NCBI GenBank assembly: GCA_005791165.1
Contig: SXXW01000019.1
Location: 17,890 to 81,889, forward strand
DNA: 64,000 bases
Direction: 5' to 3'
Source of the DNA: Cytophagaceae bacterium
Lineage (GTDB): Bacteria > Bacteroidota > Bacteroidia > Cytophagales > Spirosomataceae
Numbering within the stretch: the stretch's first letter is position 1; each line of letters begins with the position of its first letter. Positions 1-64,000 of this stretch are shown one piece after another. The notes beneath the pieces are model-generated. The model was given only the letters and a program-made list of their open reading frames with translations. It had not been told where the DNA came from and searched no databases. The position numbers were made by a program, and so were the translations under genes.

Positions 1-1
1 T

Positions 2-1291
2 GGAAGCTTGGCGCAGTCTTTTAGCTTAAAAGAAGCGATTGACTATGCCATCATTCACCATGTCCAAGTGAAGAATAGCCAAATTGATTTACAAAATGCA
101 GGAGCAAAAATCAATGAAATTAAAGCAATAGGTTTGCCCCAAGTTAGTGGCGGTGTTCAATTTGTGAATAATCTGATTTTGCAGCGCGTTTTTATTCCAG
201 CACGAATTTTTAACCCAACAGCTCCCGAAGGGGAATTGATTGCCGCAAAATTTGGCGTTGAAAATTCCGGATTTGCAAATGTTGGTTTGAGCCAACTCGT
301 TTTCGACGGAACGTATTTGTTGGGTTTAAAAGCATCCCAAGTGTACAAGGATCTTTCTGTGAAGGGTGTGACTCAATCCAAGCAGCAAGTGGCGGAAAAT
401 GTGACTAAAGCATATTATGGCATTTTAGTTAATGACAAGCGCATGCAATTGTTGCAGCTAAATGTTAGCCGTTTAGATTCTCTTTTAAAAGAAACTCGTG
501 CATTGAACGCACAAGGGTTTGTAGAGAAGATTGATGTTCAGCGATTAGATGTCCAAGCAAATAACCTAAAGACTGAGTTGGAGAATGTATACCGACTTCA
601 AGAAATGTCTTATTCGCTCTTGAAATTCCAAATGGGCTATCCGATGGAAGAGTCCATTCGATTAAGTGTTAGCTTAGAGCAAATTGAATTACAAAACAAT
701 TTGAATGATTTGGCTGGACCTTTTAACTATGCCAATCGCATTGAATATTCAATCTTGAAAACACAAGAAAACCTGGCTGAATTGGATCTAAAAAGCATAA
801 AGGCGGGATATTTGCCCCGGTTATTATTGAATGCTAATTATGGATATAATGCGGGAGCGAATGCTTTTGGTGATTTATTATCGAAGCAATGGTTTGATAA
901 TGCAGCTATTACAGTTTCTCTTCAAATTCCGATTTTTGACGGTAATTCTAAAAAGTACAAGGCAGTCCAATCAGCTAATAACCTTCAGAAGGTTCGCCAA
1001 AGTTTTGATTTGCTGAAATCTTCTATTGATTTCCAACGGTCTCAATCAGTGATTACGTTGAAGAACTCATTGGAGTCGCTGAAACAGCAAAAAGCGAATT
1101 TGACGCTGGCGAATGAAATTTCTCGCGTCACTCGTGTGAAATACCAACAAGGTGTTGGATCAAATCTTGAAGTTCTGAATGCAGAATCATCTATTAAAGA
1201 ATCTCAAGCAAATTATTTTACTTCTTTATACAATGCCCTAATCGCTAAAGTTGAGCTAGAAAAGGCAAATGGTACTTTATATATTGACTAA
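2..1291 (+). CDS. TolC-family outer membrane efflux protein (5' end lies before the window)
   Basis: The frame is open from base 2 (GSLAQSFSLKEAIDYA, end of a signal peptide). Two OEP repeats (LPQVSG, YLPRL, LQIPIFDG, YQQGVGSNLEVLNAE). First gene of an RND operon. Confidence 0.9.
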   Translation, partial: GSLAQSFSLKEAIDYAIIHHVQVKNSQIDLQNAGAKINEIKAIGLPQVSGGVQFVNNLILQRVFIPARIFNPTAPEGELIAAKFGVENSGFANVGLSQLVFDGTYLLGLKASQVYKDLSVKGVTQSKQQVAENVTKAYYGILVNDKRMQLLQLNVSRLDSLLKETRALNAQGFVEKIDVQRLDVQANNLKTELENVYRLQEMSYSLLKFQMGYPMEESIRLSVSLEQIELQNNLNDLAGPFNYANRIEYSILKTQENLAELDLKSIKAGYLPRLLLNANYGYNAGANAFGDLLSKQWFDNAAITVSLQIPIFDGNSKKYKAVQSANNLQKVRQSFDLLKSSIDFQRSQSVITLKNSLESLKQQKANLTLANEISRVTRVKYQQGVGSNLEVLNAESSIKESQANYFTSLYNALIAKVELEKANGTLYID

Positions 1292-1312
1292 TAAGAATTA
1301 TAACAAACACTC

Positions 1313-2422
1313 ATGAAAAAATTAATCATCCTCCTAAGTGGAATTTTAATCGTTGCCTCATGCAACAAGCCCGTTGACAAAAAACAAGAACTAGCCGATT
1401 TGAAAAATCAAGCTAAGGAAATTAATGCCAAAATTATTGCCTTAGAAAATGCCATGGGGAAAGTGGAATCAGGCGAAAATTCTAAAGTAATAGCTGTAGC
1501 TGTTAGCCCGCTAAGTCCTCAAACTTTCAAGCATTTTGTGGAAGCTCAAGGAAATGTAATCGCAGAAAATACGGTTTTAGTTAGCCCTCAGACGGGTGGA
1601 ATGATTCTTTCATTACCAGTGGTGGTCGGCCAAAATATTAGCAAGGGGCAACTAATCGCAACCCTCGATAATAACATTTTGAAAGAGTCCATGGAAGAGG
1701 TGAAACACCAATTGGCCCTAGCAAAAACGCTTTACGACAAACAAAAAACGCTTTGGGATCAGCAAATTGGAACGGAAGTTCAGTTTATTAGCGCAAAGTC
1801 AAATAAGGAATCTTTGGAAAAAAGGTTAGTTACGTTGCAGGCCCAATTAGGCTTATCTAAAGTAGTGGCGCCCATTTCAGGGACGATTGAATTAGTTAGG
1901 CAAAAGGCGGGTGAGATGGCCGCTCCAGGTTTGCCAATCGTCCAAATAGTTAACTTAGGCAATTTGAAAGTAATGGTTAAAATTGCAGACTCTTATGTGG
2001 GGACTGTAAAAACAGGCGATCCTATTGTTATTAAATTCCCAGATATTAATAAGGAGATTTCAGCTCGTATTTCATTAGTTTCTAAAATGGTTAATCCATT
2101 AACTAGAACTTTTGATGTAGAGGCTAAAATTCCAAACGGAAGTGATGTGAAACCAAACCAGTTGGCCGTCATCAACATCAACGACTCATCCAAATCAAAC
2201 GCTTTAGTGGTTAGCGAAAACATAATCCAAAAAACCGAGAAAGGTAATTTGATTTATGTGGCCACGGAAGAAAATGGCAAGAAAATTGCCAAAGCGCGCC
2301 TAGTTACCATTGGCCTTACTTTTAATGGACAAGCTGAAATTCTTACAGGGCTTCAAGCAGGTGATTTAGTCATTACTCAAGGATTCCAAGAATTAGTGGA
2401 TGGCCAATCAATTTCATTTTAA
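1313..2422 (+). CDS. RND efflux periplasmic adaptor (membrane fusion lipoprotein)
   Basis: Lipobox VASC, lipoyl-like halves (VGQNISKGQLIA, APISGTI), coiled coil; lies between TolC and the RND permease. Confidence 0.92.
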   Translation: MKKLIILLSGILIVASCNKPVDKKQELADLKNQAKEINAKIIALENAMGKVESGENSKVIAVAVSPLSPQTFKHFVEAQGNVIAENTVLVSPQTGGMILSLPVVVGQNISKGQLIATLDNNILKESMEEVKHQLALAKTLYDKQKTLWDQQIGTEVQFISAKSNKESLEKRLVTLQAQLGLSKVVAPISGTIELVRQKAGEMAAPGLPIVQIVNLGNLKVMVKIADSYVGTVKTGDPIVIKFPDINKEISARISLVSKMVNPLTRTFDVEAKIPNGSDVKPNQLAVININDSSKSNALVVSENIIQKTEKGNLIYVATEENGKKIAKARLVTIGLTFNGQAEILTGLQAGDLVITQGFQELVDGQSISF

Positions 2423-2440
2423 TTCCAAATAATTCTTAGC

Positions 2441-5400
2441 ATGGAAAAAAATTCAAAAAATGAGCAATTGCCCGAAGGCAAAGGCTTTATATATAATATG
2501 GTGGGCTGGTTAGCTCAAAATCGAACCACCGTTTACATTTTTACATTCATCATTTTTGTGGCCGGTATTGGTATTTATTCCAGCCTTCCCAAAGAGCAAT
2601 TCCCCGATATCGTTGTACCTCAAATGGTTATTCAGACGGTATACGCAGGAACCACTCCCTCGGATATTGAAAATGTAATCAACAAACCGATTGAAAAACA
2701 AATCAAATCGATTACCGGAGTTAAGCGAGTAAAATCGAATGCGCTCCAAGATATTTCGGTGATTATTGTCGAGTTTAATACAGATGTCTCCGTCCCCATT
2801 GCGAAGCAGAGGACACAAGATGCGGTAGATAAAGCGATCAGCGATCTCCCTAAAGATTTAACTCGGGAGCCTTCTGTAGCGGAAATTAATTTCTCAGAGT
2901 TCCCTATCATGAACGTGAACATCGCGGGGGATTATCCGTTGGACAAGCTGAAGAAGTATGCAGAAGATTTACAGGATGAAATTGAGGGGATGCCTGAAAT
3001 TAACCGAGTGGATATTTTGGGGGCTTTGAAAAGAGAGATTCAGGTCAATTTAGACCTCTATAAAATGCAGAGTTATGGATTGACGTTCTATGATATCCAA
3101 AGTGCTGTTCAAGGAGAAAATGTTAATATTTCAGGCGGAGATTTAGCGGTCAATGGCGTTCGCCGTTCCCTACGGGTTACCGGGGAATTAAAGTCGGTGG
3201 ACCAATTAGCTAATTTGATGGTAGGTTCATCTACGGGGGCCCGAGTAAGATTAAAAGATGTGGCCGAGGTGGTTGATAGCTATGAAGAAAAGCAGGATTT
3301 TGCTCGACTAAACAACAAATCCGTGATTACGCTAAACGTTATCAAAAGGGGAGGGGCGAATTTAATTGAAGCCGCGGATCGCATTGAAAAGACGATTGAA
3401 GAATTTAAGAAGACTAGATTTCCGAGTGGATTAGTGGTGACGGTTACGGCGGATTCTTCCGAAAGAACGCGTGGCGACTTAGCGGATTTGATTAACACCG
3501 TAATCCTTGGATTCTTGTTTGTGGTGATTGTATTAATGTTCTTTATGGGAGTTCGTGATGCGGTGTTCGTAGGACTTTCTGTTCCTCTTTCTGCTTTATT
3601 GACCTTTCTATTTATGCCAAGTTTGGATTTCACCTTGAATACCATTGTTCTCTTTGGATTTTTATTAGGCCTGGGAATTGTCGTGGATGATGCCATTGTG
3701 GTGATTGAAAATGCACATAGATTATTCAATAATTTTAAGAAATTGACGATTGTTGAGGCCGTTAAATTGGCCGCGTCGGAAGTTTTTGTTCCAGTTTTGA
3801 CAGGTACTTTAACAACGATTTCCCCATTTTTACCTTTGCTTTTCTGGCCAGGTATCGTAGGGGAATTCATGAAATACCTGCCTATCACGTTAATTATCAC
3901 CTTATTTGCCTCGCTATTTGTGGCTTATGTGATGAACCCAGTGTTTGCCGTATCCTTTATGAAACGTCATGATGAGGAAGCGAACGATGTAAAAGCTCCA
4001 AAATTTGCGGACATCCGTCGAACAGTATTTATCCTGTTAAGCTTGGCTATTTTTGGATATGTGATTGGTTTTGGGCTAGGGCACTTTGGCTTTGGTAATT
4101 TCTTTGTTTTTGCTCTTTTATTATATGTGTTTAATCATTTTGTGATTACGCCTAAGTGGGTGGTTCCGTTCCAAGAAACGGCTTTGCCAGCTTTTAAAAA
4201 TAATTATCGCCGATTGATTTCATGGGTATTGACCGGTAAAAGGTCTATTTATGTTACCTTGGCGGCGTTTTTATTGTTGGTATTTACCTTCGTCTTGATG
4301 GGCATTGTCAAACCTAAAGTGGTCTTTTTCCCATCCGGTGATCCAGATTATATCTATATCTATTCGAAGAATCCAATCGGTACAGATGCGGTGGTTACTG
4401 ACTCGATCACGAAAGTGATTGAAAATCGGGTTTTTGCGTTCATCAAAAAAGAAGGCTACGCAAAAATCGTAAATTCTGTGATTTCAAACGTGGGTAAAAA
4501 TGCCGGAGATCCGATGAACCCTGACCGCGGCGCTACTCCTCATAAGAGTAAAGTAACGATCGCCTTTGAGAAATTGCAATTGCGTGATGGAATTAAAACG
4601 GGAGAAGTGTTAAATAAAATTCAAAAGGAATTTTTTAGCAACCCCATTCCGGGTGTTGAAATGGCCATTGAACGCGAAAGCAATGGGCCGCCAACAGGGA
4701 AACCTATTTCGATCGAAATTGCCGGAGATGATTTTACGATTCTTCAGGATTTAGAAAAGAAAGTACGCCAATCGATCATTAAAGCGGGTGTTCAAGGAAT
4801 TCAGGAATTGAAGTCTGACTTGGTGACCAATAAACCAGAAATTATCATAGATGTGAATCGTGAAAAAGCGTCTCGTGAGGGTATTTCATCCGCTCAGGTG
4901 GCTATGGCGATTCGAACGGGATTATTTGGTAGCGAGATTTCTAAATTCCGCGACTTAAAGGATGAGTATCCAATCCAATTAAGATTAAAAGGCGATTCGA
5001 GAAATCAGATTGAGAAATTGCTTTCAATGAATATCACTTATCGAGATATGAATATGGGTGGGGCTTTACGTCAAGTTCCTTTGAACTCTATTGCCGATAT
5101 TCACTACGCGACGTCGTTTAGTCAGATTAACAGAAAAAATCAGGAACGTGTAATTACTTTAGGTTCCGATGTGGTTCAGGGGTATAATGCCAATGAAATT
5201 GTGGGCGAGCTAACAACTTTATTTGAAACCTTAGATGTTCCGCAAGGCTATAAAATTAGAATGGGAGGCGAGCAAGAAGACCAAAAAGAAGCAGGTGCAT
5301 TCTTAGGGATTGCATTCCTTGCCGCATTGATTTTGATTTATTTAATTCTGGCCACCCAATTTAATTCTGCCGTTAAACCACTCATTATTTTTGCCACGAT

Positions 5401-5860
5401 ATTATTATCGTTGATTGGTGTATTATTAGGCTTTATGGCTTTTGGAATGACCTTTTCGATTATCATGTCGGGTGTAGGTGTAATCGCCTTAGCTGGTATT
5501 GTGGTTAAAAATGGAATTTTGCTCATTGAATTTATTGAAGAACTTAGGTTAAAACGTGGCTATGATTTGAAAGAAGCCATTATTGAGGGTGGCGGTATCC
5601 GCTTAACTCCGGTTTTATTAACTGCTTCAGCGGCTGTTTTGGGACTTATTCCACTAGCCTTAGGCCTAAGCATTGATTTTACAACGTTGTTTACGGAACT
5701 AGATCCACATCTTTTTATAGGCTCTGATTCCGCAGTTTTTTGGGGTGTTTTAGCTTGGACCATCATTTTTGGTTTAACTTTTTCTACCGTCTTGACATTG
5801 ATCATCGTTCCTTGTATGTATTACATTTCAGAACGTATTAAACAAAAATGGCGTAATTAA
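2441..5860 (+). CDS. RND efflux permease (AcrB/AcrD/AcrF family)
   Basis: 1139 aa. TM4 GIVVDDAIVVIEN, TM10 GIVVKNGILLIEF, RLTPVLLT. Confidence 0.95.
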   Translation: MEKNSKNEQLPEGKGFIYNMVGWLAQNRTTVYIFTFIIFVAGIGIYSSLPKEQFPDIVVPQMVIQTVYAGTTPSDIENVINKPIEKQIKSITGVKRVKSNALQDISVIIVEFNTDVSVPIAKQRTQDAVDKAISDLPKDLTREPSVAEINFSEFPIMNVNIAGDYPLDKLKKYAEDLQDEIEGMPEINRVDILGALKREIQVNLDLYKMQSYGLTFYDIQSAVQGENVNISGGDLAVNGVRRSLRVTGELKSVDQLANLMVGSSTGARVRLKDVAEVVDSYEEKQDFARLNNKSVITLNVIKRGGANLIEAADRIEKTIEEFKKTRFPSGLVVTVTADSSERTRGDLADLINTVILGFLFVVIVLMFFMGVRDAVFVGLSVPLSALLTFLFMPSLDFTLNTIVLFGFLLGLGIVVDDAIVVIENAHRLFNNFKKLTIVEAVKLAASEVFVPVLTGTLTTISPFLPLLFWPGIVGEFMKYLPITLIITLFASLFVAYVMNPVFAVSFMKRHDEEANDVKAPKFADIRRTVFILLSLAIFGYVIGFGLGHFGFGNFFVFALLLYVFNHFVITPKWVVPFQETALPAFKNNYRRLISWVLTGKRSIYVTLAAFLLLVFTFVLMGIVKPKVVFFPSGDPDYIYIYSKNPIGTDAVVTDSITKVIENRVFAFIKKEGYAKIVNSVISNVGKNAGDPMNPDRGATPHKSKVTIAFEKLQLRDGIKTGEVLNKIQKEFFSNPIPGVEMAIERESNGPPTGKPISIEIAGDDFTILQDLEKKVRQSIIKAGVQGIQELKSDLVTNKPEIIIDVNREKASREGISSAQVAMAIRTGLFGSEISKFRDLKDEYPIQLRLKGDSRNQIEKLLSMNITYRDMNMGGALRQVPLNSIADIHYATSFSQINRKNQERVITLGSDVVQGYNANEIVGELTTLFETLDVPQGYKIRMGGEQEDQKEAGAFLGIAFLAALILIYLILATQFNSAVKPLIIFATILLSLIGVLLGFMAFGMTFSIIMSGVGVIALAGIVVKNGILLIEFIEELRLKRGYDLKEAIIEGGGIRLTPVLLTASAAVLGLIPLALGLSIDFTTLFTELDPHLFIGSDSAVFWGVLAWTIIFGLTFSTVLTLIIVPCMYYISERIKQKWRN

Positions 5861-5883
5861 TTTGGTTATTTGGGTTGAAATTC

Positions 5884-5920
5884 AAAATCCTGCACAAACA
5901 TTTGTGCGGGATTTTTGTTT
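5884..5920 (+). terminator. Intrinsic terminator of the RND operon
   Basis: AAAATCCTGCACAAA-CA-TTTGTGCGGGATTTT hairpin followed by a T-rich tract. Confidence 0.8.
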
Positions 5921-6046
5921 AAAATGGAAAGCTATTTTCTTCGAAAATCCTTCTGATTCTCTTGAAGGTTTTAAGCTTTACCAAACCTATAAGTTGGCAA
6001 AGCCAGGGAATTTAATTTATCTTAGGGGTACAAAAACTGATATTCT

Positions 6047-7735
6047 ATGAAGTACTATTTACTATTTTTCTTATTGCCTTTCGCACTTTTTTCACAGGAC
6101 AGACCTTATGGAAAATTATGGGCGACTCGATCTCAGGTGATCGCCCAGAATGGAATGGCGGCGACTTCAAATCCCTTATCGACCCAAGTGGCGCTCGATG
6201 TGTTAAAGGCTGGGGGGAATGCCATTGATGCTGCCATCGCTGCAAATGCCATGGAAGGTGTTGTGGAGCCTCATGTAAATGGCATTGGAGGAGATTTATT
6301 TGCAATTGTTTGGGATGCTAAATCCAAAAAACTATATGGGCTAAACGGTTCTGGGAGATCACCAAAATCCCTAACCTTGGCTGAATTTAAAAAACGAGGC
6401 CTTAAGTTTATTCCTTCCACTGGCCCATTGCCTGTCAGTGTTCCGGGATGTGTGGACGCCTGGTTTGAATTACACAAAAAGTTCGGCTCTATGCCCATGT
6501 CGAAGGTCCTCGAAAAAGCGGTTTCATATGCAAGAAATGGCTTTCCAGTACATGGAGAATTCGCTTCTGCCTTAACGAGGGTTCAGGCGAATTATGGTAA
6601 ATACCCGAATGTGGATAAGCACTATTATCCAAATGGCAAGGTAGCAGGAGAAGGGGATATTTTTAAGAATCCGAATTTAGGCAATACTTTGGAGCGTTTA
6701 GGAAAAGAAGGCCGAGATGTTTTTTACAAAGGCGATATGGCTAAAACCATGGATGCTTTTATGAAAAAAAATGGTGGATTTTTGAGTTATGAAGACTTAG
6801 CGTCGCATACTTCTACTTGGATTGATCCAGTTTCCGTTAATTACCGCGGCTATGATGTGTGGGAATTACCGCCCAATGGCCAGGGAATCGCAGCTTTACA
6901 GATGTTGAATATCTTAGAAGGATATGATTTTTCTAAAATCAAGGTAGGAAGCGCGGAACATATTCACCTATTTACTGAAGCAAAAAAATTGGTTTTTGAA
7001 GACAGAGCCAAGTATTATGCGGATATGGACTTTGCCAAAATACCTGTAAAAAGTTTAATTTCTAAAGTATATGCTGCGGAAAGACGCAAGTTGATCAACC
7101 CAAATCGTGCATCAAAACACTTCGATGCTGGAAATCCAGCATTAAAAGATGGGGATACGATTTACTTGACGGTGGCCGACAAAGATGGCAATATGGTATC
7201 CTTAATTCAAAGTAATTATCGGGGCTTTGGTTCCGGCATGATGCCAGACGGCTTAGGATTTATGTTTCAAGATCGTGGAGAAATGTATAGTTTGAATGAT
7301 GGAGAGAATAATACCTATGCTCCTGGCAAGAGACCTTTCCATACGATCATCCCAGCTTTTATGACCAAGGATGGACAGCCAATCATGTCTTTTGGTGTGA
7401 TGGGGGGAGCTTATCAGCCGATGGGACACACGCAAATAGTGATGAATGTCGTGGATTTTGGTATGAATGTGCAAGAGGCTGGCGACTTTCCTAGAATTAA
7501 TCACGAGGGTTCTTCAGAGCCTACAGGGGAGATTATGGAGCCAACGGGCGGTACGATTACGCTAGAAAGTGGATATCCTTATGAAATAATAAGGGAGCTT
7601 TTGCAGAAAGGGCACCAAGTAGGTTTTATGAATGGAATTTATGGGGGATACCAATGCATCCGCTATGATCCAATCCGGAAAGTATATTTTGGTGGAACCG
7701 AATCTAGGAAAGATGGACAGGCCGCAGGGTACTAA
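6047..7735 (+). CDS. ggt: Gamma-glutamyltransferase
   Basis: Signal peptide, GGNAIDAAIAA, NGIGGDLF, VSVPG, nucleophile Thr in GDTIYL, PGKRPFHTIIP, GVMGG. Confidence 0.93.
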   Translation: MKYYLLFFLLPFALFSQDRPYGKLWATRSQVIAQNGMAATSNPLSTQVALDVLKAGGNAIDAAIAANAMEGVVEPHVNGIGGDLFAIVWDAKSKKLYGLNGSGRSPKSLTLAEFKKRGLKFIPSTGPLPVSVPGCVDAWFELHKKFGSMPMSKVLEKAVSYARNGFPVHGEFASALTRVQANYGKYPNVDKHYYPNGKVAGEGDIFKNPNLGNTLERLGKEGRDVFYKGDMAKTMDAFMKKNGGFLSYEDLASHTSTWIDPVSVNYRGYDVWELPPNGQGIAALQMLNILEGYDFSKIKVGSAEHIHLFTEAKKLVFEDRAKYYADMDFAKIPVKSLISKVYAAERRKLINPNRASKHFDAGNPALKDGDTIYLTVADKDGNMVSLIQSNYRGFGSGMMPDGLGFMFQDRGEMYSLNDGENNTYAPGKRPFHTIIPAFMTKDGQPIMSFGVMGGAYQPMGHTQIVMNVVDFGMNVQEAGDFPRINHEGSSEPTGEIMEPTGGTITLESGYPYEIIRELLQKGHQVGFMNGIYGGYQCIRYDPIRKVYFGGTESRKDGQAAGY

Positions 7736-7740
7736 TTTTT

Positions 7741-8826
7741 ATGCAAGAAATCAGATTTGACAAGATTTTTACCGGTTCAGAATGGATTCGAGATAGGTCG
7801 ATTGCAATCAAAGATGGAAGAGTAAAAACCATTTCATCCGCGGAGGGTAACAGCATCAAAAATGGCTTTTTATGTGCTGGATTTATCGACCTTCAGTTGT
7901 ATGGAGGAGGCGGAAAATTATTTTCAAACCAAGCGACCACCGAATGCATTACGTCAACATTTGAGGAACATATAAAAACGGGAACAGTTGCATTTCAAAT
8001 TACCCTGAACTGTTCACCCAAAAATACCATGTCACAAGCGATCCAAGCTTGTAAAAATTACCAAGGGAAAGGACTTGTAGGCTTACATTTAGAAGGACCT
8101 TTTTTTAATCCGGTTCGTCGGGGTGCACACCAAGAAGAATTTGTTCAAAAGCCGGATATGGCTTTTATTGAGTCGTTAATTGCCGAGACCGATGGCTTGC
8201 CGACCTACCTAACCATTGCCCCAGAAATGTTTGAATCTGCAGTTTTGGATCGATTAGTGGATAGTCCCATCATGGTTTCTATTGGGCATTCTGAAGCGAG
8301 TTTTGACCAAGCAATGGGAGCTATTGAAAAGGGAATTACAAGAATCACCCATTTGTTTAATGCCATGTCCCAATGGCAAAGTCGGGTATTGGGTATCGTG
8401 GGAGCCAGTTTTTCTTCTAATGCATGGACGAGTATTATCGTTGACGGTCAACATTGTGATTTCGAATCAGTCAAATTAGCCAAAAAGCTTAAAGGGGATC
8501 GATTGTTTTTAATTACAGATGCCGTGACAAACGACGTTTCAGGCCCTTATTTTTTTTCGCAGACGGATGGGCGCTTTACCAATGATGCGGGGACATTATC
8601 GGGATCTAGCTTGACGATGCAACAAGCCGTTCAAAATTGTGTAGAAAACGTAGGCATTCCGTTGGAAGAAGCGATTCGAATGGCTACCATTTACCCGGCA
8701 AAAGTGGCAAACTTAGACCCAGATTTAGGGAGTATTGAGGTTGGGAAACGTGCTTGTTTCATTCATTTTTCAGATGACCTCACAATCCAGCAAGTTTGGT
8801 ATGATGGCGAACCCTGTATAAATTAG
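7741..8826 (+). CDS. nagA: N-acetylglucosamine-6-phosphate deacetylase
   Basis: GFIDLQLYG, GLHLEGPF, RGAH, GHS, THLFNAM, LITDA, GTLSGS. Confidence 0.92.
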   Translation: MQEIRFDKIFTGSEWIRDRSIAIKDGRVKTISSAEGNSIKNGFLCAGFIDLQLYGGGGKLFSNQATTECITSTFEEHIKTGTVAFQITLNCSPKNTMSQAIQACKNYQGKGLVGLHLEGPFFNPVRRGAHQEEFVQKPDMAFIESLIAETDGLPTYLTIAPEMFESAVLDRLVDSPIMVSIGHSEASFDQAMGAIEKGITRITHLFNAMSQWQSRVLGIVGASFSSNAWTSIIVDGQHCDFESVKLAKKLKGDRLFLITDAVTNDVSGPYFFSQTDGRFTNDAGTLSGSSLTMQQAVQNCVENVGIPLEEAIRMATIYPAKVANLDPDLGSIEVGKRACFIHFSDDLTIQQVWYDGEPCIN

Positions 8827-8830
8827 CAGC

Positions 8831-9976
8831 ATGATTACATTTCCATCTAAGCAACCTTTTGTTGCAACGACCATATTTACCAAAATGTCTCAAATGGCCT
8901 CAGATGAAGGGGCTTTAAATTTAGCTCAAGGCTTTCCGAGTTTCGATTGCTCTGATGCGTTGCAAGATCTAGTTAAATTTTATTCCAAAGGACACAATCA
9001 ATATTCACCTATGGCGGGTGTTCCAGGCCTCAAAATTAGTATCGCAGCTAAAACGGAATCATTTTATGGTGTTTCATTAGATGCCCATACGGAGGTTACT
9101 GTGGTTTCTGGAGCTACGGAGGCTATTTTTGCGTCGATCCATTGCTGTGTTTTTCCGGGCGATGAGGTAATCATGTTTGATCCTTCCTATGATGCGTATG
9201 ATCCCATTGTCCGATTAGCCGGTGGAATTCCTATTCATATTTCGTTAAAAGCGTCTAATGGTTATAAGATCGATTGGGATGAATTAGCTCGCCATATCAC
9301 GCCTAAAACGAAGGCGATTATGGTCAATTCGCCACATAATCCAACGGGCGCGATTTGGGATCCATCGGATTTAGATGCTTTTGCCAATGTTGTTAAAGGA
9401 ACCCAAATTTTAATTGTTTCAGACGAAGTATACGAACATATCGTTTTTGATGGGGCTTCGCATGCCAGTGTTTTGTTGCATCCCGAATTGAGAAAAAGGA
9501 GTTTTGTTTGTGGCTCTTTTGGCAAAACTTTTCATGTAACCGGTTGGAAAATGGGCTATTGCCTAGCCTCTCCCTTTCTAACGGCGGAATTTCGAAAATT
9601 GCACCAGTGGGTTACTTTTTCGAGTGCCACCCCTTTGCAATATGCACTAGCTGAGTACTTAAAAGACCCCAATAATTACCTTCCATTAAGTTCTTTTTAT
9701 CAAAAAAAGCGCGATTTATTTGCCAGTTTTTTCGTGAATTCTCGTTGGAAAATTTTACCAAGTCACGGAAGCTTTTTTCAATGTTTAGATTACAGCGCGA
9801 TAACGGATGAAAAGGATGTTGACCTAGCCGACCGTTATACCAAAGAATTAAAAGTAGCTTCCATCCCCGTTTCCGTTTTTTATGAAACCCCACCTGAGGA
9901 TAAGATATTACGATTTTGTTTTGCCAAAGACGATGCCATGCTGGAAGAAGCAGGTCGAAAATTAGCTGCTTTATAG
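8831..9976 (+). CDS. PLP-dependent class I aminotransferase (YbdL/methionine aminotransferase type)
   Basis: TTIFTKMS, NLAQGFP, NSPHNPTG, SDEVYEH, SFGKTFHVTGWKMGY, LRFCFAK. Confidence 0.88.
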   Translation: MITFPSKQPFVATTIFTKMSQMASDEGALNLAQGFPSFDCSDALQDLVKFYSKGHNQYSPMAGVPGLKISIAAKTESFYGVSLDAHTEVTVVSGATEAIFASIHCCVFPGDEVIMFDPSYDAYDPIVRLAGGIPIHISLKASNGYKIDWDELARHITPKTKAIMVNSPHNPTGAIWDPSDLDAFANVVKGTQILIVSDEVYEHIVFDGASHASVLLHPELRKRSFVCGSFGKTFHVTGWKMGYCLASPFLTAEFRKLHQWVTFSSATPLQYALAEYLKDPNNYLPLSSFYQKKRDLFASFFVNSRWKILPSHGSFFQCLDYSAITDEKDVDLADRYTKELKVASIPVSVFYETPPEDKILRFCFAKDDAMLEEAGRKLAAL

Positions 9977-11095
9977 ATATTTTAGGGCTATTTCTTCTCC
10001 CAATTGTTCTAAGTAGATGGCTGCATTTGTCATGGAATCTTTCGGGTTTTTCGCTTTAGATAAAACTGAGTAAACCTCCTTCGAATCAAAAAATATCGGC
10101 AGTTTTTCCGGATCTTCAAAAACACCACAAACTAGAATGGCTTGTTTGAATTGTTTGTCGCACCGAGCGATTACCTGCGAAATTAATTTACCTCCCCAGG
10201 TTTGTCCATCTATTTTACCCTCACCTGTAATGATATAATCAGCCTTTTTTACTGCTCGGTCAAAGTGAATTTTAGTTAATAGCCATTCCGCGCCCATTGC
10301 AATTTCAGCTTGTAGAAAATAGATGGCGCCCGCACCTAAACCGCCAGCAGCGCCAGCACCTTTCATCTCGCCAATGATCTCTTTTTCTGTTATGCCAATT
10401 AGTTTTTGCATATTAATTAGACCTTTGTCTAAATATTTAATCATCTCTGCATTCGCTCCTTTTTGTTTGGCAAAAACATACGCGGCACCTTCTTTTCCGG
10501 CTAATGGATTTTGCACGTCGGTGATTACTTTAAACTTTATGCCTTGGATTTTATGTATTATTGGGCTTGGTATGATTGAGTGGATTAGTGCTAAACTTTC
10601 CCCTATCGCCTTTAGTTCTTCTTTTTCTTTGTTTAAAAATCTGAATCCTAGAGCTGCTGCCATGCCTATTCCAGCATCATTGGTAGCTGATCCCCCTACG
10701 GTTAAAATGATTTCAATGGCTCCTTTTTCGATGGCATCTAGAATTAATTCTCCTGTTCCAAAAGTGCTCGTTAAATACGGATTTCTTTCTTTGATTTTTA
10801 AAAGCTCTATGCCAGAGGCTCTTGACATTTCGATGTAGGCTATTTTTTGGTCAGCCAGCCATAGGTAGTTGGCCTTAATGGGCCTAAACAAAGGATCATT
10901 TACCTTTTTTTGAATCCATTCGCCTCCATGAATGGTTTTGATGACTTCTAATGTGCCTTCTCCTCCATCTGCTAAGGGCATCAACTGAATTACGGATTTG
11001 GGTCTTCGCTTTTTTATGCCTATTTCCAAAGCCTCGCAAACTTGTTGGGCCGTCAGGGAATCTTTAAACTTATCAGGGCAAATTAGAATGTTCAT
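9971..11095 (-). CDS. Glycerate kinase (GlxK/GarK family)
   Basis: PDKFKDSL, ADGGEGT, GGSATNDAG, GAAGGLG, ITGEGKIDGQT. The ATG at 11095 is preferred over the ORF-track start 11116. Confidence 0.92.
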   Translation of the reverse strand: MNILICPDKFKDSLTAQQVCEALEIGIKKRRPKSVIQLMPLADGGEGTLEVIKTIHGGEWIQKKVNDPLFRPIKANYLWLADQKIAYIEMSRASGIELLKIKERNPYLTSTFGTGELILDAIEKGAIEIILTVGGSATNDAGIGMAAALGFRFLNKEKEELKAIGESLALIHSIIPSPIIHKIQGIKFKVITDVQNPLAGKEGAAYVFAKQKGANAEMIKYLDKGLINMQKLIGITEKEIIGEMKGAGAAGGLGAGAIYFLQAEIAMGAEWLLTKIHFDRAVKKADYIITGEGKIDGQTWGGKLISQVIARCDKQFKQAILVCGVFEDPEKLPIFFDSKEVYSVLSKAKNPKDSMTNAAIYLEQLGEEIALKYL

Positions 11096-11157
11096 ATAAT
11101 CGAAAGGATGCCCCAATTTACGTACAATTCTTTACTTTTGTATTCTACAAAATATTT

Positions 11158-11541
11158 ATGAAAGCCGTATTCATCTCTTTTTTTATTATGTTCTTTTTGG
11201 TTTCTTGTACTCACAAACCGGATTTAAATGGCCTAAATGTGGCATTATTTAAAAAGGATCGTGGCGGGTGTAATGGCGACCGAGTGCAACAAATAGCTTG
11301 GTTAAAGACTAATAAAATGACTTGGAAAGGGGTCAGCTCTAATGATGTGGAAGATATTTTGGGTAAACCAGACATCCAACAATTGGCTGATCGAAATCAA
11401 GAATATTATATTTATTATTTAGAAAGCGGAGAGCATTGCGCTAATATCACCAAACCATCTCAAGCAAAAACCATGGCTTTTCGTTTTTCAGCCATTGGCT
11501 TAGCGACTGAAATTACCTTTCAAAATGGCTTGCCGGATTGA
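11158..11541 (+). CDS. Small lipoprotein, SmpA/BamE-like
   Basis: Lipobox LVSC and a DVEDILGKPD motif. -7 box TACTTTTG at 11133-11140. Confidence 0.6.
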   Translation: MKAVFISFFIMFFLVSCTHKPDLNGLNVALFKKDRGGCNGDRVQQIAWLKTNKMTWKGVSSNDVEDILGKPDIQQLADRNQEYYIYYLESGEHCANITKPSQAKTMAFRFSAIGLATEITFQNGLPD

Positions 11542-11547
11542 TTGAAT

Positions 11548-11886
11548 TTATTTCGTGAATAGGCCAACAAGGCTATTCGTGATTCCAAGGATAAAACTGA
11601 AAATTAGCGGAGCAATAAATCCTGTCACATGAAATCCTGTGATGAAATGTGCAACTAAATACACAAGTCCCACATTGATGACTAAGGAGAACAAACCTAA
11701 GGTGATAAAAGTGATCGGGAAACTGATTAATTTAAGAACCGGTTTGACAAATGAATTTAAAAATCCCATCGCCAAGGCCACCCAAAGCGCTACCGTAAAT
11801 CCATCCACCGTGATTCCCTTAAGATATCTTGGGATGACCATGACCACGATGGCGATTACGATGTAGCGTATAACGAATCCGATCAT
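11548..11886 (-). CDS. 4-TM membrane protein, YvlD/phage holin 4_2 family
   Basis: LNSFVKPVLKLISFPITFITLGLFSLVIN signature. Confidence 0.85.
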   Translation of the reverse strand: MIGFVIRYIVIAIVVMVIPRYLKGITVDGFTVALWVALAMGFLNSFVKPVLKLISFPITFITLGLFSLVINVGLVYLVAHFITGFHVTGFIAPLIFSFILGITNSLVGLFTK

Positions 11887-11887
11887 A

Positions 11888-12484
11888 TTATTTTTGATGT
11901 CTTTCTTGTAGCAATTTAATGACTTCTTCCAAACCGATTCCTCGGTCTTCTAACAAAACTAATAGGTGAAAGACTAGATCAGCGGCCTCTCCTTTGAACA
12001 AATCATCATTCTTCATTAAGGCCTCTATCACTAATTCAACGGCCTCTTCACCCACTTTTTGGGCAATTTTATGTGTTCCTTTTTGGAACAAGGACGCAGT
12101 ATATGATTTCTCAGCAGTCTCATTTTTTCTAGATCGAATGACATGCTTTAGGTAATCTAACCATGCCGCATTATCTTGATTGGGTTCGTTGAAACATGTA
12201 TCCGCTCCCGTGTGACAGGTCGGCCCCTCCGGATTCGCCTGAATCAAAATGGTGTCTTGATCACAATCTACTAGGAGATTGACAACCTCTAAATAATTTT
12301 CCGAGGTTTCCCCCTTAGTCCACAAACGATTTTTTGATCGGGAAAAAAAAGTCACCCTTTTTTCTGCAATCGTTTTAAGATAAGCCTCTTCATTCATGTA
12401 GCCTAACATCAACACTTTTTGTGTTTTGACATCTTGAATGATGGCTGGAATTAGGCCCTTAGAAAAATCAGGTTGTTGGTTCAT
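11888..12484 (-). CDS. hisIE: Bifunctional phosphoribosyl-AMP cyclohydrolase / phosphoribosyl-ATP pyrophosphatase
   Basis: LWTKGETS, DCDQD, GPTCHTG, KVGEEAVE, EAADL. Confidence 0.96.
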   Translation of the reverse strand: MNQQPDFSKGLIPAIIQDVKTQKVLMLGYMNEEAYLKTIAEKRVTFFSRSKNRLWTKGETSENYLEVVNLLVDCDQDTILIQANPEGPTCHTGADTCFNEPNQDNAAWLDYLKHVIRSRKNETAEKSYTASLFQKGTHKIAQKVGEEAVELVIEALMKNDDLFKGEAADLVFHLLVLLEDRGIGLEEVIKLLQERHQK

Positions 12485-12507
12485 AACGTAAATAATCTGT
12501 GAATTTA

Positions 12508-13263
12508 TTAAATCCGCATGGGAATTCCTTTTTTGGCCAAATAATTCTTTAAGGCATTAATTTCAATCACTTTAAAGTGAAATATGCTAGCAGCTAATCC
12601 TGCATCTGCTTTTCCCAAGGTAAATACGTCGTAAAAATCTTCCATCGTTCCCGCGCCACCCGAAGCGATGATGGGAATGGATGCGTTTGAAGATATTTCA
12701 GCCGTTAATTGATTGGCAAATCCCGCTTTCGTCCCATCCGTATCCATGGAGGTTAATAGAATTTCCCCCGCACCTCTTTGCTCAACCTCCTTCGCCCATT
12801 CGATGGTTTTAAGAGATGTTATATTTCTTCCTCCGTGCGTGTGGACCCAATCGATGTCCTCCACAAACCGAGTATCTATCGCCACAATAATGCATTGAGA
12901 GCCAAATTGCAAAGCTAATTCGTCAATTAATCCCGGTCGGCGAACCGCAGAGGAATTTATCGAAACTTTATCCGCTCCCGCATTTAGTAAGGCTGAAACG
13001 TCCTCAATGGAACCGATTCCTCCGCCCACAGTAAACGGAATGTTTACTTGTCGGGCTACCTGCTTAACTAATTCTACCAGTGTTTTTCGATTGTCAATCG
13101 TCGCCGTGATATCTAAAAAAACCAATTCGTCCGCCCCATTTTCCGCATAAAATGCACCTAGTTCAACGGGATCCCCAGCGTCACGCAAGTCGACAAAATT
13201 AGTCCCCTTCACGGTTCTACCTTCTTTAATATCAAGACAAGGGATAATTCTCTTTGTTAACAT
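12508..13263 (-). CDS. hisF: Imidazole glycerol phosphate synthase cyclase subunit
   Basis: [36 protein letters not shown]. Confidence 0.97.
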
Positions 13264-13991
13264 AACGTGTTATTTGAAAATGAAGCTAATTCATCTAAGG
13301 TGATTCTGCCTTCATAAAAAGCCTTTCCCACAATGACACCAAAAAGATTCATTTCTTTTAATTGATTCAAATCGTCCATGCTCGCAACCCCACCACTAGC
13401 GATGATGTGTAAACTAGGATTCTGAGTTTGTATTTTTTCATATAATTCAAAGCTGGGGCCTTGCAATAATCCATCTTTGGCTACATCTGTGGAAATAATG
13501 TAACGAGCTCCGGCCTTTTCATAATCGGCCAAGAAGTCAAATATGGAAATATTTGAATTTTCTTGCCAACCTGAAACAGCAATCTGCTCATGATGGGCAT
13601 CTGCGCCTACAATGATTTTGTCGGCTCCATATTTTTGGAACCAGCCTACCACTAATGCTGGATTTTTAACCGCAATACTTCCCGCCGTTATTTGAGATGC
13701 TCCCGCCGAAAAGGCTAAGTCTATCATTTCGTCGGATTGAACGCCACCACCAAAATCGATATGTAAAGAAGTCCCTTGGGCGATTCGCTCGAGAACATGG
13801 ATATTAACTATTTTTTTTGCTTTCGCTCCATCTAAATCCACTAAGTGCAAGCGTTTAATTCCCGCGCCCTCAAATGCCTTGGCTACTTCTAAAGGATCCG
13901 ATGAGTACACTTTTTTTTGCGCATAATCACCCTGCGTTAAACGAACGCATTGGCCTTCAATTAAATCTATGGCTGGAATGATTTGGAACAT
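13257..13991 (-). CDS. hisA: ProFAR isomerase
   Basis: [35 protein letters not shown]. Confidence 0.96.
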
Positions 13992-13997
13992 ATTGGA

Positions 13998-14585
13998 TTA
14001 TAAATCTAAAAAGTTTTGTATGATTTTTTGGCCCACTTTTCCACTGATTTCAGCATGAAATTGTGCCGCAAAAAAATTATCCTTTTGCAACATGGCTGAA
14101 AAAGGCTGTACATAATTACAGGTAGCCGAAGTATCTTGATAAACAGGCGCGTAAAATGAGTGAACGAAATACACGAATTCTGTTTCGTTCAATCCTTTCA
14201 TGAGGTCGTTTGTACCACGGGCTTGGATGGAATTCCAGCCTACGTGAGGAATTTTTAACGTGTTGGATTGAAAACGAGTAATGTTTACGTCAAAAACGCC
14301 CATGCAATCTGTGTCATTTTCCTCCGAATGTTTGCATAATAATTGCATTCCAATGCAGGTCGCTAATACTGGTTGCTTAAGCGTAGGAATTAATTGATCT
14401 AATTTCTTCTCCTTTAAATAGGCCATCGCCGTACTTGCTTCACCCACTCCTGGAAAGATCACTTTATCAGCGGCTTGGATTACTTTTTCATCATCAGTCC
14501 ATGTATATTTTGCCCCGATTCTATCTAAAGCATACATGACCGAAGCCACATTACCCGCATTATATTTAATAATAGCAATGTTCAT
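13998..14585 (-). CDS. hisH: Imidazole glycerol phosphate synthase glutaminase subunit
   Basis: YNAGN, FPGVG, CIGMQLL, PHVGWN, YFVHSF, QFHAE. Confidence 0.96.
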   Translation of the reverse strand: MNIAIIKYNAGNVASVMYALDRIGAKYTWTDDEKVIQAADKVIFPGVGEASTAMAYLKEKKLDQLIPTLKQPVLATCIGMQLLCKHSEENDTDCMGVFDVNITRFQSNTLKIPHVGWNSIQARGTNDLMKGLNETEFVYFVHSFYAPVYQDTSATCNYVQPFSAMLQKDNFFAAQFHAEISGKVGQKIIQNFLDL

Positions 14586-14614
14586 TTTAAGAAATTAATG
14601 CGCAAAACGCGTTG

Positions 14615-14661
14615 CAAAGGTAGGGAAAAGGGCTTGCATTATGAAAACTGATGTATCTTTG
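14615..14661. promoter_or_regulatory. Divergent Bacteroidota -7 boxes (hisH operon on minus, VTT gene on plus)
   Basis: TACCTTTG on minus at 14622-14615 and TATCTTTG on plus at 14654-14661. Confidence 0.6.
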
Positions 14662-14679
14662 TTGGCCCAACCCAAGCCC

Positions 14680-15348
14680 ATGCCATTTAGTCGCAAAATG
14701 ATTATTGAATTTTTATACCTTGTTTGGATGGGGGCATTGCCTTTAGTTTCAAGCAGTGTCTTGGGTTATTATGCCATTTCTAATCCTAATTTTTTTCAAT
14801 CTTTACAGGGCGTTGAACTTTTTGTTTTTTGGTGTTTAGCCATTTTTATCATGGGTCTCGCTTTTAGCCCAACGACTTTTTTTGCTTTGTTTACTGGCTA
14901 CATCTGGGGGTTAAATGGCATAATGCCTTTAATCATCGCTTATTCGCTGGCTTCATTGCTTGGTTTTTTTGTCGCTAAATTATTTAAGGGGGAGGCTATT
15001 TTGACTTTCATTAAATCAAAATTTAAAACAGCTTCATTTTTAGACCATGTTCAGTCAAATTCATTTTCTTGGGTATTTTTAGCCCGACTATCCCCCGTAT
15101 TTCCCTTTGCCATCACGAACGCCATTATGGCATTTTTAGGAGTAAGTGCTCAGAAATTTTTTATTGCAGGGACATTGGGGATGTTACCTAGAACTTTGTT
15201 GGCCGTTTGGACGGGTATGCAGGCAAAATCCATCGAATATTTATGGAATAATCCGCAAAGCGCTGATTGGCAAGACTTTGTTAGCCTCGCCCTGTTAGTT
15301 TTATCGGGAGCCGGCATGTTTTATTTAGCAAAAAAACATGCTCATTAA
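14680..15348 (+). CDS. TVP38/TMEM64 (VTT/DedA-like) membrane protein
   Basis: ARLSPVFPFAITN and GTLGMLPRT motifs. Start moved from 14641 to 14680 because a -7 box lies at 14654. Confidence 0.8.
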   Translation: MPFSRKMIIEFLYLVWMGALPLVSSSVLGYYAISNPNFFQSLQGVELFVFWCLAIFIMGLAFSPTTFFALFTGYIWGLNGIMPLIIAYSLASLLGFFVAKLFKGEAILTFIKSKFKTASFLDHVQSNSFSWVFLARLSPVFPFAITNAIMAFLGVSAQKFFIAGTLGMLPRTLLAVWTGMQAKSIEYLWNNPQSADWQDFVSLALLVLSGAGMFYLAKKHAH

Positions 15349-15375
15349 ATTTCGTTGAAAATTTAATGAGCATGT
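15336..15375. terminator. Hairpin between convergent genes (probable bidirectional terminator)
   Basis: Inverted repeat ACATGCTCATTAAATTT / AAATTTAATGAGCATGT. Confidence 0.7.
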
Positions 15376-15397
15376 AAGTAAATAATAAAAATAGCTT

Positions 15398-15790
15398 TTA
15401 GATCATTTGGGAGTCAATGACTTGAACTTTTCCCCACAAATGCTTGTTGTCATCTATGAATTTTTTATGCAAAGGATGATATAGATATTCCTTTTCTTTT
15501 TCAGCGTTATCAAAGATTAACACCACAGAAAAGGTATAACTTGCTTCTGTAACGGGTTTGTCAAAGTCTGTAACGATAGGCTTTCCCACATGAGCGGATT
15601 GAATCATAGGTAATTTGCCTAAGGATTTTAAGGCCTTGAATAATTGATCTTTTTCAGATTGGTTTTCAGGGTTTTTGGCCCAAAAAAGTACGTGATGTAT
15701 AAAAGTCATAGAGGCAGGAGCGATTAAGCTATTTGACAATCCCGCAGCCATAAGCCCAGATTGTTGAATAAATGTACGTCGGTCAGTCAT
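15398..15790 (-). CDS. Dabb (stress-responsive A/B barrel) protein with twin-arginine-like leader
   Basis: TDRRTFIQ leader, FIHHVLFW, YLYHPLHKKF, WGKVQVIDS. Confidence 0.8.
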   Translation of the reverse strand: MTDRRTFIQQSGLMAAGLSNSLIAPASMTFIHHVLFWAKNPENQSEKDQLFKALKSLGKLPMIQSAHVGKPIVTDFDKPVTEASYTFSVVLIFDNAEKEKEYLYHPLHKKFIDDNKHLWGKVQVIDSQMI

Positions 15791-15831
15791 TTTTTGGAAG
15801 TTTTTTTAATTAAAATATATTCAATTCTACT

Positions 15832-16518
15832 ATGGAAAAAGTTAAAATCAAAATTATAATTACGGGTGCCACTGGGATGGTGGGCGAAGGAGTCTTGCAT
15901 GAAGCGCTTAACTCACCATTCATCGAGGAGGTTTTAGTGATCGGACGTAAGCCTACGGGTTATATTCATCCAAAATTGAAAGAATTCCAATTGCTTGATT
16001 TTTATAAACCAGAGAGTTTGAGTGAAATAGTTCATACATACAATGCGTGTTTATTTTGCCTAGGTGTTTCTTCCATTGGCATGAAAGAAGATGAATTTAC
16101 GTTGAAAACACATACATTGACGATTGGCTTTGCCACCGTTTTGGCAAAATCGAATCCCAACATGACCTTCTCTTATATATCAGGTTCTGCAACGGACTCC
16201 ACAGAAAAAGGATCTGTCATGTGGGCGCGTGTAAAGGGAAAAACGGAAAATGACTTGGCTAAATTAGGCTTTAAAAATACGTATGCATTTAGACCGGGGT
16301 ATCTGCAACCGACTGCTGGGATGAAAAATACACTGTCCTATTATAAATACATTGATTGGATTTACCCATTTTTCAAAGTAGTCATACCCAACCACACATC
16401 TAGGTTATCGGAATTAGGGAAGGCAATGATTGAGTGTGCGGTTTTTGGGTATCATAAAAATATTGTTGAGGTGAAAGATATTTTGTCATTGTCTAAACAA
16501 ATGACCAAACGTCAATAG
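15832..16518 (+). CDS. NAD(P)-binding atypical SDR / epimerase-family protein
   Basis: ITGATGMVG, CLFCLGVSS, WARVKGKTEN, FRPG. Confidence 0.8.
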   Translation: MEKVKIKIIITGATGMVGEGVLHEALNSPFIEEVLVIGRKPTGYIHPKLKEFQLLDFYKPESLSEIVHTYNACLFCLGVSSIGMKEDEFTLKTHTLTIGFATVLAKSNPNMTFSYISGSATDSTEKGSVMWARVKGKTENDLAKLGFKNTYAFRPGYLQPTAGMKNTLSYYKYIDWIYPFFKVVIPNHTSRLSELGKAMIECAVFGYHKNIVEVKDILSLSKQMTKRQ

Positions 16519-16568
16519 ACATTTATCTGTATTTTGGTTAATTTTATAAAATTGTAAGCAAAATTTCT

Positions 16569-18089
16569 GTGAATAAAAAAGTAGTATTAATGATTTTAGA
16601 TGGTTGGGGCATAGCGACCAACCCAAAAGTGTCTGCTATTGACGCGGCCAAAACACCTTTTATCGACTCGTTGTATCAAAAGTATCCGCATGCAAAATTA
16701 GAAGCATCGGGTTTGGCTGTGGGTTTGCCTGAAGGCCAAATGGGAAATTCGGAAGTGGGCCATATGAATTTAGGCGCTGGCCGAGTCGTATATCAAAATT
16801 TAGTCAGAATCAATAAAGCAGTAGAAGAAAATACCTTAGGCCAGGAAGTAGAACTAGCCAAGGCCTTTGATTATGCATCCAAAAATAACAAATCAGTTCA
16901 TTTTATTGGTCTAGTATCTGATGGTGGCGTTCACGCCCACATCGAGCATTTGAAATCGTTGTTGACCACCGCTTCTGAGGCGGGGTTAAAAAAGGTATTT
17001 GTTCACGCATTTACAGATGGTCGCGATACGGATCCTAAATCGGGCTTGAATTTTTTGACCGATTTATACCAACATACCCTAAAAACCAATACGCAAATTG
17101 CAACCGTTACAGGTCGTTATTTTGCGATGGACCGCGATAATCGCTGGGAACGAGTAGCCCTAGCCTATAACGCGATGGTTCACGGAACAGGTGATGCGAG
17201 CCAAGATGTTTTAGCCTCTATATCAAAAAGTTATGCGGATGGTGTGACGGATGAGTTTATCAAACCCATCATTATGACAAATGCGGATGGCTCACCAAAA
17301 GGAAATATTGAATCAGGTGACGTGGTCATTTGTTTCAATTTTAGAACCGATCGCGGTAGAGAAATCACGCAGGCGTTAACCCAAAAAGAATTTCCTGAAC
17401 AGGGAATGAAACCTTTGGATTTATATTATTTGACGATGACTGAATATGACAAAGAATTCAAAGGAGTTCATGTGATATTTAATGATTCTAATTTGCCGAT
17501 GACGATGGGGGAGGTTTTAGAGGGGGCCGGTAAAAAACAAATTCGCATCGCTGAAACTGAAAAATATCCTCATGTAACTTTTTTCTTTTCAGGAGGAAGG
17601 GAAAATCCATTTATTGGACAAACTAATTTGATGCGTAATTCTCCTAAAGTGGCTACTTATGATTTACAACCGGAAATGTCGGCGGCTGAATTAAGGGACG
17701 CTTTAGTACCTGAATTAGAAAAAGAGGAAGTTGATTTTGTTTGTTTAAATTTTGCAAACCCTGATATGGTTGGCCACACAGGCGTTTTTCAAGCAGTGGT
17801 AAAGGCAGTGGAAACCGTTGATTCCTGTGCGGAATCCGTAGTAAATGTGGGCTTAAAGCACGGATATTCATTTATTATTATTGCTGACCATGGAAATGCG
17901 GACGTCATGATTAATGAAGATGGGTCACCTAATACGGCTCATACGACCAATTTAGTGCCTTGTATATTAGTGGATAAAGATTTTCACCCTGAGTTAGCGG
18001 ATGGTAAATTAGGTGATGTATCGCCAACGATCTTAAAATTAATGGGCGTGGATCAACCCAAGGAAATGACAGGGGTGGCCTTGTTTTAA
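16569..18089 (+). CDS. gpmI: 2,3-bisphosphoglycerate-independent phosphoglycerate mutase
   Basis: ILDGWG, GQMGNSEVGH, DGRDT, AETEKYPHVTFF, NPDMVGH, ADHGNA. GTG start. Confidence 0.97.
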   Translation: MNKKVVLMILDGWGIATNPKVSAIDAAKTPFIDSLYQKYPHAKLEASGLAVGLPEGQMGNSEVGHMNLGAGRVVYQNLVRINKAVEENTLGQEVELAKAFDYASKNNKSVHFIGLVSDGGVHAHIEHLKSLLTTASEAGLKKVFVHAFTDGRDTDPKSGLNFLTDLYQHTLKTNTQIATVTGRYFAMDRDNRWERVALAYNAMVHGTGDASQDVLASISKSYADGVTDEFIKPIIMTNADGSPKGNIESGDVVICFNFRTDRGREITQALTQKEFPEQGMKPLDLYYLTMTEYDKEFKGVHVIFNDSNLPMTMGEVLEGAGKKQIRIAETEKYPHVTFFFSGGRENPFIGQTNLMRNSPKVATYDLQPEMSAAELRDALVPELEKEEVDFVCLNFANPDMVGHTGVFQAVVKAVETVDSCAESVVNVGLKHGYSFIIIADHGNADVMINEDGSPNTAHTTNLVPCILVDKDFHPELADGKLGDVSPTILKLMGVDQPKEMTGVALF

Positions 18090-18100
18090 ATAGCTTTATT

Positions 18101-18754
18101 ATGTCTAAAATTGTCATATTTGGGAATACCCTAACCGCTGAGCTGGCACTCTATTATTTACAAAATGATAGTGAGCATGAGGTGGTTGCTTTTACGGTAG
18201 AGGAAGAGTTCATTGAGGAAGATCAGTTTCACGGCTTGCCTTTAGTCCCTTTTGAAACGGTTGAACAATTGTATCCTCCTGCTGAGTTTAAATTCTTTGC
18301 GCCATTAACGGAGAAAAACATGAACCAAGTTCGGGCAAGAGTATACGAACAAGGTTTAGAAAAAGGCTATTCGTATATTTCTTATATTAGCTCTCATGCT
18401 ACGGTTTTGACGGATAAGATTGGCGAGAATTGTTTTATTTTAGAAGACAATACGATACAGCCTTATGTGACGATAGGCAATAATTGTGTTTTGTGGTCAG
18501 GGAATCACATAGGTCATCACGGCACAATCGGGAATCACGTATTTTTTACCTCACATGTAGTGCTTTCAGGTCGCTGTGAAGTGGGAGATTATTGTTTCTT
18601 TGGCGTCAATGCGACCATTCGTGACAAGTCAGTTTTGGGAGAAGGAACGTTAGTGGCCATGGGAGCGAATTTAACTCGTCAAAAAACGGAACCCTGGAGT
18701 ATTTGGAAAGGAAATCCAGCGGAAAAATCAAGTTTATCTAGTAAAGACATTTAA
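18101..18754 (+). CDS. Hexapeptide-repeat sugar O-acyltransferase (NeuD/PglD-like)
   Basis: N-terminal Rossmann-like segment plus left-handed beta-helix repeats; GNHIGHH, GNPA. Confidence 0.8.
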   Translation: MSKIVIFGNTLTAELALYYLQNDSEHEVVAFTVEEEFIEEDQFHGLPLVPFETVEQLYPPAEFKFFAPLTEKNMNQVRARVYEQGLEKGYSYISYISSHATVLTDKIGENCFILEDNTIQPYVTIGNNCVLWSGNHIGHHGTIGNHVFFTSHVVLSGRCEVGDYCFFGVNATIRDKSVLGEGTLVAMGANLTRQKTEPWSIWKGNPAEKSSLSSKDI

Positions 18755-18759
18755 GATAT

Positions 18760-18792
18760 AAAAAAAGCCCTTTCGTTGGAAAGGGCTTTTTT
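18760..18792. terminator. Bidirectional intrinsic terminator
   Basis: AAAAAAAGCCCTTTC-GTTG-GAAAGGGCTTTTTT between convergent genes. Confidence 0.85.
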
Positions 18793-18813
18793 GTGATAAG
18801 TCTGAAAAAAAAA

Positions 18814-19131
18814 TTATCGTTCGATCGGTTGATTATTTTCGTCAACCACCACGAAGATATCTTCTTTCGGTTTTTTCATTAAATACTTTTCTCTTGCATA
18901 TTTTTCTAATAAAGCAGGGTTTCCGATCACCAGTCGGCGTTCTTTTTCCAACTCCTTTAATTTTTTTTGGTAATATGTCTTTTCAGATTTGATGTTACTT
19001 AATTCATCCCATAATCGGTATTGAACAGACAAATCATTTGTATCTAAAAAAAACATCCACACAAATAATACACTCGTAGAAATAGAGTAAAATCGATAAT
19101 TGCCCCAAAAAAGCTTTTTTATCAGATTCAT
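18814..19131 (-). CDS. Septum formation initiator (FtsB/DivIC family)
   Basis: One TM segment, WMFFLDTND, coiled coil, LEKYAREKYLMKKPKEDIF; directly downstream of eno. Confidence 0.85.
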   Translation of the reverse strand: MNLIKKLFWGNYRFYSISTSVLFVWMFFLDTNDLSVQYRLWDELSNIKSEKTYYQKKLKELEKERRLVIGNPALLEKYAREKYLMKKPKEDIFVVVDENNQPIER

Positions 19132-19138
19132 ATATGCA

Positions 19139-20512
<1,374 letters not shown>

Positions 20513-20549
20513 TCAATAAACATATTAAATATCTGTAAATAAACCTTTT

Positions 20550-21272
20550 ATGAAATCTAACTCGCTTTATAAACTATATCTTGTCGGCACTTTTTTGACA
20601 CTTAATTTTACGGTATTTGCCCAAAATCTTCCTGTGGAATCTTTTGAAAAGAAATTACTAGAAACTCCGAATGCTTTTTTATTAGACGTGAGGACATCCG
20701 GTGAATTTGGTGGAGGCCATTTACCAAAGGCTACAAATATTGACTTCAGATCTCCCGACTTTGCCAATAAAATCAAGGACTTACCCAAAGATAAACCCGT
20801 TTTTGTATACTGTCTTTCTGGTGGTCGGTCTGCCCAAGCTGCAGAAATTATGCGTAAAGAAGGATTTCAAGTGACCGAACTTCAAGGTGGGTATTTAAAG
20901 TGGACCACAAAATTGAAGCCTTTGGAAGGAGTTCCCAATGTGAAGCATGATGATGCTTGGGATTTAAGCGCTTTTGGAAAACTAATTCAAGGAGAAAATG
21001 CTGTGGTGGTAGATTTTTATGCGAAGTGGTGTGCACCTTGTCTTAAGATGATGCCAACGGTCGATAAATTATCGAATGACTATAAAGGCAAAGTTACGGT
21101 ATTAAAAGTGGAGGCCGATGGCAATCAAGCCGTTTTGCAAAAATATGAGATAGACGAAATCCCGAGTTTTTTGGTGTTCCAGAAAGGGAAATTGTTGCAA
21201 AAAACATCGGGATTTCGAGAAGAAGCTCAATTAAAAGAATTATTTGATCAGTCTATTGGGACCATTCGGTAG
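20550..21272 (+). CDS. Exported rhodanese-thioredoxin fusion protein
   Basis: Signal peptide (VFA-Q); rhodanese domain LLDVRT...YCLSGGRS; thioredoxin domain DFYAKWCAPC. Confidence 0.85.
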   Translation: MKSNSLYKLYLVGTFLTLNFTVFAQNLPVESFEKKLLETPNAFLLDVRTSGEFGGGHLPKATNIDFRSPDFANKIKDLPKDKPVFVYCLSGGRSAQAAEIMRKEGFQVTELQGGYLKWTTKLKPLEGVPNVKHDDAWDLSAFGKLIQGENAVVVDFYAKWCAPCLKMMPTVDKLSNDYKGKVTVLKVEADGNQAVLQKYEIDEIPSFLVFQKGKLLQKTSGFREEAQLKELFDQSIGTIR

Positions 21273-22224
21273 GTTGGCGCTCCCAGCGGTGATTTCTTAA
21301 CTCATCGATTTTAGCTTTTGCTAATCCTTGTCCATCTGAGCAAGAGATATTGCTTTGCACATGCTTAATCTTACGCATCCCAGGAATAATGGTTCCGACA
21401 TCTGGATTGGAAAGTATAAATCTCAAAGCCATTTCGGGCATGTCCATTCCTTCTGGAATAATCGGTTTCAATGCATTTGCGTGATCTACACTTGACGTTA
21501 AATTTTCGGGAACGAAATAGGTTGATCGCCAGTCATCAGCAGGAAATATAGTGTCATACGTTAGCAAGCCAGTCAAACTTCCTTCGTCGAAAGGTACCCG
21601 AGCAATTATCCCGACATCCATTTTCTTACATAATGGAAAAAGCTCATCCTCTGGATTCTGATCGAAAATATTATAGATCACTTGGACCGATGAAATTAGT
21701 CCGGTCTCAATTGTCTTTAGGCAATTATTGGGCTCCCAACGATTTACTGAAACTCCCCAGTGTGCCACTTTACCTTCTTTGGTTAGTTTTTCAATGGCCA
21801 TTTTCCATTCATCCTGATCTGACCATGCATCTTCCCAAACGTGAAACTGTTGCAAATCGATTTGGTCTACATTCAAATTTTTTAAACTCTTTTCCGTGTA
21901 TTCGATTATATGTGATGCCGGGAAGCAGTCCTTTAATTGGAATCCGGCTTTGGATGGCCAAATAAAATTCTTAGGGGGTATTTTTGATGCACCATATAAT
22001 TTTTTATTCGCATGCCTGCGTAGCAATTTACCCAATATTTGCTCGCTTTTTCCTTCTCCGTATCCCCAAGCAGTATCAAAAAAATTACACCCTAAATCCA
22101 CGGACATCTCTAATGACTTTTCTACCTCGTTTTGATCAGCACCTGACCAATCGACTAATCCCCACATGCCATAGCCTAGTTCACTTATAAGCCAATTTGT
22201 TTTACCGAATTTCCTAGTTTTCAT
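21253..22224 (-). CDS. Aldo/keto reductase
   Basis: FFDTAWGYG, SLKNL...IDLQQFH, QVIYN, IIPGMR. Confidence 0.9.
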   Translation of the reverse strand: MKTRKFGKTNWLISELGYGMWGLVDWSGADQNEVEKSLEMSVDLGCNFFDTAWGYGEGKSEQILGKLLRRHANKKLYGASKIPPKNFIWPSKAGFQLKDCFPASHIIEYTEKSLKNLNVDQIDLQQFHVWEDAWSDQDEWKMAIEKLTKEGKVAHWGVSVNRWEPNNCLKTIETGLISSVQVIYNIFDQNPEDELFPLCKKMDVGIIARVPFDEGSLTGLLTYDTIFPADDWRSTYFVPENLTSSVDHANALKPIIPEGMDMPEMALRFILSNPDVGTIIPGMRKIKHVQSNISCSDGQGLAKAKIDELRNHRWERQPTEWSQ

Positions 22225-22508
22225 TTTTTTTAATTTTAGAACTGCAATTTAAATAATGTTTTTTAAGGCTCAATAGTTAAGCAAAAAAATATAAAATCGA
22301 CTTCAGGTTAATTTATATTTGACAAGATATATGTGTTTCAACATAAATTATTTTTTTTCGTATTTACCTTTTAATCATTGATTTTTGGCTATTATTAGTT
22401 AATAACGCAAATAACACGATTCGTTTAATTCTCATGATTTTTAAAAGGTAAATTTGTTTTAGGAGTCTAAAGAAGATTAGCTTCTATATTAAGTTTAAAC
22501 ATTATTTT

Positions 22509-22823
22509 ATGATTGAATATGTTTTATTAGGTTCTGTGAAAGTACCCGTAAAAGAAATAATAGTTATTAAAGGGGAGGGAAATTATTCGAATATATTTAC
22601 CCAGGATGGTAAGCGTATTTTGACTTGTAGGACATTAAAGTATTTTGCCACTATGCTCGCTGAATACCAATTTATCCGCCCTTCAAAATCGGCATTAATT
22701 AACCCAGATTCCATCGAGCACATTGACTTTAAGTCTCAAAAGGCTATTCGATTAGTGAATGGTGATGTTATTTCCATATCTCGAAGAAATGTGCGGCCAT
22801 TGCGTGAGCAATTTAAAGATTAA
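22509..22823 (+). CDS. Stand-alone LytTR DNA-binding domain protein
   Basis: GEGNYS, RTLK, FIRPSKSALIN, ISISRR; no receiver domain. -7 box TAAATTTG at 22449. Confidence 0.85.
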   Translation: MIEYVLLGSVKVPVKEIIVIKGEGNYSNIFTQDGKRILTCRTLKYFATMLAEYQFIRPSKSALINPDSIEHIDFKSQKAIRLVNGDVISISRRNVRPLREQFKD

Positions 22824-22839
22824 ACCTAGTTCTAAATGC

Positions 22840-23568
22840 TTAATTTATAAATTTTTGCCAAAACGAGGGATTGTATTTTTCCCAAGCATGGCACCCAAAA
22901 GGTAATGAATCCTCAAGTAGGCTGTAGCTTATTTGGGGATTTTTTTCGAATGCAAAGGACAGCCCTTCTTTCCAAGTCGGTAATTTTAACATGAATCTCA
23001 ACAGGAAAGCCCTTTTGTGATATACGGAGAATAGACTATCCTCGTTCGCAGGCCAAGCAGGAATGAACGTATTATAAACCTTTAAGAATTTTATGATGGG
23101 TTTAATTCGCCTGAGTGAAAAGCCACCGTTAAATAAAATGGGTTCAAAAATAGGCATGACGAATGGATTTTTTTCCTTGAAATACTTGAGTTTTAGTTTG
23201 GGTGCCCCTATGTAATCATAGCCTTTATCACACCATTTCTCCAATTCATCTTTAAATACGTAGGCGTCTAATTGGTAAATGAGCATAAATTCATACGCGA
23301 TAAACCGTTCATAAAATAAGGGGTTGATCAATAATTTATTATAGGTTTTTGGACTTTTAAAATAAGCGTCATCAAATCTTTCGACTTGATCGTCACTGGT
23401 AAAAAACTCAGCATGTAAACTTTCAGGAGCGACAAAAATGATGGGGTATTGGTGTAACACCTTTTTGCATTGTGCTAGGGATTTAGCCTCATTTGCGTTT
23501 AAGGTATTTTTATAAACCGGTATGACGATTACAACACGTTTAGACATGATTTTATTCCAATAAGTCAC
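22840..23568 (-). CDS. DUF5672-like glycosyltransferase-related protein
   Basis: VIPVYK, LIYQLDAYVF, YDYIGAP, NGGFSLR, NED, FAFE, PFGCHAW. The start may be the downstream MSKRV. Confidence 0.75.
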   Translation of the reverse strand: MTYWNKIMSKRVVIVIPVYKNTLNANEAKSLAQCKKVLHQYPIIFVAPESLHAEFFTSDDQVERFDDAYFKSPKTYNKLLINPLFYERFIAYEFMLIYQLDAYVFKDELEKWCDKGYDYIGAPKLKLKYFKEKNPFVMPIFEPILFNGGFSLRRIKPIIKFLKVYNTFIPAWPANEDSLFSVYHKRAFLLRFMLKLPTWKEGLSFAFEKNPQISYSLLEDSLPFGCHAWEKYNPSFWQKFIN

Positions 23569-24538
23569 CTAAAGCAGGTCTCCACCATTTACCTCCATCA
23601 TGCATTTTATAGTCTCCGCTAATGACATGCTTGAAGATGGGTAAAAATCGTTTAATCCGATTGCCAGGCAATTTAGATCTCATTTGATAATGTAACATGC
23701 GATCTTTTATTTTTTCTGTGGAGTCGGTATCTGGTAAGGGTAAAGCACTAAAGTAATCAAATAATGCTTTTGCATCGTCAAATTTCTTTTGTAGGCGCGT
23801 TAATTTATCTTCCCTAGAGCGCAATAAGCGGTCTTTTAGCGTGATCGTTGGCTCTTTTCCTTGCAGTCCCACTTGCTGGCTGGCGTGCTCTCGGTATTGG
23901 ATTAATGGATCGCTAATAAACCCAATTTTTTGTTGGCGCGACAAGTACAAGCTAATCCAACCATCATGAATTAATTCAGGAATGATCTCTGGAACAGGAA
24001 ATACCTCTGCACATATTTTTTTCCGAATGGCCAACGTTGCCCCTGTCACCACATACCCTTTTAATAACATTTCAAATGCATACCCTAAATTCCATTTTGT
24101 TTGCATTTCAGGATAAAACTCTATTTGGTCAAAGGATGTATTTCCCGTAGGGATACCCTTTTTGTCAACCATCACTGCATTTGAAAAAACGGCGTCAATT
24201 TCTGGATGGGCATTGAAAAAATTCATTTGTCGCTCCACTTTCTCTTCGTACCACCAGTCGTCTTGGTCACACAGGAATACAATATCGCCAGTACATATTT
24301 GGATGCATTTCTCAAAGTTTTTACTTGATCCCAAATTGCTGGAATTTACATGAATCTCTATGGGAAAGTTGACATGCGTTTTGAAATCTTCTAAAATAGA
24401 AATCGTTTGATCCTTTGAGCCGTCATCGCATACAATCAACTCATGAATGCCAAGCGTCTGATTCTTGATGGATTCTAGTTGGTGCTGCAAATATTTCTCT
24501 CCATTATATGTGCAAAGAGCGACGGATATTTTTGACAT
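23552..24538 (-). CDS. Glycosyltransferase family 2
   Basis: SVALCTYNGEKYL, DDGS, LCDQDD, HDGW, YREH. Confidence 0.9.
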   Translation of the reverse strand: MSKISVALCTYNGEKYLQHQLESIKNQTLGIHELIVCDDGSKDQTISILEDFKTHVNFPIEIHVNSSNLGSSKNFEKCIQICTGDIVFLCDQDDWWYEEKVERQMNFFNAHPEIDAVFSNAVMVDKKGIPTGNTSFDQIEFYPEMQTKWNLGYAFEMLLKGYVVTGATLAIRKKICAEVFPVPEIIPELIHDGWISLYLSRQQKIGFISDPLIQYREHASQQVGLQGKEPTITLKDRLLRSREDKLTRLQKKFDDAKALFDYFSALPLPDTDSTEKIKDRMLHYQMRSKLPGNRIKRFLPIFKHVISGDYKMHDGGKWWRPALGDLLE

Positions 24539-24548
24539 AATTTACGCT

Positions 24549-25175
24549 TTACATGGGCACATACACCACTTTTTTTGATTCAAAAAATTCTTCTTTGAAA
24601 AGGGAAGATAATTCAAAAACTTTATGTTTTTTACCTAGCTCAACTAATTCTTCCGTTAAATCTCCTCCCTTCAAGCAAATTAACCCGTTTCTAAGGGTAT
24701 GAAAATGATTTGGGCTTACCTTATTTTTAACCCAATAATAAAAGGGTGTTATGCGCGTTACGGCTCTACTGATGATAAATTCAAAGTCTTGATCTACATC
24801 TTCTGCCCGCACGTTCAGTGCTGTTATATTCGTTAAACCCAATGATTCCGAAACGCCTTGGACCACCATTATTTTTTTTCCTATGCTATCGACCAACGTA
24901 AATTTTACTTCCGGAAATAAAATAGCCAAGGGTATTCCTGGAAATCCACCGCCAGTCCCCACATCTAGAATTTCCGTGCCAGGTCTGAATGAAATAATCT
25001 TGGCTATGGCCAAAGAATGCAAGACATGATGAATCATTAAGTTCTCAATGTCTTTTCTAGAAACCACATTAATTTTCTCATTCCATTCTTGGTACAATGG
25101 AAAAAGCAGCTCAAATTGCTCTAGCTGCTTTTCTGTAATTTCTGGAAAATATTTTTTAATCAGCCCTGCCTTCAT
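24549..25175 (-). CDS. rsmG: 16S rRNA m7G527 methyltransferase
   Basis: WNEKINVVSR, HVLHSL, LDVGTGGGFPGIP, SRAV, LKGG. -7 box TATCTTTG at 25198-25191. Confidence 0.96.
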   Translation of the reverse strand: MKAGLIKKYFPEITEKQLEQFELLFPLYQEWNEKINVVSRKDIENLMIHHVLHSLAIAKIISFRPGTEILDVGTGGGFPGIPLAILFPEVKFTLVDSIGKKIMVVQGVSESLGLTNITALNVRAEDVDQDFEFIISRAVTRITPFYYWVKNKVSPNHFHTLRNGLICLKGGDLTEELVELGKKHKVFELSSLFKEEFFESKKVVYVPM

Positions 25176-25217
25176 ATTTCATGTAAAATACAAAGATACG
25201 AAAATGACTTTAGTTTA

Positions 25218-26675
25218 TTAGCCTACGATCCAACGGAAAAAGACAAACAGTAGAGCTGATAAAAGGATGGTCACAGGAAGTGTTAATACCCAAGCCATCA
25301 CGATATTTTTTACGGTTCCCCCTTGTAAATTTTTTATGCCTCTTGACGCCACCATGGTACCGGCAATACCCGAACTCAATACGTGTGTGGTACTTACAGG
25401 CCATTTATATGCCGTAGCTAACCCGATGGTAATCGATGCGATTAATTCTGCCGATGCTCCTTGAGCATACGTTAAGTGGTCCTTACCAATTTTCTCACCG
25501 ATGGTGATGACAATTCTTTTCCAACCAATCATCGTTCCTAAGCCTAATGAAAGTGCGATCATCCACATCACCCAAGCAGGTGCAAAATCGGTTACTCCGG
25601 CCATTCCTGTAGCTGAAGAAGCTCCAAAGGCAAAAAAGGGCGCTTTATCCCCTTGCGTGGCCTTTTTTAATGCTGATTTATCCTCATCGGAAAGGGAAAC
25701 GGATTCGCTCTCGATTAATTTTTTCGCATTCTTATTGATCGTTAATGCTGCTTTTCGAATATTGAATTTTTGATCAGTACTTAGGTTTTTAATGTCGGGT
25801 TTGTTAGCTAAAATAGTCTTTAAATTTGCTGATGAGCCCAATAATTGATGGTAGCTATCTAGTTCTTTTTCTGAAAGAGGTAACGTATCGATTTTAACAG
25901 AAACAGCTTGAACAGTATTCAAACTACTCTGTACCATATTTAAATCCAAGGTGGTATTAATGGCAAAATATCCAGGTAAAAATGCAATTAGAATAACCAT
26001 AACCAAACCTATTCCTTTTTGACCGTCGTTTCTCCCATGAAAAAATGAAACGAGTGTACAGGTAAAAATCAAGATGGATCTGATCCAAAGTGGTGGTGGT
26101 GAGTTTTTCTTAGGCTCTTTAAATATATCTTTATTTGAAATAGATTTTTTTAAGATGTACATCAAAATAATTGCCAAAGAAAAACCAAACAATGGGGAAA
26201 GGAATAGCGCTTGTCCTATCTCAATGACCTTATCCCAGTTGACAGACGATATGTTTTTATTTGAATTTTCAGGCAATAAAGCATGGCCTAAGCCAATACC
26301 AATAATAGAACCGATCAACGTATGAGAACTGGATGCCGGAATACCAAAATACCAAGTTCCTAAATTCCATAATATGGCCGATAGCAATAAAGAGAGAGCC
26401 ATCGCCATGGAATGATACACATTAGAATCAATTAGGAGCTCTGTGGGGAGGAGGCCAATAATGCTCATCGTAACCCCTACACCACCGGTAAGTAAACCCA
26501 AGAAATTCATAAATCCTGACCAAACCACAGCCTGAGTTGGCTTTAATGAATGTGTATAAATAACAGTGGCTACTGCATTTGCAGTATCGTGAAATCCGTT
26601 GACAAATTCAAAAGCACAGGCAGCAAACAAGCAAAAGAATAATAGGAAAAATAGGGTTGGGTCAAGTCCAAACAT
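25218..26675 (-). CDS. pitA: Inorganic phosphate transporter, PiT family
   Basis: GFHDTANAVAT, PASSSH, HGRNDGQKG, PVSTTH, AWVLTLP. Confidence 0.9.
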   Translation of the reverse strand: MFGLDPTLFFLLFFCLFAACAFEFVNGFHDTANAVATVIYTHSLKPTQAVVWSGFMNFLGLLTGGVGVTMSIIGLLPTELLIDSNVYHSMAMALSLLLSAILWNLGTWYFGIPASSSHTLIGSIIGIGLGHALLPENSNKNISSVNWDKVIEIGQALFLSPLFGFSLAIILMYILKKSISNKDIFKEPKKNSPPPLWIRSILIFTCTLVSFFHGRNDGQKGIGLVMVILIAFLPGYFAINTTLDLNMVQSSLNTVQAVSVKIDTLPLSEKELDSYHQLLGSSANLKTILANKPDIKNLSTDQKFNIRKAALTINKNAKKLIESESVSLSDEDKSALKKATQGDKAPFFAFGASSATGMAGVTDFAPAWVMWMIALSLGLGTMIGWKRIVITIGEKIGKDHLTYAQGASAELIASITIGLATAYKWPVSTTHVLSSGIAGTMVASRGIKNLQGGTVKNIVMAWVLTLPVTILLSALLFVFFRWIVG

Positions 26676-26709
26676 GTGTTAAATTTATTAAGGTATTATA
26701 TATACTTAC

Positions 26710-26765
26710 TAAAGATGGTTAATATAGATGTAAGAGTTTTTATAAAGATATTAAGGAATTGTTAA
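26710..26765 (-). promoter_or_regulatory. Candidate Pho-box promoter of the PiT gene
   Basis: On minus: TTAAC (26765), TTAAT (26754), ATAAA (26743) at 11-bp period, then a degenerate -7 box CATCTTTA starting 26 nt later (26717). Confidence 0.55.
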
Positions 26766-26770
26766 ATATT

Positions 26771-28003
26771 TTATTTTCGCTTTCTTCTCGCTTTTTTCGC
26801 TTCGGCCAATAACTTTTTCGCCTCTGTATGTTGGGACGATTTCCGATCTGCTTTATCTATTACCTCTTTGCAATAATCAACCGCCTGGTCGTAATTTAAT
26901 TCTTGATATGCGATTCTAGCTAAGCCTAAAACGGATGCCCAATAATAGCCAGAATCCATGGAATCCGTTTGTTTGGAAAAAGATAGGCATTCATTAAAAT
27001 ATTTTTTTGCCTCGATTGGATTTTTAAACACGTACAGATAATAATAGCCCAAAATATAACTAGCATACCTTCCGGAAGTAGCCTCATAGCCAATTTGATG
27101 TTGGTTTATTTTTAATAAAATATCTTTTGATAGTTCCATGGCCTGATCTAATTTCCCAGTCATAAAGGCAGATCTTGCCAAAGATCGATGAAAATATGGA
27201 TTATCAGGGAAATTATCATGTGTATATTTAGCCAAATCATAGGCCTTATCCGACATATTTTCCATCCCATAAATTTGAAGTAGAAAATAGCGGGCTTCTG
27301 TGCGTGTATAAAATGCCTGGTAGCTTACTTTTTCGAGTTGTTGGATGCCCATCAACTTATTTGCCTTTGGAAAAAGCCACAATACAGGTCTTAGAAGCGG
27401 AAAATTTTGTTTGATAAAATGATAGTAGTAATTGTAAAGCCCATCGCCAAACATTAATTCAGGACTAAAATCTGCGAATTGCCGTGAATATTCTAAATAT
27501 TTTAACGCATTTTTCGCTGCTAATGTCGCGCGGGTCCAGTTCTTTCTTTCGGCATGAAGTCGGCCTTTAAATCCATAAGCAGCCGCCATAAAGAATGCAG
27601 CCTCTGGGTTCTCCGTTTCATCCCAAATTTTCTCCGCTTTTTCGATGCTCTTGTCCATGTATTCAACAAGTCGATCATCAAAAACTTCATTACCAGTGTT
27701 GGGAACAATTTTCCACCATTGCATTAATCCGAGTAGAAAATCAGGAAGTGGATGGTTGGGGTATTTGACTTTTAAATAATTAAATTCCCTTTCAGCTTCA
27801 GGAAACTTAAAATTATACATTTGATTGATTGCTTGAGTAGCCTCAATCTGCACTTCAGAGGTTAGAAGTAACATTCCTTTGGAACGTTCTTTTTCCGCTT
27901 CTTCTGTCTTTTTCCACCATTGGCCTGGAGATGAGAAGGCCAATGGGAGAAAAAATAATATTAAAGCTGCATGTCTAAGATGATATTTCAATTTCATCTC
28001 CAT
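26771..28003 (-). CDS. Exported TPR-like helical repeat protein
   Basis: Signal-like N-terminus and helical repeats. Overlaps the RNase E/G stop; alternative start 27997. Confidence 0.7.
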   Translation of the reverse strand: MEMKLKYHLRHAALILFFLPLAFSSPGQWWKKTEEAEKERSKGMLLLTSEVQIEATQAINQMYNFKFPEAEREFNYLKVKYPNHPLPDFLLGLMQWWKIVPNTGNEVFDDRLVEYMDKSIEKAEKIWDETENPEAAFFMAAAYGFKGRLHAERKNWTRATLAAKNALKYLEYSRQFADFSPELMFGDGLYNYYYHFIKQNFPLLRPVLWLFPKANKLMGIQQLEKVSYQAFYTRTEARYFLLQIYGMENMSDKAYDLAKYTHDNFPDNPYFHRSLARSAFMTGKLDQAMELSKDILLKINQHQIGYEATSGRYASYILGYYYLYVFKNPIEAKKYFNECLSFSKQTDSMDSGYYWASVLGLARIAYQELNYDQAVDYCKEVIDKADRKSSQHTEAKKLLAEAKKARRKRK

Positions 28004-29531
28004 TTTGGTTTAAGAATTTAAATTCCGTTATTCCAAATGAGGAGTCTTCTGTAATTGAAATCCATGTTTTATATTTCATAAACCAAGACATACGAACAGA
28101 AGGAAAACCTTTGGTAAAATACGCATGTAAAAACGGGTGTACCAACAAAGTCAGCTTTTTCTCATTTTGTTTAAAAACTAAATGTTCCACATGCTGTGCA
28201 ATGGTATCTGATACGGCAATGCTCGCTGTGATGGTACCCGAACCGCCGCAACTAGGACACGTTTCATGCGTAGCCACATTCATTTCTGGACGTACTCGCT
28301 GGCGCGTGATCTGCATTAATCCAAATTTCGTCAAGGGTAGAATCGTGTACTTTGATCGATCTGTTTTCATTTCATCACGCATGATGTCTTGAATCAGTTT
28401 CCGATTATCCGCCTTCTTCATGTCGATGAAATCGATCACGATAATACCACCCATATCCCTTAAACGCAATTGGCGCGCAATTTCTTTAGCTGCCTCACGA
28501 TTAACACTTAAGGCAGTCGCCTCTTGGTCATCTTCTGAATTGGATTTATTTCCAGAGTTCACGTCGATCACGTGCAATGCCTCCGTGTGTTCCACGATTA
28601 AATAGCCACCACCTGGCAAGGAAACAGACCTTCCAAAAAGCATTTTTAATTGCTTCTCGATACCTACTTGTTCAAATAATTTAATTTTGCCTGTATGAAG
28701 CTTAACGATTTTTTCCTTTTCGGGAGCCACCGTATGCACATATTCTTTGGCCTCATTATATAAATCGGGGTTGTCTACGATGACATTATCAAAATCATTG
28801 TTCAATAAATCGCGCAACATGGAAGTGGCCCGACTCATTTCACCGATAATCCTATCGGTCGATTTTGCTTCTGCTAATTTCTTAATTCCTTCTTCCCATT
28901 TAGAGATAGAGTCTTTTAAGTCGCGCTCCATTTCCTCAATGGCCTTTCCCTCCGCTACCGTTCTCACGATAACACCGTAATTTTTTGGTTTAACGGAAGA
29001 CATCAATTTTTGAAGTCGGTTGCGCTCAGAACGAGAGGTGATTTTTTTCGATATATTAACCCCATTCGCAAATGGAACCAACACCAAAAATCTTCCAGCA
29101 ATGGAAATATCACAGGAAAGTCTAGGGCCTTTTGTCGAGATAGGTTCTTTGATTACTTGAACTAAAATCTGTTGGCCTTTCGTTAAAGCTTTTTCGATTT
29201 TACCTAGTTTATCGATTTCCTCGTCAAGCTTATAATTTTCGATTCGGACATTTTTGCCTTTTTTAGTAAGGACATCCCGAGTGAATTTTTGAACGGTATT
29301 TAAGTTTGGGCCTAAGTCATGATAGTGCAAAAATGCATCTTTTTCATAACCTATATCAATGAAAGCAGCATTAAGCCCTGAAACTAATTTTTTAACTGTA
29401 CCTAAATAGATGTCTCCGACAGAGAATTTTGGCTCAGATTGTTCAATATGGTATTCTACGATTCTTTTGTCATGCAAAAGAGCAATTCTATCGCCCGTTG
29501 GGGTAGAATTTATGATTAATTCATTACTCAC
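27975..29531 (-). CDS. Ribonuclease E/G family
   Basis: S1 domain (GDIYLG, AAFIDIG, KEPISTKGPRL), IDVNSG, LRLRDMGGIIVIDFIDM, CPSCGGSG. GTG start. Confidence 0.96.
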   Translation of the reverse strand: MSNELIINSTPTGDRIALLHDKRIVEYHIEQSEPKFSVGDIYLGTVKKLVSGLNAAFIDIGYEKDAFLHYHDLGPNLNTVQKFTRDVLTKKGKNVRIENYKLDEEIDKLGKIEKALTKGQQILVQVIKEPISTKGPRLSCDISIAGRFLVLVPFANGVNISKKITSRSERNRLQKLMSSVKPKNYGVIVRTVAEGKAIEEMERDLKDSISKWEEGIKKLAEAKSTDRIIGEMSRATSMLRDLLNNDFDNVIVDNPDLYNEAKEYVHTVAPEKEKIVKLHTGKIKLFEQVGIEKQLKMLFGRSVSLPGGGYLIVEHTEALHVIDVNSGNKSNSEDDQEATALSVNREAAKEIARQLRLRDMGGIIVIDFIDMKKADNRKLIQDIMRDEMKTDRSKYTILPLTKFGLMQITRQRVRPEMNVATHETCPSCGGSGTITASIAVSDTIAQHVEHLVFKQNEKKLTLLVHPFLHAYFTKGFPSVRMSWFMKYKTWISITEDSSFGITEFKFLNQNGDEIEISS

Positions 29532-29681
29532 AAGTTTATTTGAGAAGAATGTGTGGCAGAGCTATAAGCCCTTTAAAATATACAACAAATTTAACGCCAA
29601 AAGCAGGCTCTTTATCCGAGGATAAAAGGCCTGTTCTTGCGCAACCTAATTACATTTCCATCTGGAAAAGCAATTAATACA

Positions 29682-29771
29682 CTACTTCTTCTTGTGACGA
29701 TTTTTACGTAGACGTTTCTTTCTCTTGTGAGTTGAAATCTTATGACGTTTTCTTTTTTTTCCGCAAGGCAT
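29682..29771 (-). CDS. 30S ribosomal protein bS22 (AURKAIP1/COX24-like), 29 aa
   Basis: Hand translation gives MPCGKKRKRHKISTHKRKKRLRKNRHKKK*. It matches the Bacteroidota bS22 pattern MPxGKKRKRHKxxTHKRKKR and is absent from the ORF track. Confidence 0.9.
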   Translation of the reverse strand: MPCGKKRKRHKISTHKRKKRLRKNRHKKK

Positions 29772-29851
29772 ACCTTTTAGCGTTTAATGTTTAAATAATG
29801 TGTAAAGTTGATTTTCAACTTTATTTTTTTTTCAGACAATTATTGTCTATA

Positions 29852-30703
29852 CTATTTTTGCAGCATTTCTGCCAGCAATTCTTTAGCGGCTTTTGTTTCT
29901 TCAGGGTTCTTGCTTTTCGCAACAACTTCTTTGAGAACTTTTTTAGCCTCTTCTTTTTTATCTAACTGTGCCAAACAAAAACCGAGATTTAATGCGGCTT
30001 TATAATTGGTTGGATCCAGCTTCAATATCTGTGCAAACCTTTCTTGGCCTTTGCCAAATTGATTTGACTTAATTGACAGTATTCCTAAATTAAACAAAGC
30101 CGGAATGTACGTTGGCTCCTGTTCAATCACCTCCCTAAGCAACGTTATGCCTTTCATGGGAGTAGGTGTGTCCACATATGTCATAGCAAGATTTGTTTTA
30201 ACCAACAGGTTATTTGGATCTTGTGTCAATGCTTTTTCAAAATAAATTCTAGCCTTTTCTCCCATTAAGCTAGCTTTTTTGGGGTTAATGGCATAAGCCT
30301 GCGCTTCAAAATAAGCTTGGCCTGCTCTTAAAATATGCGTAATTCCAGGGTGTGAATCTGAAAATTGGCCTGCATAAATCGCAGCACTATCATATTTAGA
30401 AAACTCCATAAAAGCCCGCATCAATTTTTCCAAAGCAAGCGCTTGGCTAGCTTCAGTTTTTGCCGACTTTAAGGAAGATTTTAACCCAGCAATTTGCTTT
30501 TGTTGACCTGGGGTCAACGGCTCAGCATGCGTTTCTTCCGTTTTAGACGAATCTATTTCCGTATTTTTACCATTCGCGTCTCGATTGGCACCCCCATTCG
30601 CGGTGGTTTCCGTTTTTGCACTTACATTTCCCTTTGGTAATTGAGAAATAAGGGCAATTAACCCTAGTCCAATAAATAAAATAATCGCAAGCGTTTTATT
30701 CAT
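29852..30703 (-). CDS. Membrane-anchored TPR protein
   Basis: N-terminal TM segment and C-terminal TPRs (ALFNLGILS, AALNLGFCLA); between HU and bS22. Confidence 0.8.
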   Translation of the reverse strand: MNKTLAIILFIGLGLIALISQLPKGNVSAKTETTANGGANRDANGKNTEIDSSKTEETHAEPLTPGQQKQIAGLKSSLKSAKTEASQALALEKLMRAFMEFSKYDSAAIYAGQFSDSHPGITHILRAGQAYFEAQAYAINPKKASLMGEKARIYFEKALTQDPNNLLVKTNLAMTYVDTPTPMKGITLLREVIEQEPTYIPALFNLGILSIKSNQFGKGQERFAQILKLDPTNYKAALNLGFCLAQLDKKEEAKKVLKEVVAKSKNPEETKAAKELLAEMLQK

Positions 30704-30732
30704 TTTAAAAGACCTTAAAAAGAGTATTCTCC

Positions 30733-31026
30733 TTATTTAGCAGGGTCAGTGCTCGTTTTAATTTGTTCTACAAAAACCTTAGCTGGTTTAAAGCTAGGTA
30801 CATAGTGCTCCTCAATGGTGATCGAAGTATTTTTTGAAATATTTCGAGCAATTTTCCTAGCCCTTTTTTTATTGATAAAACTTCCAAACCCACGAACATA
30901 AATGTTTTCTTGGTTGGCCAAATTATCTTTTACTACTTGGAAGAAATTTTCTAACGTTTCAGAAACATCTTTTTTGTCAATCCCTGTTTTGCTGGAAATC
31001 TCAGCAATTACATCTGCCTTAGTCAC
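30733..31026 (-). CDS. HU/IHF-family DNA-binding protein
   Basis: MTKADVI, IYVRGFGSF, ARNISKN, PSFKP. GTG start; -7 box at 31089-31082. Confidence 0.93.
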   Translation of the reverse strand: MTKADVIAEISSKTGIDKKDVSETLENFFQVVKDNLANQENIYVRGFGSFINKKRARKIARNISKNTSITIEEHYVPSFKPAKVFVEQIKTSTDPAK

Positions 31027-31194
31027 GGTAATTAATGCGTTAAATTCAAAATAATTAAATCCTTCTCTTGTAAAAGGGACACAAAAGTAATGCTTTTCTT
31101 TAAGAGAGACAAGTGTTTTGTTGGAATAAAATGATTTTTTTCAATCTAGCTATATAATAGCAAAATGAGGAAATCTTGTATCTTTGATTTTTAC

Positions 31195-32274
31195 ATGTCA
31201 AAGCTTTTGCAACACCCTTTTTCAGAAACGATCATTGCCTGGTATTCCCAAAATGCCCGGGAGTTGCCGTGGAGAAAAACAAAAGACCCATATGTGATCT
31301 GGTTGTCGGAGATTATACTCCAACAAACCCGCGTGGCACAAGGATTGCCCTATTTTCATCGACTTTTAGAAGCATTTCCTACCGTTTTAGATTTGGCTAA
31401 CGCAGATGAAGATTATTTATTTAGGTTATGGCAAGGTTTAGGGTACTATAGTCGGGCTAGAAACTTACACAAAACAGCAAAATTTGTTGCTGAGGCGGGG
31501 GGTAAATTTCCATCTACTTATGCTGAATTGATAAAATTACCTGGAATTGGGCCATATACGGCTGCTGCTATTGCATCTTTTGCATTTGATGAACCTAAGC
31601 CGGTGGTTGATGGCAATGTCTTTCGAATCCTTGCGCGGTATTTTGGTGTGGAGGTTGATATTTTACATGCATCTGCTCGAAAAACGTTTACGGATTTAGC
31701 GGATGAGTTGATTCCAAAAAATCAACCGGCTATTTTTAATCAAGCCATTATGGAATTTGGGAGCTTGCAATGTTCACCTTCACCTAATTGTCCAACTTGT
31801 CCTTTACAATTCACCTGTGTTGCATTCTCAGAAAATCGAGTACAATCATTGCCCGTTAAGTCAAAGAAAAAGAGTCAAAAAGAACGATTTTTTGCTTATT
31901 TCATCATTGAAAAAAATGGGAAAATATGGGTGCGCCAACGAGCCACTAAAGACATTTGGCAAGGACTTTGGGAGTTTTACCTGAATGAGTTACCTCATTT
32001 TCAATCATTAGAGGAAATATTACAACAAGACAATGGGCTGGCAGAACTAAGTAAGCAAAGTTTAATAACTTCTTTGGTTTCTCCCCCGACACATTTATTA
32101 AGCCATCAGAAAATATTTTGCCAGGCTTGGCATGTCCAAGTTAATGATCATTTTAATGTCACAGAAAATGATCAGTTTCGATGGATAGAGCCTCAGGACT
32201 TTACTAATTTGGGCAAACCTGTATTGATTTTAAATCTAATAACTGATAATTTAGAATTGAAGAATTTGTTTTAA
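31195..32274 (+). CDS. mutY: A/G-specific adenine glycosylase
   Basis: WLSEIILQQT, WQGLGYYSRARN, LPGIGPYTA, VDGNV and the FeS motif CSPSPNCPTCPLQFTC. The start at 31195 follows a -7 box at 31179. Confidence 0.95.
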   Translation: MSKLLQHPFSETIIAWYSQNARELPWRKTKDPYVIWLSEIILQQTRVAQGLPYFHRLLEAFPTVLDLANADEDYLFRLWQGLGYYSRARNLHKTAKFVAEAGGKFPSTYAELIKLPGIGPYTAAAIASFAFDEPKPVVDGNVFRILARYFGVEVDILHASARKTFTDLADELIPKNQPAIFNQAIMEFGSLQCSPSPNCPTCPLQFTCVAFSENRVQSLPVKSKKKSQKERFFAYFIIEKNGKIWVRQRATKDIWQGLWEFYLNELPHFQSLEEILQQDNGLAELSKQSLITSLVSPPTHLLSHQKIFCQAWHVQVNDHFNVTENDQFRWIEPQDFTNLGKPVLILNLITDNLELKNLF

Positions 32275-32340
32275 CTTAAACAAAATTACCTTTATAGCGG
32301 ACAAGGTTTTTTGTCTACCTAACTCAAAAAAATCAATATT

Positions 32341-32799
32341 ATGGCAGGTGTAAACAAAGTAATTATTCTAGGTAATTTAGGAGGAGATCCTGAAGTAAGA
32401 GCGCTTCCTAGTGGCGTAAAAGTGGCTAATATCAACATTGCCACTTCCGAATCATATACGGGTAAGGATGGTCAGCGAGTGGAACAAACGGAATGGCACC
32501 GAGTAGAATTATGGGATAATTTAGCCACCATCGCTGAGCAATATTTAAAGAAAGGAAATCAAGTATACATTGAAGGTAAAATTCGTTCGGAAGAATGGCA
32601 AGATAAATCGGGGGCTACCATGCGGGGTTACCGCATCCGGGCTACCTCCATGAATTTGATTGGCAGTAAAAATGATCGGCCATTAGGCGATTCTCCAGAA
32701 CCTAGGCCTAAGCCAGAGAGTTTTTCTTTAGGTGAATCTTCTAATAACGGGAATGCTTTTCCACCTATGATGGCAGAAGGAGACGATCTTCCATTTTAA
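32341..32799 (+). CDS. ssb: Single-stranded DNA-binding protein
   Basis: [18 protein letters not shown]-terminal DDLPF. Confidence 0.97.
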
Positions 32800-32808
32800 A
32801 TTTTTATT

Positions 32809-32845
32809 AAAAAAGGGAATCTGATCAAAACATATTCCCTTTTTT
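32809..32845 (+). terminator. Terminator-like hairpin after ssb
   Basis: AAAAAAGGGAAT...ATTCCCTTTTTT. Confidence 0.65.
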
Positions 32846-32875
32846 GTAAATTTGTTTAATTAGTACCTAATTAAT

Positions 32876-34240
32876 ATGGACCCCGACCCCTATCCCATAC
32901 CCTTATTATTATCGATTAATCCTGCAGCTAATGCAAGTACCTATGTTCTTATAGGGGCAATTTTGATCATTTTGTTATTGCTTTCGGCCTTATTGGCTGG
33001 CTCTGAAGTGGCCTTTTTTTCATTAAATGCGGAGCAAAGAGCTAGTTTAAGAGAGAGTGATGGAACTTCAGAAAAAGCCGTAAGTCATCTATTAGAAAGA
33101 CCACAGCAGCTTCTAGCTACTTTATTAATCGCTATTAATTTTGTCAATATCATTTTCATTACTTTGGCAAATTACTTGACCGAATTAGTTCTAGGACCTC
33201 AGTCCATGGGAACATTATTGGTGACTTTGTTTTTATTGTTTGGGGTTACTTTTATCATTACGTTTTTTGGGGAATTAATTCCTAAAGTGTGGGCCCAACA
33301 AAATAACCTGAATTTTGCCAGATACACGGCTCCATTAATCCATTTTTTCACGTTCATTTTTTCCCCTTTATCCAAGGTCTTGTTGGGCTTATCAGGCTTG
33401 ATTGAGAAAAAAATTAAACGAAAGTCTTACACGCTGACGACCCACGAATTAAATCAGGCGCTGGAAATTACCACGGATGAAAATACTTCCGAAATGGAAA
33501 AGGACATTCTTCGGGGGATATTGAATTTTGGAAACACGTCAGTAAAATCAGTTATGAAAGCGCGTAGGGATATCATGGCATTGGATACCGAAATGGATTT
33601 TCATGAACTGATGGATAAGGTGAATAAAAATGGCTATTCAAGAATTCCCGTTTATACAGAAACCATTGATAAAATTGAAGGTATTTTGTACATCAAAGAT
33701 TTATTAAAAGATATAGATCAAGATGAAAATTTTAATTGGGTTTCTTTATTGCATCAGCCATTTTTTGTTCCAGAGAATAAAAAAATTGACGACTTGTTGT
33801 ATGATTTTCAAGAAAAGAGGGTTCACATGGCTATCGTTGTAAATGAATATGGCGAGACAGAAGGTTTAGTGACCATGGAGGATATTATTGAAGAGATTTT
33901 AGGAGAGATTAATGACGAATTTGATGACGAGGAAGTAGACTACAAAAAATTAGATGAGCATAATTATATCTTTGAGGCGAAGACTTCCTTAAATGATTTC
34001 TCAAAAATATTTGATGTTGATGTGACCCATTTTGAAGATAAGAAGGGGGAAAGCGAAACATTGGGAGGATTTTTAATTGAATTATTTGGTCGAATTCCTA
34101 ACGCCAATGAAGAAATGATATTTGAACCTTTTATCTTTAAAGTCCAATCGGTGGACACGCGAAGAATTAAAAAGATCAAGGCGACCATAAAAATTGAAAA
34201 GCCAATCGTAGAGACCGAGAATCTTGATGATGAAAAATAA
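32876..34240 (+). CDS. gldE: Gliding motility-associated CNNM/CBS/CorC protein
   Basis: SGSE-type motif (AGSEVAFFSL), FGELIPK, CBS pair (YSRIPVY, VPENKKID), CorC domain; mutY-ssb-gldE order. Confidence 0.85.
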   Translation: MDPDPYPIPLLLSINPAANASTYVLIGAILIILLLLSALLAGSEVAFFSLNAEQRASLRESDGTSEKAVSHLLERPQQLLATLLIAINFVNIIFITLANYLTELVLGPQSMGTLLVTLFLLFGVTFIITFFGELIPKVWAQQNNLNFARYTAPLIHFFTFIFSPLSKVLLGLSGLIEKKIKRKSYTLTTHELNQALEITTDENTSEMEKDILRGILNFGNTSVKSVMKARRDIMALDTEMDFHELMDKVNKNGYSRIPVYTETIDKIEGILYIKDLLKDIDQDENFNWVSLLHQPFFVPENKKIDDLLYDFQEKRVHMAIVVNEYGETEGLVTMEDIIEEILGEINDEFDDEEVDYKKLDEHNYIFEAKTSLNDFSKIFDVDVTHFEDKKGESETLGGFLIELFGRIPNANEEMIFEPFIFKVQSVDTRRIKKIKATIKIEKPIVETENLDDEK

Positions 34241-35177
34241 GGTATTTTTTTTATTGGGTTTTTACTTTTTGTTGGTCTCCTGCGAACCTATTCAAACACC
34301 TACGCCTGATCCAGGAGTTACCACAACCGAATCGAATTATGCTGAATTTGAAGATAGGGGCGTTATTGAAAATCCCTCGTTAAAGGAGGCTTCAGGCCTT
34401 GTGGCAAGTAGAAAGAATGCAGGTTCTTTGTGGGCTCATAATGATTCTGGAGACGAAAATAGAATTTTTCTGATCGATAGTTATGGCAAAGGGAAGAAGG
34501 AATTTAAATTGCAAGGAGCGGAAAATCGAGATTGGGAGGATATGGGAATTGTAAGTGAGACGGATGGTTCGGCGACTATTTTTCTGGCTGATTTCGGAGA
34601 TAATAATGCCAATTATTCCTCATACGCTTTGTACTGGTGCAAGGAACCTATCGTGGATGCAAATACTCCAATATCGAATACAATTTCGCAGGTTAGTAAA
34701 TTAACTTTTACATTATCGGATGGGGCAAGAGACATGGAATGTTTATTGGTGGACCAAAAAACCAAAGACGTTTTTATCATCAGCAAAAGAGAAACCAGTA
34801 AACGGCTATATAAAATTGCTGCTTCTAGCGTCGTTGCTGGAGGAACGACAAAAGCTGAGTTCATTCGCGAGTTGAACTTTTCAAAACCAATTTCTACGGA
34901 TTCAAGGCTAATAACTGCAGCTTATATTACTGGGGGGTCAGTTTCGGCCGACAACTCGGAAATATTGATTAAAAATTATTTAGAAGTTTACTATTGGAAA
35001 AGAAAGATTGGAGAAAGTATTTCTGATGCTCTATCACGAACTCCTAAAACAGTTCCTTATAAAATGGAACCCCAAGGGGAGGGAATAGCTTTCGCCTCCG
35101 ATGGAAATGGTTATTTTACGATTTCTGAATTAGATGCGTCTGGGCCCGTTCGATTATATTTTTACAAGAAAAAATAG
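34224..35177 (+). CDS. Lipoprotein with predicted acidic beta-propeller, function unknown
   Basis: Lipobox LVSC; EASGL, HNDSG, DWED, ADFGDN, QGEGIAF. Start probably 34227 or 34230. Confidence 0.6.
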   Translation: MMMKNKVFFLLGFYFLLVSCEPIQTPTPDPGVTTTESNYAEFEDRGVIENPSLKEASGLVASRKNAGSLWAHNDSGDENRIFLIDSYGKGKKEFKLQGAENRDWEDMGIVSETDGSATIFLADFGDNNANYSSYALYWCKEPIVDANTPISNTISQVSKLTFTLSDGARDMECLLVDQKTKDVFIISKRETSKRLYKIAASSVVAGGTTKAEFIRELNFSKPISTDSRLITAAYITGGSVSADNSEILIKNYLEVYYWKRKIGESISDALSRTPKTVPYKMEPQGEGIAFASDGNGYFTISELDASGPVRLYFYKKK

Positions 35178-37454
35178 TTATTCAATCACCATTAGTTTTG
35201 CGAAACTAAGTAAGAGTACTTTTTCGCCTATTCCTTTTTCGAATAGGATGTGAGCTTTTCTCTCTGCTCCATTAATTTCTAATTTTTTAATAAGTCCAAA
35301 TCCAAATTTTTGATGTTCCACTCGTTGGCCTTCCGTCAACTGCATCGCATCTGTTTGTTTAAAATCCGGGGATGGGACATGTTGGTAATTGGTATTTTGT
35401 CGGGGTTTTTGAATGAGTTGCGCTGCGGAAGGCGAGGTTGACTTTTCAACAAAACCCGTTTTTTGTACAGGTCTAAAGGAGCTGACCTCTTTTTTGCCTG
35501 GGGTCTTTGCCATTTTTAGGTAAGTAGAATCTAATTCATCTAAGAATCTACTGGGCTCACAACTTTTTAATCGGCCAAACTGATACCTCGATTCAGCATA
35601 CGAAATCATCAACTTCTTTTCTGCTCGGGTGATGGCCACGTAAAACAACCTTCGTTCTTCTTCCAGGTCGGCTTGACTTTGAAGCATCATTTGGCTAGGG
35701 AATAAATCCTCCTCTAGGCCGACCAAAAATACATTTTTAAATTCAAGACCTTTGGCGGAGTGCACCGTCATGAGGGTTACTTTATCACGATCATTGGGGT
35801 CTTCGTTGGTATCTGCGTTCGTCAACAGGGATACCGACTGCAGGAAAGTACTGAGTGATTTGTCTTCATTTTCTTCTGAGTCGACAAATTGCTTGATGGC
35901 ATTGAGGAGTTCTTGGACGTTTTGATAGCGGGCAAGTCCTTCTACCGTTTTATCCTCATACAATTCTCGAACTAAACCTGAGGCTTTGGCCACATGGGAT
36001 GCCACTTCATAGGCATCTTTTTGCTCAACTTCCACCTGAAGCTTAAAGGATTTTATGAGGTCAGCAAAATTTTCGATGGATGCGCCCCCTCTTGCCCCTT
36101 GATATTGATTGATATTACTAACTACTTCCCAAACAGAGACTTTGTGTTCCGCTGCCGTGACCGATATTTTGGCGATCGTCGTATCGCCGATACCTCTTTT
36201 GGGGAGGTTGATGATTCGCTTAAAGGCTTCTTCGTCGTTTTGGTTCACGACAAAACGCAGGTAAGCCAAGACGTCCTTGATTTCTTTTCTTTGGTAAAAA
36301 GATAGGCCTCCAATAATTCTATAATTGATATTTAAGCGACGGAGAGATTCTTCAAAGGAACGTGATTGTGCATTCGTACGATATAAAATAGCGAAGTCAG
36401 ACCATTTAAGTCCGTCCTTTTGCCGAGCCTCAAAAATGGTGGAGGCTATAATTCTACCTTCGTCATTATCAGAACCTGCTCGTATAATTTCTATTTGTTC
36501 CCCTTCTTCATTGGAGGTAAATACATCCTTTTTTAATTGGCTTTTATTTCGGGCAATGATGGAATTGGCAACGGCCACAATTGCTTTGGTAGACCGATAA
36601 TTTTCTTCCAGCTTGATGGTTTTCAAATCGGAATAATCGCGTTCAAAATTTAGAATATTTTGGATGTCGGCTCCACGAAATGCGTAAATACTTTGCGCAT
36701 CGTCGCCTACCACACAAATATTTCGGTTGACAGCGGCTAGTTTTTTTGTAATTAAATATTGGGAAACGTTCGTGTCTTGAAACTCATCCACCATCACATG
36801 TTTAAATTTATGTTGGTACTTGTTCAAAACATCTAAATGATCTCTAAAAAGTATGTTGGTTTGGTATAATAGGTCATCGAAATCCATGGCATTTGCTTGA
36901 AAGCAGCGCAAACAATAGGATTTATATAATTGTCCCATCATGGGAATTTTCGCATATCGATCTTCCTGTTCTACGATGGAGGAGGCTAGGTATTGCTCGG
37001 GACTAATAAGCCGATTTTTGGCATTTGAAATCCGATTTAAAACCAGATTGACCTTATAAACTTTATCGTCTAAGTTTTGCTCTTTGACCAATGCCCGAAT
37101 CAGGGATTTTGAGTCATCGGTATCATAAATGGAGAAGTTGGAGCTATAGCCTAATTTCTCTCCTTCGAAACGCAATATTTTAGCAAAGATGGAGTGAAAA
37201 GTTCCCATCCAAATGTTTTTTGCTTGGCCGCCAATGACCGTTTCGATCCGGTGGCGCATTTCCCCAGCCGCTTTATTGGTGAAAGTCAGGAGCAAAATAG
37301 AAAATGGATCAACCCCTTTTTGGATTAAGTAAGCTGTCCGATAGGTGAGCACTCTCGTTTTGCCAGATCCTGCGCCGGCAATAATCATGAGGGGTCCTTC
37401 TATGTACTCAACAGCTTGTCGTTGGGGCTCATTTAAGCCATCCAAAAAATCCAT
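35178..37454 (-). CDS. uvrD: UvrD/PcrA ATP-dependent DNA helicase
   Basis: AGAGSGKTRVLT, VDEFQDTN, VGDDAQSIYAFRGA, ENYRS, HSAKGLEF, EERRLFYVAITRA. Confidence 0.95.
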   Translation of the reverse strand: MDFLDGLNEPQRQAVEYIEGPLMIIAGAGSGKTRVLTYRTAYLIQKGVDPFSILLLTFTNKAAGEMRHRIETVIGGQAKNIWMGTFHSIFAKILRFEGEKLGYSSNFSIYDTDDSKSLIRALVKEQNLDDKVYKVNLVLNRISNAKNRLISPEQYLASSIVEQEDRYAKIPMMGQLYKSYCLRCFQANAMDFDDLLYQTNILFRDHLDVLNKYQHKFKHVMVDEFQDTNVSQYLITKKLAAVNRNICVVGDDAQSIYAFRGADIQNILNFERDYSDLKTIKLEENYRSTKAIVAVANSIIARNKSQLKKDVFTSNEEGEQIEIIRAGSDNDEGRIIASTIFEARQKDGLKWSDFAILYRTNAQSRSFEESLRRLNINYRIIGGLSFYQRKEIKDVLAYLRFVVNQNDEEAFKRIINLPKRGIGDTTIAKISVTAAEHKVSVWEVVSNINQYQGARGGASIENFADLIKSFKLQVEVEQKDAYEVASHVAKASGLVRELYEDKTVEGLARYQNVQELLNAIKQFVDSEENEDKSLSTFLQSVSLLTNADTNEDPNDRDKVTLMTVHSAKGLEFKNVFLVGLEEDLFPSQMMLQSQADLEEERRLFYVAITRAEKKLMISYAESRYQFGRLKSCEPSRFLDELDSTYLKMAKTPGKKEVSSFRPVQKTGFVEKSTSPSAAQLIQKPRQNTNYQHVPSPDFKQTDAMQLTEGQRVEHQKFGFGLIKKLEINGAERKAHILFEKGIGEKVLLLSFAKLMVIE

Positions 37455-37496
37455 ATTTTCTTTTTTATTGCGTGTAATTGGGCTACGAAAATACGG

Positions 37497-37525
37497 AAAA
37501 AGGCGCAGAATCTCTGCGCCTTTTT
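37497..37525 (-). terminator. Intrinsic terminator downstream of 37547-37903
   Basis: AAAAAGGCGCAGA-ATC-TCTGCGCCTTTTT. Confidence 0.8.
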
Positions 37526-37546
37526 AACCTTAATTTTTCACTGATA

Positions 37547-37903
37547 TTATTGAATCGCAACTAAGTCGCGTTTCACTTCAGTTTGGATATTAAATGATTT
37601 TGACTGAATTAATTTCTTTCGTGAATTAAGGATGTCCATCCGATATTTTCCATCAGAAAGGTCGGAAAAGCTGAATAATTTTTGCGTTGAAATGACTTCG
37701 TTGAAAAGAATATTATTTTCTTGATCATAGATAATGACAATTAAAGAAGATTTCGGTTCAGAACGAACAAGAAATTTCATTTTACCCACTTGTTCGATGT
37801 TGACAGGTGAAATTAATTCTGATGCGTTAGCCGCAGCAGAGACAGACATGATCGCGACGAACATAAAAGCTGCGATGGATTTTTTGTTAATGGAATTTCT
37901 CAT
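37547..37903 (-). CDS. Small exported beta-sandwich protein, function unknown
   Basis: Signal peptide (ANA-S); IYDQENNIL and FSDLSDGKYRMDI resemble Ig-like/T9SS-CTD-like domains. Confidence 0.6.
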   Translation of the reverse strand: MRNSINKKSIAAFMFVAIMSVSAAANASELISPVNIEQVGKMKFLVRSEPKSSLIVIIYDQENNILFNEVISTQKLFSFSDLSDGKYRMDILNSRKKLIQSKSFNIQTEVKRDLVAIQ

Positions 37904-37950
37904 AAACCTATTTAAATAAACTTAGGCGGAATTATTTCCGTTTCTTGAGT

Positions 37951-38006
37951 CAAAACTAGTGTTCTCAAATTATCTACCAATTAAATCCGCATAAAATTTA
38001 AATTAT
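37951..38006 (-). promoter_or_regulatory. Candidate Pho-box promoter of 37547-37903
   Basis: On minus: ATAAT (38006), TTTAT (37995), TTAAT (37984), then TAGTTTTG 26 nt later (37958). Confidence 0.45.
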
Positions 38007-38151
38007 CCAAGAAAGTTCTTCTTTAAAAAATTATATTTCTTTGAATTGTACAAAATTAACCTATGAATCAAAGAAAAAATAATTGCAATCATGGTGGTGA
38101 AAATTGACAGGAAAAATGATGTTAAGAAATTGTTAATAAATCTAAAACTTT

Positions 38152-38218
38152 TTAACAATTTGTTAATAGTCCACTAACGGTACCGTAATAAGTAAGGACT
38201 TTCATTAAGTTAATTTTG
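38152..38218 (+). promoter_or_regulatory. Candidate Pho-box promoter of the TBDT-lipoprotein operon
   Basis: TTAAC (38152), TTAAT (38163), CTAAC (38174), GTAAT (38185) at exact 11-bp period, then -7 box TAATTTTG at 38211 (26 nt). Confidence 0.7.
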
Positions 38219-38270
38219 TAGCACTGAAATGTAAATTTTTTTGAAACAATACACCAATTAACCATACAAC

Positions 38271-41090
38271 ATGACTTTCATTATGAATCGCACCTATTAT
38301 TATTTAATCGCATTCTTATTTCTTTCATTCACGACTCTTGCTCAACAAACAGGGGTTATCAGAGGAACAATTAAAGATGTAAAGTCTAAAGAAGATATTA
38401 TTGGAGCTACTGTTCTAATACAAGGAAGCACTAAAGGAGCGGCCACAGACATTAATGGTTTTTTCACTTTTGGAAAATTGGCCGTTGGCACCTATTCGTT
38501 AAAGATCTCTTTTGTAGGATATCAATCTAAAATTTATGAAAATGTTAAAGTAGAGGCAGACCAAGTGACTGACTTGAATTTAACGATGGCAGAGGAATCT
38601 TCTACTTTAGCAGAGGTAAAAGTGGTTGCTCAACGTTTAACGAATACTGAAGTATCTGTTATTACAGAAATTAAGGCAGCTCAATTAGTTGTGAGTGGAA
38701 TTTCAGCAGCACAGATCACGAAGACTTTGGACCGTACGGCTGCTGAAGTTGTGAAGCGTGTTCCTGGAGTTACTATTTTTGGCGAACGTTTTATTAATAT
38801 TCGCGGCTTAAATGAGCGCTATAATACAGTTCAGTTAAATAATGCATTTGCTCCTTCGATGGAGACTGATGTGCGTTCTTTTTCTTTTGATATCATTCCT
38901 GCAGGTCAAATCGATCGAATCTTAGTTTTCAAATCGCCTTCCGCGGAAATTCCTGGTGAGTTTGCTGGTGGGGTGGTCAAAGTTTTTACTAAATCAATTC
39001 CGGAGAATAACTTTTTAACATTAGATATTTCAAGTGCTTATCGAGAAGGAACTACAGGAGCACAATTTTTTGCGACAAAAAATAGCAATCTTGCTTGGAC
39101 TGGATTCGATCAAGGCTATTTTGATTTACCTAAATCTTTTCCAGCTAGTCGTGCTGCACTTCTTAATTCAGGACCTGCGGGTTTAGATGCTATAGGAGCA
39201 TCATTGAAAAATAATTGGACTCCAGTAGAGTCTAATGCAATGCCCGACATGCGTGCCTCGCTTTCAGGAGGATTCAAATTTGATTTAGGGTCTACTAAAT
39301 TCGGAAATGTAACAGCCATCAATTACTCTAATACGCGCTCAACTTTTGAAATGGCTCGGAATGACTGGGGGTATAGTAACATTGGCCCTAATTTTACTGG
39401 CGAGCCCGATGCCGTTTTTAATTTTGTGGATAATCAATATACAAATGCGTTGCGTTTGGGTGTTTCTACCAACTGGTCTGCTCGTTTCGCTGGGGGATCA
39501 GTGATTGAATTTAAGAATTTATTTAATCAATTAGCTAATACCCAATACATTCAGCGTGATGGTTTTGAGAATGGTTCCAATTGGGATATTCGTTCATTTG
39601 ATCAAGTATATCGTGGAATTTACACGGGTCAATTGACCGGACGCCATGATTTACAATCAGGTAGTCTGAAAATTGATTGGATGGCGGGATATAATTCTGC
39701 ATATCGCGACCAACCCGATTATAAGCGTTTTCGCTATAATGTAGATGGAAGTTCATCTAGTTTATTTATACCAAATGGTGCTGCCCAAACGACTGTTCTT
39801 GGTAGAACTTATATAAATATGGATGAATCATCTTACACAGCTGCATTTAATGCTGTGAAGAAAATAGATTTACAAGATTCAAAAGAACTTGAATTAAAAG
39901 CAGGTTTGTTTTATGAAGATAAGGTTCGTGATTTTGGTGCGCGAAATATTGGATATGTGAAGTCCGCGCCAACTTTCCAAACGACTTTGCCTATTGACCA
40001 ATTATTGGCAGCTCAAAATTTTAATACAAGAACAGGTATTCGGTTAGATGAGCAAACGAATCCGAATGACTCCTATGATGCGAGTAATACCTTATTGGCA
40101 GGATATTTATCCGTTAATTATGCACTGGGGAAAAAGTTTAATGTCATTGCCGGTGTTCGGGCAGAGCAGAATAGCCAAAAACTGAATTCAGCTGATTTGG
40201 TTGGCAAGCTAATTAATTACGACAACACACGCTTGGATTTATTGCCATCCATGAATCTTACATATAATTTCACAGAAAAGTCACTCTTGCGTTTGGCTTA
40301 CGGAAAGACCTTAAATCGTCCTGAATTCCGTGAATTAGCTCCATTCTCTTTTTATGATTTTGTGAATAACCGGACTGTGTCAGGTAATCCTTTGTTGAAA
40401 AATGCGAATATTCAGAATTTTGATTTTCGGTATGAATTTTACCCTACGCCTTCTGAGTTAATCAGTATAGCTGCTTTTTACAAGGATTTCACTAATCCAA
40501 TTGAGGTTATTTTTGCCTCTGGGGCCAATCCTATTTTGAATTTCTCGAATGCGCAATCGGCATTTTCAACAGGTTTAGAAGCTGAATTTCGTAAAAATTT
40601 AAATGCATCTTCACCTAATTCGTTATTAGGTCGCACAAGTCTGGTTTTTAATGGAACCTATATTTTCAGCCGTGTAAAATTGGACGAAAAATTGGCATCC
40701 GATCAGTCAGACAATCGTCCTTTACAAGGACAGTCGCCATACATCATCAATGCCGGGATTAATTATAATGATGCACAAAAAGGCTTGCAGTTGAATATTA
40801 ATTACAACGTCATCGGTAAGCGGATTTTTGCCGTAGGTAATAACTTCGGTGCTCCTTATCCTGATTGGTATGAGATTCCTAGAAATGTAATTGATTTTAA
40901 CTTTTCAAAGCAGTTGACGAAAGCCATTATGATTAAGGGCGGCATTAGCGATATTTTAAATCAAGGGAATATCATTTTGCAAGATGGTAACCAAGATCAA
41001 AATTTTGATCGTAACCAAGATCAAATTATTCAGAGTTATGCGCCGGGTCGTGTAGCTTCATTAGGACTTATTATTTCTCCATTTAATTAA
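38271..41090 (+). CDS. TonB-dependent transporter (non-SusC), predicted phosphate-starvation inducible
   Basis: Carboxypeptidase-like N-terminal domain, plug (VKRVPGVT, IRGLNERY, FSFDIIP), barrel motifs RPEFRELAPF and RPLQGQSPY. Confidence 0.9.
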   Translation: MTFIMNRTYYYLIAFLFLSFTTLAQQTGVIRGTIKDVKSKEDIIGATVLIQGSTKGAATDINGFFTFGKLAVGTYSLKISFVGYQSKIYENVKVEADQVTDLNLTMAEESSTLAEVKVVAQRLTNTEVSVITEIKAAQLVVSGISAAQITKTLDRTAAEVVKRVPGVTIFGERFINIRGLNERYNTVQLNNAFAPSMETDVRSFSFDIIPAGQIDRILVFKSPSAEIPGEFAGGVVKVFTKSIPENNFLTLDISSAYREGTTGAQFFATKNSNLAWTGFDQGYFDLPKSFPASRAALLNSGPAGLDAIGASLKNNWTPVESNAMPDMRASLSGGFKFDLGSTKFGNVTAINYSNTRSTFEMARNDWGYSNIGPNFTGEPDAVFNFVDNQYTNALRLGVSTNWSARFAGGSVIEFKNLFNQLANTQYIQRDGFENGSNWDIRSFDQVYRGIYTGQLTGRHDLQSGSLKIDWMAGYNSAYRDQPDYKRFRYNVDGSSSSLFIPNGAAQTTVLGRTYINMDESSYTAAFNAVKKIDLQDSKELELKAGLFYEDKVRDFGARNIGYVKSAPTFQTTLPIDQLLAAQNFNTRTGIRLDEQTNPNDSYDASNTLLAGYLSVNYALGKKFNVIAGVRAEQNSQKLNSADLVGKLINYDNTRLDLLPSMNLTYNFTEKSLLRLAYGKTLNRPEFRELAPFSFYDFVNNRTVSGNPLLKNANIQNFDFRYEFYPTPSELISIAAFYKDFTNPIEVIFASGANPILNFSNAQSAFSTGLEAEFRKNLNASSPNSLLGRTSLVFNGTYIFSRVKLDEKLASDQSDNRPLQGQSPYIINAGINYNDAQKGLQLNINYNVIGKRIFAVGNNFGAPYPDWYEIPRNVIDFNFSKQLTKAIMIKGGISDILNQGNIILQDGNQDQNFDRNQDQIIQSYAPGRVASLGLIISPFN

Positions 41091-41117
41091 TTTTTCAATT
41101 TAAATTCTAAAAAAAAA

Positions 41118-42887
41118 GTGATGAAACGCTTACAAACAAACATGTTCAAAGTTTTAGCAATGTTAACTATCGCGGTAGTAACATTAGCGGGTTGCACGAA
41201 GGAAGAAGAAGTTTTCCCAGTGCCTACAATCTCTGCGTCAGGTACACTTGCGGGTATTCCGGGTGCTACAGTTACGGTAAAGGCTTCTATTAATGCACCA
41301 GCAGGTATTAAGTCAATTACTGTTTTAAAGAATGGTGCTCCATTTGATTCGAAAATTATGGCTGGCGAAAAAACCGCTGAATATTCGAAGGATTATGTTG
41401 TTGAAGGTACTGCAGGTGCCACGGTTAACTTTACAGTTCAAGTTACAGATGTTAAGAATCAGGTTTCTTCTTTAGTTGCTATTCCTGTTACTGTTTCAGT
41501 TGTACCTCCAAAGACGATTATTGACGTACAAGGTGTAATTGAAGGAAATGTGACTTGGACAAAAGATAAGATTTATCGTTTGAAAGGTTATGTACGTGTA
41601 GGAGAAGAAGCTGTTTCTGGAACAATAACAAAAAAAGGCCAATTAACTATTCAAGCTGGTACAATTATCATTGGCGATAAGGCTACAAAAGGAACCTTAA
41701 TCGTTCAACGTGAATCTAAATTGATCGCGGAAGGTACTGTATCTGAGCCGATTATCTTTACTTCTGCTGAAGGTATTGGTTCACGTTCTCCAGGTGATTG
41801 GGGTGGTGTTGTAATTTGTGGAAAAGCTCCAAACAACTTAACAGGTGTTGCGGAATTAGAAGGTGGTTACAAAGGATTCCACGGTGGTACTGTAGCTGAT
41901 GATAATTCAGGTTCATTAAAGTATGTTCGTATTGAGTATGCTGGTATTCCATTGAATCCAAATCAAGAGATTAACTCATTAACGATGGGTTCAGTAGGTT
42001 CAGGAACGAAGATTGAATACATCATGGCTTCTTTTGGATTGGATGATTCATTTGAGTGGTTTGGTGGTACTGTAAATTGTAAGTATTTAGTTGCTTATAA
42101 AGGAACGGATGACGATTTCGACATGGACAATGGCTACTCAGGTACAGTTCAGTTTGGATTAGGTTACCGTGATGGTAATTTGGCTGACGTGTCTGGATCA
42201 AATGGTTTTGAAATTGATAATGATGCAGCTGGATCAAATCTTGCTCCATTTACATCGGCAACACTTGCTAACTTCTCTATCATCGGTGCCAAAGGAAAGT
42301 CGTCTGATTACTTAGATGCCAACTTCCAAAATGGAGCTCAATTGCGTCGTAATGCTAAAGTGAAAATTTACAATACATTTATCACAGGTTATCCAGCAGG
42401 ATTATACATCGACAGTCAGCGTGGTGCTGCAAAGACAAATGCGGCTAATGGAGAACTAATTGTTAAGAATGTTGTTATCGCTGGTACAACGGGCTGGGGA
42501 ACAACTGGATTTACGTCACTTAACTCAGGTCTTTATGGATTTGGAGTGCCAGTAGTTAATGAGGAGCAAATCGCTCGTACAGGTTCTGCTGGAACAGTAG
42601 CTACACGTCCAATTGAAATTGGTACTGTTTCTGCATCGGCGTGGTTCGCTGCGATAGCAGGAAACAAAACCTTGACTTCGACTGCAAATACAGGTATTTC
42701 ATCTGCTTTATGGTCAGCTCGTCCTACGTTAACATTGACAGAAGGAGCATCTGAGTCTTTAATTGGTACTGCATTGCCTACGTTAGCGGGTACTACAGCA
42801 ACTGATTTTGTTGGTGCATTCAAAGATTCTGATTGGACAGCTGGTTGGTCAGAATTCAATCCTAACTCGATTGTTTACATCAAGTAA
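41118..42887 (+). CDS. Surface lipoprotein (Ig-like domain plus beta-helix-like domain), TBDT partner
   Basis: Lipobox LAGC; PGDWGGVVICGKAP, DDNSGSLKYVRIEYAG, DDSFEWFGGTVN, DDDFDMDNGYSG, SNGFEIDND; not SusD-like. Confidence 0.75.
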   Translation: MMKRLQTNMFKVLAMLTIAVVTLAGCTKEEEVFPVPTISASGTLAGIPGATVTVKASINAPAGIKSITVLKNGAPFDSKIMAGEKTAEYSKDYVVEGTAGATVNFTVQVTDVKNQVSSLVAIPVTVSVVPPKTIIDVQGVIEGNVTWTKDKIYRLKGYVRVGEEAVSGTITKKGQLTIQAGTIIIGDKATKGTLIVQRESKLIAEGTVSEPIIFTSAEGIGSRSPGDWGGVVICGKAPNNLTGVAELEGGYKGFHGGTVADDNSGSLKYVRIEYAGIPLNPNQEINSLTMGSVGSGTKIEYIMASFGLDDSFEWFGGTVNCKYLVAYKGTDDDFDMDNGYSGTVQFGLGYRDGNLADVSGSNGFEIDNDAAGSNLAPFTSATLANFSIIGAKGKSSDYLDANFQNGAQLRRNAKVKIYNTFITGYPAGLYIDSQRGAAKTNAANGELIVKNVVIAGTTGWGTTGFTSLNSGLYGFGVPVVNEEQIARTGSAGTVATRPIEIGTVSASAWFAAIAGNKTLTSTANTGISSALWSARPTLTLTEGASESLIGTALPTLAGTTATDFVGAFKDSDWTAGWSEFNPNSIVYIK

Positions 42888-42901
42888 AAAATTTATTTCC
42901 C

Positions 42902-42937
42902 AGGTCGCTGCCTAATGCTAGGTGGCGACCTTTTTTT
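42902..42937 (+). terminator. Intrinsic terminator
   Basis: AGGTCGCTGCCTA-ATGC-TAGGTGGCGACCT followed by a T run. Confidence 0.85.
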
Positions 42938-42946
42938 AGTACACCA

Positions 42947-43498
42947 ATGAATAAACTTAAATCCCTCCTGTTTTGTGGATTATTTTTTCTAGCTAGCTGT
43001 CATTCCAAAGATGAAGCTGCATTTTATTATTCTAAGCCTGAACAAGATACCTTGGTAACTAACATCATCAGTATCATAAGCGAAAAGCCTGCTTATGCAT
43101 CAGATTCAACTAAGTTTCAGGCTCGATTTAGGTCTGAATATGTAAAACGTTTACCCGAGTTTCAGTTGATCAATCTCTCAAAAGATAGTTCTGGAACGTA
43201 TACTTATTTCCTCAGTAGGCCCGTAGCAGGACGCAAAGATTTGAGAAGGGGTGTTTTAGGGACTTTTACACTAAAGCCCAATACGCTTGAAATAGACCAG
43301 TTTGAGGAGGTGGCGAATACCCCACATTTTGATGAAGAAACGGTCAAACAGCGTGGAGGCTTTTTATTTAATGCATTAGTCAAGCAAGGCAATATTACTG
43401 AATATTTGAAAATGAAACATTATGTTGAGTGGCCTGACGCATCACTCATTTATGATAAGAAAAAGAGATCTTGGGTGTCTACCATTGGTCTCAATTAA
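42947..43498 (+). CDS. Hypothetical lipoprotein
   Basis: Lipobox LASC; 183 aa; no recognised domain. Confidence 0.65.
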   Translation: MNKLKSLLFCGLFFLASCHSKDEAAFYYSKPEQDTLVTNIISIISEKPAYASDSTKFQARFRSEYVKRLPEFQLINLSKDSSGTYTYFLSRPVAGRKDLRRGVLGTFTLKPNTLEIDQFEEVANTPHFDEETVKQRGGFLFNALVKQGNITEYLKMKHYVEWPDASLIYDKKKRSWVSTIGLN

Positions 43499-43520
43499 TT
43501 TTATATTGGTGTATTAAAGT

Positions 43521-43558
43521 TAATGCCGCGGGGTTTCCTCTCGGCATTACTTGTTTTT
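43521..43558 (+). terminator. Probable terminator between convergent genes
   Basis: TAATGCCGCGGGG-TTT-CCTCTCGGCATTA followed by CTTGTTTTT. Confidence 0.65.
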
Positions 43559-43681
43559 ATTGGCTACTCTATTTGTAGGAATTGATTCAAATCATGATGA
43601 ATTAGATTCTCTTTTAATTTGTTCGACTTTTGCTTGAAATATTTCATTTCTATAAATTACATTCTAAGCAATAGGCTAATA

Positions 43682-44944
43682 TTATTTCAATCTTCTGTAA
43701 AAATAAAGGCTCGATAAGCTACTGATCATAAGACCTGCAATTCCCATTATCACAATCCAAGTGAAGAATAGGGACGGCAGATTTAAATTGGGTAATATGA
43801 AACCTGTGAAAAGCAACAACACATTATAGCCCAAGTATCCAATAGAGTCCACGATATACATTAAAAAGCCTATGTTGGCCTTGTGTCTAGTGATGGCAAT
43901 CATCCGCTCAAAAACCGAGGTGGTTATCGTTAAATAAGGCAAATAGATACCAAACCCTGTTAACACAATTAACCAGAATGGATCTAGTTGATTCACTCCC
44001 CACAATCCTGCGATAAGTAAAAATAGGTAGCCTGTTGCGATCGCTGACATACTGATAAAAAAGGCGATGTGGTTTTTCTTAATTAAAACCAGGCTACCGT
44101 TGATGACTAATATTCCTACCGTAACCCAAATTTCCGTTTGTGAATAGATGGATGCCTCGCCTACAAAACCTAAATATTTCCATATTTCAGGGGCAAAATC
44201 AGAACGAATTCCTCTTAAAAGTGAAGCAAATAGATACAATAAGCTAATGCATAGAATTCCAGGCCACAGCTCTTTAACTAGTGCGATGCGATCTTTCTGA
44301 GTCATGGCCGACCTTTCCGCTCGGTCTTCCTTGTCCTGCTCGGTGGGCCTAGGAATTTTTGTCAGCATCCATACAAAAAACACGAAAGGCAAAGTATAGA
44401 TCAAGCCTGCCAACGAAGGCATCCAATGTTCAGCGATGGATATATTTAATAGCCAGGTGCCTACAGATTTAGAAACACCATCTGCTAATATAAAGCTGCT
44501 TCCCAATGCCGCTATAAATAATTCGGTGTTTTTTTTGCCCTCCAAAAAGCCTTGAATGTAGCCAAAAATCATACCCAATGGCAACCCATTGATTACTAAA
44601 AAAACAATGCTGTAAGGCCTTGGAACTAGGCCAAATCCTACCAAGGCAAGCTCTGCAATGAGAATACTAATCAAAATAGCACGCGTCCTCTTTTCCCACG
44701 AAATCCCTGAAACGATGAATATTCCACACCATTTGGATAACATGTAACCGGCAATCTGAGAAGATATCAAAATTGATTTCCATGGAATTCCTATCCAATA
44801 TTGGTCTGTGTATAATCCCGCTGTAAAAGGTTTTCTAAATCCATATACGCAAAAATAACAGCCAAAAGCCGCTATCATGGACCATAATGGATGGGTAAAT
44901 ATTAGTTTGCCAGAAAAATTTACTCGACTTTTAATGGAGTTCAT
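43682..44944 (-). CDS. DUF5690-family multi-pass (MFS-like) membrane protein, putative phosphonate permease
   Basis: About 11-12 TM segments; AFGCYFCVYGFRKPF, QIAGYMLSK, NGLPLG, FLEG, SFILADG, FERMIA, GFLMYIVDSIGYLG. Overlaps the phnZ stop by 4 nt. Confidence 0.75.
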   Translation of the reverse strand: MNSIKSRVNFSGKLIFTHPLWSMIAAFGCYFCVYGFRKPFTAGLYTDQYWIGIPWKSILISSQIAGYMLSKWCGIFIVSGISWEKRTRAILISILIAELALVGFGLVPRPYSIVFLVINGLPLGMIFGYIQGFLEGKKNTELFIAALGSSFILADGVSKSVGTWLLNISIAEHWMPSLAGLIYTLPFVFFVWMLTKIPRPTEQDKEDRAERSAMTQKDRIALVKELWPGILCISLLYLFASLLRGIRSDFAPEIWKYLGFVGEASIYSQTEIWVTVGILVINGSLVLIKKNHIAFFISMSAIATGYLFLLIAGLWGVNQLDPFWLIVLTGFGIYLPYLTITTSVFERMIAITRHKANIGFLMYIVDSIGYLGYNVLLLFTGFILPNLNLPSLFFTWIVIMGIAGLMISSLSSLYFYRRLK

Positions 44945-45486
44945 TTAACAAAAGACTCCATGTAGGGAACGTAAAACGATAATTCTTTTACTTGTAAATT
45001 GGCTATTTTGGCTTGATCATCGAATCGCCTTAATTTAACCGCATCTGCGTAATATGGATTCTTTTCAAATTCTTTACATTCATCGGCCGACATAGGACCT
45101 CCTTGTAAACCTAAGCTGATTATAGAAGGCTCACTTAAAATATCTAGATATTCCGGCTCTACGGTACATAAATATCTTTTTGCCGCCACATGCAATCGCA
45201 CGGGCTCCACTACTTCTGGCGTAAAATATTGTTGGAGAAAGTCATTGGCTAAGTTCTCGTGTAAATCATCGATCCCATTTTCTGGGGCATCATCAGGTAA
45301 ATGATGCAATAAATGTCCAATATCATGTAGAATGCCTGCGACGATAATATTCGTTTTTTCACCTGCCTCATCGGCAAAATGTGCTGCTTGTAACGCATGT
45401 TCCAATTGGCTTACGGCCTCTCCTCCGTATTGAGAATCCCCATGATTTTCAAATAAATGAATTACTTTTTCTATTATCTCAGACAT
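44941..45486 (-). CDS. phnZ: HD-domain diiron phosphonate oxygenase, PhnZ type
   Basis: YGGE, LEHALQ, LHDIGH, HE, LHVAAKRYL, SIISL.LQGG, LRRFDD.AK. The ATG at 45486 is preferred over TTG 45495. Confidence 0.82.
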   Translation of the reverse strand: MSEIIEKVIHLFENHGDSQYGGEAVSQLEHALQAAHFADEAGEKTNIIVAGILHDIGHLLHHLPDDAPENGIDDLHENLANDFLQQYFTPEVVEPVRLHVAAKRYLCTVEPEYLDILSEPSIISLGLQGGPMSADECKEFEKNPYYADAVKLRRFDDQAKIANLQVKELSFYVPYMESFVK

Positions 45487-45589
45487 ATTATTCAAAATTT
45501 TGCTTGTAAATTAGCAAGCATTAGTCTGGGAAAGAAGGGTTCTAAGATTTATTTTACTTTTGTTTACGCGCCCTTAACAATTTCATAAA

Positions 45590-46030
45590 ATGAAAGCAGT
45601 TTTCAACATTCGAAAAGTTATTGAAACCGATGAAAATGCTATTCGAACCTTATTGGATGAACTAGAAAATCGTATTTCAGACCCTACTGTTTTTCAGCAT
45701 ATTTTCAAGCATTACCTAATTAGAGAAAATGCGCTATTTTTTGCAGCTGAAAATGACCAAAAAGAAATCATTGGTTTTATTACCTGCTTGGGCCAACTAT
45801 TATTGCACCACGAAGGATTAGTGTATGAGATTGAGGAATTAATCGTCACTCAAACGTATCATGGAAAGGGGATAGGCCGATTATTAATCAACCAAGTTCG
45901 AGAAGAATTAAAGCCTTACGATATAAAATCGATTGAGGTAACTTCCAATAAACGGAGAACACAAGCACATAAATTTTATAAAGCTGTAGGCTTCAAGAAT
46001 TCGCATGAAAAATTCACTTGTTATTTCTGA
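45590..46030 (+). CDS. phnO: Aminoalkylphosphonate N-acetyltransferase-like GNAT
   Basis: LLHHEG, EIEELIV, GKGIG, EVTSNKRRTQAHKFY, SHEKFT align with enterobacterial PhnO motifs; phosphonate gene context. Confidence 0.7.
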   Translation: MKAVFNIRKVIETDENAIRTLLDELENRISDPTVFQHIFKHYLIRENALFFAAENDQKEIIGFITCLGQLLLHHEGLVYEIEELIVTQTYHGKGIGRLLINQVREELKPYDIKSIEVTSNKRRTQAHKFYKAVGFKNSHEKFTCYF

Positions 46031-47172
46031 TAAAGTTTTTGAATATACTCAGAAGTAAATCCAGGGCTCGTTGTCATCCCTTTCCCCCCAATGCCATTGA
46101 TAATGTGAATCACATCATCCACTTGTTTGGTGAATACCTCAGAGTGGGTTCCTTGTATATAAAATCCAGCCCATGTGGCGTCAACATCCCATTGAGGTAG
46201 GTCAATTATTTTTTTGGCTTCATGGAGCATCAGTTCATTGATTTCTGTAGAGATCTCAAACCCAAAGTCAGCTTGTTTGCCAGCTTGAACATATTCATGG
46301 GAATCTCCCAAAATAATGGATCCGTCATCCGCTTGTTTAAACAAAATGTGAATGCCTTTATTTTGCAAAATAGTTTGTTCTGGCGTGGATGTTAATTTTT
46401 TATGCGATGGGCAAGAATGGAAACTTTCATATCGACGAATCGTGAGTCCGGTAAGAATATTTGGTTTTAATATAGGCTTTTGCGCTGCTAAACGGAGCAT
46501 TTGTAGTTTGCTGATTTTTAAATCCGAGACTGGATAATGTTCGGGCAATAAAAATTGTGTGTCTCGGCCATTGGCTATAATCACTTTTTCTGACCAAAAA
46601 TTTTGGTTTGTTGTTGTGAATACCCTGGCAATTCCTCTTTTTTTCTCTACGCCAACCACCGCGCACAAATTTTGGTAGTGTAGATCCATGTGTTGGATCA
46701 TAAATTCTCGAACTCGGTGCACCATCAATCTAGGATTTAAGGATGCTTCCTCGGATAAAAATAAGCCTCCTTTTACATAGTCCTTTTTAAAATGTGGATT
46801 TGATTTCTGACAATCATCCGCTGAATGTAATTTATTTGAATATCCTCGCTCATCAAATAGTTTCTGAATCTCTTCTAAGAGCGTTAATTCTTGGTCATCC
46901 GAAGCAAGATACCAGGATCCGTTGGGAACCAAGGAGATATTCGTTTCACTTTGTAAGTCCTTGTAAATCTGCAATGATTTACGGCCATAATCGAACCACT
47001 TGTCCATGGATTGTCCCGAGGGAACTGCTTGACCAAAATTCCGAAAACTTGCTTCAAAAGGTTGTGAGTCTTTCTCTAATAATAGAACTGTTTTCCCCTT
47101 TTTTAGTGCATGATATGCGCTAAAAGTGCCTATAATTCCACCGCCAACAACAATTAAATCATATTTTTTCAT
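46021..47172 (-). CDS. FAD-dependent oxidoreductase, TIGR03364 (phosphonate-associated amine oxidase type)
   Basis: VVGGGIIG, ASFRNFGQ, KLQML, GLTIRRYESF, GIHILFKQ..DGSIILGDSHEY, GIGGKGMT. Confidence 0.85.
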   Translation of the reverse strand: MKKYDLIVVGGGIIGTFSAYHALKKGKTVLLLEKDSQPFEASFRNFGQAVPSGQSMDKWFDYGRKSLQIYKDLQSETNISLVPNGSWYLASDDQELTLLEEIQKLFDERGYSNKLHSADDCQKSNPHFKKDYVKGGLFLSEEASLNPRLMVHRVREFMIQHMDLHYQNLCAVVGVEKKRGIARVFTTTNQNFWSEKVIIANGRDTQFLLPEHYPVSDLKISKLQMLRLAAQKPILKPNILTGLTIRRYESFHSCPSHKKLTSTPEQTILQNKGIHILFKQADDGSIILGDSHEYVQAGKQADFGFEISTEINELMLHEAKKIIDLPQWDVDATWAGFYIQGTHSEVFTKQVDDVIHIINGIGGKGMTTSPGFTSEYIQKLYQK

Positions 47173-47896
47173 TTTTTAAATCTTCAATGATTTGAATGAG
47201 GTCATCTATTTTATTTAATAATCCATCATTAGGGAATGAGGCTAATTGTTCGCGGGTATGAGTTCCATTGCACACGCCTAGGGCAAGTCTCACCCCGGCA
47301 TTTTTACCAAAAGCTAGGTCAACAGGCGTGTCACCCACATTGATAACTTCGGATAAGTTTGTTATCCCAATTTGCTTCATGGCAAACTGAATCATTTTAG
47401 GGGATGGTCGCCCTTCACCTGCTTCATCTGGAGTCACTGAAAGATGAATGCCTGATTTATTCCTAAGGTTAATAAAATTAGAATTTAAGGATTGGCTCCA
47501 GCCTAGTTTAGTCAAAATGATGTTCGCTACGCTTCGATAAAAACCCGTTGTGAGTGCAATGAAAATTCCGTTTTTGTGTAAATAATCAAAAAGTTCTTGG
47601 CATCCCTCCGTTTGAAATACTGGGTTTTTTCGATAGTGGTTTTCTAAAATTGTCTTAAAATCTTCGAAGGATTGTAACGCTTTTTCTGAAATAGAGGAAT
47701 CTGAAGAGCCGAGCTGCTCAGCCCATAGCATTGTGAAAACTTCTAATTTGGCATAACCCTGCAAGGCCAAAATCCGTTCATCGCTGGCCCACAATTCATT
47801 TTTAATAGCAGCCTCTTTGAAGCATTTCTCAACTTCATGTTGGTCTAGTACGGTTGTTCCAGCCATATCTAAGATGACTAATTTGATTGGATTCAT
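47159..47896 (-). CDS. Phosphonatase-like HAD hydrolase (TIGR03351/PhnX-like)
   Basis: DMAGTT, cap GYAK lysine, LTTGF, GRPSPKMI, VGDTPVD, GTHTREQL. Confidence 0.82.
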   Translation of the reverse strand: MNPIKLVILDMAGTTVLDQHEVEKCFKEAAIKNELWASDERILALQGYAKLEVFTMLWAEQLGSSDSSISEKALQSFEDFKTILENHYRKNPVFQTEGCQELFDYLHKNGIFIALTTGFYRSVANIILTKLGWSQSLNSNFINLRNKSGIHLSVTPDEAGEGRPSPKMIQFAMKQIGITNLSEVINVGDTPVDLAFGKNAGVRLALGVCNGTHTREQLASFPNDGLLNKIDDLIQIIEDLKNEKI

Positions 47897-47917
47897 GATT
47901 TGAGAAATAGTTTATGT

Positions 47918-47974
47918 TAAAATTAACAAATTCAATCTCCCCTTTATGTTACTACAATATAAATTTTTTATTAA
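47918..47974 (-). promoter_or_regulatory. Candidate Pho-box promoter of the phosphonate operon
   Basis: On minus: TTAAT (47974), TTTAT (47963), GTAAC (47952), then TAATTTTA 27 nt later (47925). Confidence 0.55.
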
Positions 47975-48076
47975 GGAAATAAAATTGAATTATTCCTGTA
48001 TTTAATATTATGTTTTATGCGTGATAATACTTCGGTTATACTAAGAAAACAATTTGAACACATTGCCTTATTTTTC

Positions 48077-48132
48077 TTAATGATTTCTTATTTTTTGCTT
48101 AAGGGACATGATGAGTACTCTCTTTATTTTTG
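48077..48132 (+). promoter_or_regulatory. Candidate Pho-box promoter of susC/susD
   Basis: TTAAT (48077), TTATT (48088), TTAAG (48099), each preceded by C, then TATTTTTG at 48125 (26 nt). Confidence 0.6.
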
Positions 48133-48159
48133 TCAAAATTTTAATAAACTAAATTATTT

Positions 48160-51100
48160 ATGACAAAGAATTTACAAAAACAGGGATCCAAAATGACTCT
48201 TAGAAGAAGTTTTTGGTTCATTTTCACCTTGTGCCAGTTGGCCTTCTTGGGTGCCCATGCCCAAGAGCGCTCGATTACAGGGGTGGTCATCGGGAGTGAT
48301 GACAATGCAGGTATTCCAGGTGTTTCCATTAAGGTTAATGGAACAAACAAGGGAACAAACTCAGGTGCAAATGGACAGTTTACAGTCTCTGCGTCAACTA
48401 ACTCAATTTTGGAGTTTTCCATGATTGGTTATACAAGCAAAACTGTTACTGTGGGTAATCAATCTACATTAAAGGTTATTTTGGATGTGGATAATCGCCA
48501 ATTACAAGAGGTGGTAGTAACAGCCTTAGGTATTAAAAAAGATGTTCGCCGTATTGGTGTGGCCATTCAATCGGTAGATGGTTCAAGCACAATCAAAGCA
48601 CGTGAGCCAAATGCAATCAACGCATTATCTGGTCGCGTGGCTGGTTTGACCGTTGGAGCTCAACCGGAATTATTGAGAAAACCTAATATCTCATTACGTG
48701 GTAGTTCAACAATTTTATATGTAGTAGATGGTGTACCGATCAACTCTGATACTTGGAATATTTCTCCAGATGATATCGAAACCTATTCCGTTTTGAAAGG
48801 AGCTTCAGCTTCGGCTCTTTATGGTTTCCGTGGTAAGAACGGTGCGATTTTAATCACTACTAAACGTGGTTCTGCTGACAAGCGTGGTTTTTCTGTTGAG
48901 GTTAACTCATCTACCCAAATTCAAAGCGGTTTCTATGCCATTCCAGAAGTGCAAGACGAATATGGTCCTGGTGATCATGGTTCATATGCGTTTGGAGATG
49001 GTAAAGGGGGTGGATTGAATGATGGTGATTATGATGGGGGTTGGGGTCCAAAATTCAATGGCCAATTAATTCCTCAGTATGATTCACCAGTGGATCCTAT
49101 TACTGGCAAGCGTTCAGGTACTCCTTGGATCGCACGTGGAAAAGATAACTTGAAGCGTTTCTTAGAAGCCGGTATTTTATCTACCAATAACATTTCAGTT
49201 GCAGCGACTGGAGACAAATACAATTTGCGTTTTTCTACGTCACATATCTATCAAAAAGGTATTGTTCCTAATACCCAATTGAACATGACGAACTTCAACG
49301 TAACAGCCGATTACAAATTCTCTAATAAATTGAAATTTGAGTCGAACTTACAGTACAACCGTCAATACACACCGAATATTCCAGACGTAAATTACGGTCC
49401 CAACTCGATCATTTATAACATCGTTTATTGGGCAGGAGCAGACTGGAACATGGATGATATGAAAAACTACTGGCAAAAAGGTAAAGAAGGTGTTCAACAA
49501 ATCTATGCGGAATACCAACGTTACAATAACCCTTACTTCATGTCTTACGAGTGGTTACGTTCGCATTATAAGACGGATATCATCGGACAAGCAGCTTTGC
49601 GTTACACGTTTAATGAAAACTTGAACTTATTAGCTCGTACGCAAGTAACCACTTGGGATATGGTTCGTACAGAGAAATTCCCTTACTCTGCAGGTACGTA
49701 TGGTCGTGATGAGCGTCGTGGCGATTATCGTGAGGATCGTCGTTCATTGTTTGAGAATAATACAGAATTATTATTAACGTTTGACAAGGATATCTTACCA
49801 GGCTTTAATACAAAAATTAATGCGGGTGCATCTCAACGTGTTTTTCAATACAAGTCGATGTTCGCTTCTACAAACTATTTAAACGTTCCAGGATTATATA
49901 ACTTCTCGAACTCGGCTCTGCCTGTTCAAGTTGGTAATTTTGGTTCTGACATGAATGTTCTTTCTGCTTACTACTCCGCAGATTTTTCTTACAAGAAATA
50001 TTTGACAGTTTTCGCTACAGGTCGTGTTGATAAATTGTCAACATTGCCAGCGGGTAAAAACTCGTTCTTCTATCCATCATTTGGAGCGGTTACCGTTTTA
50101 TCTGATTATGTGAATTTACCAGAGGTAGTTTCTTTCTTGAAATTCCGTGGTTCATTTGCAAACGTTAAGGATGGTTTGACATCATCTACGATTGATAACC
50201 GCGTGGGAACTTATTCAGGTGAAAACTATAACTCACCTTATGATGGTCCTTCATACCAAAACAACACGGTATATTCAACGGGTTTCTTTTACAATAACCA
50301 AACAGGAGCAACTTATGGGAACGAATTGAGTAATCCAAACTTGAATCCATCAGAGACTTCTCAGACGGAATTTGGTATGGACTTACGCTTACTTAAAAAT
50401 CGTATTGCAATCGATGCGGCTTATTTCATCTCGAATGATGGTCCTTCGATCTTCTCTTTACCTATCTCATCTACATCAGGTTACACATCCGCTTTAGTGA
50501 ATGGTATCAAGACGCAGAAGAAAGGTTATGAGATCTCCGTAACAGGAACGCCAATTCAAATAGCAGACTTTAGCTGGGATGTATTAGCGAACTACTCTAC
50601 TTTCCAGCAGACGTTAACTGAAATTTATCCAGGTATCACGAACTTAAATACGTTCTTAAAAGTAGGGGATCGTACGGATAGAATTTATGGTTCTGCCTTT
50701 GTTCGTACCCCTACGGGAGAAATCATTAATACTAAAGCTGGTATTCCAGAAAGATTAGCTGGAACGCAGTCGCAATACTTAGGTAATGCTAACCCGGATT
50801 TCGTTTTCGGTTTGAATAATAAGTTTACTTATAAAAATGTAAGCTTAAGCTTCTTATTTGATGGTCGTATCGGTGGTAAAATTATTAACTATACACAGCA
50901 ACAAACGTACCGTGGTGGTCGTCACATTGGAACGACACAAGGTATTTTCGCTGAAGCTCGTCCACAAGATGCCTTAGGTGTGAAAGCATTCGTAGGTCAA
51001 GGTGTGGTTGTTTCGAATGGCGCTGCGATTAAATACGATGTAAACGGAAAGGTGACTAACTTTTCTGAATTACAATTCGCGCCTAACACCGTAAAGACTT

Positions 51101-51381
51101 TTGTACAAGATTACGTGGGTCGTTATTATAACACAAACGAAGGAAACTTAATGAGCCGTTCTTTCGGAATGTTAAAAGAAGTTGTGGTAGGTGTTAAACT
51201 TCCATCTACGTGGTTTGGTAAGTCAGTTTCTGGCGCGAACATTTCTTTCGTAGGACGTAACCTATTGTACTTCGCTGAAGCAAAAGATACTGATTTATCT
51301 CAGTACTTGACGGACGGCGCTACAGGTACTCAAACTCCATCAGTTAGAAGCTATGGTGTTAACTTAAACTTAGTATTCTAA
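48160..51381 (+). CDS. SusC/RagA-family TonB-dependent transporter
   Basis: LQEVVVTALGI, LYVVDGVP, DDIETYSVLKGASASALYGFRGKNGAILITTKRG, C-terminal PSVRSYGVNLNLVF. The start may be 48193. Confidence 0.95.
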   Translation: MTKNLQKQGSKMTLRRSFWFIFTLCQLAFLGAHAQERSITGVVIGSDDNAGIPGVSIKVNGTNKGTNSGANGQFTVSASTNSILEFSMIGYTSKTVTVGNQSTLKVILDVDNRQLQEVVVTALGIKKDVRRIGVAIQSVDGSSTIKAREPNAINALSGRVAGLTVGAQPELLRKPNISLRGSSTILYVVDGVPINSDTWNISPDDIETYSVLKGASASALYGFRGKNGAILITTKRGSADKRGFSVEVNSSTQIQSGFYAIPEVQDEYGPGDHGSYAFGDGKGGGLNDGDYDGGWGPKFNGQLIPQYDSPVDPITGKRSGTPWIARGKDNLKRFLEAGILSTNNISVAATGDKYNLRFSTSHIYQKGIVPNTQLNMTNFNVTADYKFSNKLKFESNLQYNRQYTPNIPDVNYGPNSIIYNIVYWAGADWNMDDMKNYWQKGKEGVQQIYAEYQRYNNPYFMSYEWLRSHYKTDIIGQAALRYTFNENLNLLARTQVTTWDMVRTEKFPYSAGTYGRDERRGDYREDRRSLFENNTELLLTFDKDILPGFNTKINAGASQRVFQYKSMFASTNYLNVPGLYNFSNSALPVQVGNFGSDMNVLSAYYSADFSYKKYLTVFATGRVDKLSTLPAGKNSFFYPSFGAVTVLSDYVNLPEVVSFLKFRGSFANVKDGLTSSTIDNRVGTYSGENYNSPYDGPSYQNNTVYSTGFFYNNQTGATYGNELSNPNLNPSETSQTEFGMDLRLLKNRIAIDAAYFISNDGPSIFSLPISSTSGYTSALVNGIKTQKKGYEISVTGTPIQIADFSWDVLANYSTFQQTLTEIYPGITNLNTFLKVGDRTDRIYGSAFVRTPTGEIINTKAGIPERLAGTQSQYLGNANPDFVFGLNNKFTYKNVSLSFLFDGRIGGKIINYTQQQTYRGGRHIGTTQGIFAEARPQDALGVKAFVGQGVVVSNGAAIKYDVNGKVTNFSELQFAPNTVKTFVQDYVGRYYNTNEGNLMSRSFGMLKEVVVGVKLPSTWFGKSVSGANISFVGRNLLYFAEAKDTDLSQYLTDGATGTQTPSVRSYGVNLNLVF

Positions 51382-51399
51382 TATTCTTCATTTTAATAA

Positions 51400-52998
51400 A
51401 TGATTCAAGCAATGAAAATCAAAAATATAATTTTAGGTATGTTGAGCTTCTCCGTAATTGCATTAAGCAGTTGTGAGAAGACCTTCGACCAGTTGGAGAA
51501 AGACTCTAACCGCGCGGTACAAGTTCCTGCATCATTAGTATTACAGTCGATCGAATTAAACGTCATGAACGACAATGGTCGTCCATTCTCTGGGGAGATG
51601 CGTTACAATCAATTTTATTGCTCTAACTATAATTATTATGCAAATAATGAATATAACTTTGGTCAAATGCCAAACCAATATACTACGTTGAAAAACGTAG
51701 TAAAGATGGAAGAGGAAGCGAAGAAGTTAGGTTTAGCTGACGTGAATGGATACTCCGCTTTAGGTAAGTTCTTCCGTGCGTATTTCTTTGATCAAATGTC
51801 GAAGCGTGTAGGGGATTTACCGATGACGGAAGCCTTGAAAGGGATTCAAAACACGGCTCCTAAATATGATTCGCAAAAAGTTATCTACACACAAATCTTG
51901 AAGTGGTTAGATGATGCGAATGCTGATATGACAGTTTTGGCTGCCAAAGGAGAGACTATCTCAGGTGATTTCTATTTCAATGGAGATTTGAAAAAGTGGC
52001 AAAAAGTGGTTAACGCTTATCGTTTACGTGTGTTGATCACTTTGTCTAAGAAAGATGCAGATGCGGAATTAGGTGTTAAAGCGAAATTTGCTGAAATGCT
52101 AACTAACCCTTCGAAGTACCCCTTGTTTGGATCGAATGGTGAGTCTTTGCAATTTGTTTGGAACAACTTCAACAAGTATCCTTCTAATCCAGATAACTTC
52201 GGTTTCGATGCAACGCGTCAAAACATGGCTTCTACGTATGTAGGATTTTTATCTAAGACACAGGATCCACGTGTGATGGCTACTTGTGAACCTGCAGGTG
52301 CTGATTTGAAGGCTGGTAAATTAGCTTCAGACTTTACGGCTTACCGTGGAGCAGGTTCAGGTGATAATATTGATGATATGGCGAGAAATGCAGGTTTGTC
52401 GAATGGTGCAGGTTTTGCTCCCGGTATCTACTCTTTCCAAAACCGTGCGCGTTACTATCAAACATATACAGGTGAAAATACATTCCTCGTGGGGTATCCT
52501 GAATTATGTTTCAATATCGCGGAAGGTTATGCACGTGGATGGGCAACGGGTTCAGCGGAAGATTGGTACATTAAAGGAATCAAGGCTTCTCAGTCGTTTT
52601 ATGGTATTGCTGAAGGTGCTAATACCATGACGTACTCGAAGTCAGGTGCACGTGATGCTGCCGACTTAGTAAAGTATACGGTTAACTTCAACTTCAATAC
52701 GTTTTATGAGCAATCTTCAGTTAAATATGACGCGGCTACAGGAATTGAGAAAATCGTTTCTCAAAAATATGCTGCCTTCTTCATGAACTCAGGGATGGAA
52801 GCTTATTTCAACTGGAGAAGAACGGGATTCCCTGCGTTCTCTTCGGGAGTTGGTAACGGAAACTCAAATCGTATTGCTTTGCGTTGGATCTATCCAGGTA
52901 CGGAAAGAACAGCTAACGCAACGAATTACAAATCAGCTATTGATAGTCAATATGCTGGTAAGGATGATATCAACGACCAAATGTGGTTGATTAAATAA
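51400..52998 (+). CDS. SusD/RagB-family surface lipoprotein
   Basis: Lipobox LSSC, GDLPMTEAL, PKYDSQK, GDLKKWQK, EAYFNWRRTGFP, C-terminal MWLIK; directly after susC. Confidence 0.93.
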   Translation: MIQAMKIKNIILGMLSFSVIALSSCEKTFDQLEKDSNRAVQVPASLVLQSIELNVMNDNGRPFSGEMRYNQFYCSNYNYYANNEYNFGQMPNQYTTLKNVVKMEEEAKKLGLADVNGYSALGKFFRAYFFDQMSKRVGDLPMTEALKGIQNTAPKYDSQKVIYTQILKWLDDANADMTVLAAKGETISGDFYFNGDLKKWQKVVNAYRLRVLITLSKKDADAELGVKAKFAEMLTNPSKYPLFGSNGESLQFVWNNFNKYPSNPDNFGFDATRQNMASTYVGFLSKTQDPRVMATCEPAGADLKAGKLASDFTAYRGAGSGDNIDDMARNAGLSNGAGFAPGIYSFQNRARYYQTYTGENTFLVGYPELCFNIAEGYARGWATGSAEDWYIKGIKASQSFYGIAEGANTMTYSKSGARDAADLVKYTVNFNFNTFYEQSSVKYDAATGIEKIVSQKYAAFFMNSGMEAYFNWRRTGFPAFSSGVGNGNSNRIALRWIYPGTERTANATNYKSAIDSQYAGKDDINDQMWLIK

Positions 52999-53023
52999 TT
53001 AGTATTTCATAAAATGGTTTTTT

Positions 53024-53054
53024 AAAGGGATAGAAATTTTTTCTATCCCTTTTT
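53024..53054 (+). terminator. Intrinsic terminator after susD
   Basis: AAAGGGATAGAAA-TTT-TTTCTATCCCTTT followed by TT. Confidence 0.8.
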
Positions 53055-53256
53055 ATTTTCTTAGGTATAAACTAATTCTGGAGACATCATTCGGGTAGGC
53101 TTCTCCTTGATTTTCATTGGCAGCTTGTGTAGCATTTTGTTCGTCGTCTAACCTAGTAGAATTTTTCTAGGAGTATTGTGTTCCGATTTTGCTTTTGATG
53201 TATTTACTTGCTTGAATAGTTATCAAAATTAATTTTGGATTACATATTATTTAATA

Positions 53257-53312
53257 TTAACATAAATTTAATTTTCCGGCAATCATTAGATTATATACCC
53301 TATTTATTTTTA
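53257..53312 (+). promoter_or_regulatory. Candidate Pho-box promoter of the TBDT-phytase operon
   Basis: TTAAC (53257), TTAAT (53268), GCAAT (53279), then TATTTTTA at 53305 (26 nt). Confidence 0.6.
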
Positions 53313-53330
53313 GTCTTAAACAAAAAAAAT

Positions 53331-56132
53331 ATGACTAAAAATCTACTTTTATTTTTTACTTTTTTTGCCTTTTGTCACTTTTCGGTAGCTCAAAATGGTA
53401 AATTAATCGGGAAGATTACTGACAATCAAGGGCTTTCGATGCCTGGAGCCACGGTCAAACTGAGTGGCGATTTGACGAAATCACAGGTTTCTGATCAATC
53501 AGGAAAATTCGTTTTTAACTCGTTAAAAAAGGGTAATTACACGGTTGCTATTAGTTACATTGGTTATGAGACGATCATTCAAAAATTAAATTTTGATGCT
53601 GAAGCAAAAGAAATGCTTTTTATTTTAAATGAGAAAGCTATTGAAGGTACCGAAGTTATCGTTGTAGGTGATAGATTAAAGGGTCAGGCAAAGGCGATAA
53701 ACCAACAAAGAAATAATGGCAACATTACGAATGTAGTGTCATCCGATCAGATTGGAAGGTTTCCAGATGCAAATATTGGTGATGCCATGAAGCGTATTCC
53801 TGGAATAACGATGCAGAATGATCAAGGTGAAGCGCGAAATATCATTATAAGGGGAATGGCTGCTGGATTAAATTCAGTTACACTTAATGGAGAGAGGATT
53901 CCATCAGCAGAGGGTGACAATAGAAATGTTCAAATGGATTTAATTCCTTCTGATATGGTTCAAACTATCGAGGTACACAAAGCAGTATTACCTAACATGG
54001 ATGCTGATGCGATTGGTGGTTCAGTCAACTTAATTACTAGAACTGCTCCGAATGCGCTACGTGTATCGGGAACATTGGGTGGTGGGGTTAATTTCTTAAC
54101 CAATAAACCGATTACAAACCTTTCGTTTGTTGTTGGAAATAGAATATTTAATGACAAACTAGGTTTTGTATTTTCAGGGTCTTATAACGACCATATTTTT
54201 GGCTCAGATAATTTTGAGGGAGTTTGGGCAAAGACAAAAAACCCAGCATATCCAGTCGTTTTAAGTGGTTTTGACTTAAGAAAATATGATGTGCAGCGTA
54301 TTAGGAGAAGTAGTTCCTTGGCACTAGACTACCAGTTGGCCAAAGGGCATACGATTTTTTTAAATGCCATGTACAATTGGAGAGACGATCGCGAGAATAG
54401 ATACCGTTTTCGTGTTGACAGATTAAATACACCTATTGAAGCAACTTCATTTAAAGATATTTCAAAGAATTTATATGAAATTCAAGGTCGTGTAGCTATT
54501 CAGACAAAAGGGGGTATTGATAACGATAGAAATCAAAAAACACGGTTAGAGGACCAAAGAGTAGCTAATGTAACTTTGTCAGGAGAAGACTTTTTTGGCA
54601 AATTAAAAATGAATTGGTCGGGTACGTATGCTTACGCCCAGGAAGATAGACCCAATGAAAGATATATTACCCACCGGGGTAATGCTAGAGTGAGTGTAGA
54701 TGCGCGCGATCCGTTTAAGTATATAGTAAATTTGGTTGACAAAAATAGCGCTAATTTATTGGCACTTAATACAATTTATGAGTCGAATAATTTTACTTCT
54801 GAAAGTGATTTGAATGCAAAAGTGGATTTCGAATTGCCTTTAGCAAACAAAGATAATTTTGTTAAATTTGGTGGTAGAGTAAGAAATAAGAGCAAGGAAC
54901 GAATTAACACCTATGATATTTACGCGCCCATAAAAAATTTAGGAGCTACCGGAAATACGTTGGGTCAATTGCCTCTTTCAAATCAAAATGAACGTATTTT
55001 CTTAAATGGTCCACAGTATGTGCCTGGAGCTTTTGTGACAAATGAGTATTTGGGTAAATTGGATTTTTACAATTCTTCACTTTTCAAAAAAACGGATGCA
55101 CTTGCAGAGTATATTACTTCCAACTTTGAGGCAACTGAAACAATAACTGCTGGTTATGCGATGGCTGATCTAAAACTTTCTTCCAAATTGTCATCAACCT
55201 TTGGTGTTAGAATGGAAAATACCTCAATTTCATATAACGGATATAGTTTTGATAACGTTAAAGGAAAAGCAAGTAAAACTGCGGATGTTTCTCAATCTTA
55301 TTTAAATATTCTACCAAGTGCTCATTTAAAATATGATCTGTCTCAAAACTCAATTTTGAGAGCGGCTTGGACTAATACCCTTGCTCGTCCAGCATATTAC
55401 AGCTTAGTTCCTTTTGTAAATTACAGCCCGGACAATCAAGTTTTAACTAGAGGTAATCCTAATCTTGAAGCTACCAAAGCGATGAATTTCGATTTGATGT
55501 TCGAAAATTATTTTGAGTCGATTGGTTTAGTTTCAGTAGGCGTATTCCAGAAAAATTTAAAGGATTTTATTTATGATAAAACTTCTTTGAACGTTACAGA
55601 TCCTTTGTATGGTCAATTAGTAAGTTCCACAAGACCTGAAAATGGTGGTACGGCAGGTGTTAGCGGGTTTGAAACTTCCTTTCAAAGACAGCTTGACTTT
55701 TTGCCAGGAATCTGGAAAGGTTTTGGGGTATATGCAAACTATACCTATACAAATTCCACTACTACCGGAATTGAAGGGAGAGAAAATGATAAATTAGCTC
55801 TTCCTGGAACGGCGAATCACATGTTTAACAGTTCGCTATCTTTTGAAACTAAGAAGTTGGTTTTACGTGTTTCATTAAATATGACGAGTGATTACGTTGA
55901 TGCCATCGGTGGAGATGCATTTAGCGATATTTTTTATGACAAACAGACATTTTTGGATGTAAATGCATCTTATGCATTTAACAAAAATCTTCGCGTATAC
56001 TTTGAAGCAAATAATCTTACTAACCAACCATTGCGTTATTATCAAGGAGTTAGAGAAAGAACATTCCAAGAAGAAATGTATAATTCAAGAATTGGTTTTG
56101 GAATAAAATATGATCTTTTTGGTAAAAAGTAA
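53331..56132 (+). CDS. TonB-dependent receptor, phytase-linked type
   Basis: IGRFPDANIGDAMKRIPGI, DQGEAR, MDADAIGGSVNL, NNLTNQPLRYYQG. True start is the ATG at 53331 (MTKNLL, signal peptide), not TTG 53235. Confidence 0.9.
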   Translation: MTKNLLLFFTFFAFCHFSVAQNGKLIGKITDNQGLSMPGATVKLSGDLTKSQVSDQSGKFVFNSLKKGNYTVAISYIGYETIIQKLNFDAEAKEMLFILNEKAIEGTEVIVVGDRLKGQAKAINQQRNNGNITNVVSSDQIGRFPDANIGDAMKRIPGITMQNDQGEARNIIIRGMAAGLNSVTLNGERIPSAEGDNRNVQMDLIPSDMVQTIEVHKAVLPNMDADAIGGSVNLITRTAPNALRVSGTLGGGVNFLTNKPITNLSFVVGNRIFNDKLGFVFSGSYNDHIFGSDNFEGVWAKTKNPAYPVVLSGFDLRKYDVQRIRRSSSLALDYQLAKGHTIFLNAMYNWRDDRENRYRFRVDRLNTPIEATSFKDISKNLYEIQGRVAIQTKGGIDNDRNQKTRLEDQRVANVTLSGEDFFGKLKMNWSGTYAYAQEDRPNERYITHRGNARVSVDARDPFKYIVNLVDKNSANLLALNTIYESNNFTSESDLNAKVDFELPLANKDNFVKFGGRVRNKSKERINTYDIYAPIKNLGATGNTLGQLPLSNQNERIFLNGPQYVPGAFVTNEYLGKLDFYNSSLFKKTDALAEYITSNFEATETITAGYAMADLKLSSKLSSTFGVRMENTSISYNGYSFDNVKGKASKTADVSQSYLNILPSAHLKYDLSQNSILRAAWTNTLARPAYYSLVPFVNYSPDNQVLTRGNPNLEATKAMNFDLMFENYFESIGLVSVGVFQKNLKDFIYDKTSLNVTDPLYGQLVSSTRPENGGTAGVSGFETSFQRQLDFLPGIWKGFGVYANYTYTNSTTTGIEGRENDKLALPGTANHMFNSSLSFETKKLVLRVSLNMTSDYVDAIGGDAFSDIFYDKQTFLDVNASYAFNKNLRVYFEANNLTNQPLRYYQGVRERTFQEEMYNSRIGFGIKYDLFGKK

Positions 56133-56150
56133 CGAATAGATCTTTTCATT

Positions 56151-56189
56151 AAACGTTTGCTATTTTTATAGCAAACGTTTTTTATTTTT
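56151..56189 (+). terminator. Intra-operon hairpin with T-tract between the TBDT and the phytase
   Basis: Perfect inverted repeat AAACGTTTGCTA / TAGCAAACGTTT followed by TTTATTTTT. Confidence 0.65.
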
Positions 56190-56196
56190 ACACCCT

Positions 56197-57267
56197 ATGA
56201 AATTTCGCTTTGTTATTTTTTTGTTGGCATGTTTGCTAAATATCCACTTTAGCAGTATTTCGCAAGAACGTACCTCTAAAATTCCTACAATAGAAGTTTT
56301 CCCTGAGTTTATAAGTGATACGGTTAGGTTCGATACAGATGATCCAGCCATTTATTACAATCGAAAAAATCCTGCTAAAAGCTTAATCATGGGTACTGAT
56401 AAGGGGGGTAAGATTGGTCAGGGAGGAATCTATGTATTTGATCTTTTTGGCAAAAATATTGAGGGTAAAAATCTGCTTGGCATTAATCGCCCTAACAATA
56501 TTGATATAGCTTATGGGCTTTTGGGAAAAGGTAAAAGTAAAATTGATATTGCTGTATGTACCGAACGAAATACGAATAAAATTCGTGTAATAAAGTTGCC
56601 CGAAATGCAATTAATAGATGGAGGTGGTATAGATGTTTTTCAAGGCGAAATTCAGCGTTCTCCCATGGGAATTGCATTATTCACGGACGCAAAGACAAAT
56701 AAAATTTATGCGATAGTAAGTCGAAAAGATGGTCCTTTGCAAGGGTATTTATTTCAGTATTTACTACAAGTAGGTGATTCGGGAATTGTTACCGCCAAGC
56801 TAGTTAGAAAGTTTGGTCAATATTCGGGTTTGAAAGAAATAGAATCCATTGCGGTAGATAATGAATTAGGTTTCGTTTACTATTCTGATGAAACTGTAGG
56901 TGTTCGAAAGTATTATGCACATCCGGATAGTTCGGGGCGCGAATTAGCTTTGTTCGCCAAAACTGGCTTCACAGAAGACCATGAAGGTATTTCAATTTAC
57001 AAGACCTCAGCAAAGAAAGGTTATATTTTAGTTTCGGATCAACAAGCGAATCAATTTCACGTTTTTAGGAGGGAGGGTGAGCCAGCTGATAAGCATAAGC
57101 ATGAATTGATTAAGATTATAAGGACACAAACTAATGAGAGTGATGGCAGTGAAATCACAAGTTATAAGCTTAACAGAAGATTTAGATATGGTTTGTTTGT
57201 GGCTATGTCAAATAATAAGACATTTCATTTTTATTCTGTCAAGAATTTTTTTGATGAACAATTATAA
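56197..57267 (+). CDS. Beta-propeller (Ca-dependent) phytase
   Basis: DTDDPAIY, GTDK, NNIDIAY, LVRKFG, EIESIAVD, YSDE, DHEGISIY, VSDQ, ESDG; signal peptide. Confidence 0.9.
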   Translation: MKFRFVIFLLACLLNIHFSSISQERTSKIPTIEVFPEFISDTVRFDTDDPAIYYNRKNPAKSLIMGTDKGGKIGQGGIYVFDLFGKNIEGKNLLGINRPNNIDIAYGLLGKGKSKIDIAVCTERNTNKIRVIKLPEMQLIDGGGIDVFQGEIQRSPMGIALFTDAKTNKIYAIVSRKDGPLQGYLFQYLLQVGDSGIVTAKLVRKFGQYSGLKEIESIAVDNELGFVYYSDETVGVRKYYAHPDSSGRELALFAKTGFTEDHEGISIYKTSAKKGYILVSDQQANQFHVFRREGEPADKHKHELIKIIRTQTNESDGSEITSYKLNRRFRYGLFVAMSNNKTFHFYSVKNFFDEQL

Positions 57268-57438
57268 TGAATTGTCTAAGAATTGATCTCATGATTAGGT
57301 TAGGTTATTGAACTTTTGGTCAATTAAGCCTTAACAATTTGCCCATTATTGAAAAGCTAATTGTAAGCCTTTTCACTCGACTAGAAAGAATTTTTATGGA
57401 ATAATGATCATTAGTTTAGAAAAATGTCCTTTTGAAAA

Positions 57439-57984
57439 TTAAATTTGACTCATGCATTCATTATAGATCAATTCCCGCGTTATTTCTTGATTAATTTCGG
57501 GACAATTTCGAAGGTATAGTTGGAGTAATTTCGTCTTTGATAAGCTTAAGTAAGATTTACCTGACGGTTCAAATCCTAAACTATGTAGAATGGAATGCAT
57601 TCCTAGATTATCCGTTCTTGTGGTCGAAAATAAGTGCTCGTTTTTAAATTTATTCATTAGCTCAGCGCATAGAATGGAAGCCAACTTTTGATTTCTATAT
57701 GGCGATTCGACAAACACATATCCAAGTTCAAAGATGTATTTCGAAGGATTCAAATCGGCCAGTGCTTTGTTAAAAACTTCATTGATATAATAGGTTTCTG
57801 GGATTTTAATACTGGTTGTTGCCATGATGGAATCCCCATCTTTAAAATAGGCTGTTAATGCCGAGGAATAAAGTCGGTTTTCCACTAAGCTAGCATTCGC
57901 CTCATTGCCTTTTATAATGAGCCCTTGAATCTTAATCTGATCTTTTTCTGACATTTCTCGGTAGGTGCCGATATATAAATCCAT
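57439..57984 (-). CDS. GNAT-family acetyltransferase
   Basis: FELGYVFVESPYRNQKLAS, FSTTRTDN, LGF. Confidence 0.75.
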   Translation of the reverse strand: MDLYIGTYREMSEKDQIKIQGLIIKGNEANASLVENRLYSSALTAYFKDGDSIMATTSIKIPETYYINEVFNKALADLNPSKYIFELGYVFVESPYRNQKLASILCAELMNKFKNEHLFSTTRTDNLGMHSILHSLGFEPSGKSYLSLSKTKLLQLYLRNCPEINQEITRELIYNECMSQI

Positions 57985-58000
57985 GAAGTTAAATTTTCAG

Positions 58001-58067
58001 CAAACATAGTGTCCTTTCAAAAGCTTTTGAATACAGAATTGTGAAATTAAAGTGAATAAAAAGTTAA
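58001..58067 (-). promoter_or_regulatory. Candidate Pho-box promoter of the GNAT
   Basis: On minus: TTAAC (58067), TTCAC (58056), TTCAC (58045), GTATT (58034), then TATGTTTG at 58008 (26 nt). Confidence 0.55.
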
Positions 58068-58221
58068 GTATTTTGATTTCAATATTGGATAAATATCCTC
58101 CACATTATATTACGATTAATAAATGATTAAACATCTGAATTAACATAAATTAGTCATTGGGGTTATATTATATTTCGGGGCCAATGATTACATAGTGACC
58201 TAACTTTTAAATGAAATTCCA

Positions 58222-58491
58222 ATGAAATATATTAGAATCAGGAAGGTGGGATTTCGAAATTATCAAGATGGTTTCGAGTTTATAAAATACGAGAGGTGTG
58301 AAAACATCTCTTTTGAGTATGTTGAAGAAAAGGAGTTGCTCTTGATTAAATTTAATTTACAAGATCCCGCTGGAGTTACGCTTGAAAATAAATTGACAAA
58401 TCACGAATACAAAACGTTTATGAAAAAGTGGAAATTGTTTTTATTGAACGAAGATTATTTTTTTGATTTAGCGGATTTTAGCCGCAAATAA
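58222..58491 (+). CDS. Hypothetical 89-aa protein
   Basis: ATG ORF ending 6 nt before parA, with a -7-like TATATTTC upstream; no recognised domain. Confidence 0.55.
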   Translation: MKYIRIRKVGFRNYQDGFEFIKYERCENISFEYVEEKELLLIKFNLQDPAGVTLENKLTNHEYKTFMKKWKLFLLNEDYFFDLADFSRK

Positions 58492-58497
58492 TTTCGG

Positions 58498-59274
58498 ATG
58501 AAGGCAAAAATAATATCAATTGCAAACCAAAAAGGCGGCGTGGGCAAAACTACCACCGCGATAAATTTGGCATATAGCTTAGCCAGTTTAGGGAAAAAAG
58601 TATTAATTATCGACATCGATCCACAGGCCAACAGTACTTCCGGTTTGGGCCTTGATCCAAGCACTTGCGAGTACACGATTTATGACATCTTATTAAGTAG
58701 AATTCAAATCAAAAGTGTCATTGTCTCTTCAGTGTTTGAAAATCTTGATTTAATTCCGGCCGATATCAATTTAGTCGGCGCTGAAATAGAACTCATTAAT
58801 TCGATTAGTCGGGAAACCATTCTGAAAGAGCACCTAGAAACTATTCGTGGCCAATATGAGTACATTTTTTTGGATTGTTCTCCTTCCCTAGGCCTGTTGA
58901 CTATCAATAGTCTAACCGCGTCAGACACCGTCATCATTCCTGTTCAATGTGAATATTTTGCCCTCGAGGGATTGGGGAAATTAATGAATACCATTAAAAT
59001 TATTCAAACTAGGTTGAATACTAATCTGAATATTGAAGGGATTTTGTTGACCATGTTTGACACTCGGTTAAACCTATCGAACCAAGTTGTTACTGAGATC
59101 TGTAAACATTTTAAAAATTTGGTTTTTGACACCATCATTCCACGCAATATTCGATTAAGCGAATCTCCAAGTTTTGGAATTCCAGTCATGTTACATGACC
59201 CTTCAAGTATCGGATCTAAAAGTTACATCAATTTAGCTAATGAGATTTTAAAAAGGGCAGAAGTTAAAGTTTAG
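58498..59274 (+). CDS. parA: ParA/Soj-family ATPase (no adjacent parB)
   Basis: [49 protein letters not shown]. Confidence 0.9.
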
Positions 59275-59471
59275 CCTCATGTATAGGCGAGGAGCAATAA
59301 TTAATTGGTTCTTTAGGGGATATGGTTTGATTCTTGCCAACCTAAATTAACAAATCATTTTCTTATTGTTAGCAAATATTAACCCATTTGTTATATAATC
59401 ATTAAATGAATTTTATCGTTCTAATCTTATCAAGATGGTGGCTAAATTTATATTAATCATTAGCGTATTTT

Positions 59472-60506
59472 ATGTTAGGCAAAAAGAAAATTTTATTTTT
59501 AACTGGGTCGATTAATCAGACGATCCAAATGCATTCCATATCAAAATTTTTGCCTCAGTACGATTGTTACTTCAGCCAATTTTTTTCAGAAAATATTTTC
59601 ATTTCAAAAGCTATTGAATGGGGTATTTTGGATACTACCATCATGGGAAATCCTTTACGAAAAAGAGCGGAAGAATATATTCATAAGCATCATTTACCGA
59701 ACGATTACCAGGCTAAATTAAATACATACGAATTGGTTGTTTTTTGTTCAGATATGCTTTTCCCGAAAAAGTTTTTGAATACCAAAACTATTTGGGTGCA
59801 AGAAGGAATGATTGATCCGTATACCATGCTTAGTGCCTTTATTCAAAAAACGGGCATCCCGCGCTATTGGAGTTTTGGAACTTCTTTAAATGGAACGTCA
59901 AATCTTTGTGATGTGTATTGTGCCGCATCCGAGGGATATAAGAAGTATTTTATTAGCAAGGGGACAGATGAAAATAAGATTATCGTCACAGGTATTCCTA
60001 ATTACGATCATTTGATCCAACATGTTCAAAATGACTTTGAACACCATGGATATGTGATGGTCGCCACCACGGATATGCGAGAGACTTATCGCTATGAAAA
60101 TCGTCCAAAATTTCTAAAAAAATGTGTCGAAATCGCGGCGGGTAGAAAGCTGCTTTTTAAGTTACACCCTAATGAAAAAAAGGATCGAGCGATTCAAGAA
60201 ATTAAAGATAATTGCCCTGCTGATACGTTGATCTTTACGGAAGGGCCAACGAATGAAATGATTGCCAACTGTGACGAATTAATTACCCAGTATTCAACGG
60301 TTGTTTATACCGGAATTGCCTTGGGAAAAAAAGTGCATTCATATTTTGACCTTGATGATTTATTGAAAAAAATGCCCATTCAGAATGGGGGAGAATCCGC
60401 TCAAAGAATTGCTAAAATATGCGAGATGTATCTTGAATTTACAGGTTCAAAAGAAGCGTTTTTAAATCAATTGCCCACGAGTATTCATAAGGAAACCTAT
60501 GTCTAA
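59472..60506 (+). CDS. GT-B-like protein, putative nucleotide-sugar transferase
   Basis: VQEG, VTGIPNYD, FKLHPNE, YSTVVY motifs; first gene of a glycan operon. Confidence 0.55.
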   Translation: MLGKKKILFLTGSINQTIQMHSISKFLPQYDCYFSQFFSENIFISKAIEWGILDTTIMGNPLRKRAEEYIHKHHLPNDYQAKLNTYELVVFCSDMLFPKKFLNTKTIWVQEGMIDPYTMLSAFIQKTGIPRYWSFGTSLNGTSNLCDVYCAASEGYKKYFISKGTDENKIIVTGIPNYDHLIQHVQNDFEHHGYVMVATTDMRETYRYENRPKFLKKCVEIAAGRKLLFKLHPNEKKDRAIQEIKDNCPADTLIFTEGPTNEMIANCDELITQYSTVVYTGIALGKKVHSYFDLDDLLKKMPIQNGGESAQRIAKICEMYLEFTGSKEAFLNQLPTSIHKETYV

Positions 60507-61299
60507 TCCATTACTTATTTTGGTTCAGGCACGTATGAATTCCTCGCGTTTTCCTGGTAAAATAATGAAGGAGGTCTTGGGAATTCCTTTGTTGATTCAT
60601 CAACTCAATCGCATTGCTAGAATTAAAACAGTAGCTAAAATAGTGGTGATCACTTCAGGCCAACCGTCAGACGATGTTATTGAATCGACGTCTATAAAAT
60701 ATGGATATGAAGTTTTTAGGGGATCATTGTTAGACTTATTAGATCGCCACTATCAAGCAGCTGTTTTTTATCAAGCGTCGACGATAGTGAAAATTCCTTC
60801 TGATTGTCCATTGATTGACACCGCTGTCATCGACCGAGTTTTAAGCTATTACCTTAAAAATGAGCAATCTTTTGATTATGTAAGTAACCTACATCCCGCT
60901 TCTTATCCCGATGGAAATGATGTGGAAATTATGTCTTATAAGGCATTGCAAAGGGCTTGGAAAGAAGCCGTCAGGCCGTTAGAGCGAGAGCATACCACTC
61001 CTTATTTTTGGGAAAATCCAGACCTTTTTTCGATAGGTAATGTGGTTTGGGAAACCGGTTTTACCTATGATATGTCGCATCGATTCACTTTAGATTATCC
61101 AGAAGATTACGAATTTATAAACAAAGTGTATGAAAAATTATATCCAATAAATCCCCGATTTACGTTAAAGGATATCTTGGATCTACTTGTTTTTGAACCA
61201 GAGATTTTTCAGATCAACCAATCTCTTGCGGGGGTAAATTGGTATCGAAATCATTTAGAGGAATTAAAAACTATTCTGCCCAGTCAAACCAAGTTATAA
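60499..61299 (+). CDS. SpsF-type cytidylyltransferase
   Basis: QARMNSSRFPGK, FRGS..DLLDRHY, SDCPLID, YPDG, REHTT, RFTLDYPED. Confidence 0.88.
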   Translation: MSNPLLILVQARMNSSRFPGKIMKEVLGIPLLIHQLNRIARIKTVAKIVVITSGQPSDDVIESTSIKYGYEVFRGSLLDLLDRHYQAAVFYQASTIVKIPSDCPLIDTAVIDRVLSYYLKNEQSFDYVSNLHPASYPDGNDVEIMSYKALQRAWKEAVRPLEREHTTPYFWENPDLFSIGNVVWETGFTYDMSHRFTLDYPEDYEFINKVYEKLYPINPRFTLKDILDLLVFEPEIFQINQSLAGVNWYRNHLEELKTILPSQTKL

Positions 61300-61301
61300 T
61301 C

Positions 61302-62156
61302 ATGAATGAAGAAAAAATTATAAAGCTTCAGCAGTTTGCAAAACGCGTTAGAAATCACATCGTGCCTATGGCATCTGATGGAGGCTGTTTTTTAGGGGCC
61401 TCTCTATCAGCGGTTGATTTATTAACTTATTTATATGTGGATCATTTAAATCTGCATAAAGGAAATTTAAAGGATGAAAATAGGGATTATCTATTTTTAT
61501 CGAAGGGGCATGATGTGCCTGCCTTATATGGAATATTTGCTGAGCTTGGTTGGATCGAAGCGGACCGATTAAAAAATCATTTATCCACTGAAGATCATAT
61601 ATATTGGCATCCCAATCGGAATATTCCGGGAGTGGAATTCCATTCAGGTTCATTAGGCCAATTGCCTTCTGTGTCTATCGGGGTTGCAATGGACATCATC
61701 ATTCGAGGAGGAGAAAATCGAGTTTATTGCGTCATGGGTGATGGCGAGCTGAACGAGGGCTCATGTTGGGAAGCTTTTTTAGTTGCCAACGCATACAAAC
61801 TAGATAATCTTACATTTATCATCGACCGTAATAATTTCCAAGCCAACATGGCCACGGAAGATTTAATCCCACTCGAGTCTTTAGTTGAAAAATTTGAGTC
61901 TTTTGGAATGATGACTCAAAGAATTGACGGACATGATTTCAATGCTTTAGAAAAAGCATTCTCCAACATTAAGGGGCAAACGGGTGCGCAAGTTATAATA
62001 TGTGATACGGTGCGTGGAAAGGGATTGCCTTCGATAGAGGCACGCGCGGATCGTTGGTTTTGTAATTTTTCTCAACCCGAAATCCAAGAATTATTAGTGG
62101 AATTAAATGAAGGATTTGGGGCCAATTTAGTAGCTGAAACATTGGTTGTACGATAA
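61302..62156 (+). CDS. Transketolase-like ThDP enzyme, N-terminal subunit
   Basis: LSKGH, SGSLGQ, GDGELNEG...DRN (ThDP motif). The ATG at 61302 follows the spsF stop. Confidence 0.88.
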   Translation: MNEEKIIKLQQFAKRVRNHIVPMASDGGCFLGASLSAVDLLTYLYVDHLNLHKGNLKDENRDYLFLSKGHDVPALYGIFAELGWIEADRLKNHLSTEDHIYWHPNRNIPGVEFHSGSLGQLPSVSIGVAMDIIIRGGENRVYCVMGDGELNEGSCWEAFLVANAYKLDNLTFIIDRNNFQANMATEDLIPLESLVEKFESFGMMTQRIDGHDFNALEKAFSNIKGQTGAQVIICDTVRGKGLPSIEARADRWFCNFSQPEIQELLVELNEGFGANLVAETLVVR

Positions 62157-62164
62157 ATAATTAG

Positions 62165-63067
62165 ATGATGACTTACGAAAAATTATTAGAAAAAACAGCC
62201 CTTGAGGATGATCGTTTTATTGTAATGACCGCTGAAAATCGCGCCTTAGTTCGAAATTTGCCTACGTCTTTAGGAAACCGATTTATTGATACTGGAATTA
62301 CTGAGCAAACGATGTTAGGAGTTGCTGCCGGTTTAGCTTTGCGTGGTAGAAAACCTGTGGTTCATGCCTTATCTGCTTTCCTAACCATGAGAGCTTTTGA
62401 GTTTACTAGGACTTCTGTTGGAATTGCCAATTTACCTGTCAAATTAAGCAGTTTTATTCCTGGAGTTTTATCGGATGGGAATGGACCTACTCACCAAGCG
62501 ATTGAAGATATTTCCATCATGCGAGGAATTCCTGGCATGGAGGTTTTCGCTCCTGCTGACGAAGAGGATTTGATTGAAATGTTGCCACAGATTTGGGCTA
62601 CCGAAAATCCAAGCTATGTCCGAATTAATACTCGGCCAGCATTACTTAAGCATAAACCTTATGTTTTTGGTAAAGCCGAACAAATATTTGAAGGAAAAGA
62701 TTGCACGATTTTAACGTACGGTTTTATGCTGGAAGAAAGCATCAAGGCTCATCAATTATTAAGTGATTTGGGGTTTCAAGTGGGCCTAGTTAATATACGA
62801 AATTTAAAGCCTTTCGACGGGGATTTAATTTCAAAATTGGCTAGCCAAACATCCTGTTTTATTACGATCGAAGATCATTTTTTAACCGGCGGTTTATTCA
62901 GCATTTTAGCGGAACATTTAGTTAAAAACCAAATTCTCATTCCTACTCATTCGATCGCTTTTGAGGATCGTTGGTTTAAACCAGGCCGACTTGCCGAAGT
63001 GCTTGTTCATGAAGGGTTGGATGCTAAAAGTTTAGTCGAAAAAATACAAAATTTCATTCAAAAATAA
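62165..63067 (+). CDS. Transketolase-like enzyme, C-terminal subunit
   Basis: GITEQ, AAGLA, RAFE, GPTHQAIED, YVR, TIEDH..GGL. Confidence 0.88.
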   Translation: MMTYEKLLEKTALEDDRFIVMTAENRALVRNLPTSLGNRFIDTGITEQTMLGVAAGLALRGRKPVVHALSAFLTMRAFEFTRTSVGIANLPVKLSSFIPGVLSDGNGPTHQAIEDISIMRGIPGMEVFAPADEEDLIEMLPQIWATENPSYVRINTRPALLKHKPYVFGKAEQIFEGKDCTILTYGFMLEESIKAHQLLSDLGFQVGLVNIRNLKPFDGDLISKLASQTSCFITIEDHFLTGGLFSILAEHLVKNQILIPTHSIAFEDRWFKPGRLAEVLVHEGLDAKSLVEKIQNFIQK

Positions 63068-63075
63068 TTTACCAT

Positions 63076-64000
63076 ATGTCTAATTCTGTTCAATTTAACG
63101 AAGCCTTACCTAACATTTCAAAATCACTAGAAATGTATCAAAGGGGCTTGCAAGTTCAATCACCCATCACTCAAACATTGGCCAAAGGACCAGGGCAATT
63201 TTCTAAGGGTGTGGCACCGGTCTATTTGAAAAAAGGGAAAGGCGCACGTGTTTGGGATGTGGATGGGAATGAATACATCGACTTTAATATGGGCATAGGT
63301 CCGTTGTCCCTTGGCTATTGTATCCCAGAAATTGACGATGCGATTCAAGCCCAACTAAAAGACGGAATTACCTTTTCATTAATGCACCCATTAGAGGTGG
63401 AATTAGCTGAAATACTTCACGGAATTATTCCCAATGCCGAGGTGGTCAAATATAGTAAAACGGGTGCCGACGTAACCTCTGCCGCGGTAAGAATTGCAAG
63501 AGCTTTTACGGGTCGCGATAAAGTTTTTTGCTGCGGCTATCACGGTTGGCACGACTGGTATATCGGTATCACTTCCCGCAGTGGAGGCATCCCTGAAGGA
63601 ATAAAAAATTTGAGTTTCACCTTTCCGTTTAATGATATTGAATCAATAAAAAATGCCTTAGACGAAACGGTTGCTTGCGTCATTTTGGAGCCTTTTATTT
63701 TCGAAAAACCACAAAATAATTTTCTTCAAGAACTAGCTGAAATATGCAAGGCCAATGGAACCTTATTGATTTTTGACGAAATGTGGACAGGTTTCAGAAT
63801 TGCGTTAGGAGGTGCACAGGAGTATTTTGGAGTAAGGGCAGATTTAGCTACTTTTTCCAAAGCTTGCGCGAATGGAATGCCATTAGCTATTTTAACAGGA
63901 AGGAAAGATGTGATGTCGCTTTTTGAAAAAGACGTTTTTTCTTATACGACTTTTGGCGGAGAAGCCTTATCCTTAGCGGCTTGTAAGGCGACGATTGAAT
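63076..64000 (+). CDS. Class III PLP aminotransferase (GSA-aminomutase-like), truncated by the window end
   Basis: Hand translation gives MSNSVQFNE...GARVWDVDGNEYIDF...KTGAD...GYHGWHDW...LIFDEMWTGFR...FSKACANG. Not in the ORF track because there is no stop in the window. Confidence 0.9.
   Translation, partial: MSNSVQFNEALPNISKSLEMYQRGLQVQSPITQTLAKGPGQFSKGVAPVYLKKGKGARVWDVDGNEYIDFNMGIGPLSLGYCIPEIDDAIQAQLKDGITFSLMHPLEVELAEILHGIIPNAEVVKYSKTGADVTSAAVRIARAFTGRDKVFCCGYHGWHDWYIGITSRSGGIPEGIKNLSFTFPFNDIESIKNALDETVACVILEPFIFEKPQNNFLQELAEICKANGTLLIFDEMWTGFRIALGGAQEYFGVRADLATFSKACANGMPLAILTGRKDVMSLFEKDVFSYTTFGGEALSLAACKATIE

Follow-up and report, generated by a model that had tools for sequence, protein, structure and literature searches.

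Phased TTAAY direct repeats as probable Pho boxes on a phosphorus gene island of an Aquirufa-like freshwater bacterium

Described Pho boxes and the closest parallels

In Bacillus subtilis, the core binding region of PhoP is made of TT(A/T/C)ACA repeats about 11 bp apart, several of which are needed. These TTAACA-like hexamers and their spacing resemble the promoter arrays analyzed here, whereas the Firmicutes sigma-A promoter context differs. In Escherichia coli, class II activation by PhoB likewise relies on 11-bp direct repeats, which take the place of the -35 element and keep a constant spacing to the -10 element, and PhoB controls its own expression and activates genes for phosphorus scavenging (PMC9306846, PMC1906773); the E. 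coli repeat core, however, is of the TGTCA type, unlike the units found here. The cyanobacterial box bound by SphR/PhoB in Synechocystis and relatives is built of three or more 8-bp units, each with the core TTAAC and joined by 3-bp linkers (PMC1906773). The arrays reported below have a similar core and organization, with three or four TTAAY or GTAAY units repeating every 11 bp. This likeness is one of site sequence; the phylum and the promoter grammar are different: the arrays here are phase-locked to a TAnnTTTG box, cover the -33 position and prefer GTAAY as the last unit.

Within Bacteroidota, the nearest parallel is PhoP of Riemerella anatipestifer, for which DAP-seq and EMSA identified TTTAACA as the most conserved bases of the binding motif, matching the core found here (PMC9603813). 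This regulator is up-regulated by phosphate starvation, binds and regulates its own operon and also binds the promoter of a TonB-dependent receptor gene; in the passages searched, the motif is likened to that of ArcA and discussed in terms of virulence and aerotolerance, with no mention of phased arrays of three to four units, a fixed -7 register or a phosphorus-acquisition regulon (PMC9603813). Apart from this motif, our literature search found no Bacteroidota Pho box defined at the sequence level. The switch itself is of a well-known type and a related motif has already been published for Riemerella, and the novelty is therefore modest.

Architecture of the seven promoters and their genes

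The window is the whole stretch of 64,000 nucleotides that was analyzed, from the genome (G000) of an Aquirufa-like freshwater bacterium in the family Spirosomaceae, near Aquirufa. The earlier note had claimed that seven promoters of the window carry pentamer arrays with an 11-bp period, the last unit starting 26 nt (in one case 27 nt) before a -7 box. All seven were read as described, with a period of exactly 11 bp; the last unit lies 26 nt before the box at six sites and 27 nt before it at the phosphonate promoter. Two further sites that the note had not listed were found in the divergent region between the 118-aa gene 37547-37903 and TBDT 38271.

26710..26765, minus strand: PiT promoter, TTAAC 26765, TTAAT 26754, ATAAA 26743; box CAtcTTTA 26717
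37951..38006, minus strand: promoter of the 118-aa gene 37547-37903, ATAAT 38006, TTTAT 37995, TTAAT 37984 (/ATAAT); box TAgtTTTG 37958
38121..38166, minus strand: two extra two-unit sites of the TTAACAA type
38152..38218, plus strand: TBDT 38271 promoter, TTAAC 38152, TTAAT 38163, CTAAC 38174, GTAAT 38185; box TAatTTTG 38211
47918..47974, minus strand: phosphonate promoter, TTAAT 47974, TTTAT 47963, GTAAC 47952; box TAatTTTA 47925, 27-nt register
48077..48132, plus strand: susC promoter, TTAAT 48077, TTATT 48088, TTAAG 48099; box TAttTTTG 48125
53257..53312, plus strand: TBDT-phytase promoter, TTAAC 53257, TTAAT 53268, GCAAT 53279; box TAttTTTA 53305
58001..58067, minus strand: GNAT 57984 promoter, TTAAC 58067, TTCAC 58056, TTCAC 58045, GTATT 58034; box TAtgTTTG 58008

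The description of the boxes as TAnnTTT(G/A) held at six promoters and failed at PiT, where the -7 candidate CAtcTTTA is weak and non-canonical (CAnnTTTA instead of TAnnTTT). The weakest of the seven sites is that of GNAT 57984, with its TTCAC units. The TTG of this genome's -33 element begins 22-24 nt ahead of the -7 box, a place overlapped by the unit at -26, in line with the proposed overlap of operator and -33 element. One of the extra minus-strand sites overlaps the plus-strand TBDT 38271 site as a near-palindrome. The strongest two-unit sites (TBDT 38271, a site on C9 and C13:88794/88808) indeed read nearly alike on both strands, as would be expected if the core were the palindrome TTAACAA-N-TTGTTAA, recognized by a regulator of another family that binds as a symmetric dimer, and if the extra units were incidental AT-rich sequence. 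We consider this very improbable, because the three or four units all keep a single orientation, TAA being followed by a pyrimidine but not consistently preceded by a purine, and because array orientation and phase track the direction of transcription. In addition, the regulator gene discussed below is preceded in distant relatives by GTTAA-N6-GTTAA, a clear direct repeat.

The genes downstream of the arrays in the window, and one lying among them, are as follows.

25218..26675, minus strand: PiT, a PHO4-family inorganic phosphate transporter (Pfam PF01384, 300 bits)
38271..43498, plus strand: TBDT (38271-41090), beta-helix lipoprotein (41121-42887) and a 183-aa protein of unknown function (42947-43498), from Pfam
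43682..47896, minus strand: phosphonate catabolism genes, a PhnX-like hydrolase and TIGR03364 oxidoreductase, then a Phn-HD oxygenase and DUF5690
45590-46030, plus strand: PhnO-like GNAT gene between the two minus-strand phosphonate units
48160..52998, plus strand: SusC/SusD-like pair, from Pfam
53331..57267, plus strand: TBDT (ATG 53331) and beta-propeller phytase (56197-57267), from Pfam

Three units had been credited with recognizable phosphorus functions, and the PHO4 transporter, the beta-propeller phytase and the phosphonate genes (TIGR03364, TIGR03276 and PhnX-like) confirmed this, the TIGR03364 and Phn-HD (TIGR03276) matches both exceeding their cut-offs. What had been called a phosphonate operon does contain genuine phosphonate genes, but these form two minus-strand units split by the plus-strand GNAT gene rather than one operon. 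The most likely start of the TBDT-phytase gene is ATG 53331 rather than TTG 53235. In a protein atlas, the lipoprotein 41121-42887 falls among pectate-lyase-like beta-helix clusters, and it shares 32% identity with proteins of the genomes G007 and G057 that have arrays of their own. Proteomics of Flavobacterium has shown that low phosphate induces pectate-lyase-like lipoproteins adjoining a TBDT, as well as SusCD-like pairs and a TBDT with phytase. The assignment of four uncharacterized units to phosphorus metabolism thus gained support for TBDT 38271 and its lipoprotein, a gene pair of this low-phosphate-induced type, and is weakest for GNAT 57984, a weak site whose gene had no orthologue in 60 family genomes, which made footprinting impossible.

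Excess over chance and conservation in relatives

Each of the 710 TAnnTTT[GA] boxes in 1050 upstream regions of the genome was scored for three TTAAY units placed at offset 48 (maximum 15). The bulk of the boxes scored at most 10, six scored at least 12 and five at least 13, compared with 1.26 and 0.18 expected from composition-preserving shuffles, 500 of which gave maxima of 5 and 3 boxes; the expectation was the same when the real sequence was scored at out-of-phase offsets. All five boxes scoring at least 13 lie on the window's contig. The top site lies 7 kb beyond the window, before an operon of a PlcP-like phosphoesterase (Metallophos) and a glycosyltransferase that is arranged like plcP-agt, and the promoters of 37903, susC and TBDT-phytase are also among these top five, each with 13/15. 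A phosphoesterase of the PlcP type with a glycosyltransferase is a classic low-phosphate lipid-remodelling pair. For the GNAT 57984 promoter, the score was 11/15 with the register at 48 and rose to 13/15 at 59.

The excess was specific to phase and period. Counts of boxes scoring at least 13 were five at offset 48, three and two at its 11-bp harmonics 59 and 37, two at the one-base-shifted register of 49 and 0-2, mostly 0, at the others; by period, they were five at 11 and 0-1 elsewhere. Spacing was counted in intergenic DNA, as the 3-nt periodicity of coding sequence dominates whole-genome counts of TTAAY pairs, and there TTAACA-N5-TTAA occurred 13 times at period 11 versus about 4 times at other spacings. 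The arrays could have arisen by chance from AT-rich promoter DNA and degenerate pentamers: the DNA is AT-rich, units such as ATAAA, GCAAT and GTATT are degenerate, and loose scans did not exceed their controls. A pattern scan of five genomes with three mismatches was not above a reversed-pattern control and was informative at 0-2 mismatches only. A weight matrix 34 nt long, derived only from plcP orthologues, gave 15 genome-wide matches above 10 bits versus 14.6 expected from shuffles, that is, no enrichment; window sites and the regulator promoter were within its top 13. In intergenic DNA, the 9-mer TTAACAATT did not occur more often than permuted words. Against this stand the phase- and period-specific anchored excess, the clustering of sites on one phosphorus gene island and the conservation of arrays across genera, which leave chance barely credible. 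The excess is far beyond chance, and the anchored comparison with shuffles that the earlier note had suggested showed that good arrays are not common at random promoters.

Relaxed two-unit matches elsewhere (TetR/RND efflux, phosphoribosyltransferase, START-like/LptFG and a TBDT on C8) appear to be chance occurrences. A further site, shared with the same-genus genome G021, lies upstream of an AIRS-family gene on C26; it stands out of phase, at offset 34, and was set aside.

When we examined orthologous promoters in G021, the first two PiT units were kept, with a canonical TAcTTTTG 37 nt from the first unit. The promoter orthologous to that of 37903 reads TTTAT/TTAAT/TTAAC in phase with the same box, and that of TBDT 38271 reads TTAAC/GAAAC/ATAAT/TTAAC in an unchanged register. 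Across the family, phased arrays were found at about 14 of 24 PhnX-like orthologues, and all seven TBDT-phytase orthologues in other genera carry them before a -7-like TTTG box, at 37 or 48 nt and in one case at 27/16 nt; as related genomes are not independent, such counts overstate the support. The motif search on orthologous promoters that had also been suggested, run by expectation-maximization on 30 plcP upstream regions, returned three [T/G]TAAT units spaced 11 bp apart. For plcP, TBDT-phytase and PhnX-like orthologues in other genera, two-unit sites stood 26/27, 37/38 or 48 nt from a strict box in 17 of 20 cases. The pstS promoters of the four relatives with pst carry only moderate arrays.

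Candidate regulator, phosphate sensing and significance

The best PhoB-like response regulator is the product of an orphan gene, G000:C21:27873-28571. Its best NCBIfam matches are PhoB models, with scores under the cut-offs (204 versus 296 bits for TIGR02154 and 194 versus 270 for NF053854), and its orthologue is the top PhoB-model match in 5 of 5 other family genomes. A PhoR/PnpS-like kinase gene lies at C25:27158-28183, and no array was seen in its promoter. In more distant relatives the regulator gene is followed by such a kinase gene; in the Aquirufa-like subclade, unlike E. coli, the two are unlinked. The regulator's own promoter carries TTAAC-N6-GTAAC 27 nt before TAtaTTTG. Among 79 distinct genomes this site stands at offset 27 in 50, with an ATAAC variant in about 17 more, and it is kept in most of them while the spacer varies. 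Such a conserved two-unit site suggests autoregulation.

With a probability of about 0.8, the arrays are the Pho boxes of this lineage, that is, predicted sites of a phosphate-starvation regulator of the PhoB/OmpR type. The PlcP-like top site, the phase-locked orthologous arrays, the regulator's own two-unit site and the best pattern matches in close relatives, located upstream of TBDTs, plcP and a purple acid phosphatase, lend support to this reading, which the earlier note had proposed. The Flavobacterium proteomics and the Riemerella PhoP binding motif support it indirectly. Alternatively, an OmpR-family regulator could bind the arrays in answer to a non-phosphate signal, such as general nutrient or envelope stress, and exert broad control of outer-membrane uptake. 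Several TBDT/SusCD targets have no proven phosphorus role, the candidate falls under the PhoB cut-offs and the regulon of the Riemerella PhoP with the TTTAACA motif is broad (PMC9603813). This is unlikely given four phosphorus-specific units (PiT, phytase, phosphonate catabolism and PlcP-like), a regulator and partner kinase that match PhoB and PhoR/PnpS models best, and a purple acid phosphatase among the targets in a relative.

Under the Pho-box reading, we infer the binder, its activating role and its signal as follows. Phosphate limitation would lead to phosphorylation of the regulator, for which C21:27873-28571 is the candidate, with C25:27158-28183 as the candidate kinase. The regulator would bind head-to-tail to [T/G]TAAY direct repeats 11 bp apart, beginning about 48, 37, 26 and sometimes 15 nt upstream of the Bacteroidota -7 box TAnnTTTG. 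Because of these starts, the proximal units cover the -33 position, and the regulator, once bound, would recruit RNA polymerase to promoters without a usable -33. The predicted regulon would comprise PiT, the TBDT with its beta-helix lipoprotein, phosphonate catabolism, the SusCD-like pair, the TBDT with phytase, the PlcP-like operon just beyond the window and the gene of the regulator itself; the 118-aa gene and a GNAT gene are probable further members.

The PstSCAB-PhoU signalling of the E. coli paradigm was not found as such in the family: PhoU (PF01895) was detected in none of 61 family genomes versus 13 of 14 controls, and pstC in 4 of 61. Both genes had been sought in the G000 genome for testing the motif and neither was found there; its only PstS-like protein sits in a TonB-type cluster. 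Since PhoU was found in none of these genomes and pstC in few, the regulator gene is an orphan in the Aquirufa-like subclade, and PiT rather than Pst is the importer with the probable Pho box, we tentatively propose that the family's Pho regulon may run without the canonical sensing module, phosphate being sensed by a mechanism not yet described (PhoR directly, PiT or another partner).

A Pho box with a fixed -7 register would make the phosphate-starvation regulon readable from sequence in uncultured freshwater Bacteroidota. The motif suggests that PiT, phosphonate catabolism, phytate use and lipid remodelling are co-regulated, and that the TBDT with its beta-helix lipoprotein, the SusCD-like pair and two small genes belong to phosphorus scavenging. 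The lack of PhoU and, mostly, of Pst sharpens the question of how these bacteria sense phosphate, and if the sensing proposal is true, the arrays would offer a ready read-out for finding the sensor.

Phased arrays in the 25–58 kb stretch

The analyzed genome is a metagenome-assembled Cytophagaceae bacterium (2.57 Mb, 38% GC, 84% complete), in which whole-genome gene calling gave 2172 genes (93.6% coding); the window spans positions 17890-81889 of its contig C13. For one of its proteins, close relatives are found in freshwater Cytophagales of the family Spirosomaceae, comprising Aquirufa and 'Cytophagaceae' assemblies, and then Arcicella and Flectobacillus. At seven promoters, an earlier note had described arrays of TTAAY-like pentamers upstream of the Bacteroidota −7 box (TAnnTTT[GA]) and had read them as candidate Pho boxes. 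The genes concerned are listed below.

Features in the 25–58 kb stretch of the window
PiT/PHO4 phosphate transporter
118-aa gene (promoter 37903), divergent from TBDT 38271; behind the TBDT come a beta-helix lipoprotein and a 183-aa protein
Phosphonate catabolism genes: PhnX-like hydrolase, TIGR03364 oxidoreductase, Phn-HD oxygenase, DUF5690, PhnO-like acetyltransferase
SusC/SusD-like pair
TBDT followed by a beta-propeller phytase
GNAT-family gene (57984)

The TIGR03364 oxidoreductase and the Phn-HD oxygenase both exceeded their NCBIfam cut-offs. The lipoprotein behind TBDT 38271 (window 41121-42887, plus strand) belongs to a pectate-lyase-like beta-helix family that is common in Bacteroidota, and its homologues in two other genomes, G057 and G007, carry arrays of their own.

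On re-reading the sequence, we found all pentamers, the 11-bp period, and the 26-nt gap to a −7-type box (27 nt at the phosphonate promoter) as described. The TAnnTTT type of box held except at PiT, where the box is CAtcTTTA. The phosphonate genes are present, but what had been called one operon is split into two minus-strand units by the acetyltransferase gene, which lies on the plus strand. For the TBDT linked to the phytase, ATG 53331 is the most likely start, which places the TBDT-phytase array in promoter DNA rather than in coding sequence. GNAT 57984, with TTCAC units, is the weakest member of the set, and no orthologue of it was found for comparison in 60 family genomes. A further array (TTTAC/TTAAC/ATAAA; window 45553-45590, plus strand) runs up to the annotated ATG of the PhnO-like acetyltransferase gene and lies in a 94-bp gap in which the divergent Phn-HD/DUF5690 unit must also have its promoter.

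Anchored arrays in the genome and their geometry

We collected all TAnnTTT[GA] boxes from 1050 upstream regions of the genome (710 boxes) and scored each for three TTAAY units, the first at offset 48, that is, 48 nt before the box (maximum score, 15). The bulk of the scores stopped at 10, and a separate group stood above it, with six boxes at 12 or higher and five at 13 or higher. Shuffling gave expectations of 1.26 and 0.18 boxes, respectively, with which out-of-phase offsets in the real DNA agreed. Scores of at least 13 numbered five at offset 48, three and two at its harmonics 59 and 37, and two at the one-base-shifted 49, with 0–2, mostly 0, at the remaining offsets. A period of 11 gave five such scores, and every other period from 5 to 17 gave none or one. 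All five top-scoring sites were on contig C13, and four of them (37903, TBDT 38271, susC, and TBDT-phytase) were already known from the earlier note. The strict test did not capture the other three noted sites: the PiT box is non-canonical, the phosphonate array sits in the 49 register, and GNAT scored 11 at offset 48 and 13 at offset 59.

The highest anchored score in the genome, 14/15, was found at C13:88764-88819 (L001:6875-6930), 7 kb past the window end, where the array TTTAC/TTAAC/TTAAC is combined with TAgcTTTG. Since this site lies outside the window, the earlier reader never saw it, and it provides an independent validation inside the genome. Downstream are a gene for a 270-aa calcineurin-like phosphoesterase, a candidate PlcP by domain content and gene order, and then one for a glycosyltransferase. 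The arrangement is that of plcP with a glycosyltransferase, a lipid-remodelling pair that marine bacteria, including a flavobacterium, express in phosphorus deficiency (PMC4796936). A second phosphoesterase, a NeuB-family gene, and a fatty-acid hydroxylase come after this pair.

Two other sites were observed. On contig C9 (L002:6770-6832), a perfect palindrome around GTTAAC (AAAATTGTTAACAATTTT) opens a 48-register array upstream of TAtaTTTA; the 83-aa reading frame downstream had no family match, and an AAA_14/DUF4143 ATPase gene is next. A TTAACA-N5-TTAAT site precedes an AIRS-family (SelD/ThiL-like) gene (C26:110033-110091, upstream of L004:2988-4034) and is kept in the same-genus genome G021 (C2:16093); at 34 nt from a −7 box, it does not share the phase of the Pho-type promoters.

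The −33 TTG of this genome starts 22–24 nt before the −7 box, a place that the unit at −26 occupies, so that the putative operator overlaps the −33 position as had been proposed. No TTTG at −33 spacing was present in the Pho-type promoters inspected. The mechanism would most likely be class-II-like activation, with head-to-tail regulator dimers on successive units. We prefer a direct repeat over a palindrome because three or four units run in one orientation, because a pyrimidine follows TAA with no consistent purine before it, and because distant relatives show plain GTTAA-N6-GTTAA repeats.

Conservation across the family and the candidate regulator

Of the 60 family genomes sampled, 53 had a plcP orthologue. 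An expectation-maximisation search without prior information on the upstream regions of 30 of these orthologues returned three [T/G]TAAT units 11 bp apart, and the arrays precede a −7 TTTG box by 37 or 48 nt. TBDT-phytase orthologues of other genera had phased arrays in 7/7 cases, in the 37/48 registers and once in the one-base-shifted 27/16 register, as did approximately 14 of 24 PhnX-like orthologues. When the three sets were pooled, excluding the analyzed genome, 17 of the 20 distances between a two-unit site and a strict box were 26/27, 37/38, or 48 nt, a count that overstates the support because the genomes are related and not independent. Across the pooled promoters, spacers differ between genomes and the phase is kept. 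In G021, the PiT, 37903, and TBDT promoters retain in-phase units despite diverged flanks, and its PiT site has a canonical TAcTTTTG after the units. In four close relatives, the best pattern matches are found upstream of TBDTs, plcP, and a purple acid phosphatase gene divergent from a TBDT.

The genome encodes four OmpR-family response regulators, two CusR-like, one RprY-like, and a fourth (C21:27873-28571; L005:3871-4572) whose best matches are PhoB models, with scores below their cut-offs. Its orthologue was the top match of the Bacteroidota PhoB model in each of five other family genomes. More distant family members carry a PhoR/PnpS-like kinase gene directly after the regulator. In the Aquirufa-like subclade, the regulator gene is an orphan with a GHL10-family gene after it, and the kinase orthologue lies elsewhere (C25:27158-28183; L107). 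The C21 regulator's own promoter contains TTAAC-N6-GTAAC 27 nt before TAtaTTTG. Of 79 distinct regions upstream of the regulator gene, taken from Aquirufa, Arcicella, Flectobacillus, and others, 50 have the site at exactly 27 nt, and an ATAAC variant occurs in approximately 17 more; the 11-bp stretch separating the site from the box varies freely. The conserved site probably reflects autoregulation and makes the strongest case for the C21 regulator as the candidate reader of the motif.

Several larger genomes of the family have a paralogue of the PhoB-like regulator that adjoins plcP (G003, C2:130409-142077; G017, C245:13388-15126) or is separated by no more than approximately 10 kb from plcP or PhnX-like genes (G053:C6:2256785-2278593; G023:C89:3669-12154). 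These loci resemble phosphorus islands, each equipped with a regulator copy.

Relation to known systems and phosphate sensing

The arrays match the PhoB paradigm in general and, in core and layout, the cyanobacterial SphR Pho box, in which 3-bp linkers join 8-bp CTTAACCT units, at least three in number (PMC1906773). In a study of Riemerella anatipestifer, DAP-seq and gel-shift assays gave a PhoP motif with TTTAACA as its most conserved bases and showed binding of PhoP to its own operon and to a TonB-dependent receptor promoter; its authors compared the motif with that of ArcA, and virulence was among the topics they discussed (PMC9603813). Flavobacterium proteomics under low phosphate found induction of SusCD-like pairs, a phytase-linked TBDT, and pectate-lyase-like lipoproteins beside a TBDT, and described no promoter motif (bioRxiv 10.1101/719427). 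TBDT 38271 and its lipoprotein fit the last of these classes, the fold class being that of the low-phosphate-induced Flavobacterium lipoproteins FI-FIII. Our literature search found no description of a phased Pho box in Bacteroidota with a link to the −7 element.

The PhoU domain (PF01895) was detected in 0/61 family genomes (the analyzed genome and the 60 sampled) versus 13/14 control genomes, and pstC in only 4/61, so the usual Pst-PhoU input to PhoR cannot apply. The sole PstS-like protein of the analyzed genome is encoded behind TonB/ExbBD-type genes. The anchored excess, the PlcP-like site, the conserved phase, and the site in the regulator's promoter support the reading of these genes as a phosphate-starvation regulon, for which we infer regulator binding, activation, and a phosphate signal at the arrays.

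Follow-up and report, generated by a model that had tools for sequence, protein, structure and literature searches.

A predicted aminophosphonate-type phosphate utilization locus with a SusC/SusD pair in freshwater Aquirufa

We analyzed a 64,000-nucleotide stretch of DNA (the window; positions are counted from its first nucleotide) whose host is a freshwater Aquirufa (Cytophagales). Positions 43682-52998 probably represent an aminophosphonate-type phosphate utilization (Pus) locus, a reading to which we assign a probability of about 0.7 on the basis of gene families, conserved residues, and gene linkage. Judged by sequence comparison, the locus is genuine and conserved across Bacteroidota.

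Organization of the Locus

All seven ORFs which a preliminary description had placed between 43682 and 52998 were found there. Minus-strand catabolic genes diverge from plus-strand susC and susD, and the spacer between them, previously given as 263 bp, indeed has this length. The features are as follows:

43682-44944, minus strand: DUF5690 inner-membrane permease, 420 aa (PF18943, E = 1.9e-120)
44941-45495, minus strand: PhnZ/TmpB-family HD-domain diiron oxygenase (TIGR03276, 230 bits, cut-off 214.6)
45590-46030, plus strand: GNAT acetyltransferase (PF00583; best NCBIfam match NF007530, PhnO)
46021-47172, minus strand: FAD-dependent amine oxidoreductase, PbfD-type (TIGR03364, 346 bits, cut-off 285; PF01266)
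47159-47896, minus strand: PhnX-like HAD hydrolase (TIGR03351, 168 bits, below the cut-off of 219)
47897-48159, no strand: divergent control region, 263 bp (sequence, footprint, and motif scans)
48160-51381, plus strand: SusC-type TonB-dependent transporter, 1073 aa (TIGR04056, 448 bits, and TIGR04057)
51400-52998, plus strand: SusD-like surface lipoprotein, 532 aa (PF12771, 203 bits; PF12741, 120 bits)
53024-53052, plus strand: intrinsic terminator 3' of susD (stem of 13 pairs, then a T run)

The phnZ and DUF5690 genes overlap by 4 nt and the oxidoreductase and HAD genes by 14 nt. For the HD oxygenase, the ATG at 45486 is the likely true start. Pfam analysis of the neighbors between 35 and 60 kb revealed no CAZyme or regulator, consistent with the earlier statement that the SusC/SusD pair has neither a CAZyme nor a PUL regulator nearby.

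The GNAT gene is antisense to the other four genes of the cluster because it is encoded on the plus strand, and shares 10 nt with the 3' end of the oxidoreductase gene. Its previous label, PhnO, had to be given up: NF007530 is still the top NCBIfam match, but its 63 bits fall short of the cut-off (142), and the protein may at best be called PhnO-like. The position of this gene is constant across all Aquirufa loci and nearly all other genera have no GNAT there; by this distribution, the antisense GNAT is an addition specific to the genus Aquirufa.

Linkage of SusC/SusD to Phosphonate Genes

SusC has a signal peptide, CarbopepD_reg_2 and Plug domains, and the SusC signature TIGR04057; an STN domain was not found in it. 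SusD carries the lipobox LSSC25, with Cys25. Orthologs of SusD (45-97% identity) were detected at 67 loci. Within Aquirufa, the full arrangement is kept in every locus with enough flanking sequence; the cultured strain A. antheringensis 30S-ANTBAC is among the carriers of the locus. Outside this genus (Runella, Spirosoma, Nibrella, Siphonobacter, Pseudarcicella, Cyclobacteriaceae, Chitinophagaceae, Terrimonas, Ginsengibacter, and Sediminibacterium), the loci vary in gene order and orientation, and about 25 of the 34 informative ones hold at least one of PhnZ, the FAD oxidoreductase, the HAD, DUF5690, and PhnW. The same SusCD family lies in Terrimonas beside PhnW, PhnY, and PhnA (486, 672, and 509 bits, each over its cut-off), which by these assignments is an alternative pathway for the same substrate, AEP; a Sediminibacterium locus contains homologs of the PhnW and PhnY genes (by homology, not by model score).

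We further surveyed 301 Cytophagales genomes. Among these related genomes, which are not independent samples, an ortholog of SusD was present in 37, and PhnZ was carried by 31 of these 37 versus 19 of the 264 without SusD; PhnZ was located within 10 kb of SusD in 26 of the 37, DUF5690 within 15 kb of SusD in 19 genomes, and DUF5690 within 15 kb of PhnZ in 27 of the 37 genomes having both. The proposed co-occurrence is thus observed, as susCD orthologs track PhnZ, TIGR03364, the PhnX-like HAD, and DUF5690 in Cytophagales and Chitinophagales. Usual linkage to glycoside hydrolases, which had been named as the outcome that would speak against a phosphonate function, was not what emerged: the orthologs co-occur with phosphonate genes instead, and no glycoside hydrolase or CAZyme family recurs among the neighbors in 39 related loci.

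On the other hand, SusCD might be a general importer of phosphate esters (phospholipid headgroups, nucleotides, or inositol phosphates) similar to PusCD1/2, with phosphonates entering via porins and DUF5690 and the adjacency to phosphonate genes due solely to one coregulated phosphorus island. The known ligands of characterized PusCD are phosphate esters (bioRxiv 10.64898/2026.09.03.749221), the surrounding island contains a TonB-dependent receptor with a phytase, to which sister species add exported PhoA, PiT, and OprP, and genes for exported GDPD, NPP-type, PLC/AcpA-type, and metallophosphoesterase enzymes trail SusD in other genera. Moreover, no phosphonate gene was found within 10 kb of SusD in Dyadobacter (whose SusD is 65% identical), Arsenicibacter, Haliscomenobacter, Thermoflexibacter, and one Siphonobacter. 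However, the close neighborhood of PhnZ in those 26 Cytophagales genomes argues against this possibility, and the linkage has outlasted repeated shuffling of gene order and even a swap to the PhnWYA route, the pattern to be expected of genes with the aminophosphonate itself as their common substrate. We therefore regard a general importer as unlikely and favor SusCD acting in aminophosphonate uptake. The exported esterases encoded directly 3' of SusD in other genera would also fit phosphonate esters (lipid headgroups, for instance) as the imported compounds. The locus in the window has no exported esterase, and an AP-superfamily enzyme frequent in the loci of other genera was not found in this genome (84% complete).

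Enzymes of C-P Bond Cleavage

The oxidoreductase, previously assigned to the TIGR03364 type, passes the cut-off of this family and is predicted to convert AEP or N-methyl-AEP to phosphonoacetaldehyde. The neighboring HAD had been named PhnX-like, a label which holds for the catalytic residues but not for the scores, since both phosphonatase models were missed (TIGR03351 as listed above; TIGR01422, 79 bits, cut-off 220). Its orthologs in Runella and Chitinophagaceae are likewise below these cut-offs. A profile built from 13 homologs aligned over the full length to Bacillus cereus PhnX (2iof, E = 5.6e-35). Residues D10, A12, K50, R163, D189, and D193 are invariant in the 13 homologs, and the first three pair with D12, A14, and the Schiff-base K53 of PhnX, leaving this lysine and the DxAGT motif intact. 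The HAD is thus a predicted phosphonoacetaldehyde hydrolase, and with the PhnX catalytic residues (Asp, Ala, and Schiff-base Lys) retained, the predicted hydrolytic route appears coherent.

It might also be considered that the oxidase-HAD pair acts on 1-hydroxy-2-aminoethylphosphonate (HAEP) rather than AEP, in which case the product, 1-hydroxy-2-oxoethylphosphonate, would be cleaved by the PhnX-like enzyme and PhnZ would serve another hydroxyphosphonate. Indeed, the description of TIGR03364 guesses HAEP as the substrate (quoted in PMC10590968), and the HAD, which is below the canonical PhnX cut-off, has its best match in a separate "PhnX-like" model, TIGR03351. Nevertheless, two characterized PbfD enzymes oxidize M1AEP and AEP to phosphonoacetaldehyde (PMC10590968), and the Schiff-base lysine and DxAGT motif of PhnX are kept, which makes HAEP a very improbable substrate of this pair; AEP or N-methyl-AEP is preferred here.

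The PhnZ label of the third enzyme was confirmed at the family level by TIGR03276. The protein scores below the cut-offs of the TmpB and PhnZ1 equivalog models, so that no substrate-specific equivalog can be assigned; in the PDB it matches TmpB (6npa, 140 bits) and PhnZ (4mlm, 101 bits) in alignments of almost the whole length. A PhnY* or TmpA hydroxylase partner is absent from the locus and the window, and no dioxygenase cluster recurs across the 39 related loci. In the whole genome (84% complete), eight PhyH-family ORFs reach at most 45 bits on NF052437 (cut-off 500) and the only TauD ORF gives just a weak BBOX match. Because no recognizable PhnY* is present, PhnZ would be limited to substrates which are already 1-hydroxylated. 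The two parallel C-P cleavage routes suggested in the preliminary description are therefore sustained in part: the hydrolytic one is coherent, whereas the oxidative one is incomplete for AEP.

C-P lyase, PhnW, PhnA, and PhnY had been reported as missing from the window, and even genome-wide (84% complete) PhnJ, PhnD, PhnW, PhnA, PhnY, and PEP mutase are all under the curated cut-offs. Since PEP mutase was not found in this 84%-complete genome, scavenging of phosphonates is likelier than their biosynthesis.

DUF5690, a Candidate Aminophosphonate Importer

The AF2 model of DUF5690 (pLDDT 89, pTM 0.88) has an MFS fold. Its leading Foldseek matches are G6PT1/SLC37A4, sialin, SLC37A2, and VGLUT2, with GlpT ranked 35 (TM-scores of 0.66-0.73 to G6PT1/SLC37A4 and 0.65 to GlpT). 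R37/K38 in TM1 and R244/R247 in TM7 are invariant among 15 homologs. A profile of 15 proteins detected no PDB chain at E <= 1, Pfam gives PF18943 alone, and homology to GlpT, UhpT, or AepP was not found at the sequence level. DUF5690 therefore models as an MFS transporter nearest to organophosphate/anion carriers and is a candidate importer of aminophosphonates. As for the earlier proposal that it imports phosphonates, the modeled fold of the organophosphate/anion type agrees with it, and the substrate is a suggestion from context.

Promoters and the Surrounding Phosphorus Island

A candidate Pho array had been reported in both directions of the divergent region. A phased match, TAAY-N7-TWAY-N7-TAAY, precedes the HAD gene by 52 bp on the minus strand (47948-47973), but the susC side has only a related element, TTAAT-N-ATTT-N-TTAT (TTAATGATTTCTTAT, plus strand, 48077-48091). 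This element, conserved in all Aquirufa species in a footprint of 19 Aquirufa loci, lies 33 bp upstream of the Bacteroidota -7 box of susC (TATTTTTG, 48125-48132). Two further features are found on either side of the locus:

38153-38189, plus strand: TTAAC-N6-TTAAT-N6-CTAAC-N6-GTAAT, the cleanest phased array, preceding a TonB-dependent receptor gene (38271-41090)
53332-57267, plus strand: TonB-dependent receptor with beta-propeller phytase (TIGR01782, 501 bits; PF02333, 127 bits)

The former is outside 43682-52998; the start of the receptor/phytase ORF was revised to the ATG at 53332. A TTAAC-N6-TTAAT repeat (53257-53272) is located upstream of the receptor/phytase gene, and A. antheringensis-type loci surround the same susCD with genes for an OprO/P porin, two transporters of the PHO4/PiT type, and an exported PhoA.

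For the phased motif, which was defined post hoc after the window had been seen, the form TAAY-N7-TAAY-N7-TAAY has three matches in the window versus 0.29 expected (two of them at 38153-38189), 15 intergenic matches occur in 183 kb of intergenic DNA (five within positions 37980-58129), and the strictest form gives seven matches genome-wide with no enrichment. Other matches precede a TonB-dependent receptor gene and two phosphoesterase genes, one for a beta-propeller-PF04185 enzyme with 53% identity to the SusCD-adjacent copy in related locus L041, the other for a metallophosphoesterase with 45% identity to its counterparts in loci L032 and L033. In four Runella loci the same motif precedes susC by 83-84 bp; it also occurs as a four-site array upstream of PiT in locus L012 and, in other genera, ahead of genes for SusC, TonB-dependent receptors, esterases, and oxidases. 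It is possible that this 11-bp-phased TAAY repeat marks the promoters of the phosphorus island as a candidate operator. Regarding its regulator, the PhoB cut-off is reached neither by four PhoB-like response-regulator ORFs nor by a receiver domain that forms part of a 1377-aa ORF.

These promoters also bear on the question whether the locus serves nitrogen or carbon nutrition by Pi-insensitive AEP mineralization rather than phosphorus scavenging. The AEP transporters AepP and AepXVW can be induced by their substrate irrespective of Pi, with AEP then used for nitrogen (PMC8316502), and an HTH-cupin regulator which adjoins susC in five related loci would suit such induction. However, the window has no local regulator, the locus is flanked by genes of phosphorus acquisition, and its candidate operator recurs at the phytase-receptor, PiT-OprP, and phosphoesterase promoters. 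A nitrogen or carbon role is thus quite improbable compared with phosphorus scavenging.

Proposed Mechanism

We infer that, upon Pi shortage, a PhoB-like winged-helix regulator would bind the 11-bp-phased TAAY repeats and switch on both divergent operons together with the phosphorus island. The lipoprotein SusD and the TonB-dependent SusC would then capture and import a phosphonate-bearing compound, most likely AEP, N-methyl-AEP, or 1-hydroxy-AEP, as free compounds or as the esterified headgroups of phosphonolipids. Exported phosphoesterases, whose genes directly follow susD in other genera and in Aquirufa lie elsewhere with the same motif, may release the aminophosphonate in the periplasm, and the DUF5690 protein, as its modeled MFS fold suggests, may carry it into the cytoplasm. 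There, the TIGR03364/PbfD-type oxidase is expected from its family to convert AEP or N-methyl-AEP to phosphonoacetaldehyde, which the PhnX-like HAD, given its catalytic residues, would split into acetaldehyde and phosphate. The PhnZ/TmpB-type oxygenase might cleave pre-hydroxylated phosphonates such as (R)-1-hydroxy-2-aminoethylphosphonate, an accessory role like that of PbfA in PhnWX clusters.

Comparison with Known Systems

The locus shares with classical PULs a susC-susD tandem, a lipoprotein SusD, and a TonB-dependent SusC. It differs in its surroundings, as neither the window nor the set of recurrent neighbors in related loci contains any glycoside hydrolase, polysaccharide lyase, hybrid two-component sensor, or SusR-type regulator; PUL-type regulators (HTCS, SusR, or ECF/anti-sigma) and linked CAZymes are all absent from the window. 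With PhnY*/PhnZ and TmpA/TmpB it has in common the HD-domain mixed-valent diiron oxygenase family, but the 2-oxoglutarate dioxygenase partner is lacking.

AepP of Pseudomonas putida is a GlpT-like MFS 2-aminoethylphosphonate permease, 28% identical to GlpT (PMC8316502). Here too, a single-component MFS transporter gene lies beside predicted AEP catabolic genes, and the DUF5690 model, with paired basic residues in TM1 and TM7, resembles organophosphate:Pi antiporters. However, DUF5690 has no sequence match to solved MFS proteins and forms a Pfam family of its own, for which no function has been published.

The suggestion that the system is undescribed has to be withdrawn. Papers on plant Bacteroidota, including Flavobacterium johnsoniae, already report Pi-induced SusCD-like PusCD complexes and pusCD-like pairs beside phnX, a DAO oxidoreductase, and "aminophosphonate"-targeting genes (PMC8115612; bioRxiv 10.1101/719427; bioRxiv 10.64898/2026.09.03.749221), and the oxidase-PhnX route has been characterized biochemically (PMC10590968). 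The PusCD concept has been published, as have its tie to aminophosphonate genes and the route via PbfD and PhnX. Like Pus loci, the present one combines a SusC/SusD pair that lacks flanking CAZymes with predicted enzymes of phosphorus release and a candidate inner-membrane transporter of organophosphorus compounds (here PhnZ, oxidase, HAD, and DUF5690, with the phytase-receptor gene downstream). PusCD1/2, in contrast, import a lipid headgroup (GroPI) for phosphorus (bioRxiv 10.64898/2026.09.03.749221), bind inositol phosphate and GroPI, and neighbor ECF sigma/anti-sigma pairs and PI-PLCs, whereas the locus here has PhnZ, the PbfD-type oxidase, the PhnX-like HAD, DUF5690, and no local regulator. 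Its SusD is also set apart by family assignment (PF12771/PF12741, not PF07980/PF14322).

Another close parallel is with PbfD2-PhnX of Mariniblastus fucicola, which breaks down AEP and N-methyl-AEP (PMC10590968); Acinetobacter baumannii PbfD1 is a TIGR03364 member (PMC10590968). In both cases a FAD amine oxidase is encoded next to a known or predicted phosphonoacetaldehyde hydrolase gene, with no PhnW in the cluster or genome. The HAD here is divergent, being under the TIGR01422 and TIGR03351 cut-offs, and the oxidase-HAD pair, known from sequence, sits in a SusCD locus together with PhnZ and DUF5690.

Gene Organization of the Locus

The window spans C13:17890-81889 of a 2.57 Mb genome (84% complete), and the locus comprises the features below, whose ORF positions match exactly those of the preliminary description.

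Features of the locus
43682-44944, minus strand: DUF5690 protein (PF18943, E 1.9e-120)
44941-45495, minus strand: HD-domain oxygenase, PhnZ (TIGR03276, 230 bits; cut-off 214.6)
45590-46030, plus strand, between the two minus-strand gene pairs: GNAT protein (best NCBIfam match PhnO, 63 bits; cut-off 142)
46021-47172, minus strand: FAD oxidoreductase, hereafter oxidase (TIGR03364, 346 bits; cut-off 285)
47159-47896, minus strand: HAD hydrolase (best model TIGR03351 "PhnX-like", 168 bits, cut-off 219; TIGR01422, canonical PhnX, 79 bits)
48160-51381, plus strand: susC (TIGR04056, 448 bits; signal peptide)
51400-52998, plus strand: susD (PF12771; lipobox Cys25)
53024-53052: strong terminator 3' of susD

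Overlaps of 14 nt (HAD/oxidase) and 4 nt (oxygenase/DUF5690) join the genes within each minus-strand pair, and a divergent spacer of 263 bp separates the HAD operon from susC. The label PhnO, previously given to the GNAT protein, is not borne out by this score. In line with the preliminary description, which saw no CAZyme or PUL regulator nearby, no CAZyme or regulator family was matched among the neighbors at 35-60 kb, and a glycan-PUL reading was dropped because CAZymes are absent.

Searches of the whole genome (84% complete) for PhnJ, PhnD, PhnW, PhnA, PhnY, and PEP mutase gave nothing at the curated cut-offs, which extends to the genome the earlier observation that the window lacks C-P lyase, PhnW, PhnA, PhnY, and PhnCDE. 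This absence indicates that the locus is the sole recognizable phosphonate system of the genome, and that its role is in catabolism; the biosynthesis reading was abandoned because PEP mutase was not found in the genome.

Predicted Catabolic Enzymes and Permease

Although the HAD protein, described earlier as PhnX-like, falls below the cut-off of its best family model, its catalytic signature is preserved. A profile of 13 homologs aligned over its full length to phosphonoacetaldehyde hydrolase of Bacillus cereus (2iof, E 5.6e-35), and the invariant residues D10, A12, and K50 correspond to the Asp nucleophile, the Ala at position +2 (DxAGT), and the Schiff-base Lys53 of PhnX. DxAGT is the phosphonatase signature, and phosphatases carry DxDxT at this place. 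The oxidase is a member of the NCBIfam family that also holds PbfD1. PbfD enzymes convert N-methyl-AEP and AEP (2-aminoethylphosphonate) to phosphonoacetaldehyde and, together with PhnX, constitute a PhnW-independent pathway (PMC10590968); no Bacteroidota PbfD is listed in the supplement of that study.

The HD oxygenase aligned almost end to end with TmpB (6npa, 140 bits) and PhnZ (4mlm, 101 bits), and scored under the substrate-specific equivalog cut-offs. Its 2-oxoglutarate hydroxylase partner, PhnY*, was found neither at the window locus nor in related loci, and none was recognizable genome-wide. The genome encodes eight PhyH-family dioxygenases; neither these nor its one TauD ORF came near curated PhnY*/TmpA-type models. 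Without a hydroxylase, the PhnZ route cannot begin from AEP. Of the two parallel C-P cleavage routes suggested beforehand, the hydrolytic one is coherent, with the PhnX catalytic residues kept, and the oxidative one is incomplete for AEP. The most likely substrates of PhnZ would be aminophosphonates that occur already 1-hydroxylated in nature, a role like that of PbfA in PhnWX clusters (PMC12366243).

When DUF5690 was compared as a sequence profile with solved structures, no match was obtained. Its AlphaFold model (pLDDT 89, pTM 0.88) has an MFS fold whose best structural matches were the glucose-6-phosphate/phosphate antiporter SLC37A4, sialin, SLC37A2, and VGLUT2, with GlpT at rank 35. Invariant basic residues are Arg37-Lys38 in TM1 and Arg244/Arg247 in TM7. 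The putative placement of DUF5690 among MFS transporters comes solely from this predicted fold, and no published function for the family was found in the literature searched. AepP, the known MFS permease for AEP, comes from another family, being a GlpT homolog (PMC8316502).

Linkage of SusCD to Phosphonate Genes

To compare genomic contexts, 67 loci were gathered by SusD similarity alone, and the genes of the window were then located in each. The arrangement was kept in all loci with enough flank from the freshwater Cytophagales genus Aquirufa. Outside the genus, where SusD identity drops to 45-66%, related loci were detected in Runella, Spirosoma, Nibrella, Siphonobacter, Pseudarcicella, Cyclobacteriaceae, Chitinophagaceae, Terrimonas, Ginsengibacter, and Sediminibacterium. 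About 25 of the 34 informative outside loci contain at least one of PhnZ, oxidase, HAD, DUF5690, and PhnW, in varying orders and orientations, which bears out the proposed association of these susCD orthologs with phosphonate genes. There are exceptions, among them a Dyadobacter SusD, 65% identical, with no phosphonate genes beside it.

When all ORFs of the 39 loci outside Aquirufa were clustered, the commonest families after SusC/SusD were PhnZ (17 loci), oxidase (17), an exported AP-superfamily enzyme (14), DUF5690 (14), and HAD (12). Less frequent were an exported beta-propeller-PF04185 phosphoesterase (7 loci) and an HTH-cupin regulator (5). Some related loci also contain metallophosphoesterases, GDPD, and NPP, and no glycoside hydrolase recurred among the 39.

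In Terrimonas, the same SusCD lineage lies beside PhnW, PhnY (phosphonoacetaldehyde dehydrogenase, 672 bits), and PhnA (phosphonoacetate hydrolase, 509 bits), all above cut-offs. A Sediminibacterium locus has PhnW and PhnY homologs, assigned by shared ORF clusters only. The strongest comparative evidence for a shared AEP-like substrate is that this one transporter lineage occurs with two pathways that are unrelated yet act on the same compound.

An even sample of 301 Cytophagales genomes (SusD orthologs at E < 1e-90) contained SusD in 37, PhnZ in 50, and DUF5690 in 64; these counts are descriptive and carry no statistical test because the genomes are related. PhnZ was present in 31 of the 37 SusD-containing genomes versus 19 of the 264 others, and 26 of the 37 had it no more than 10 kb from SusD. 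DUF5690 was located within 15 kb of SusD in 19 genomes. Of the 37 genomes with both DUF5690 and PhnZ, 27 had the two no more than 15 kb apart, and 11 of these 27 lack this SusD.

Esterases and Phosphorus-Related Neighbors

Several exported or phosphate-related proteins were found in related loci or elsewhere in the genome of the window.

Features outside the window
L061:11756-12847 (locus collected by SusD similarity) and 13 other loci, directly 3' of SusD: exported AP-superfamily protein, about 363 aa (marginal NPP similarity, no NCBIfam match)
G000:C14:85236-87659 (another contig of the genome): exported beta-propeller-PF04185 phosphoesterase, 807 aa (phased motif upstream; 53% identity with the SusCD-adjacent copy of locus L041)
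G000:C13:85696-86622 (contig of the window): Tat-signal metallophosphoesterase, 308 aa (phased motif upstream; 45% identical to those within loci L032/L033)
L012:25-1317, 3633-4685, 12261-14971 (Aquirufa antheringensis): PhoA-family phosphatase, PHO4/PiT, and OprO/P features

The AP-superfamily protein is the commonest gene right after SusD outside Aquirufa. Its nearest solved relative is a marginal NPP match only. The protein, from an uncharacterized subfamily, is a candidate for the hydrolysis of phosphonate esters. It was not detectable in the window's genome (84% complete), and in Aquirufa the esterases of the system seem to be scattered, unlinked to the locus. PusCD1/2, SusCD-like complexes of a phosphate utilization system (Pus), take up glycerophosphoinositol released from lipids (bioRxiv 10.64898/2026.09.03.749221). 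Considering this import and the exported esterases 3' of SusD elsewhere, phosphonolipid headgroups would be a reasonable ligand for SusCD by analogy.

Upstream of the locus (38271-43498) are a 939-aa TonB-dependent receptor (TBDR) and two lipoproteins of 589 and 183 aa without Pfam/NCBIfam match, which resemble the Pi-induced "TBDT plus hypothetical lipoprotein" pairs of Flavobacterium (PMC8115612). In locus L039, a receptor 61% identical to this TBDR, with a five-site array, adjoins the SusCD ortholog. Downstream of the locus are a second TBDR and a beta-propeller phytase. The listed start of this TBDR is TTG 53235, but ortholog alignment and a clear signal peptide place it at ATG 53332; with the revised start, a TTAAC-N6-TTAAT repeat (53257-53272) falls in the promoter rather than in coding sequence. 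In A. antheringensis-type loci, an exported phosphatase of the PhoA family is added to the catabolic operon, and the genes on the flanks of susCD include two PHO4/PiT phosphate transporters and an OprO/P porin. A genome-wide PstS search (84% complete) yielded a single PBP_like_2 gene, following a TonB-like gene, and no evident pstSCAB operon; the classical high-affinity Pst system may be missing from this genome.

Candidate Operator

In a footprint of the divergent spacer from 19 Aquirufa loci, the Bacteroidota -7 box (TAyTTTTG) does not vary. Toward susC, a conserved TTCTTAAY-N-ATTTCTTR element lies 33 bp upstream of this box, and toward the HAD gene there are phased TTAC/TTAA repeats. The cleanest array, TTAAC-N6-TTAAT-N6-CTAAC-N6-GTAAT (38153-38189), lies before the gene of the 939-aa TBDR upstream of the locus. 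The strict triple TAAY pattern, defined post hoc from data already seen, had 3 matches in the window versus 0.29 expected from window shuffles, and its 7 matches genome-wide were not above a rough extrapolation of those shuffles. The argument therefore rests on where the matches lie, not on their number. The "Pho array" described earlier in both directions is borne out in part, by the phased repeats next to the HAD gene and the related conserved element next to susC.

A relaxed phased pattern had 15 matches in the 183 kb of intergenic DNA of the genome. Five are at window positions 37980-58129, preceding a 118-aa ORF, the TBDR, the HAD operon, and another GNAT gene on the minus strand (57439-57984). 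Matches elsewhere in the genome precede the beta-propeller-PF04185 phosphoesterase, the Tat-signal metallophosphoesterase, and another TBDR. At 58104-58130, 120 bp upstream of this second GNAT gene, are a three-site phased array and a TTAATCATTTATTAA element; the gene may be part of the regulon of the locus. In A. antheringensis, a four-site array (L012:12161-12198) is upstream of PiT. Across other genera, 17 matches were detected in 621 kb (15 intergenic). Four Runella loci have the motif 83-84 bp before susC, and further matches precede TBDR, esterase, and oxidase genes.

The sole PBP_like_2 gene, sought as a pstS-like anchor, showed no clear array, and a PhoB search of the genome recovered four PhoB-like response-regulator ORFs and, within an ORF of 1377 aa, a receiver domain; every one scored under the PhoB cut-off. 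Among the PhoB-like response regulators of the genome is C21:27885-28553. A winged-helix regulon of the PhoB type would be expected to show this motif distribution, but the candidate Pho array is graded only plausible because the pattern is post hoc, its strict form is not enriched genome-wide, and the PhoB-like ORFs score under the cut-off.

Proposed Model and Comparison with Known Systems

Aminophosphonates are a sizeable organic phosphorus pool in fresh water and soil, and derive from phosphonolipids of ciliates, amoebae, and Bdellovibrio and from phosphonoglycans. To our knowledge, classical PhnCDE/C-P lyase systems are absent from Bacteroidota. In the best-supported model, the window carries a probable aminophosphonate-type Pus locus. 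Its gene families, catalytic residues, predicted fold, conserved linkage, and shared motif are observed; Pi control, the SusD ligand, the DUF5690 substrate, and the enzyme specificities are predicted. A bolder reading is that a distinct, phylum-wide SusCD lineage serves C-P compounds only: it would import aminophosphonates or phosphonolipid headgroups and pass them on to DUF5690, whose hitherto unassigned family would be MFS phosphonate permeases. The orphan PhnZ would act on scavenged 1-hydroxy-aminophosphonates without a hydroxylase, all under a conserved 11-bp-phased TAAY operator representing a Cytophagales/Chitinophagales Pho box. We give this reading as a whole somewhat less than an even chance (about 0.45). 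If the SusCD lineage does import C-P compounds, this would explain the access of abundant freshwater Bacteroidota such as Aquirufa to the aminophosphonate pool, widen TonB-dependent SusCD transport to a new ligand class, and give DUF5690 an assigned function. Cultured Aquirufa strains, such as A. antheringensis 30S-ANTBAC and A. originis KTFRIE-69F (loci L012 and L021), carry the locus, which makes the model directly testable.

The system had been put forward as undescribed. However, Pi-induced SusCD-like PusCD complexes were defined by Lidbury and colleagues, a figure legend of whose preprint (10.1101/719427) places phnX and a DAO oxidoreductase beside pusCD, and the oxidase-PhnX route has been established biochemically (PMC10590968). 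Because Pus loci of this type are named in published work, the idea is not new. Judged from sequence, the locus is a genuine, well-conserved, putative aminophosphonate Pus locus of known type. To the known examples, the window adds a compact freshwater version without exported esterases, a conserved putative orphan PhnZ-DUF5690 module, the apparent replacement by PhnWYA in Terrimonas (with PhnW/PhnY homologs also in Sediminibacterium), and a candidate operator common to the phosphorus island and several genera.
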